From Deinococcales bacterium (lineage in GTDB: Bacteria > Deinococcota > Deinococci > Deinococcales > JAAFIG01): 29,572 bases of DNA. Numbering within the stretch: the stretch's first letter is position 1; each line of letters starts with the position of its first letter. The stretch is from assembly GCA_043778225.1 (NCBI GenBank), contig JAYWGM010000037.1, positions 1 through 29,572 of the forward strand, given 5' to 3'. Both the position numbers and the translations under genes were made by a program. A model generated the notes under the pieces. That model was not told the DNA's origin. It made no database searches and saw nothing but the letters and a program-made list of their open reading frames with translations. Positions 1-29,572 of this stretch are shown piece after piece.

Positions 1-87
1 CGTTGTGCTTTTCTGATGCAGAATCCTGAACTGGTTCGTGGTCGGGCTGGATTTAGTTGGCTTGATGATTCAATACTATCTAAATAA
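1..87 (+). CDS. C-terminal fragment of a probable IS630-family transposase (partial, runs off window start)
   Basis: Frame 1 reads RCAFLMQNPELVRGRAGFSWLDDSILSK*, resembling the RC..L...P..I.G...F.W tail of IS630 transposases; followed by ...TTTGGTAT-TA, an IS630-like end next to a TA dinucleotide. Confidence 0.55.
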   Translation, partial: RCAFLMQNPELVRGRAGFSWLDDSILSK

Positions 88-95
88 ATTTGGTA

Positions 96-890
96 TTACT
101 CAATCCGATACGTCGCATTGACAATCGCTCGGACATCTTTGTCTAAGCTGCTGGTGTCAAAATTGCCAACATCAGAAATACTTGGGTCGTTTTTGGCGTT
201 AATCTGGAAAACCCCTAAACGTCCTTCTTCAATCATTGTGATACGCCGACCAACTGGCTGGGCGATTAACTGCGCTCGCTTAAAAGCATCTTCAGAGGCG
301 GCTTTGACCAGTTCCAAACGCAATTCGGCTAATTTGGTGTAAATCAGGCTCAGGTTGGAGTTACCGATGAGAATATCTTGGTCAAAAAGCGCATCCACCG
401 CATTGCTGGCTTTGGTGACTACATCGACTTTGTTGCTCTCGACTGTAAAATACCTCGAGACTGTGTAGTAGGTTCTCGAGACGGTTTTATAGCGCAATGC
501 AATTTTATCTTTAACAATGGTTTTGCAGTCTATGTCGGTGATTGTACAATCTACTTCTTTGGTTTGGATTTCTGAGGTCACTTGCGAAGCCCAGACTTTA
601 ATTTCAGAAGCGTCAATTCCCTCTTTTTTAAGGTAAGTTTCAACGGCTTCTGGCACGGGTTTGAGTTTTAAGTACAACGATTTGTACTCATCGTACTTGG
701 AATAAGCCACACTAAACGACCAAACCGCCAAATCAGACCGAATGGTCTTGACGGCACTCCCCGTGACCGTTGTGGTATAGGTCTTGGCGCGTAAACTTTG
801 GATGCCACCAATGCCAATTAAAGCCAGAATAACCAAGGTAATACCAATCACCACAACACTCGCAAAGGCTTGCGGAAAAGATTTTGTCAT
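96..890 (-). CDS. SIMPL (DUF541/BP26-like) domain protein, membrane-anchored
   Basis: N-terminal hydrophobic helix; TVTGSA..I.SDLAVW start motif; C-terminal A..DA..RA..IA, GVFQI and DTSS.DK.VRA.V...Y motifs; GAGG RBS. Confidence 0.8.
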   Translation of the reverse strand: MTKSFPQAFASVVVIGITLVILALIGIGGIQSLRAKTYTTTVTGSAVKTIRSDLAVWSFSVAYSKYDEYKSLYLKLKPVPEAVETYLKKEGIDASEIKVWASQVTSEIQTKEVDCTITDIDCKTIVKDKIALRYKTVSRTYYTVSRYFTVESNKVDVVTKASNAVDALFDQDILIGNSNLSLIYTKLAELRLELVKAASEDAFKRAQLIAQPVGRRITMIEEGRLGVFQINAKNDPSISDVGNFDTSSLDKDVRAIVNATYRIE

Positions 891-1020
891 ACCTCAATCG
901 TACTGGCTTGCATGAGTTTTGCACTCATAAAGCAATCTAAATTGTGACTTATGGGCTAAATGCAAATCTTTCTCGAGAAATACAGAATTTTGGGGGTAAT
1001 TTGTGTCATCGGTGACTAGG

Positions 1021-1046
1021 AGGGTTAAGCAGGCTGTCTTGACCCT
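1021..1046. terminator. Hairpin downstream of radical SAM gene (possible terminator)
   Basis: AGGGTTAAG-caggctgt-CTTGACCCT inverted repeat with one non-canonical pair; no clear U-tract. Confidence 0.3.
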
Positions 1047-1121
1047 CTTGACCCCAAAGATAGCACCTGAGGAGCTTGGGTCGCTAAAGATGCACCTATC
1101 GGGCTGGGTCGCCTAACCCCT

Positions 1122-2642
1122 CTAGGCGTAAAACATCGGCGCGGCTGGTTTAATGATTTGCCCCGGTTGCTGCTCGTAGGTCACGGTGTTGCCAGCGAAC
1201 TCGTCTTTCCAGCCAATTTGCTCGAGGGCTTTGACCCACGCACCATAACTTTCGTTGTCTTTGACAAGGTATGCGGCTTTACCAATGCTCGAGTCACCAC
1301 GGGCAATGACCTGTTCCACCCATGCCCATTTTGCCGAGACATTGCGAAGCTCCAAATCTCGGCGCAGTTCTTTTTGAATCCGCTTAAAGCGTTTTTCAAT
1401 CACATCCACCCCAGCAAATGGGTCAGCATGGTGTGGCGTGTGGCGCTTTGGCACAAATGGCGAGATACCCATGGCGACTTTGGTGATGCTGGCAAGTTTT
1501 TTACTGAATTGGATTAACTCGGTTATATCGTCGTCGTTTTCGGGTGGTAAGCCAATCATCATATAGACTTTGAGGCTCGAGAAGCCCAATTTTTTAGAAA
1601 TATGGGCAGTGCGAAGTAAATCGGCTTCGGAAATGCCTTTTTTCATCCAGTCGCGCAAACGTTGGCTTGGGGCATCGGAGGCAACGGTAAAACTGCGTAA
1701 GCCACCATCGCGCAGAATTTGTGCCAGTTCTTCGTCTACCGTGTCAGCGCGGATACTCGAGACCCCAAGTTTGACACCGCGCTCGGTAAGTGTCCGCCCA
1801 ACATATTTGGTGTGCTTAAAGTCGGAAAGGGCTGCGCCCACCAAGCCAACTTTTTTGACCCAATCGGGGATACACGCCAACAAATCGTCGGCTTCGTTGT
1901 TGCGATTTGGTCCGTACATGGTTCGCGCCAAACAAAAGGTACAGGGGCGCGGACAGCCGCGTTGGGCTTCGACCAAGTACATATTGCTCAGTTCAGAATG
2001 TGGTGTCACAATCTGGCTGTAAGCTGGCAGCATTTCTTTAGGAGCAGTTGCCCAAAGTGGTTCGTGCTTCATGCTCCTCGGCAAATAAATTCCTGGGCGA
2101 CCCTCGAGGTCAGAAAAAAACTCGGCTCGAGAACTGGCTTCACGCCATGCCTCGGCAATGATTGGCACGATTAACTCGCCATCGCCAATACAGATAATAT
2201 CGGCAAAAGGCGAAACTGGGTACGGGTTACTCGAGGTCAGTGGACCGCCGACAATGATAATTGGGTCGGATTCATCGCGCTCTTCGCGCCAAGGGTTAAT
2301 GCCAGAACACTCGAGAAAACGGATGATGTTGGTCAGGTCGAGTTCAAAACTGACCGAAAGCGCCACCATATCGGCTTCTCCGACTGGATTTCCACTCTCG
2401 AGCATCGGCAGGGTTTCGCCAGTTTTTTGGAAGGCTTCAACATCATCGGGCAAAAAAGCCCGTTCGCAGCTAAAACCCTCTTCTTGGTTAAACATCCGAT
2501 AAATGACTTGATAACCAAGGCTTGCCATTCCGACCGAATAGCGATTGGGAAAGCCCAAGGCAACTCGAGTAGAAGCATGACGGCGAATTGTGCCGATTTC
2601 ATCATCTAAAAGTGGTTTTAAGTGTTTGCGCCAATAACTCAT
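1122..2642 (-). CDS. B12-binding-domain radical SAM protein
   Basis: CxxxCxxC in RGCPRPCTFC; N-terminal FPNRYSVGMASLG and GGP motifs; YMMIGLP and PFVPKRHTP; GGAG RBS. Confidence 0.9.
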   Translation of the reverse strand: MSYWRKHLKPLLDDEIGTIRRHASTRVALGFPNRYSVGMASLGYQVIYRMFNQEEGFSCERAFLPDDVEAFQKTGETLPMLESGNPVGEADMVALSVSFELDLTNIIRFLECSGINPWREERDESDPIIIVGGPLTSSNPYPVSPFADIICIGDGELIVPIIAEAWREASSRAEFFSDLEGRPGIYLPRSMKHEPLWATAPKEMLPAYSQIVTPHSELSNMYLVEAQRGCPRPCTFCLARTMYGPNRNNEADDLLACIPDWVKKVGLVGAALSDFKHTKYVGRTLTERGVKLGVSSIRADTVDEELAQILRDGGLRSFTVASDAPSQRLRDWMKKGISEADLLRTAHISKKLGFSSLKVYMMIGLPPENDDDITELIQFSKKLASITKVAMGISPFVPKRHTPHHADPFAGVDVIEKRFKRIQKELRRDLELRNVSAKWAWVEQVIARGDSSIGKAAYLVKDNESYGAWVKALEQIGWKDEFAGNTVTYEQQPGQIIKPAAPMFYA

Positions 2643-2726
2643 TCATCTCCAGTACAGCTTTAGAAGTCTAGCAGGACAAAACCAAAAGAAGACAGTACAT
2701 TTGTGCCAATAGGGTAGACTAGGCGC

Positions 2727-3560
2727 ATGGCAGGCAGAGGCATGATTGATACGATTTCACTCGAGGCACTGGTCTATTTGCTCGAGCATTTACCGCAAAC
2801 CCAAGCCTATTCGGATTGGATTCCGGGGGCGCTGCTTGATACGAGTCTGATTCAACGACTCGAGTCCGAGCAATTTACGGGCTATGCAGTCTTTGCTTTT
2901 GAAGATAATTGGCTTGGTGGAGTGCTTTTTTATCAAGGTCTTGCACTCGAGGCGTGGCGCAGGGCATTGGGTGGACTCGAGAACCGCAGCGAAGCGTACC
3001 GAAATTTATTGCCAATGCTCGAGTTTGCTGCCACGCGCTTTTTTGTGCTGCCGACCGAACTGATTCCAGCAGTCGTGGCATTAACCTTGTCCGAGCGGCT
3101 CGAAAGTTATCAAGCCCCCGAAGTCAATATCCCAGCCATGCTCGAGAAATTAGAAGCGCTTCGATTTTCGGGGCTGGTTATTTTTGAGCATCAAAAAATT
3201 GCTCAGGCATGGTTTTTTAAGGAAGGAGGGCGGCTTCTCGAGCCACCCTTACCCGAGTCCTTTGCGGTTGGCAGACTGCATTTATTGCATAACCCGAGCC
3301 AAATTCCGCAAGATGTGGTTGGTTTGGTGGCTCGAGAAGCCAACTTAGAACGCCTAGCCCAAGCCGATTTCTTGCGGGCAAACCTTGAAGCCTTATTGGT
3401 TAAGCACATTGGGGTCAATGCCAAAATGGTACTTGAGAACAACCAGCAACTGTTTTTGGAATCCGATCCAAACCGACTTGAGACTGCGATGCTCAATTGG
3501 CTCGAGGAAACCTATGGCTCGAGTCTGGTAGAAGAATTTCAAACAAGACTCAATCAGTAA
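2727..3560 (+). CDS. Hypothetical protein with DUF4388-like (FTGY/FSGLV) repeats and a C-terminal helical domain
   Basis: 277-aa ORF; two L...L....F[TS]G units; TAGACT 6 nt before ATG (leaderless). Confidence 0.7.
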   Translation: MAGRGMIDTISLEALVYLLEHLPQTQAYSDWIPGALLDTSLIQRLESEQFTGYAVFAFEDNWLGGVLFYQGLALEAWRRALGGLENRSEAYRNLLPMLEFAATRFFVLPTELIPAVVALTLSERLESYQAPEVNIPAMLEKLEALRFSGLVIFEHQKIAQAWFFKEGGRLLEPPLPESFAVGRLHLLHNPSQIPQDVVGLVAREANLERLAQADFLRANLEALLVKHIGVNAKMVLENNQQLFLESDPNRLETAMLNWLEETYGSSLVEEFQTRLNQ

Positions 3561-4378
3561 TCGATTGAACCAGAACCACGCAAGTTTTTAAGAACTTCAC
3601 GAATTGTACCTCGAGAAACCCGCAACTCTAAGCGGATTTGCTCGGCATTGCGCTGTCCATCTATTAAGTCAAAAACGGTTTTGTAAATTCCAGCCAGCCC
3701 CACCACCGAGCCACCGCGTCCAAAACTCGAGCGACGTTCGATTTTACTAGGAACAATCACCCCAAGTAAGGCTCGCATTTCAAAGGTATTGTTGACTTTA
3801 GCGGGTGGCTCAACGCCTTCAATTTCCATGACTTCTTGTGCCACCAACTCGAGCAAGGCTGAATCAATGCTGATGCCCTTAAAAACTTCACGCAGTTCTT
3901 TGACGGTTGTGCCAAACCGGGCTTTTTTAAGAATTTCAAGCTCGGGCGCACCCAAGGATTCATAAGCCGAGACATTGTTGCGGACTTTAATATGGGCTTC
4001 TGGGCGTAAGGTTTTTTCGCGCAAGTGTTCGTCCTCGAGCCGCGCTGCCTCCAAAAGTGTGCCTAAAATAGAACCGGTCATGTTTGGTTCAACCGTGATA
4101 AAACCCTCGAATAAGTTGGTATGGGCATAACGCCAGCGCAGCATGGTTCGCACCGCCTCTGTTCCCTCGAGCAGTTTGCCTTCGTGTTCGCAGAGCGCCC
4201 GAACCATTTTGCCTTGACGAATCACAAAATAGGCTCGAGCCTCGTCTGGGCTTTCGCACTCGAGGACACCGTTGTGTTGACTGGTGCTGAGGTATTCAAG
4301 AAAGGCTGGGAGCATCGGTTGCCGCAAGCGAGCGCTGAGAATTGGCGCATCTATATAATTGGGCTTCGGCAGGCTCAT
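3554..4378 (-). CDS. DUF4388 (PatA-N-like) domain protein with C-terminal wHTH
   Basis: LPAFLEYL...GVL...G.MVRA...G.EAV..ML.W and LLEAARLEDE signatures; DLIDGQRN..QIR tail. Start moved to MSLPKP at 4378 because TAGACT lies 7 nt upstream. Confidence 0.85.
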   Translation of the reverse strand: MSLPKPNYIDAPILSARLRQPMLPAFLEYLSTSQHNGVLECESPDEARAYFVIRQGKMVRALCEHEGKLLEGTEAVRTMLRWRYAHTNLFEGFITVEPNMTGSILGTLLEAARLEDEHLREKTLRPEAHIKVRNNVSAYESLGAPELEILKKARFGTTVKELREVFKGISIDSALLELVAQEVMEIEGVEPPAKVNNTFEMRALLGVIVPSKIERRSSFGRGGSVVGLAGIYKTVFDLIDGQRNAEQIRLELRVSRGTIREVLKNLRGSGSIDY

Positions 4379-4515
4379 TAAGGTCAGTCTATACGCAAAA
4401 GTGCAATCGCAGTGTGAAAAACGATAAAATATGCGCCATGACAAATCTGGCACTGCTCGAAGTTGGGGCAAAAATGGCTGTACCGAATTACTTACCACGT
4501 ATTGGAGGATAAAAT

Positions 4516-5128
4516 ATGGACGCACTTCCCCTGCTCGAGAAATTACAAGCTATTGCCAAACTTGGGCTGTATTACACCAAAGACATCTATGACCGTCAGC
4601 GCTACGAGCAACTGCTCGCGCTAACAGCCGAGTATTCATGGTCATGCCCTCGAGATGCCCGCGCCCAATGCTCGAGCTAACCTCGAAAGAGACCTTGGTA
4701 AACTTGGTGTCTCCCCTATTCTGGGTTCGGATGCCGCGATTTTTGACTCGAGCGGCAAAATTTTGCTGATGAAACGCACCGATAATCAAAAATGGTGTAT
4801 GCCTTGTGGTCTGGTCGAAGCTGGCGAATCCCCAGAGCAAGGCGCAATCCGCGAAGCCAAAGAAGAAACTGGTTTAGAAGTGCAGATTCTCGAGTTGGTC
4901 AAGGTTTATACGCGGTTTCCAAGTGCTGAATACGGGTTGTACACCTTGGTCAGTACGGTTTTTTTATGCGAGGTTATGGGTGGCGTGCTGACCCGTTCAC
5001 ACGAGGATTTAGGCTTGCAATACTGGAATCTCGAGGACGTTCCGATTTGGCATTCTGATATGCAGCAACACGCCCGTGATGCTCATGCAGTTTGGCTTAA
5101 TCGAATATCTGCTACACTAAATCCATGA
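4516..5128 (+). pseudogene. Nudix hydrolase with Nudix_N domain, split by a one-base insertion near 4636-4637
   Basis: GGAGG RBS and ATG 4516 give [34 protein letters not shown] (Nudix_N); the Nudix box (GLVEAGESPEQGAIREAKEETGL) is in the +1 frame. Confidence 0.75.
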
Positions 5129-5670
5129 TTGGCGAACTTAGCACCATGAGTGTTACGGAATACCTCGAGTTTGAAAAAACTTCTGAGGTACGTCATGAAT
5201 TTGTAGATGGAGTGTTGATACCAATGCCAGGAACAAGTCGGCAACATGGAAACATTGTTTTGAACATCGTAGAGATTCTGCGTCCAAAAGCCCGAGCTAA
5301 ACAATGCGAGTTACAAGCCATTGACATCAAAACGCCAACTCAGAACAGCCGTTATCGTTACCCTGATATTTTAATCAGTTGCAAGCCCAACAAAGATAAA
5401 TACATTCTCGAGAATCCTTGCTTGCTGATCGAAGTGGCATCTAATAGCACCGAACACACTGACCGAGGCTCAAAAGTAACCGAGTATCTAAAAATTCTGA
5501 GCCTAGAGACCTATGCCATCGTTGGACAAGATAAACCCGAAATTACCATTTACCGACGTGATGAAAAGGGTTGGCGGGTGGATATTCTCGAGAAAACAGG
5601 GGCTTTTTACATCCCGTGTTTAGATTCGCATTTATCATTAGAAGAAATTTATGCTGGTGTGGAATTATGA
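5125..5670 (+). CDS. Uma2-family (PD-(D/E)XK) endonuclease-like protein
   Basis: EYLEFE...RHEFVDG...M.G....H, YRYPD, P.LLIEV.S.ST...DRG.K..EY motifs; TACACT 6 nt before ATG. Confidence 0.9.
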   Translation: MIGELSTMSVTEYLEFEKTSEVRHEFVDGVLIPMPGTSRQHGNIVLNIVEILRPKARAKQCELQAIDIKTPTQNSRYRYPDILISCKPNKDKYILENPCLLIEVASNSTEHTDRGSKVTEYLKILSLETYAIVGQDKPEITIYRRDEKGWRVDILEKTGAFYIPCLDSHLSLEEIYAGVEL

Positions 5671-6170
5671 GGTTTTGGGTTAATCAGTTTTTGCAGCAGT
5701 GCAACTATTGCAATGATGAGTCCTAAACCAAGCGGTAAACCAATTAACGCCCCAATAATCCAACTTAAACGCCCAACTTCTGGGTTGGGTGGTACAAGTG
5801 CAAAGCGTCCTTCGGTTACGGATTGTCCGACCCCAAGGGTGTGCTGACCTTCCAGAATTTGCTGACCTACTTTGACTCGAGCAATCAGGTTATGTTCGCC
5901 TTGGGCTAAATTTAGGGTTGCCTTAAAAACACTTTTCTCGAGTTTCTGGGCTTGCACCCGCACGGTTCTGCCATCAATATCAATGACTTCAAGCTCGAGC
6001 GAGTCTATTGGAAAAGCCTTCGCACCAGTTGCATCTGACGCTCTGGCAATAAACACACCATCCTCTGGTTCAAATTCAAACTCGAGGATGGCTTGGCGCT
6101 GGGTTTGTGGTGCGGCGGGCTGGGCATAACTCAGGCTCGAGAACAGCAGGACAAAACAAAGAAACCACAT
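5649..6170 (-). CDS. Exported hypothetical protein with C-terminal membrane anchor
   Basis: Signal peptide (..SLSYA-Q), beta-rich core, C-terminal hydrophobic helix; TAGACT 6 nt before ATG. Confidence 0.7.
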   Translation of the reverse strand: MWFLCFVLLFSSLSYAQPAAPQTQRQAILEFEFEPEDGVFIARASDATGAKAFPIDSLELEVIDIDGRTVRVQAQKLEKSVFKATLNLAQGEHNLIARVKVGQQILEGQHTLGVGQSVTEGRFALVPPNPEVGRLSWIIGALIGLPLGLGLIIAIVALLQKLINPKPHNSTPA

Positions 6171-6208
6171 GGCTAGAGTCTAGGTTTTTTTGACTGGGAG
6201 AATGCCCC

Positions 6209-6268
6209 ATTGCATAAATTCTCGAGATATGTGTATAATTATGCAGGAATGTTGAATATCACCCGACG
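6209..6268 (+). promoter_or_regulatory. argG promoter with overlapping ArgR (ARG) boxes
   Basis: TTGCAT (6210-6215), 18 nt, TATAAT (6234-6239); good ARG box TGTGTATAATTATGCAGG at 6230-6247; half boxes at 6209 (ATTGCATAA) and 6251 (GTTGAATAT) in 21-bp register. Confidence 0.7.
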
Positions 6269-6278
6269 ACCTGCATAG
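6249..6278 (+). CDS. Putative leader peptide MLNITRRPA
   Basis: ATG 10 nt after TATAAT; tandem CGA CGA Arg codons; stop abuts a perfect hairpin; lies upstream of argG. Confidence 0.4.
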   Translation: MLNITRRPA

Positions 6279-6346
6279 CCTCGAGATTTGAAATCTCGAG
6301 GTACACCTGTGTGGCTTATGGTGGTTTATGCTAGGCGTGGAAAACT

Positions 6347-6370
6347 GGGCGAGGCACGCCTCTCCCCTAC
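6347..6370 (-). repeat. GTAG-type REP element
   Basis: Reverse strand reads GTAGGGGAGAGGCGTGCCTCGCCC; 21/24 identical to the REP at 8218-8241. Confidence 0.7.
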
Positions 6371-6390
6371 GGCTTTAAGGAGAAATTACA

Positions 6391-7590
6391 ATGTCAAAGA
6401 AAAAAGTGGTACTTGCCTACAGTGGCGGACTCGACACCAGCATGATTCTCAAATGGTTGCAGCTCGAGCGAGATTTAGATGTGGTGTGTTTTACCGCCGA
6501 TATAGGACAAGGCGAAGAAGTCGAGGAGGCTCGAGTTAAGGCACTCAATACTGGCGCGGTGGCAGCTTATGCTTTAGACTTGCGCGAAGAATTTGTGCGC
6601 GATTTTGTATTCCCCATGCAACGCTCGAGCGCCCTCTACGAAGGCTATTATTTACTTGGCACAAGCATTGCCCGCCCGTTAATCGCCAAGCACCTTGTGG
6701 AAATTGCTTTTCGGGAAAATGCTGAAGCCATTTCGCATGGCGCAACCGGCAAAGGCAACGACCAAGTGCGTTTTGAGGTCAGTGCGTATGCCCTCAATCC
6801 AGAAATAAAAATTATTGCCCCATGGCGCGAATGGGGTCCAGCCGGACGCAAAGAACTGATGGAATTTGCCGCCAAGCACAACATTCCCGTACCAGTCAGT
6901 GCCGCCAAACCCTACAGCGTGGACTCGAATTTGTTGCACAACAGCTTTGAAGGCGGGATTCTCGAAGACCCTTGGGCAGAACCGCCACACGGAATGCTGA
7001 AACTGACCAAGCCAATCGAAGAAACACCAAACACACCTGAATATGTCGAAATCGAATTTGTTGGCGGCGACCCAATTGCGATTAACGGCGAGAAATTTTC
7101 GCCCGCCGCAATGCTCGAGAAAGCCAATCAGATTGCTGGGAATCACGGCATTGGCGTGGTAGATTTGGTCGAGAACCGCTTTGTCGGCATGAAATCTCGA
7201 GGCGTGTACGAAACTCCGGGCGGCACGTTGTTGTATCACTCGAGACGCGCTGTTGAAAGCATTACCCTAGACCGCGAAGTGCTGCACACCCGCGACAGTA
7301 TGCAGCCCAAATACGCTGAACTGGTTTATAACGGCTTTTGGTTCACTGCCGAACGCGAAGCCATGCAGGTCTACTTTGACCATGTAGCCAAGGGCGTAAC
7401 TGGCATTGCCCGAATGAAAATGTTGAAGGGACAAGCTACGGTGGTTGGACGCAAATCACCATTATCGTTATACGACCCAACGCTGGTGACATTTGAAAAA
7501 GAAACGGTGTACGACCAAGCCGATGCTGGCGGATTTATCAAGCTCAATGCTCTACGCGCTCGAGTCCGCGCACGGTTGCAACGAGATTAA
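6391..7590 (+). CDS. argG: Argininosuccinate synthase
   Basis: [51 protein letters not shown]. Confidence 0.99.
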
Positions 7591-7623
7591 CCACAATTCA
7601 TCAAAAAGGAGTACCATGACCAC

Positions 7624-7821
7624 ATGACCGCCTTGCCTAGAGAAGCCAAACAACGGCAACACGAAACCATGCCTGAACCAAGCGACTTTGAGTTTGAGGC
7701 AGCTAAACTCAAAGCAGTCAAAACAGGACTCGAGGAAATCAAAAACAATAAAAATCCTGTTTGGCTTTCCGCTTCCGATATGGACGTTTGGTTTGATGCA
7801 CAACGCCAGCCCGTTAAGTAA
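7624..7821 (+). CDS. Small protein, probable antitoxin
   Basis: 65 aa with acidic/aromatic tail; overlaps the start of a RelE-like toxin remnant. Confidence 0.5.
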   Translation: MTALPREAKQRQHETMPEPSDFEFEAAKLKAVKTGLEEIKNNKNPVWLSASDMDVWFDAQRQPVK

Positions 7822-8162
7822 ATTTAGCGAATCATGGCAAAAAGCCCAAGCACTTTTTGGCAAAGACAACCATGCTCGAGTCGCACTCGAAGAAGCCCTC
7901 AAAGAAGTCTTAACAGCCCTGCGTTCCGACCCTAACCTAGGCAAAATAGAACCGAATGCAATTACCACAAGGTATTGAATTTCGTAAGCAAAAATTCAAA
8001 TCAGGATTTGGAGCGCTCGGACAGTGGTGACTGCTGTACTTTTGGGACACGAACAAGCAAATTATTTACTGGTCATGGTTGTACTCGCATAAGCAGTACC
8101 CAATACGTCCGACTCGAGAAGAATTAACACAAAACATAGAAGCAGGACTCGAGGAAATATGA
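7796..8162 (+). pseudogene. RelE/ParE-like toxin pseudogene
   Basis: MHNASPLSKFSESWQK...LRSDPNLGKIEP, frameshift near 7950-7956, then MQLPQGIEFRKQKFKSGFGALGQW*LLYFWD...WLYSHKQYPIRP; in-frame TGA at 8028-8030 where a G.xR(L/I)Y arginine is expected. Confidence 0.65.
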
Positions 8163-8177
8163 AAACACAATTGGTTA

Positions 8178-8241
8178 CAGGGCAGACACGGGGGTCTGCC
8201 CCTACAAACCCCAAACCGTAGGGGCGGGGCTTGCCTCGCCC
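8178..8241. repeat. Inverted pair of GTAG-type REP elements (REPIN-like doublet)
   Basis: 8178-8205 (- strand GTAGGGGCAGACCCCCGTGTCTGCCCTG) and 8218-8241 (+ strand GTAGGGGCGGGGCTTGCCTCGCCC), each GTAG plus a GC-rich hairpin, 12-nt spacer. Confidence 0.8.
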
Positions 8242-8336
8242 AACCCGCCAAAGGCAAACGCATATGCCAAAGAAAAAAGTTATTTCAATGCTCGAGTTTA
8301 CAAAAATTTCAAATTTCAAAAACGTTGAGGTCTGGA

Positions 8337-8864
8337 ATGAATAACTATTTTATTTATCATCGGAAAAGTAAAAATTTTGAGGGTGATACAATCTATCCAT
8401 TAAATCGTTTGCCTTTCCCTGAAATAAAAATACAAGAACAAAAAAAATATCAGGGACGTGAAGCACTGCTTGCAGTTACCATCCCACCATTGAACTGCTT
8501 ATGGAATGACGTAATTCACTGTTCACCTGTCCATCCTAATGAAGTCTACTCTGCTTTGAAAGAAGCTGGTTTTGAGCCACCTGCTGGGCAATACTTTGCA
8601 ATACCAGCGACTACTTTACAACCAGCACAAACTACAATTTTTTTATCATCAGCCAGACCAAATGACCGTTATGCAGCCGAAAATTATTTGCCATTTCTTT
8701 TAGAAAATCTTCATTTACACCAGCACTTACCCGAAGAAACCAAGACTTATTATGCGACTTGTAAATCTGAAGGGCGGAATCCTTTAATTTATGTTGGTGT
8801 ACCACACATTCTGCATTTTGGTCATATCCTCGTAAACGATTGTGAATTAATTGACATAACCTAA
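8337..8864 (+). CDS. Conserved-looking hypothetical protein (YPLN...KKY.GRE...CLWNDV.H.SP.HP)
   Basis: GAGG RBS before ATG 8337; AT-rich; contains no CTCGAG. Confidence 0.75.
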   Translation: MNNYFIYHRKSKNFEGDTIYPLNRLPFPEIKIQEQKKYQGREALLAVTIPPLNCLWNDVIHCSPVHPNEVYSALKEAGFEPPAGQYFAIPATTLQPAQTTIFLSSARPNDRYAAENYLPFLLENLHLHQHLPEETKTYYATCKSEGRNPLIYVGVPHILHFGHILVNDCELIDIT

Positions 8865-8925
8865 CAATTCAGCCCAACCACCAATTCTGACTTAACCTCG
8901 AGCAACCAATAAGAAACTAAACTGT

Positions 8926-9324
8926 ATGCCCAAACTAACCACTAAAATCCGAATTGCCCGTCCTACCAATAACCTCGAGAAAATCGTGCATTTTTATTGT
9001 GATGGACTTGGTTTTGAAATCATTGCTGGTTTTGAAGATCACAATGGTTTTGATGGTGTGATGCTTGGCTTACAAGATGCTATATACCATCTCGAGTTCA
9101 CGCATCATCGAGGTCATGTTGTGCCTGACGCTCCAACGCAGGATAATCTGCTTATTTTTTACTTGCCAGACCAAGTAGCTTGGCTCGAGGCAACCCAGCG
9201 AATGCAGCAGCAAGGCTTAAAGCCTGTAAAATCTTATAATCCCTATTGGGATGTGCATGGCAAGACTTTTCAAGACCCTGATGGTTACAGGGTTGTACTG
9301 CAAAATGCCGAGTGGTCTATATGA
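8926..9324 (+). CDS. VOC/glyoxalase family protein (YycE-like)
   Basis: RIARPT..L.....FY..GLG, H.GFDGVMLG, HLEFT, NPYW...G.TF.DPDGYRVVLQN. Confidence 0.92.
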   Translation: MPKLTTKIRIARPTNNLEKIVHFYCDGLGFEIIAGFEDHNGFDGVMLGLQDAIYHLEFTHHRGHVVPDAPTQDNLLIFYLPDQVAWLEATQRMQQQGLKPVKSYNPYWDVHGKTFQDPDGYRVVLQNAEWSI

Positions 9325-9475
9325 AGATTAAACAGCGAGATTTGAGTCATTTAGCTGGCACTTGGAGCGACGAGGAAGCCCGAGAATTTGAACGTAACAC
9401 TGCCTATTTTTCTGCTTTACCGCAAGATACTAACCCCCAATTTTGGCTTGACCTCGAGCAGATGTTTTCTCGAGT
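9321..9475 (+). pseudogene. Chimeric remnant: antitoxin C-terminus fused to a copy of the pyrophosphatase-like gene 5' end
   Basis: KQRDLSHLAGTWS matches the antitoxin at 9634-9672; NPQFWLDLEQ matches the gene start at 10163-10192. Confidence 0.75.
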
Positions 9476-9519
9476 TTTCTCAACAAATTTTAACTACAAT
9501 GACTGTAGAGGTGAACATC

Positions 9520-9738
9520 ATGACTTTAGAAATTAGTGGTACAACTCAGAATTTGCTTTTTGCCGAAGCTGAACGGCAACACACTAACCCAGAACTGTTG
9601 GCTCGTCGTTTGCTGCGTTTAAGTTTACTAACCAAACAACGCGATTTAAGTCATTTAGCTGGAACATGGTCTGAAGAGAAATATCAAGCATTTGAAGAAA
9701 GTGTTGCTTCATTGCAAGAAGTTGTTGAGGAAGATTAG
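9520..9738 (+). CDS. Antitoxin of the VapC module
   Basis: GAGGTG RBS; DLSHLAGTWS.E....FE tail typical of PIN-toxin partners; stop overlaps the vapC GTG start. Confidence 0.8.
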   Translation: MTLEISGTTQNLLFAEAERQHTNPELLARRLLRLSLLTKQRDLSHLAGTWSEEKYQAFEESVASLQEVVEED

Positions 9739-10154
9739 TGCCAAAGGTTTTACTAGATACAAACACGTATTCCTTATTCAAACGAAATAAGTCTGAGGAT
9801 GCCAAAAAAATTCTTGAATTTTCAGAAGAGATTGGTTTGCCTAGTGTTGTCATTGCTGAACTGTACGCTGGCTTTTTTGATGGTACTCAATTCACTGAAA
9901 ACGAATCGGAATTAGAGATTTTTCTGAGCGAATTAAATGTTTCTATAATTAGAATTTCTGATACAACACTGCGGATTTTTGGTGAACAAAAAACAGAACT
10001 TAAACGTATTGGCATTACCGTACCTCACAATGATTTGTGGATTGCATCCTTAGCCATTGAGCATGACTTCGTGGTGTATTCCTTGGATAAACATTTAAGA
10101 ATGATTCCTTCGATAACAGTTATTCAATCTTTTATGGAGTTTTTAGACTTATGA
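9738..10154 (+). CDS. vapC: PIN-domain VapC toxin
   Basis: LLDTN, V.AEL..G, P.NDLWIA..A.E, S.D.H acidic PIN motifs. Confidence 0.93.
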   Translation: MPKVLLDTNTYSLFKRNKSEDAKKILEFSEEIGLPSVVIAELYAGFFDGTQFTENESELEIFLSELNVSIIRISDTTLRIFGEQKTELKRIGITVPHNDLWIASLAIEHDFVVYSLDKHLRMIPSITVIQSFMEFLDL

Positions 10155-10504
10155 CTTTACCCAACCCCCAATTCTGGCTTGACCTCGAGCAACTTGTTTC
10201 CTCGAGTACCTTGCTTATTGATCGTCCGAAAGGCTCGAGCCACCCGCGTTATGCCGATTTAATTTATCCTTTTGATTATGGTGAACTCGAGGGTACAAGC
10301 GGTGGTGATGGTGCTGGCATTGATGTTTGGGTTGGATCGCTCGAGAAAACTGTTACGGGCGTTCTTGCCACGGTAGATACAGTTAAACGAGATTCGGAAA
10401 CCAAAATATTATTGGGTTGCTCGAGTCTCGAGATGATGCAGATTCGGGATTGGTATAACAACGTTGCTAAGGTGCAGTGTTTGTTACTCGAGAGGAGTTT
10501 ATGA
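10151..10504 (+). CDS. Short inorganic pyrophosphatase-like protein
   Basis: IDRPKGS.HP, YP.DYG.L.GT...DG..IDV and D.E.K motifs. Confidence 0.85.
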   Translation: MTLPNPQFWLDLEQLVSSSTLLIDRPKGSSHPRYADLIYPFDYGELEGTSGGDGAGIDVWVGSLEKTVTGVLATVDTVKRDSETKILLGCSSLEMMQIRDWYNNVAKVQCLLLERSL

Positions 10505-11019
10505 TGGCTGATTCTTTTGCGTTCTGTGGGTATTGCGGTTCTAAGTATCCTGAAAATCAACCGATTTTTGCTCGGACTTGCTCGAGTTGCGGACGAACAG
10601 CGTATAAGAATCCGTTGCCTGTGGCTGTGGTGCTTGTGCCTGTGCGTCTCGAGTCAGATGATTTGGGTTTGCTGGTGATTCGTCGCAGTATTCCGCCTCG
10701 GGAGGGGCAATTGGCATTGCCGGGCGGGTTTATTAACTTCGGTGAGTCGTGGCAAGTTGGGGCTGCCCGCGAAGTTCTCGAGGAAACTGGGTTACAAGTT
10801 GCATCTGATAGTATTCGTTTAGCTCGAGTTCATAGTGCGCCAGACAGTACAATCCTGATTTTTGGAATTGCACCAATTCAGCCTTCAAATGTTCTGGAGG
10901 CTTTAACATTGTCGTCTGAGACTTCTGAAATTGCCATTCTCGAGTCGTTCGCGCCTTTGGCATTTGCGCTTCATACACAAATTGCCGAAGAATTTTTTGA
11001 AGGCGTGTTTTTCTCGTGA
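10501..11019 (+). CDS. Nudix hydrolase with N-terminal zinc ribbon
   Basis: FCGYCG...CSSCG, Y.NP.PV, LPGGF...GE.....AAREV.EETGL; GAGGAG RBS before ATG 10501. Confidence 0.92.
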   Translation: MMADSFAFCGYCGSKYPENQPIFARTCSSCGRTAYKNPLPVAVVLVPVRLESDDLGLLVIRRSIPPREGQLALPGGFINFGESWQVGAAREVLEETGLQVASDSIRLARVHSAPDSTILIFGIAPIQPSNVLEALTLSSETSEIAILESFAPLAFALHTQIAEEFFEGVFFS

Positions 11020-11525
11020 TTCCAGTTCTTCGCACCGCTACCAACGCCGATGCTGAGTTAATCGCACAACTCACTCGAGCCGCTTGGGTTGGAAAACCAG
11101 CCAACTCAAGCGCTCATAACGAAACAGCCGAAATTATTCTGAAAAGTCTCGAGGACGGCGAAATTATCATTATGGAACTTGGTGGAAAACCAATAGGTGC
11201 AGTCCGAATTTATCCTGTTCTCGAGAATGGTTTTCCGATTGCCCTCGAGATGGCACGATTAGCTGTGCTACCAGAGTACCGTGGGCGCGGCATCAGCACG
11301 TGGCTGACCAACGAAGTGATGATTCGGGCAATGCAGCGCGGTATCGAAGAATTGCGTTTAGCCGTGCGAACCGATGAACCGGGCTTAGTCAATTTTTATG
11401 AACGCATTGGTTTTTTTATTGACTCGAGCATCACTTATAGCCATGCTAATCCGAACAGTCCTAAACCAATTACCATGCGAAAGTATTTATTTACGCATCT
11501 TCCACCAAGAGGGGATTTTGTATGA
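11016..11525 (+). CDS. GNAT acetyltransferase
   Basis: RLAVLPEYRGRGI (motif A) and FYERIGF. Confidence 0.9.
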   Translation: MIPVLRTATNADAELIAQLTRAAWVGKPANSSAHNETAEIILKSLEDGEIIIMELGGKPIGAVRIYPVLENGFPIALEMARLAVLPEYRGRGISTWLTNEVMIRAMQRGIEELRLAVRTDEPGLVNFYERIGFFIDSSITYSHANPNSPKPITMRKYLFTHLPPRGDFV

Positions 11526-11773
11526 AAAAAGAATCGCCACAAACCCTAGGAATTGCACTGGTGATTGGTTGTGTGATGAGCATTTACTTTGCAATTGATT
11601 TTCTTAGAAACTATCAGGCATTTCAATTGCAACAAGTTATTTCACTTGGCAGACGCGGACGAGTCGGTATTCCCACAACCTTTGATGTGACCTTCAAAGG
11701 ATTATTTGTACTGGTAGGCATTGCTCTTGTGTCTTACATTATTTTTCGACTCATCAAAGGCAGTTCTAAATGA
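11522..11773 (+). CDS. Small two-TM membrane protein
   Basis: Two hydrophobic helices; ATGA-coupled at both ends. Confidence 0.65.
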   Translation: MKKESPQTLGIALVIGCVMSIYFAIDFLRNYQAFQLQQVISLGRRGRVGIPTTFDVTFKGLFVLVGIALVSYIIFRLIKGSSK

Positions 11774-11997
11774 ATGACACCCATCCAAAAATAGAAGCGA
11801 TTCATCTCGAGATGCTGCGTTCATTGACTCCAGAGGCACGGTTAAAATTGGCTTTGCGCTTCTCGAGAAATATTATTGATTTATCCAGAAAGCAATTCGT
11901 CAATCGTCATGGCGAACTTGGTTTGCAGCGTTGGCTTGAAGCCCATTATGGTGAAAAATTGGCTCGAGGTGCGCTAGGTAAGGCTTATCATGAATGA
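11770..11997 (+). CDS. Small protein (M.DT.P....R...PE.RL type), partner of the downstream nucleotidyltransferase
   Basis: MNDTHPKIE...LRSLTPEARL; overlaps the next gene. Confidence 0.7.
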   Translation: MNDTHPKIEAIHLEMLRSLTPEARLKLALRFSRNIIDLSRKQFVNRHGELGLQRWLEAHYGEKLARGALGKAYHE

Positions 11998-12559
11998 ATC
12001 CCTTGAAGCGCTACGGTTATTAATTACAGTATTTGAGCGACTTGGAATTTCTTATCGAGTTGGTGGTTCACTCGCAAGCAGTGTTCATGGCATCGCTCGA
12101 GCAACCGTAGACGCAGATTTAATCGCTAACATCGAGCAAAAGCACGTTCTGGCTTTTTCACAAGCCTTAAAAGGTTCATATTATGTGGATGAACAAATGA
12201 TAGCTGATGCCTTAAAAGTTGGTCAATCTTTTAATTTAATTCATTTAGACACCTACATCAAAATTGATATTTTCCCTTTGAATAAAAGAAAATACGATCA
12301 ATTTTCTTTTGAACGGTTTTTTGTGACGGAAGCAACAAATTTTATTACCGCCGAAGATAGTATTCTTAGAAAACTTGAATGGTTTCGTTTATCGGACGGC
12401 TCAGAACGACAATGGCGCGATGTTCAAGGAATACTAAAAATACAAAAAATAAATCTGGATTTTGATTATCTAAATCACTGGGCAACAGACTTAGGTCTGG
12501 CTGATTTGCTCGAGAAAGCCATTGCCGAAGCCAAAACTTTAACGAATAAGGAGAAATAA
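11990..12559 (+). CDS. Nucleotidyltransferase-fold protein (DUF6036/AbiEii-like)
   Basis: GGS.AS..HG..R.T.D.D, K.D.F, EDSIL.KL.W and RQWRDV motifs. Confidence 0.8.
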   Translation: MNESLEALRLLITVFERLGISYRVGGSLASSVHGIARATVDADLIANIEQKHVLAFSQALKGSYYVDEQMIADALKVGQSFNLIHLDTYIKIDIFPLNKRKYDQFSFERFFVTEATNFITAEDSILRKLEWFRLSDGSERQWRDVQGILKIQKINLDFDYLNHWATDLGLADLLEKAIAEAKTLTNKEK

Positions 12560-13948
12560 ATGTCAGCGACCAATAAAAAACCGTGGGGTGGGCGTTTTGA
12601 ATCCGAAACCAGCAAACTCGTCGAGGCTTTTAATGCCAGTGTGGATTTCGATAAACGACTGGTTCTCGAGGATATTGCGGGTTCTACGGCACACGTCAGA
12701 ATGCTTGGTGCAGTTGGTATTCTCGAGCCAGACGAAGTGACCCAGATTCTTGAGGGATTGGAAAAAGTGCTGCTCGAGGTTGAAGCTGGTACGTTCCCGT
12801 GGCGCATCGAACTCGAGGATGTGCATATGAACGTTGAAACACGTCTCAAAGAGTTGATTGGAGCAACGGCTGGGAAGTTGCACACCGCCCGAAGCCGTAA
12901 CGACCAGGTGGCACTGGATTTTAGGCTCTGGGTCAAAAAAGCCAGCCTTCGCACCGCCCAGAAACTCGAGACGCTCAGGGATACCATGCTGTCCGAAGCT
13001 GAGCGCAATTTTGGCATTGTCATGCCGGGCTACACGCATTTACAGGTCGCGCAACCGATTCTGGTTTCGCATTGGTTTATGGCGTACTTTGAAATGTTCA
13101 GCCGTGACATTTCAAGATTTTACGATGCGGCTAACCGCATGAACGAATCGCCGCTCGGGGCTGGAGCATTGGCTGGAACACCATGGCAAATTGACCGCTT
13201 TCAGACTGCTACCGAACTTGGTTTTGCCGCACCAACCCGCAATAGCTTGGATTCTGTAGGCTCGAGAGATTTTGCGCTCGAGTATCTGAGTGCAGCCAGC
13301 ATTTGTATGGCAACCCTAAGCCGAATCTCGGAAGAACTGATTCTCTACTCGAGTTTTGAATTTGGATTTGTCACCTTGCCAGACTCGCACACCACGGGCA
13401 GCAGCATCATGCCGCAAAAGAAAAATCCTGATGTGGCAGAACTGGCTCGGGGCAAAGCTGGTCGGGTTTTTGGGGATTTAATGGCGCTTTTAACGGTCGT
13501 TAAAGGCACACCACTGGCGTACAATAAGGATTTCCAAGAAGACAAAGAACCCGTTTTTGATGCCGCCGACACCTTAGAAGCGATTCTCGAGTTATACGCC
13601 GATATGCTGCCCCTCTGCACTTGGAATGCCGCCACTACCGAAATTGCTGCCGCTCAAGGCTACAGCACCGCCACAGACCTCGCTGACTACCTCGCACGGC
13701 AAGGCGTACCATTCCGTGAAGCCCATGAAGTGGTTGGAAAATTGGTTGGGTTGTGCGTCAAAACCAATCGGCACTTGTGGCAACTCGAGGAAACCGAACT
13801 CAAAACCGCTCATGAATTGCTGGATGCTCGAGCGCTCGAGGTTGTGACTGTACAAGCCAGTGTGGCTGCCCGAACCAGTTATGGTGGAACAGCCCCAATT
13901 CGCGTTCAAGAAGCCATAAACGCTGCCAGAAAACAAATTCAGTCCTAG
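12560..13948 (+). CDS. argH: Argininosuccinate lyase
   Basis: WGGRF, EDVH, LHTARSRNDQV, MPGYTHLQ, GSSIMPQKKNPD, YNKDFQEDKE. Confidence 0.99.
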   Translation: MSATNKKPWGGRFESETSKLVEAFNASVDFDKRLVLEDIAGSTAHVRMLGAVGILEPDEVTQILEGLEKVLLEVEAGTFPWRIELEDVHMNVETRLKELIGATAGKLHTARSRNDQVALDFRLWVKKASLRTAQKLETLRDTMLSEAERNFGIVMPGYTHLQVAQPILVSHWFMAYFEMFSRDISRFYDAANRMNESPLGAGALAGTPWQIDRFQTATELGFAAPTRNSLDSVGSRDFALEYLSAASICMATLSRISEELILYSSFEFGFVTLPDSHTTGSSIMPQKKNPDVAELARGKAGRVFGDLMALLTVVKGTPLAYNKDFQEDKEPVFDAADTLEAILELYADMLPLCTWNAATTEIAAAQGYSTATDLADYLARQGVPFREAHEVVGKLVGLCVKTNRHLWQLEETELKTAHELLDARALEVVTVQASVAARTSYGGTAPIRVQEAINAARKQIQS

Positions 13949-13975
13949 AACAACCATCTAAATTAGGAGGTCAAT

Positions 13976-14515
13976 ATGTTGCAACTTACACCAATGGTTC
14001 ATTTACCTATCATCAATCCCAATCTTCCGCTTGACCTTCGACACGCCACCCTCGAGGATGTGCCTAAAATTTACGATTTAGTCAAATACTGGGCAGACAA
14101 AGGGCGGATGCTCGAGCGCAGCCATCAATTGCTCGAGTCTACGATTGATGAATTTTTGATTCTCGAAAATATTTCTGGCGAACTCGCGGGTTGTGTCGGT
14201 TTACACCGCATGGCGACCGATTTAGCAGAGGTACGTGGCTTGGCAATCCATCCAAGTTTTCAGGGCAAAGGCTTAGGACGTTGGTTGGTGCTTGGAACAG
14301 AGCGCTTTGCACGGGATTTGGGTTTGAAGCGCTTATTCGCTTGGACATACGAGCAGCGTTTTTTTGAGAAATGTGGTTTTTTGCGGATTCCTCGAGAAGT
14401 CGAAACCCTTCCTTCGGAGATTCATGCCGAGTGTACACGCTGTCAGTTTCAGACCAATTGCCAAGAAATTCCAATGCTTAAAATGCTCGAGCGTCCAAAG
14501 TTGGTGGTTGCTTAA
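13976..14515 (+). CDS. Short-form N-acetylglutamate synthase-like GNAT (Arg(A))
   Basis: G.ML.RS, LAEVR.LA....QGKG.G, F..T....FF.K.GF and Cys-rich EC..C.....C.E tail; directly after argH; GGAGG RBS. Confidence 0.8.
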   Translation: MLQLTPMVHLPIINPNLPLDLRHATLEDVPKIYDLVKYWADKGRMLERSHQLLESTIDEFLILENISGELAGCVGLHRMATDLAEVRGLAIHPSFQGKGLGRWLVLGTERFARDLGLKRLFAWTYEQRFFEKCGFLRIPREVETLPSEIHAECTRCQFQTNCQEIPMLKMLERPKLVVA

Positions 14516-15474
14516 TTGACTTTGACTGCATATCTTTTTTGCAACAGTATCTCAATCACACTAAATTCTTCGCGTTGATTGTCGGGCAGTTGTTTGGCAA
14601 TACTTGCCAAAAAGCGCTCGAGTTGGCTCTTTTTGAGATGCTCGAGTCCAATACCAAGTTCGTTGGCGGCATCTTTAATCACAATCGTTGCCATTGGTCC
14701 AACCAAGCGGGTAAAATTCCAGCGCAAATCCTCGAGAAAATCGTTGCCAAGGGTTGGGTCGCTCGAGTTTTGTTCAAGCGCGGTGCTGATGTCTTCGGCA
14801 CTCAAAATTTGCTCGAGCATATCGTCAAAGGCTTGGGTGGCTTTGGTTGGGTCGTGTTGGGCAATCGCTTCGACCATATTGCTGTGGGCTTGGTGCAGTT
14901 TTTGAAAACCTTGGGTTAAAAATAGGGTTGTGCTGAGGTTGCGGATTAAACCAGCCAAGGGCGTATGAATGACGTGTAGCAATTGGGTCACGACCCGATT
15001 ACCACAAGCCTCTGCAATCGCAAAGTGCAGCGCAAAATCGGCTTGAATATAATTTTCGACGTTATCTTTGGCAGCGTTCATATCCATCAAGATGGCTCGC
15101 ATTTCAGCAACTTGGTTGGCGGTGGCGTGCTTGGCTGCATTGGTCAGGGTATAATGCTCGAGCAAACGCCGTGCAGATAAAAATTCTTGAGCTTCGTTGG
15201 TTTGGCTGACCGCCTGAAAAAAATTGCCCAAGTTGTGGTTATCGGCAGCACAGACCACTGTGCCGCGCCCCGGTTGGGCTTCGAGCAGTCCAATCGTGGC
15301 TAAAATACTGATCGCTTCGCGCACGGTTGGCAGGCTTGTACCAAATTGCTTTGCCAAGTCCCGTTGGCTTGGCAGCACATCACCCGGCTGGTATGTTCCT
15401 TGTTGAATCATCTCTTGGAGTTGCTGTGCCATATCTGCGCCAAGTGAGTTTCTTTTTTGTAAAGGTCGAATCAT
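14512..15474 (-). CDS. GntR/FadR-family regulator (wHTH + FCD) with extra C-terminal helical domain
   Basis: LPSQRDLA..FG.S..TVREA...L...GL....GRGT; D..FH..IA...GN; about 75-aa tail with LVGPMATIVIKDAA; start chosen at MIRP after AAAGGA. Confidence 0.9.
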   Translation of the reverse strand: MIRPLQKRNSLGADMAQQLQEMIQQGTYQPGDVLPSQRDLAKQFGTSLPTVREAISILATIGLLEAQPGRGTVVCAADNHNLGNFFQAVSQTNEAQEFLSARRLLEHYTLTNAAKHATANQVAEMRAILMDMNAAKDNVENYIQADFALHFAIAEACGNRVVTQLLHVIHTPLAGLIRNLSTTLFLTQGFQKLHQAHSNMVEAIAQHDPTKATQAFDDMLEQILSAEDISTALEQNSSDPTLGNDFLEDLRWNFTRLVGPMATIVIKDAANELGIGLEHLKKSQLERFLASIAKQLPDNQREEFSVIEILLQKRYAVKVN

Positions 15475-15493
15475 GGTATTTCCTTTGTTCATT

Positions 15494-16390
15494 TCACTTA
15501 TTGGCACGGCGCATGGCAAGCACAAGGCTCAGGCGCATTCGCTCAACGGCTTTGCCGAGGTCTTCGATTTCATCTCGAGTTGGCGCAAGAATTGGCGTAT
15601 TGATTTCGCCCAAACTAATCCGATTGACCGCTTTGGTAATGTCAATCACGGGTTGAGCAAGGCGTTGACTAAAAAGTAAACCAAGAACTATCGCGGCAAC
15701 AATTACCAGCACCATCAAAAGCAACACCAAAATAAATTGGGTATCCAGCACACTCTGAACTTCACTCGAGCGCACCCCCACCCCTAAATCAAAAATTTTT
15801 TTACCGTTGGGCTGTGGGTCTTGGCGAAATCTGACCGAGCGCTGACCATTGGGTAAATCGTAAATTTCGGCGTGTATCAAGTCATAAACCGTGCTTTGAT
15901 TGGCTGTTTTTTGGTAGAGCAGAATTTTTTCACGCAAGTGTTCGCCAATTTGTTGTTGGTCGGCAGCTGTTCCCAATAAATCGAGTTGTTGCTGGTAGGT
16001 TTGGGCGCGTTTGTCAATGTACTTAAACTGGTTGCTGTCTGGCATGGCTAACAGGGCGCTGTCGTATTGACGCACCAAGTACCAGTCGGTCTCGGTATTT
16101 TTGGAAGTAAAAAAACGGGTCGCTTCACCAGTTGGGCGAATATCAATAAAAGCAATATCTCGAGACGAAACCGCCGCTTTAAGTTGGTTATCCACCAGAG
16201 TAAAATCGGTGATGTCTACGGTGCTGGCGAGAACTCGAGCCACGGTACTGGCAAGGTTGCTCGAGGCGGTGCTGAGAATAATCTGGCGATAAATTAAAAG
16301 TATTATGCCTATCACAATACCAATAAAAAGGACTGGCAAAATTGTAGCTAGGGTGATTTTGGTGCGAAAACTCTGGCGTGCTTGGTTCAT
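15494..16390 (-). CDS. Two-TM membrane protein ending in a HAMP domain, no output domain
   Basis: TM, about 170-aa extracytoplasmic loop, TM, then P...I......IS.G......DEI..L..A.ERMR.SL and stop. Confidence 0.88.
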   Translation of the reverse strand: MNQARQSFRTKITLATILPVLFIGIVIGIILLIYRQIILSTASSNLASTVARVLASTVDITDFTLVDNQLKAAVSSRDIAFIDIRPTGEATRFFTSKNTETDWYLVRQYDSALLAMPDSNQFKYIDKRAQTYQQQLDLLGTAADQQQIGEHLREKILLYQKTANQSTVYDLIHAEIYDLPNGQRSVRFRQDPQPNGKKIFDLGVGVRSSEVQSVLDTQFILVLLLMVLVIVAAIVLGLLFSQRLAQPVIDITKAVNRISLGEINTPILAPTRDEIEDLGKAVERMRLSLVLAMRRANK

Positions 16391-16468
16391 ACTGACCTCG
16401 ATTTCTTACACCGCACCGTATCACATTATAATTTATACTCAAGTCGAATGTTCCGAACTCTATAACAC

Positions 16469-16497
16469 TTGACATTGATTCAGCAAGTGGTTATCAT
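16469..16497 (+). promoter_or_regulatory. Sigma70-type promoter of the liv operon
   Basis: TTGACA, 17 nt, TATCAT. Confidence 0.7.
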
Positions 16498-16589
16498 CTG
16501 ACCTCGAAAGCCACAATTTGGTTTCAAACAAAAACGCCACGCAGCGTGTGTATTTGCATACACGACTGTTTTTCGTTTTCGGAGGACGT

Positions 16590-17753
16590 ATGAAAAAGAT
16601 ACATTATATTCCGGTCGCCGCTCTCTTATTAGGCATGGTTGCGGCTCAAAAAGTGACCGTACCGATTGCCATTGGTATTTCGGTGGCACAAACCAGCAAC
16701 ACCGCCCTGCTTGGTAAAGAACAAGTCATTGGAGCGCAAATCGCCGATGAATTCTTTAATGGGCGCGGCGGCATCAATGGCACGGCTTTTAAGCTCTTTT
16801 TTGAAGACACCGGCGGCGACGAAGCCGGCGCAATCAACGCCTTCCAGACCCAAATCAACAAAAACCGTGTGGTCGCAATCGTCGGACCAACCCTCTCACA
16901 GCAAGCCTTTGCTGCCTCTAAAATTGCTGACCAAGCTCGAGTCCCGGTACTTGGACCAAGCAATACCGCCAGAGGGATTCCACAAATTGGCGACTTTGTG
17001 GCTCGAGTTTCTGCCCCAGTGGCAATTGTTGCACCAAACTCGGTGCGAACTGCCATTCGCCTTAGCCCACAAGCCAAAAAAGTGGCGGTCTTTTATGCCC
17101 AAAACGATGCTTTTGCTACCTCTGAAACGGGAACTTTTCAGGAGACCGCTAAAGCCCAAGGTCTCGAGGTCGTGACCGTTCAAAAATTCCAAACCACCGA
17201 TTCTGACTTTACATCGCAGGTGACTGCCGCTATGGCACTCAAACCCGATATTGCGATTGTTTCTGGTTTGGCTGCCGACGGTGGCAATTTGGTTAAGCAA
17301 TTGCGGATTGCTGGTTACAAAGGAATTATCATTGGTGGCAACGGCTTAAACACCGCCAATATGTTCCCAGTTTGCCAACAATACTGCGATGGCGTTTTAA
17401 TTGCCCAAGCCTACTCGCCAACCGCTCCCGGCGCATTAAACGCGGCTTTCCGCACCGTGTACAAAAATAAGTACCGCAAAGAGCCACCACAATTTACCGC
17501 CCAAGCCTTCACTGGAGTTCAAGTGATTGTCGAAGCCTTGCGTGCCGTAGATAAGAAGCAAAAAATCGCCGATATGGAACTGAGCGAACTTCGCGTTAAA
17601 CTCAATGCTCAAATTCTGATTGGCAAATACAACACCCCACTGGGCGAAATCAGCTTTGACAAAGAAGGCGAAATTAACCAAAAGAATTTCTACGTGGCAC
17701 AGATTAAAATGAACCCAGATGGCAAAACCGGTTCGTTTGAATTCATTAAGTAA
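16590..17753 (+). CDS. Branched-chain/neutral amino acid ABC transporter substrate-binding protein
   Basis: GGAGG RBS, signal peptide, N.RGGING, IVGP..S, DF..Q motifs of HAAT binding proteins. Confidence 0.95.
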   Translation: MKKIHYIPVAALLLGMVAAQKVTVPIAIGISVAQTSNTALLGKEQVIGAQIADEFFNGRGGINGTAFKLFFEDTGGDEAGAINAFQTQINKNRVVAIVGPTLSQQAFAASKIADQARVPVLGPSNTARGIPQIGDFVARVSAPVAIVAPNSVRTAIRLSPQAKKVAVFYAQNDAFATSETGTFQETAKAQGLEVVTVQKFQTTDSDFTSQVTAAMALKPDIAIVSGLAADGGNLVKQLRIAGYKGIIIGGNGLNTANMFPVCQQYCDGVLIAQAYSPTAPGALNAAFRTVYKNKYRKEPPQFTAQAFTGVQVIVEALRAVDKKQKIADMELSELRVKLNAQILIGKYNTPLGEISFDKEGEINQKNFYVAQIKMNPDGKTGSFEFIK

Positions 17754-17769
17754 ATAAAGCAAATCTCTC

Positions 17770-17800
17770 GAGGGGTGTCTACGCGCCCCTCCTTATTTTT
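17770..17800 (+). terminator. Hairpin plus T-tract after the binding-protein gene
   Basis: GAGGGGTGT-ctac-GCGCCCCTC followed by CTTATTTTT. Confidence 0.6.
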
Positions 17801-17812
17801 TATTGGTGAAAT

Positions 17813-18766
17813 ATGGAAATCAGCACCTTGATTCAAAATACGCTTAACGGTCTTTCTATCGGTTCGGTCTATGCCATTTTTGCACTCGGCTACACACTTG
17901 TTTTTTCGATTCTTGGTGTCATCAATTTTGCTCACGGTGCGGTTTTTACCCTCGGAGCGTACTTCACTTATTTTTTGGTTGGTGGTGTCAACAACGGCAC
18001 AGGGATTCTTTCTAATTTCCAGTTGCCTTTTGGCTTACCGTTTGTGCTGGCGATTCTGGGCGGTTCTTTTTTGGCGGGTGGTGTTGGTGTGCTGCTCGAC
18101 CGCTTGGCATTTCGTCCATTGCGTTCTCGAGGTGCAGACCCTTTGCTGGCATTGGTGCTGAGTCTTGGCTTGGCGCTTTTGATTGTTAATCTAGCCCAAT
18201 ACCTGATTGGCGCAGAAATTTTATCGTTCCCGAACAATGTTTACGGCGATTGGTTGCCACCCGCGATTAACTTTGGCTCGAGCGAAAACCCAATTCCAGT
18301 GCGTGGAGTGCAGATTATTATTTTTTGTGTCTCGATGTTTGTGGTGGTTATCCTGACCTTTATCATTAACCGCACCAAAGTTGGGAAAGCCTTACGCGCC
18401 GTTGCCGAAAATGCAACCACTGCCAATTTACTGGGCATCTCGACTGAGCGCTTTATCCTTTTAACCTTTTTCTTATCGGGTTTCTTGGGCGGTTTAGCGG
18501 GGACATTGGTGGCGACCAGTTTTTCGATTTCTGGTCCCTACTTTGGTGTGACTTATGGCTTAAAGGGCTTAGCCGTAATCGTGCTTGGTGGTCTGGGTGA
18601 TATTCCGGGGGCGGTGGTTGGCGGACTGGTGATTGGGCTTGCCGAAGCCTTTGTACCGGGTGAATTTAGCGCCTATAAAGAAGCGGTTGCCTTTGCGCTG
18701 CTGTTTGTGATTCTGCTGGTCAGACCACAAGGCTTACTCGGTCGCAAACTGATTCAGAAAGTATAA
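17813..18766 (+). CDS. livH: HAAT ABC permease
   Basis: NGL..GS.YA..A.G.TL.F.....INFAHG; G.A.RA.AEN; VLGGLG.I.G; LL.RP.GL.G. Confidence 0.95.
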   Translation: MEISTLIQNTLNGLSIGSVYAIFALGYTLVFSILGVINFAHGAVFTLGAYFTYFLVGGVNNGTGILSNFQLPFGLPFVLAILGGSFLAGGVGVLLDRLAFRPLRSRGADPLLALVLSLGLALLIVNLAQYLIGAEILSFPNNVYGDWLPPAINFGSSENPIPVRGVQIIIFCVSMFVVVILTFIINRTKVGKALRAVAENATTANLLGISTERFILLTFFLSGFLGGLAGTLVATSFSISGPYFGVTYGLKGLAVIVLGGLGDIPGAVVGGLVIGLAEAFVPGEFSAYKEAVAFALLFVILLVRPQGLLGRKLIQKV

Positions 18767-18769
18767 TTT

Positions 18770-19657
18770 ATGGACATATTTTTTAGCACCTATGGTTTTT
18801 TGATCGTTCAGATGATGCTTCAGGCATTGCTGGGCTTATCGTTGTACTTCCCGATGATGGCGGGTCAACTTTCCTTAGCCAGCCCCGGATTTTATGCGCT
18901 CGGTGGGTATATTGCTGCTGTTATCTCGACCAAGGTTTTTGTCACCCAAGGGCAGTACCCTATTCCAATGCTGTTGCTCGAGATTGTGCTTGGCGCACTG
19001 GCAAGTGGCGTATTGGCATTGGTGGTAGGCATTCCAGCCCTGCGTTTGCGCGGTATTTACTTGGCGCTTGCCACGATTGCGTTTGTCGAAATTCTGCGGG
19101 TCGTTTCGCTTAATCTTGACATTACGGGTGGCGCAGTCGGTATTTTTGGTATTCCACAGCCGTTTACCAACTCACTCAGTTATGCCTATTTGGTGTTGCC
19201 GTTGTTGGTTTTGGTGGCATGGTTCGCTTCACGGCTCGAACGTTCTCGAGTTGGTAGGGCATTAACTGCCATCCGCGAAGACGAATTGGCTGCCGACGCG
19301 ATGGGCATTAACCCGACCTACTATAAAGTCTTGGCATTTGTGATTGGCGCGATGGTGGCGGGTGGGATTGGCGCAATCTCGGCGCATTTTTTGAACACCT
19401 GGAACGCTCGACAAGGCACATTTGATGCCGCAATTAACATTTTAGCCTATGTGCTGATTGGTGGCTCGAGAACTTTTTGGGGCGCAATTGTTGGCGGCTT
19501 TGCCCTGACTGCCTTGCCCGAAATCCTGCGTCCATTGGGCGACTTACGCCTCATTGTCAATGGCTTGCTGCTGGTGATTGGTGCAATTTACTTGCCTCAA
19601 GGCTTAATCCGCCCAGCATGGCTGGCTGGTTTGGCTCGACTCAAGAGGAAATCATGA
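18770..19657 (+). CDS. livM: HAAT ABC permease
   Basis: GQLSL...F..G.Y; LRLRG.YLA.AT; GRA..AIREDE.AA..MGI. Confidence 0.95.
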   Translation: MDIFFSTYGFLIVQMMLQALLGLSLYFPMMAGQLSLASPGFYALGGYIAAVISTKVFVTQGQYPIPMLLLEIVLGALASGVLALVVGIPALRLRGIYLALATIAFVEILRVVSLNLDITGGAVGIFGIPQPFTNSLSYAYLVLPLLVLVAWFASRLERSRVGRALTAIREDELAADAMGINPTYYKVLAFVIGAMVAGGIGAISAHFLNTWNARQGTFDAAINILAYVLIGGSRTFWGAIVGGFALTALPEILRPLGDLRLIVNGLLLVIGAIYLPQGLIRPAWLAGLARLKRKS

Positions 19658-20445
19658 ACACGATTCTCGAATTGCCGAAGAACACGATTCTCGAGGTCGA
19701 AAACTTTACCCGCCGCTTTGGTGGCTTGGTGGCGGTCAACGAAGTCTGTTTTGCCGTACAACACAATGAAATTTTTGGCTTGATTGGACCCAACGGGGCT
19801 GGTAAAACCACCACTTTTAACATGATGACTGGTTTAACCCCACCCTCGAGTGGCAAACTGATGTATTTGGGTAAGGACATCACCAACTTAAAGCCGTATC
19901 AGATTGCCCAACTTGGCATGGCGCGAACCTTTCAGAACATTCGCTTATTTGGCAATCTCACTGCCCTCGAGAACGTCAAAATTGGGCAGCATATTCACAG
20001 CAGCAGTGGTGTCTTCAATGGCGTGTTTGGCATTGGCAAAAGTAAAGCCGAAGAAAAACAGATTCTCGAGAAAGCCAAACAACTGCTCGAACTTGTTGGG
20101 CTGCACGACCGCGCCCAAGTCGAAGCCAGAAATTTTAGCTACGGCGACCAGCGTCGGCTTGAGATTGCTCGGGCTTTGGCACTCGAACCCAAGGTTTTGC
20201 TGCTTGATGAACCCGCCGCCGGTATGAACCCCAACGAAAAGGCGGCTTTGTCGGATTTTATTAGGGCGGTGCGCGAAAAATTCAAGTTGACTGTGGTCTT
20301 AATCGAGCATCATGTGCCTTTGGTCATGGGACTCTGCGACCGAATCGCGGTGCTTAACTTTGGACAACGGATTGCGCTGGGGACACCTGCCGAAGTTGCC
20401 AACGACCCGGCAGTCATTGAAGCCTATTTGGGAGGTGATGATTAG
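19654..20445 (+). CDS. livG: HAAT ABC ATPase
   Basis: FGGLVAV, GPNGAGKTT, RTFQNIRLF, SYGDQRRLEIARAL, LLDEPAAG; ATGA-coupled start at 19654. Confidence 0.96.
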   Translation: MNTILELPKNTILEVENFTRRFGGLVAVNEVCFAVQHNEIFGLIGPNGAGKTTTFNMMTGLTPPSSGKLMYLGKDITNLKPYQIAQLGMARTFQNIRLFGNLTALENVKIGQHIHSSSGVFNGVFGIGKSKAEEKQILEKAKQLLELVGLHDRAQVEARNFSYGDQRRLEIARALALEPKVLLLDEPAAGMNPNEKAALSDFIRAVREKFKLTVVLIEHHVPLVMGLCDRIAVLNFGQRIALGTPAEVANDPAVIEAYLGGDD

Positions 20446-21144
20446 ATGCTCGAGCTTAAAAATTTATCGGTCAACTACGGCGGTATTGAAGCCCTTAAAA
20501 ATGTCAGTTTGCGGGTCGAGACTGGCGAAGTGGTCTGTTTAATCGGCGCAAATGGGGCTGGCAAAAGCACCACTTTACGCGCCATCTCGAGAATTATTCG
20601 CGCCAAAAGCGGCACGATTCTATTTAACAACACCGATATAGCCCGTTTTGAAGCGGCTCATGTGGTTAAATTGGGCATTGCCCAAAGCCCCGAAGGTCGG
20701 CAAGTCCTGAACCGCCAAAGTGTGCGCGACAACCTCGAGATGGGGGCGTACATTCGCAACGACTCAGAAATTGAAGCTGATATAGAACTGCAATTTAAGC
20801 GCTTTCCACGTTTGCTCGAGCGACAAAAGCAATTGGCTGGGACGTTATCGGGTGGCGAACAGCAAATGTTAGCGATTGCTCGAGCGCTGATGAGCCGCCC
20901 CAAATTATTGCTGCTCGATGAACCCAGCCTTGGTTTAGCGCCAATTATCGTCAAGGAAATCATGAGCATCATAGATACCTTGCGGGCTGGCGGTATGACG
21001 ATTTTACTGGTCGAGCAAAATGCTCGTTTGGCATTGCAACACGCCGACCGAGGCTATGTTCTCGAGGCTGGGAACTTAATTATCGAAGGACACGCCAAGG
21101 ATTTACTTGATGATGCAAGGATTAAAAAAGCCTACCTTGGTTAG
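20446..21144 (+). CDS. livF: HAAT ABC ATPase
   Basis: GANGAGKST, PEGR, LSGGEQQMLA, LLDEPSLGLAP, VEQN. Confidence 0.96.
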   Translation: MLELKNLSVNYGGIEALKNVSLRVETGEVVCLIGANGAGKSTTLRAISRIIRAKSGTILFNNTDIARFEAAHVVKLGIAQSPEGRQVLNRQSVRDNLEMGAYIRNDSEIEADIELQFKRFPRLLERQKQLAGTLSGGEQQMLAIARALMSRPKLLLLDEPSLGLAPIIVKEIMSIIDTLRAGGMTILLVEQNARLALQHADRGYVLEAGNLIIEGHAKDLLDDARIKKAYLG

Positions 21145-21151
21145 AAATGGT

Positions 21152-21811
21152 TTAATCCTCGAGCCACGGAAATCCATTTGGATTTTTTTCGACTCGTTTC
21201 CAGATGATTTTGTCGTTGTGAGAGCGAATTTGATTGAGAAAAGGAAAGTCGGTCGGTGCTATTTCAATACAAAATAATGGTTTGACTGGGTTTAGGCTTG
21301 CCCAGTGATGCGTTTGGTATTGGATGCCATCGCTTTGGTCTTGGGGTTGTTGGTTAAATCCTTGTTTGGGCAGCACATAGACCCATCCTGTACGGAATGG
21401 TCTTTTTTGCATGGCAGTGTCTGTGACGCTAAAAAAGTAAAGGTCTCGAGGTGGTTGTAGTTGTACTTGAATAGCGCTGTTGTTGATGCTCATCGGGATT
21501 TGTGGTCGGTCGAGGATGGCATAAAACATTGCCCAGATTCCGTCGGAGGCGGCGTAAACTGCGTTTTGACTGCCAAACCAGTTAGCATCTTCAGATTGCC
21601 TTGGTTCAAATGTTTTGATATTTGCGTTTCCTGTGCCGTGAACTAAGTAATTTTGAACGTGTGTTAGCCATATTAAAAACGCCCATTTTGGTATGGTGGT
21701 TTGAGTCAAAATTCCATGCTCGAGTGCCGCTCGAAGCGTTTCTTCTAAAATGCCTTGGTGTTGGGCAAAGTCGTATTCTGGGCGTGTTAGCCAATAATTT
21801 GGTAGGTTCAT
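21152..21811 (-). CDS. Hypothetical protein, possible ADP-ribosyltransferase-like fold
   Basis: L.HGT...I..FEPR...VYA...A.FYA...G.VYV pattern; TAAACT 6 nt before ATG. Confidence 0.65.
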   Translation of the reverse strand: MNLPNYWLTRPEYDFAQHQGILEETLRAALEHGILTQTTIPKWAFLIWLTHVQNYLVHGTGNANIKTFEPRQSEDANWFGSQNAVYAASDGIWAMFYAILDRPQIPMSINNSAIQVQLQPPRDLYFFSVTDTAMQKRPFRTGWVYVLPKQGFNQQPQDQSDGIQYQTHHWASLNPVKPLFCIEIAPTDFPFLNQIRSHNDKIIWKRVEKNPNGFPWLED

Positions 21812-21854
21812 GCCAAGAGTTTATTTGTCTGTAATCACGAAAAGTGGTTTAATT

Positions 21855-22520
21855 TCATTGTTCTGAGGTTTGTGGTGTGAATCCTAGGTGTAACGTATAA
21901 GCTCGAGTATTTTGTTGTGACTGACTGTTTTCTTGCAGCACTCGAGTCCATAGTTGTTGTAATTCTTGGTGTAGATTTTGGGCTTGTTTAGCGGTTAAAA
22001 AAATCGTTGTCCAAGAATTCCAAAGAGGTTTGAGGCTATTTTGTTGGATTTCAATATTGGGCGGTGGTGTAACCGAAAAATCAATACTGAATCTTTGGTT
22101 TTCCAGCGCCCGAATGCACATTCCACCTTGACTGGCATTGGGTTGTATTTGCAATCCAGCCTGTACAAAATCAGTGCAGTATTGCTCGAGTATTGGTGCT
22201 TGCATGGATTGAATCAAGGCTGTCATGGTTTCGTGTTTGGTGCTGGCAAAGGGAATAAAAAACTGGTCTGCCACAGCTTGGTAGTATTTGATTGCTTTAC
22301 CTTGGCGTGGTTCGGTTCGGGTTTCGACAATTAAATTCCATTCGATAAATTTCTCGAGATGGTATTTGAGGCTCGAGGCGGGTTGATTGAGGATTTTTGC
22401 GGCTTTTGAAAGGCATTGTTCTTGTCCTAGAAATACCGCAAAGTTTCTAAAAGTCTGTGGGTTGAGTAAGGCTTGGGCAGCTTCGGCGTGGTTCACACAA
22501 TGCCAGTCTGGTTGGGTCAT
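21855..22520 (-). CDS. ArsR-like winged-helix protein (Deinococcota type)
   Basis: A.ALL.P, S.AA..L......YH......L.....R.G..IKYY; LT..QA..L..EL tail; TATAGT 7 nt before ATG. Confidence 0.8.
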   Translation of the reverse strand: MTQPDWHCVNHAEAAQALLNPQTFRNFAVFLGQEQCLSKAAKILNQPASSLKYHLEKFIEWNLIVETRTEPRQGKAIKYYQAVADQFFIPFASTKHETMTALIQSMQAPILEQYCTDFVQAGLQIQPNASQGGMCIRALENQRFSIDFSVTPPPNIEIQQNSLKPLWNSWTTIFLTAKQAQNLHQELQQLWTRVLQENSQSQQNTRAYTLHLGFTPQTSEQ

Positions 22521-22569
22521 GTTTTGGACTATACGCTTTTATGCCCTGTTTTAAGTGTAAAATCGGGCT

Positions 22570-22899
22570 ATGGATTTTTCTGAGGCAGTACAGAAAATAG
22601 CAGTTGCCTTAAATCCGCAGCAGATTATTTTGTTTGGCTCGAGAGCGCGAGGCGATTTTAAGCCAGATTCGGATTATGATTTACTGATTGTCGTAGATGA
22701 TTCTATGACTGAAAATACCTTAAAGCTGGCTGGTCGCGCCCACAATGCTGTTGGAGATCGGCGTTTTTCCCTAGATGTTGTGGTGTATCGTCGTCGAGAT
22801 TTTGAAACGAGTTTACAAGACCAGTCGGATGTCGTTTGTTACGCCATAGAAGATGGAAAGGTTCTTTATGAAAGAGAAAGCTCGAAAGTGGCTGCGTAG
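22570..22899 (+). CDS. Minimal nucleotidyltransferase (MNT) antitoxin
   Basis: IILFGSRARGD...DSDYDLL; G.VLYE; TAAAAT 6 nt before ATG. Confidence 0.92.
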   Translation: MDFSEAVQKIAVALNPQQIILFGSRARGDFKPDSDYDLLIVVDDSMTENTLKLAGRAHNAVGDRRFSLDVVVYRRRDFETSLQDQSDVVCYAIEDGKVLYERESSKVAA

Positions 22900-23242
22900 A
22901 GCCGAAGAGGATTTATTGGCTTTATCCCAGTTGGCTCCGATTCAAACACCCGATGTTGTGGGAATGCTTTGTCAACAAGCAGTCGAGAAGCTGTTGAAAG
23001 CCTGTTGGATTGAGTTGGGCTGGCGTATTCCTTTAACGCATGATTTACGAACTCTCTGGTCTGATTTACAAATGCATTTTGACTTCAAGATTGAATCCCA
23101 GAGACTTGGCGACCTGACCCCTTATGGAACTCGAGCAAGGTATCCAGATTTTGAAATTGATCCTCCAGATGCTTTGGAAGCTGTCGAATTTACACTCGAG
23201 ACCTGTGCAAAATTAAAACTTTGGCTCGAGTCGCGTGAGTAG
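22868..23242 (+). CDS. HEPN-domain protein
   Basis: W...A.EDL, QQAVEK.LKA, THDL, RYP; overlaps the MNT gene. Confidence 0.92.
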   Translation: MKEKARKWLRRAEEDLLALSQLAPIQTPDVVGMLCQQAVEKLLKACWIELGWRIPLTHDLRTLWSDLQMHFDFKIESQRLGDLTPYGTRARYPDFEIDPPDALEAVEFTLETCAKLKLWLESRE

Positions 23243-24110
23243 TGCTGAACGCCTTGGTTTAGCTGGCGCATTGGCTGCCGTGACCGCTTGGGGCGCAAAT
23301 TCGGTGATTCTTAAATTCCTGACTGGACAGATGAGCGTTGAATTGCTCAATGCCTCGAGAATCGGAATAGCAAGTTTATTATTTTTAGCAATTTTGGCTT
23401 TTTTGCGCCGTGGGCAAGGCTTACCAAAACTGACAACTCGAGATTGGTTGGGTATTGCTGCTGTTGGTTTTATTGGCACAAGTGTCTATCAACTGCTTTT
23501 TGCTAATGGTATTAAATTAAGTAATGCCAGCATGACTGCTTTAATCTCGAGTACAAATCCTATTTGGATTGGCATTCTTGGGGCATTTATGGGTTTGGGT
23601 TTGACCCGTTGGCAGTTCATTGGTGTGCCTGTGACCATGCTTGGGGTTGGAATTCTTTCTTACTCGAGTATTGTTGGTGCGAATGTGCAGTTACTTGGGG
23701 TGATTCTTTTAATCGCTTCTAATATGTGCTGGTCGGTATATACGGTCATGTCTCGAGGCTTAATGCAAAAAATCAATCCGCTCGAGTTTACGGCGCTTAG
23801 TTTTGTGCTTGGTGGTTTGCCATTTTTACTTTTTTCTGTGCCAGCTTGGTCACAAGCCAGTGCAGTCTCTGGTGGCACTTGGCTTTGGGTAATTCTTTCG
23901 GCAGTCTTAGCGCAGGTGATTGGTTTTATGGGCTGGTTTTTGGGAACTCAAGCCCTTGGTGCAGCCAGAGTCAGTGTTTTTTTGAACATCACGCCACTCG
24001 TGGGCGTGGCTTTAGCCGCGAGTTTTTTAGGCGAACGCATTACGCTTGAGAAAGTTTTAGCGGGTCTGATAATTTTATTGGGTGTCTGGTTGGCAAACAA
24101 AAAGTCATAG
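23235..24110 (+). CDS. EamA/DMT transporter
   Basis: About ten hydrophobic segments; WG.N, P, and LGE motifs in two repeats. Confidence 0.92.
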   Translation: MSSAERLGLAGALAAVTAWGANSVILKFLTGQMSVELLNASRIGIASLLFLAILAFLRRGQGLPKLTTRDWLGIAAVGFIGTSVYQLLFANGIKLSNASMTALISSTNPIWIGILGAFMGLGLTRWQFIGVPVTMLGVGILSYSSIVGANVQLLGVILLIASNMCWSVYTVMSRGLMQKINPLEFTALSFVLGGLPFLLFSVPAWSQASAVSGGTWLWVILSAVLAQVIGFMGWFLGTQALGAARVSVFLNITPLVGVALAASFLGERITLEKVLAGLIILLGVWLANKKS

Positions 24111-25925
24111 CCATTTTTGGAAATACTCGAGTTTTGCTTTCCAGTTACGAATCTTGGCGTTTATATCGGCTGTGCCATGACCATCATCAAAGATAATCAC
24201 TTCAAAATCCTGTCCCTGTTTTTTACCATGCTCGAGCAGTTTAGCAATAAAGTTCTCGGCTTGGTTTAGCGGACAGCGTGGGTCGTTGCGCCCGTGCAGA
24301 ATCAGCATTTTGGCTTGGAGTTGGTGCGCGTAATAAATCGCGCTGCGTTCGCGCCACAGGGCTTGGTTGGTTTCGGGGTCGCCCATCATTGACCGCAAAT
24401 AATAGGCGAGGGCTGGCAAGTGCGTTTGATTGTCGGTGTGCAGTTGCGTCAGGTCGGTCATACCAATTTCTGGTATCGCCACTTTGAATAATGCTGGGCG
24501 TTTGGTGCTTGCCATGTAGGTCATGTAGCCACCGAATGAACCCCCCGTAATTCCGATACGACTCGAGTCTACAAATTCTAGGCTTTGCAGGTATTTTGCA
24601 CCATATGCCACATCCTCGAGGTCTTTTCCACCCCAATCGTTGAGGTTTGCATCACGCCATGCCACACCATAACCGATGCTGCCACGAATGTTCGGTTGTA
24701 GCACAACAAAGCCTTGGTCGGCTAGAATTTGTGCTTCCGGATCAAAACTATACCTAAATTGCGAGGTTGGTCCGCCGTGAATGTCCATAATGGCTGGGAA
24801 TTTTTGGTCTGCGGCGGCTGCTCGAGGTTTGTACAAAAAAGCCGAGACCATTTGACCATCAAAACTTGGGTAATAAATCATTTCAGGTTGTACAAAGGCG
24901 GTTTTCTCGAGGTTGCCGTAATCGGCACTTAAAATGATTTGGTAGGTGTCGGTCTCGAGGTTGTACAGCACCAATTCTTTGCGACTGGTCGGGGTTTGCA
25001 TTTCAATCAGCACAAGGTTTTCAGATAACCATTGGCTGCCATTGGCAACACCTTTGGAAATTTTTAAGACACGAGCCTCGAGTGTTTTGGTGTTGTAAAG
25101 AATCGGTTGCAGCGCAGATTCTTGGTCGCGCAGTGCCATCAGCCAAGTTCCATTGGGCGAGAATTTCTGGGCGTACTCGGCTATGCCAACTTTTTCGGCG
25201 CTTAACCATTGGGTTGCTCTCGAGGTCAGGTCAAATAAACCAATGCGCGGCTCACCGCTTGCGTCACTTTCCACTGCCAGTTGGGTGTTGTTTGGATGAA
25301 CATCGGCAATGAGGTCAAACGCGCCATCTTTGAGACTCCAGATTTTTTCTAGATTGCTACCATCGGTCTGGATGGTGTAACCGTCTAAATTACGTTTGAG
25401 GCTACTTTGGTTGCTGTCAAAAGTGAGGAATTTGCCGTCGCTCGAGATAGCACCAAAAAACGAAGGGGCTTCAAAATCAGTCAGTTGCGTCGTCGTTTGG
25501 GTCTCGAGATTCATCGCATAAATTTGGGCTTGTCCAGATTGGGTACTCGAGTAGTACAAAGTTTTGCCGGTCGGACTGATTTCTTGGGGCATTTCTTGTG
25601 TTTTGGGGCTGTCGGTCAGTTGTTGCCATACACCAGACTCGAGATGACAAGACCAAAGGTTGTGTTGTTCGTTGCCGGCGTTGTCCATACCAAGAATAAT
25701 CGTGGCGTTGTCTTTGAGCCAAACGATATTGGTGCGTGGCGTGGCTGGCAATTGACCGTTGGAAATTTGGGTGGTTTTTAGGCTCGAGAATTCCAATTGC
25801 CAGAGTTCAAAGCGCCCTGTTTGGTTAGAAAAATAGACCATGTGCTGCTTATTTGGCGATACAAACGTACCGTAAGAAATATGCAGTTTGGCGATTGCCT
25901 CGAGTGACAATTGGGGTTTGGACAT
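24105..25925 (-). CDS. S9 family peptidase (beta-propeller + alpha/beta hydrolase)
   Basis: IHGGP, PN.RGS.GYG, G.SFGG nucleophile, NDPRC, DDGH; start at MSKPQ, with TATACT 6 nt upstream. Confidence 0.95.
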   Translation of the reverse strand: MSKPQLSLEAIAKLHISYGTFVSPNKQHMVYFSNQTGRFELWQLEFSSLKTTQISNGQLPATPRTNIVWLKDNATIILGMDNAGNEQHNLWSCHLESGVWQQLTDSPKTQEMPQEISPTGKTLYYSSTQSGQAQIYAMNLETQTTTQLTDFEAPSFFGAISSDGKFLTFDSNQSSLKRNLDGYTIQTDGSNLEKIWSLKDGAFDLIADVHPNNTQLAVESDASGEPRIGLFDLTSRATQWLSAEKVGIAEYAQKFSPNGTWLMALRDQESALQPILYNTKTLEARVLKISKGVANGSQWLSENLVLIEMQTPTSRKELVLYNLETDTYQIILSADYGNLEKTAFVQPEMIYYPSFDGQMVSAFLYKPRAAAADQKFPAIMDIHGGPTSQFRYSFDPEAQILADQGFVVLQPNIRGSIGYGVAWRDANLNDWGGKDLEDVAYGAKYLQSLEFVDSSRIGITGGSFGGYMTYMASTKRPALFKVAIPEIGMTDLTQLHTDNQTHLPALAYYLRSMMGDPETNQALWRERSAIYYAHQLQAKMLILHGRNDPRCPLNQAENFIAKLLEHGKKQGQDFEVIIFDDGHGTADINAKIRNWKAKLEYFQKWL

Positions 25926-25948
25926 TCTTAAAGTATACAACGCTGGTT

Positions 25949-27622
25949 TCAATCCTCGAGAATTAAACCAGTCAGTGTAGGATTCTTTTTTTGGCTGCTG
26001 ACTTGGTTTTTACCTAGGCGCTTGGCTTGATACATTTGTAGGTCGGCAAGGTTTAAGAGTTTTTCGTGACTTTCGAGGTTGGTATCCGAAGTAATGCCTA
26101 TCGAGGCAGTGACTCGTAATTGCGGCGAAATTTCAAACCAAGGGTATTTTTCTATCGTTAAGCGCAATCGTTCGCAAATTGTGGTGGCTTGGCTCAGGCT
26201 GGCTTTAGGCAAAACCAAGACAAGTTCTTCTCCACCATAGCGAGCAGCAGTGTCTTTAGAGCGAATCGTATTTCGCATCAGTTCGCCTGTTATCGCCAGC
26301 ACTTGGTCACCGATTTGATGTGAAAATTGGTCGTTGACCTGCTTAAAATTATCCAAGTCAATCAGTGCCACGCTAAGCGGATATTGACCGGTTTTGGCAA
26401 GTTTTAATTCTTGTGCCAAAACTTGCTCGAGGTAATGACGGTTGTACAGCCCAGTCAGCGCATCTCGAGTGGCGAGAATTTGCAATTCTTGGGTTTTTAT
26501 CCCGAGTTCCTCGAGCAATTTAGCTTTTTCATTATTGGCTTCTTGGACTTTACCCAGTAGTTCAGACAATTCAATATTTTTAATTCGGCTCATTTCGGCT
26601 TCGGCAATGGTTTTTTCAAAATCCCGCTCGAGCGTAAATAAGCGCAATTCTTGCTCAACATTGTGTTGGCGTTGTTGTTCATGAATTTTATGATAAATCT
26701 CAAAGGCTTCAAGGGCAGCTTTTGGTCGATGCTGCGACTTATAAATCAGGTACTGAGCATGAGCAATCTGAGCTTGAATCGGAATAATCTTTAGTTTCAA
26801 AGCAATTTTTTTTGCATCTTCCAAGGAATCCAAGGCTTCTTGCCAATCCAGCAAACACTTTTGAGCTTCGGCAATGTTTAATAAGCAGTAAATCTTACCT
26901 TCGGGCGTAACGCCAACCTCAATCATTTGCAACGCCTGATACAAAATTTGCAATGCCTGATGATAACGACCCATTTTGGTATAGGCTTCGCCAAAGTTGA
27001 CCAGATTGCGTACTTGGTGCTGTTTTAAGTTGCGCTGCTCCGCTTCCTTGATAACATTTTGAAACAGCATCACAGCTTCGTCATACCGTCCTAAAGCGGT
27101 ATAACTCATTGCCACATTACCATTGACCTCGAGATGCCGAACAGGATTAGGAAATTCTTGAAGAATCTCCAAAGCAGAAAAATAGGCTGATATGGCTTCT
27201 TCGTGCCGCCCCAAATCTTGCAAAAGTGTACCAATGTTATATTTAAGCGGCACAAGAGACTCGGGTTGCTGCTGGGTTTGCTGGATGTAAATAGCATTCT
27301 CGAGATACTGCAAAGCCGTATTCAGGTTGCCCATTCCTCGGTAAACACCAGCTAAGAAATTACTCGACTCTGCAACCAATTCAGGTAAATCATACCGCCG
27401 ACCAGTCTCGAGCGCAGCAGTTAAGCGATCCCAAGCTGACTCGAGGTTGCCACCAATTAAATCCATATATCCAAGGTTGCGATAAGCTAGACCTATCGCT
27501 ATCGAATCAGCATTGAGCTTAGCTTGTCTCAGCAAGATTTTACTTTGTGTAATGACTTTTTTTGGGTACTGATGCCGTTCTGCCCAAAGCAATTCTACAG
27601 TTTGATGAAGTAAGTTGGACAT
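25949..27622 (-). CDS. TPR-repeat diguanylate cyclase
   Basis: About seven TPR-like repeats, coiled coil, D.LTGLYNR, D.DNFK.VND..H..GD, RSKD I-site, GGEEL; TAGACT 6 nt before ATG. Confidence 0.93.
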   Translation of the reverse strand: MSNLLHQTVELLWAERHQYPKKVITQSKILLRQAKLNADSIAIGLAYRNLGYMDLIGGNLESAWDRLTAALETGRRYDLPELVAESSNFLAGVYRGMGNLNTALQYLENAIYIQQTQQQPESLVPLKYNIGTLLQDLGRHEEAISAYFSALEILQEFPNPVRHLEVNGNVAMSYTALGRYDEAVMLFQNVIKEAEQRNLKQHQVRNLVNFGEAYTKMGRYHQALQILYQALQMIEVGVTPEGKIYCLLNIAEAQKCLLDWQEALDSLEDAKKIALKLKIIPIQAQIAHAQYLIYKSQHRPKAALEAFEIYHKIHEQQRQHNVEQELRLFTLERDFEKTIAEAEMSRIKNIELSELLGKVQEANNEKAKLLEELGIKTQELQILATRDALTGLYNRHYLEQVLAQELKLAKTGQYPLSVALIDLDNFKQVNDQFSHQIGDQVLAITGELMRNTIRSKDTAARYGGEELVLVLPKASLSQATTICERLRLTIEKYPWFEISPQLRVTASIGITSDTNLESHEKLLNLADLQMYQAKRLGKNQVSSQKKNPTLTGLILED

Positions 27623-27661
27623 GGTTAAAGTCTAATTCGTTTCTCGAAAAAAATCCATGAT

Positions 27662-28930
27662 TTATTTAATTTTTTTAACTTCTTGGGCAAACAACAAGAG
27701 GTCGAGTCTGCCATAGCCAATTGCTTTCTTATAGTTAGGATTAATTTTTTCAATATCGCGTGATTTCTCTTTGACTGCTTTTCCTAGTTTACGAATGTCG
27801 CTGTAGGTACGTTCGGCTAATGCCAATGCCAAGCTGGCACTGACCATTGGAGTTGCCATTGAAGTTCCACTCCAAGCTGCCACTCGATTATCTGGGGCTG
27901 GAGCATAAATCAATTCGCCAGGAGCGGACATCCCAACATCATCTCTGCCATAGCTCGAGAAGCTCGAAAGTTGGTCGGTTTTACCAACACTGGTAACACT
28001 GATTGCCATATCGCCCCAACGACCATTTTTACCATCCCGTCCACAAGCTCGAGCAGGAAAATTGACGTTTTGATCACCATTGTTACCACTGGCTGTGACC
28101 ACAAAAATACCTTTACGGGTGGCGTTATCAAGTGCCAAAGCAACCGCTTCTGAAGCAAATGTGCCAAGCGAAAGGTTAATAACTTTTGCGCCTTTTTGCA
28201 CCGCCCAGTTGATGGCTGCAATCACATCATCGCTGTCGCCAATGCCATTTTTATCAAGTACACGCAACGGCATGATTTGGGCTTTTTCGGCAATCTGAGC
28301 AATGATGCCAGCAATGTTTGTACCGTGTCCATAAGCCTCACCTAAAACTTCTTGTGGAATAGCATCGTTGTCCACAAAATCATAGCGTTCGGTTGGTGCA
28401 ACTAGACGGGTTGCAAAAGCAGGGTGATTTAAGTCAATTCCAGTGTCAATCACAGCAATTTTAATACCCAAGCCGAGTTTTGGAAAAGCAACTCGAGCAT
28501 CAGCCAGCTTAATTTGATCCCAAACCGCCTGATTTTGACCAGTTCCAAAAATCGAGCCTTGCCCAGAACCCCAAGTCGCCCATCCAGAACCCCAAGTTGC
28601 CCAACCAGAACCCCAAGTTGCCCAGCCACTCGAGTCAACTGGCATTCCAAGTGCAGCAGCCGCTTTACGGGTCTCGAGGACTCGTATTGACCCAACATTG
28701 GGTTGTGAACTTTGCAGATATAATTGACTATCGGCAGCTTGTCCGATAATCGCTTTGCCAAGTTCTGGATACCATGCAACCAGCCTCGAGCCGTACATTT
28801 CTGGAGTATCACCCGAATTTATTTCGATGGCTGTTAAAGAATCAAATTTAGTTTGAGGTTGTGGCTGGTTAACGCAACCAAGCAGTCCTAGGCTTAGCGT
28901 TAAAAATCCCGTAATTGTTTGTTTTTGCAT
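27662..28930 (-). CDS. Lipoprotein subtilase (S8) with three SGWATWG repeats
   Basis: Lipobox LLGC; triad motifs VIDTG, HGT, GTSMATP; oxyanion SGN; GGAG RBS. Confidence 0.95.
   Translation of the reverse strand: MQKQTITGFLTLSLGLLGCVNQPQPQTKFDSLTAIEINSGDTPEMYGSRLVAWYPELGKAIIGQAADSQLYLQSSQPNVGSIRVLETRKAAAALGMPVDSSGWATWGSGWATWGSGWATWGSGQGSIFGTGQNQAVWDQIKLADARVAFPKLGLGIKIAVIDTGIDLNHPAFATRLVAPTERYDFVDNDAIPQEVLGEAYGHGTNIAGIIAQIAEKAQIMPLRVLDKNGIGDSDDVIAAINWAVQKGAKVINLSLGTFASEAVALALDNATRKGIFVVTASGNNGDQNVNFPARACGRDGKNGRWGDMAISVTSVGKTDQLSSFSSYGRDDVGMSAPGELIYAPAPDNRVAAWSGTSMATPMVSASLALALAERTYSDIRKLGKAVKEKSRDIEKINPNYKKAIGYGRLDLLLFAQEVKKIK
28563..28625 (-). repeat. 3 x 21-bp coding tandem repeat (WATWGSG)
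   Basis: CCAGAACCCCAAGT(C/T)GCCCA(T/A/G) three times; differences fall mainly at synonymous positions. Confidence 0.95.
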
Positions 28931-29186
28931 TGCTTTTCTCCCTGATGGTATGAATAACTAATCTCTACTCTAATGTTAGTCTATTTAATCTTGGCATACA
29001 ATCTTATTATTACATTGCTTCAATCTTGATATACCTCCGAAAAGATATGTGCTACAAGCGATTTGAACCAAAATACCAAGTGGCTTTATATTAATTTCGT
29101 ACAACACTCTTACGGAATCCTTACAAGCCTGAGCCAAGGATTTTACAAAGCTAGAATCCACACATGACTTTGTGTAGACTGTTTTC

Positions 29187-29393
29187 ATGGCAACAAATTT
29201 ACATTTAGATGAAGCTCTGGTGCGCGAAGTTCTCGAGGTCTCGGGCAAACGCACCAAGCGCGAGGCTGTGACCGAAGCCCTTTCGGAGTATTTGCAGCGC
29301 AAAAAGCAACTTAAAATCCTCGAGTTTTTTGGCACAATGGAATTCCACGACGATTGGGATTATAAACGCCAACGCGGTAAAGGTTATTGTTGA
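29187..29393 (+). CDS. vapB: VapB-family antitoxin
   Basis: MATNL.LD..L......G..TKRE.V..AL.EY...DYK; TAGACT 6 nt before ATG. Confidence 0.88.
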   Translation: MATNLHLDEALVREVLEVSGKRTKREAVTEALSEYLQRKKQLKILEFFGTMEFHDDWDYKRQRGKGYC

Positions 29394-29476
29394 CACTGAT
29401 GTCTGGTCGGAGTCGTTACGCAAGAAAAAAGGTATTGCTTCAGAAGCCGTTTTACAACTCGAGGAACTGATTCGGG
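29377..29476 (+). pseudogene. vapC: Truncated vapC (PIN N-terminus only)
   Basis: VKVIVDTDVWS..LR; GTA stands where a GTG start is expected; similarity stops at the IS end. Confidence 0.75.
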
Positions 29477-29572
29477 TAGGGCAAACGCACCAAGTTGAGC
29501 TTGCTGTACCCTAAAGAATGATTATCAATATCATCGAACATTTCAGTACCCTCGAAGACGCTCGTCGTGACC
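29477..29572 (+). mobile_element. Left end of an ISAs1-family element; transposase starts at 29518 and runs off the window
   Basis: TAGGGCAAACGCA resembles the ISAs1 terminal repeat (CAGGGC...GCA); ORF MIINIIEHFSTLEDARRD matches the EHF..L.DPR N-terminus of ISAs1 transposases. Confidence 0.75.

Follow-up and report, generated by a model that had tools for sequence, protein, structure and literature searches.

The window, by which we mean the whole 29,572-nt stretch of DNA that was analysed, contains exactly 187 copies of the palindrome CTCGAG. These copies are dispersed without strand over positions 454..29463, the first at 454 and the last at 29458-29463, with a mean gap of 156 bp and a largest gap of 715 bp, and they have mixed flanks and share no longer consensus. 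Mononucleotide shuffles of the window average 6.0 copies (maximum 12, n = 200), which corresponds to an excess of about 31-fold. A preliminary description had counted about 187 copies and claimed a 25- to 35-fold excess, and both values agree with the present ones. Thirty-one genes were called in the window, and no tRNA genes were found in it. By codon frame the sites number 90, 32, and 39, with 26 more outside called genes, and the 161 coding sites compare with 17 after synonymous-codon shuffling.

Conserved genes carry the word as had been described. According to the gene calls and counts, argG (argininosuccinate synthase, 6391..7590, plus strand) contains 7 sites and argH (argininosuccinate lyase, 12560..13948, plus strand) contains 12. 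Over the 18 family orthologues of argH, CTCGAG occupies 33 distinct positions. The Leu-Glu site at 12965..12970 (alignment column 405) and a second site at 13277..13282 (column 732) are present in 18/18 aligned sequences. The site at 12773..12778 (column 213) is private to the source genome (1/18) and encodes Leu-Glu, where most relatives have Lys, Asn, Gly, or Glu followed by Glu. At 13784..13789 (column 1239) the word is found in all 8 genomes of the source genome's own genus, which encode Leu-Glu there, while the other 10 genomes encode Leu-Thr; here the word has altered the protein sequence itself. Across the argH orthologues, whole clades have Leu-Glu in place of Leu-Thr, Leu-Gln, and other pairs. 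Judged by its proteins, the source organism belongs to Deinococcales: the nearest named ArgH (76%) is that of a 'Deinococcales bacterium', and Meiothermus and Marinithermus names are attached to proteins of relatives within the order.

Extent of the word in the genome and across the order

The source genome contains 24,877 copies of CTCGAG in 4,029,277 bases (48.7% GC), or about 6.2/kb, and the density lies between 4.0 and 10.6/kb on each of its 107 contigs (longest 154 kb). The observed/expected ratio (O/E) is 26.7, 47.5, and 15.1 under models of order 0, 1, and 2, respectively, and about 73 under an order-2 model whose training sequence had the sites masked. The 8-mer extensions of the word have an O/E below 1 at maximal order. 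Among other palindromes, 32/63 hexamers have an O/E below 0.1, CGATCG occurs in 182 copies (O/E 0.29, order 1), GATC is avoided (O/E 0.20), and CCTCGAGG is depleted. Low-GC islands of the genome are without the word; site-free stretches longer than 1.1 kb number 53, and the longest is 5.6 kb.

The word behaves as a DNA word rather than as a product of codon choice. It had been proposed that it occurs in all three frames and between genes, and that codon bias alone would not account for it; the first was confirmed in the window and in the genome, and the second is borne out by the other frames and by intergenic DNA, which carry it at similar density. In the 3,342 called genes, CTC GAG encodes 12,959/18,690 Leu-Glu pairs (69%, with 2.1% expected from codon use elsewhere), and in the other two frames the word fills 56% and 43% of its possible places. 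The genomic copies divide by frame into 12,959, 4,283, and 4,402, with 3,265 intergenic, and the density is 5.6/kb in intergenic DNA and 6.3/kb in coding DNA. The 21,644 coding copies compare with about 2,300 after synonymous shuffles. The sites favour neither the beginnings nor the ends of genes, and no peak occurs at starts or stops. Leu-Glu is the commonest dipeptide by O/E (2.31) in the called genes.

The alternative that the excess stems from a preference for certain codons or amino acids, from mutation bias alone, or from faulty assembly finds some footing in the Leu-Glu dicodons, which account for 60% of the coding sites. The shuffling check proposed in the preliminary description gave a divided result: a dicodon-preserving null retains frame-0 CTCGAG by definition and thereby absorbs most of the excess, but in frames 1 and 2 the counts remain above those of a dicodon Markov model, 1.6-fold (4283 vs 2607) and 2.1-fold (4402 vs 2134). 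Outside the Leu-Glu pair, however, CTC and GAG are minority codons, and occupancy depends on the distance between sites, whereas a control codon choice is flat (see below). As for an artefact, contigs from runs X1 and X2 span most of positions 1-20000 of the window with zero letter differences; this check used contigs of these two runs only, which belong to one study and of which X1 may be the source of the assembly, and run X3 (6% of words) was left out. The excess is no assembly artefact, since the X1 and X2 contigs agree and the 18 other family genomes share it, and it extends, as the proposed check required, beyond one contig to all 107. Because of the intergenic density and the spacing effect this alternative is refuted, and we give it next to no chance of being right.

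All 19 genomes of the family contain CTCGAG at 4.3-6.8/kb, which supports the earlier suggestion of a lineage-wide word resembling the cyanobacterial HIP1. In 301 genomes of the order, in which densities by genus were read by eye, the range is 0 to 6.8/kb. Genera g13, g22, and g24 of family f5 have 1.4-3.5/kb (g11 is also within that range), several genera of family f2 attain 2-2.8/kb, and one genome of family f3 (G285) has 3.6/kb. Genus g9 has mostly 0.7-1.1/kb, close to the reversed-word control, and all 86 genomes of genus g7 have less than 0.3/kb. In samples of 20-80 kb, the masked O/E is 62 (G011), 23 (G013), 11 (G285), 8.7 (G042), and 7.1 (G025), then 1.9-3.5 (G086, G019, G031, and G021), and 0 (G289 and G283). 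Meiothermus silvanus shows a modest excess (O/E 3.9 in a 50-kb sample), and its plasmid has 599 CTCGAG against 99 GAGCTC. This spread of densities indicates a trait that varies by degrees within the order and reaches its extreme in the family of the source genome. In 40-kb samples, G285, G025, and G042 are enriched 7- to 11-fold for the word with 0-2 palindromes avoided, and G019 avoids 18/54 palindromes with CTCGAG enriched only 2.5-fold.

Gain, loss and spacing of sites

Two-state models were fitted to synonymous positions for gain and loss of CTCGAG relative to background, using alignments of five g5 genomes against G011 (37-48 kb per genome) and of six g1 genomes against G003 (14-56 kb). 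For transitions in g5 (72 genes in six genomes, with pairs that are not independent), gain was 4.75 times background (gene bootstrap 3.5-6.8) and loss 0.205 times (0.15-0.28); three independent pairs gave 4.56 and 0.21. Three close g1 genomes (26 genes) gave 3.3 and 0.18, the pair G003-G004 gave 4.6 and 0.36, and the pair G003-G000 gave 4.0 and 0.23. Transversion losses ran at 0.04-0.06 of background, and transversion gain rates are loosely bounded, with intervals that reach infinity. A parsimony count pointed in the same direction (17 gains vs 4.7 expected; 136 losses vs 422) and was set aside; the pairwise estimate was relied on because parsimony is biased by the unanimity filter and by ancestral context (GGCC control 0.3).

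These data demonstrate that CTCGAG is under a fixation bias of about e^3 to e^5 per site, with faster gains and slower losses. A bias S of 3-3.5 predicts gain at 3.2-3.6 and loss at 0.11-0.16 times background, and either selection or biased conversion of about this strength would produce the rate pattern; substitution rates do not distinguish drive from selection. If sites were only created, or only protected, a single rate would change; both do, and one-way creation is too simple. The idea that near-sites are converted into sites therefore stands insofar as gains are faster than background, and falls insofar as one-way conversion leaves out the losses, which are equally slowed. Genome-wide, the odds of CTCGAG against its synonymous neighbours are 17- to 37-fold for transitions and 63- to 248-fold for transversions, and context effects may lie behind part of these values. 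Transversion neighbours are rarer than transition neighbours, and the bias is present at all three positions.

The spacing of the sites is not random. Gaps shorter than 20 bp occur in the genome at 0.3-0.5 of expectation, and gaps of 60-200 bp are slightly over-represented. The share of Leu-Glu pairs occupied by the word is about 0.33 with a neighbouring site within 12 bp and 0.85 when the neighbour is more than 200 bp away. A logistic fit to 27,320 places where the protein permits the word gave a log-odds shift per neighbour of -1.49 at 7-12 bp, then -1.06, -0.59, and -0.38 in the next bins, followed by -0.24, -0.13, -0.10 (121-200 bp), -0.03 (201-350 bp), and about 0 beyond. The effect of a neighbour on occupancy is thus strong below 30 bp and fades by about 200 bp. 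An exponential (25-30 bp), a 1/distance, and a two-exponential curve describe the effect almost equally well, with the two-exponential slightly ahead, so the shape of the curve names no mechanism. Pairs 7-20 bp apart are also scarce in G011 (25 vs 67 expected) and G003 (10 vs 27), and the deficit is weak in G013 (7 vs 11.5). In G285, G025, and G042, from other families, no deficit was seen (16 close pairs vs 16.1 expected). Site retention rises with distance in g5 (from 0.75 to 0.86) and not steadily in g1. From the deficit and the logistic fit it follows that, within the family of the source genome, the benefit of one site is local and saturating.

Such diminishing returns, together with the slight excess of 60-200 bp gaps, would suit a genome-wide protein coat maintained by selection, in which CTCGAG is bound every 100-200 bp by a protein that serves the nucleoid, protection, or self-recognition, and cells with well-spaced sites are fitter. 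The fitter class could include invaders that mimic the host, and the same pattern of gain and loss fits. Transition neighbours are 4-5 times less depleted than transversion neighbours, as for graded binding, and selection combined with chromosome structure has been proposed for HIP1 (PMC5861425). However, no helical-scale period is among the top periods of the site positions in the genome, the genome tolerates the site-free islands described above, and the density of the word varies over its full range across the order. We regard a coat of this kind as unlikely.

Methyltransferases, CRISPR spacers and a proposed reader of the word

The preliminary description had suggested a conserved orphan methyltransferase, and the gene content of the family speaks against one. 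Two methyltransferase families are linked to the word in the order: a PaeR7I/XhoI-like family, found in 16/301 genomes (6/26 in g13), and a TaqI-like family, found in 35/301, including 32/32 genomes of g9. Each was found in 0/19 family genomes (57-94% complete), as were the XhoI nuclease (PF04555; 7/301 in the order) and Vsr (5/61 relatives). Profile searches of the source genome's 17,288 ORFs for the TaqI-like and PaeR7I-like target-recognition domains and the XhoI nuclease returned nothing. About twenty methyltransferase matches of four Pfam families lie in the source genome, many in low-GC cassettes, and no methyltransferase of these four families is common to G000, G006, G009, G010, G011, and G013. 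The single-contig genome G013 has only five such matches, none with an orthologue in G000.

Other candidates were examined and rejected. An 824-aa protein with methyltransferase-like motifs (C52:18576-21050), present in 19/19 family genomes, is a secreted protein of HEXXH/PD40 type and no methyltransferase, and a beta-class methyltransferase that adjoins XhoI-family nucleases is without an orthologue in the source genome. Separately, plasmid neighbours tie the methyltransferase family L102 to HaeIII-family nucleases, and the names given to ten methyltransferases reveal no specificity.

SMRT data miss m5C. Among the published methylomes, those of Marinithermus hydrothermalis, Meiothermus chliarophilus, and M. 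ruber show active orphan m6A CTCGAG methyltransferases (PMC4752239, tables S3/S4), and that of M. silvanus lists five motifs, none of them CTCGAG (table S4). The TaqI-like query is identical to a Marinithermus protein and probably corresponds to the published Marinithermus locus tag.

A methylation-directed repair ratchet after Elhai, served by interchangeable methyltransferases, would let the site-bearing strand win mismatch resolution. Faster gain, slower loss, and saturation close to sites already present are all expected under this model (PMC4390886, section 3.4), and the three active orphan enzymes of cultured relatives, the occurrence of at least two unrelated CTCGAG methyltransferase families in the order, and MutS- and MutL-like motifs in the source genome (regex only) are consistent with it. 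Most methyltransferases of the source genome are without assigned specificity, and non-orthologous CTCGAG enzymes could be among them. On the other hand, neither known family was found in any of the 19 genomes, nor was Vsr, G013 offers only its five non-orthologous matches, and g9 carries the TaqI-like enzyme throughout yet has the word near control density. Synonymous divergence near and far from sites differs by at most 15%, with opposite signs in g5 and g1. Such a ratchet is improbable in our judgement, and methylation would rather be an optional companion of the word, perhaps shielding many sites from XhoI-type nucleases.

Foreign DNA was assessed from a type I-E CRISPR array at C80:16-2691, which has 44 repeats and 43 spacers and adjoins cas1 and cas3. 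CTCGAG occurs in 10/43 spacers (8.4/kb), where 0.3 would be expected by chance and about 7 at host density, and avoided hexamers number 0 against about 9 expected. The foreign DNA recorded by CRISPR thus carries the word at host density. None of the 43 spacers matches the assembly elsewhere, and no match was found among annotated phages; among the stretches listed by three pattern scans of viral contigs (at least 126 in the first, 9 and 8 in the others) there was no phage of the family and no spacer match, and a metagenome scan for Cas1 gave 20 loci, none CTCGAG-rich like the family of the source genome. The spacers may derive from temperate elements or from strain-specific chromosomal DNA.

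Our leading interpretation, which we put a little short of probable, is that a putative DNA-binding protein gives DNA with the word an advantage when DNA is exchanged or recombined. A host protein other than a conserved methyltransferase would recognise CTCGAG in double-stranded DNA, and a stretch bearing the word would be transmitted at a higher rate than its counterpart lacking the word. The bound protein would most likely protect the stretch or route it into recombination, in cell-to-cell exchange or in repair. The short range of the spacing effect might then reflect the footprint of the protein plus sliding, or a short repair tract, and the advantage of the word would be transmission drive rather than cell fitness.

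Drive is favoured by the indifference of the word to gene position and to protein, by its host density in the spacers, and by ComEC, found in 18/19 family genomes (a 771-aa ORF in the source genome). A regex for pilin N-termini gave one plausible pilin in the source genome. The near absence of 32/63 palindromes and the patchy restriction-modification genes would be expected under heavy DNA exchange. M. silvanus adds to this, with no CTCGAG among its methylome motifs and yet 599 copies on its plasmid, though its excess is modest. For HIP1, abundance follows pilus and competence genes rather than methyltransferases (PMC13756078). Several observations count against drive. ComEC is equally common in word-poor genomes (11/11 sampled genomes of g7), so its presence does not discriminate. 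Saturation acts over tens of bases, a shorter range than the kilobases of an uptake fragment. In addition, enrichment and restriction-site avoidance are uncoupled in G285, G025, G042, and G019, the spacing deficit was not seen in G285, G025, and G042 and was weak in G013, and the profile searches found no reader protein.

Taking the preferred interpretation further, it is conceivable, though we lean against it, that the word is a methylation-independent self-mark. CTCGAG without any modification would be read by a new sequence-specific protein, and where the word recurs at intervals of 100-200 bp the DNA would enjoy protection or a preference in recombination. The effect would be great enough to have reshaped the proteome and to compel phages and plasmids to carry the mark themselves. 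This reading, if true, would bear on why HIP1 exists.

Comparison with known repeated words

The nearest parallel is HIP1 (GCGATCGC) with the alternative cyanobacterial HIPs (PMC4390886; PMC5861425; PMC13756078), likewise a short hyper-abundant palindrome of genic and intergenic DNA, conserved beyond neutral expectation, for which roles in transformation, repair, and the structure of the chromosome have been put forward. Further hallmarks of the HIPs are a periodicity of 10-90 kb along the chromosome and a gain in transformation efficiency. HIPs are over-represented 15- to 300-fold, and CTCGAG has an O/E of 15-73 depending on the model; it occupies all frames and intergenic DNA, and its transition losses are slowed to 0.18-0.23 of background (0.36 for G003-G004). 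It differs in the word and the phylum, in having no flanking extension, and in its saturation, measured at 10-200 bp; moreover, the source genome shows neither GCGATCGC nor a derivative with a GATC or CGATCG core as its abundant word, GATC itself being avoided. No conserved cognate methyltransferase was found, neither of the two known families (0/19) nor any shared by the six genomes compared. CTCGAG reaches 6,170 copies per Mb, more than twice the highest of the 300-2,700 per Mb tabulated for HIP1 (PMC4390886, table 2). The CTCGAG word therefore works like HIP1 but is not HIP1, because it departs from it in the word and in the methyltransferase.

DNA uptake sequences of Neisseria and Pasteurellaceae are 9-10 bp long, non-palindromic, present about once per kb, and read in Neisseria by a known receptor; they accumulate through biased transmission that overrides codon choice and amino acids. 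CTCGAG likewise overrides both, and a competence channel is present without being discriminating, but the word has 6 bp, is palindromic, and occurs six times per kb, and its role in uptake is only putative. Very-short-patch repair (Dcm/Vsr) acts on one T:G mismatch and enriches a methyltransferase site over its near-sites. CTCGAG is also enriched at the expense of near-sites, but instead of a T-to-C bias at one position every position and type of change is biased, transversions more so, and Vsr was found in 0/19 family genomes.

The same target word is methylated by the orphan enzymes M.Mhy14884I, M.Mch9957IV, and M.Mru1279II, all three from the same order, and in Nocardia (PMC4752239). Neither the TaqI-like nor the PaeR7I-like family was found in the family of the source genome, in which a search for an XhoI/PaeR7I restriction-modification system also gave nothing by PF04555 (0/19) or by methyltransferase (0/19). 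For these enzymes methylation is described, along with a CTCGAG cluster near dnaA in Nocardia, not a genome-wide excess (PMC4752239). In the literature searched by the word, in which subscription papers were thinly covered, no report of a CTCGAG excess was found, including in the accessible part of bioRxiv 10.1101/2024.04.29.591623, and a term search of PMC4390886 returned zero mentions of CTCGAG, Deinococcus, or Thermus.

CTCGAG in Deinococcales is a second case of a hyper-abundant palindrome, in another phylum than cyanobacterial HIP1. Why some bacteria become packed with a single short palindrome is the thirty-year-old HIP1 question. In the present case the rates of gain and loss can be measured, saturation has a length scale, and the searches found no conserved methyltransferase. 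Both word-rich and word-poor lineages occur in the order, some of them cultured, so a comparison of gene content can map the cause. Together with the avoided palindromes, the word is also a strong signature for binning the family and for assigning its mobile elements.

Palindrome usage in the window genome

Palindromes other than CTCGAG are subject to extreme avoidance across the genome that holds the window (G000), in which 32 of the 63 other palindromic hexamers had an observed/expected ratio (O/E) below 0.1, and GGCC was counted only 131 times in 4 Mb. This avoidance extends into the encoded proteins, as seen in the Trp-Pro (O/E 0.10) and Gly-Pro (O/E 0.34) dipeptides. Out of the 16 flank combinations of CTCGAG, CCTCGAGG was found at 0.30 of its expected frequency over the whole genome, and only one CTCGAG was present in the 1.7 kb surrounding a probable 16S rRNA gene near a 16S primer match on contig C27.

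CTCGAG and related enzymes in other genomes of the order

A TaqI-like methyltransferase was present in 32/32 genomes of genus g9, which lies outside the family of G000. In 40 kb of the g9 genome G086 (stretches L367-L368), TCGA was avoided (O/E 0.08) except within CTCGAG (O/E 1.9), and the CTCGAG preference may therefore persist in this genus as well. Within family f3 (stretches L361-L364 of G285, G289 and G283), G285 carried 3.6 CTCGAG/kb, whereas G289 and G283 had none in 20 kb, with genome-wide totals of 37 and 109, respectively; this contrast could serve to map the cause of the enrichment. In G031, a relative with 2 CTCGAG/kb, an intact PaeR7I-like methyltransferase adjoins an XhoI-family nuclease gene that is broken across two frames (L031:1408-2040).

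Other genes and loci

An 824-aa secreted protein (G000 C52:18576-21050, equivalent to L111:4577-7051) with an HEXXH motif and a PD40-like region had no Pfam match; it was found in 19/19 family genomes and 0/6 sampled f3 genomes. A paralogue lies on C101, the contig that also carries a DIPY-type methyltransferase (L002:1441-3302); the gene that comes after this methyltransferase belongs to the carbon-nitrogen hydrolase family and is not recognisable as a nuclease. In the window, the interval between argG and argH (7590-12560) is taken up by small ORFs, among them Nudix/GNAT genes and one for a VapC-like toxin, and an MntA/HEPN pair occupies 22570-23242. A type I-E CRISPR array, with cas genes alongside, is located at a contig end (L511:16-2691); it comprises 44 repeats, and one of its spacers is a short tandem repeat.
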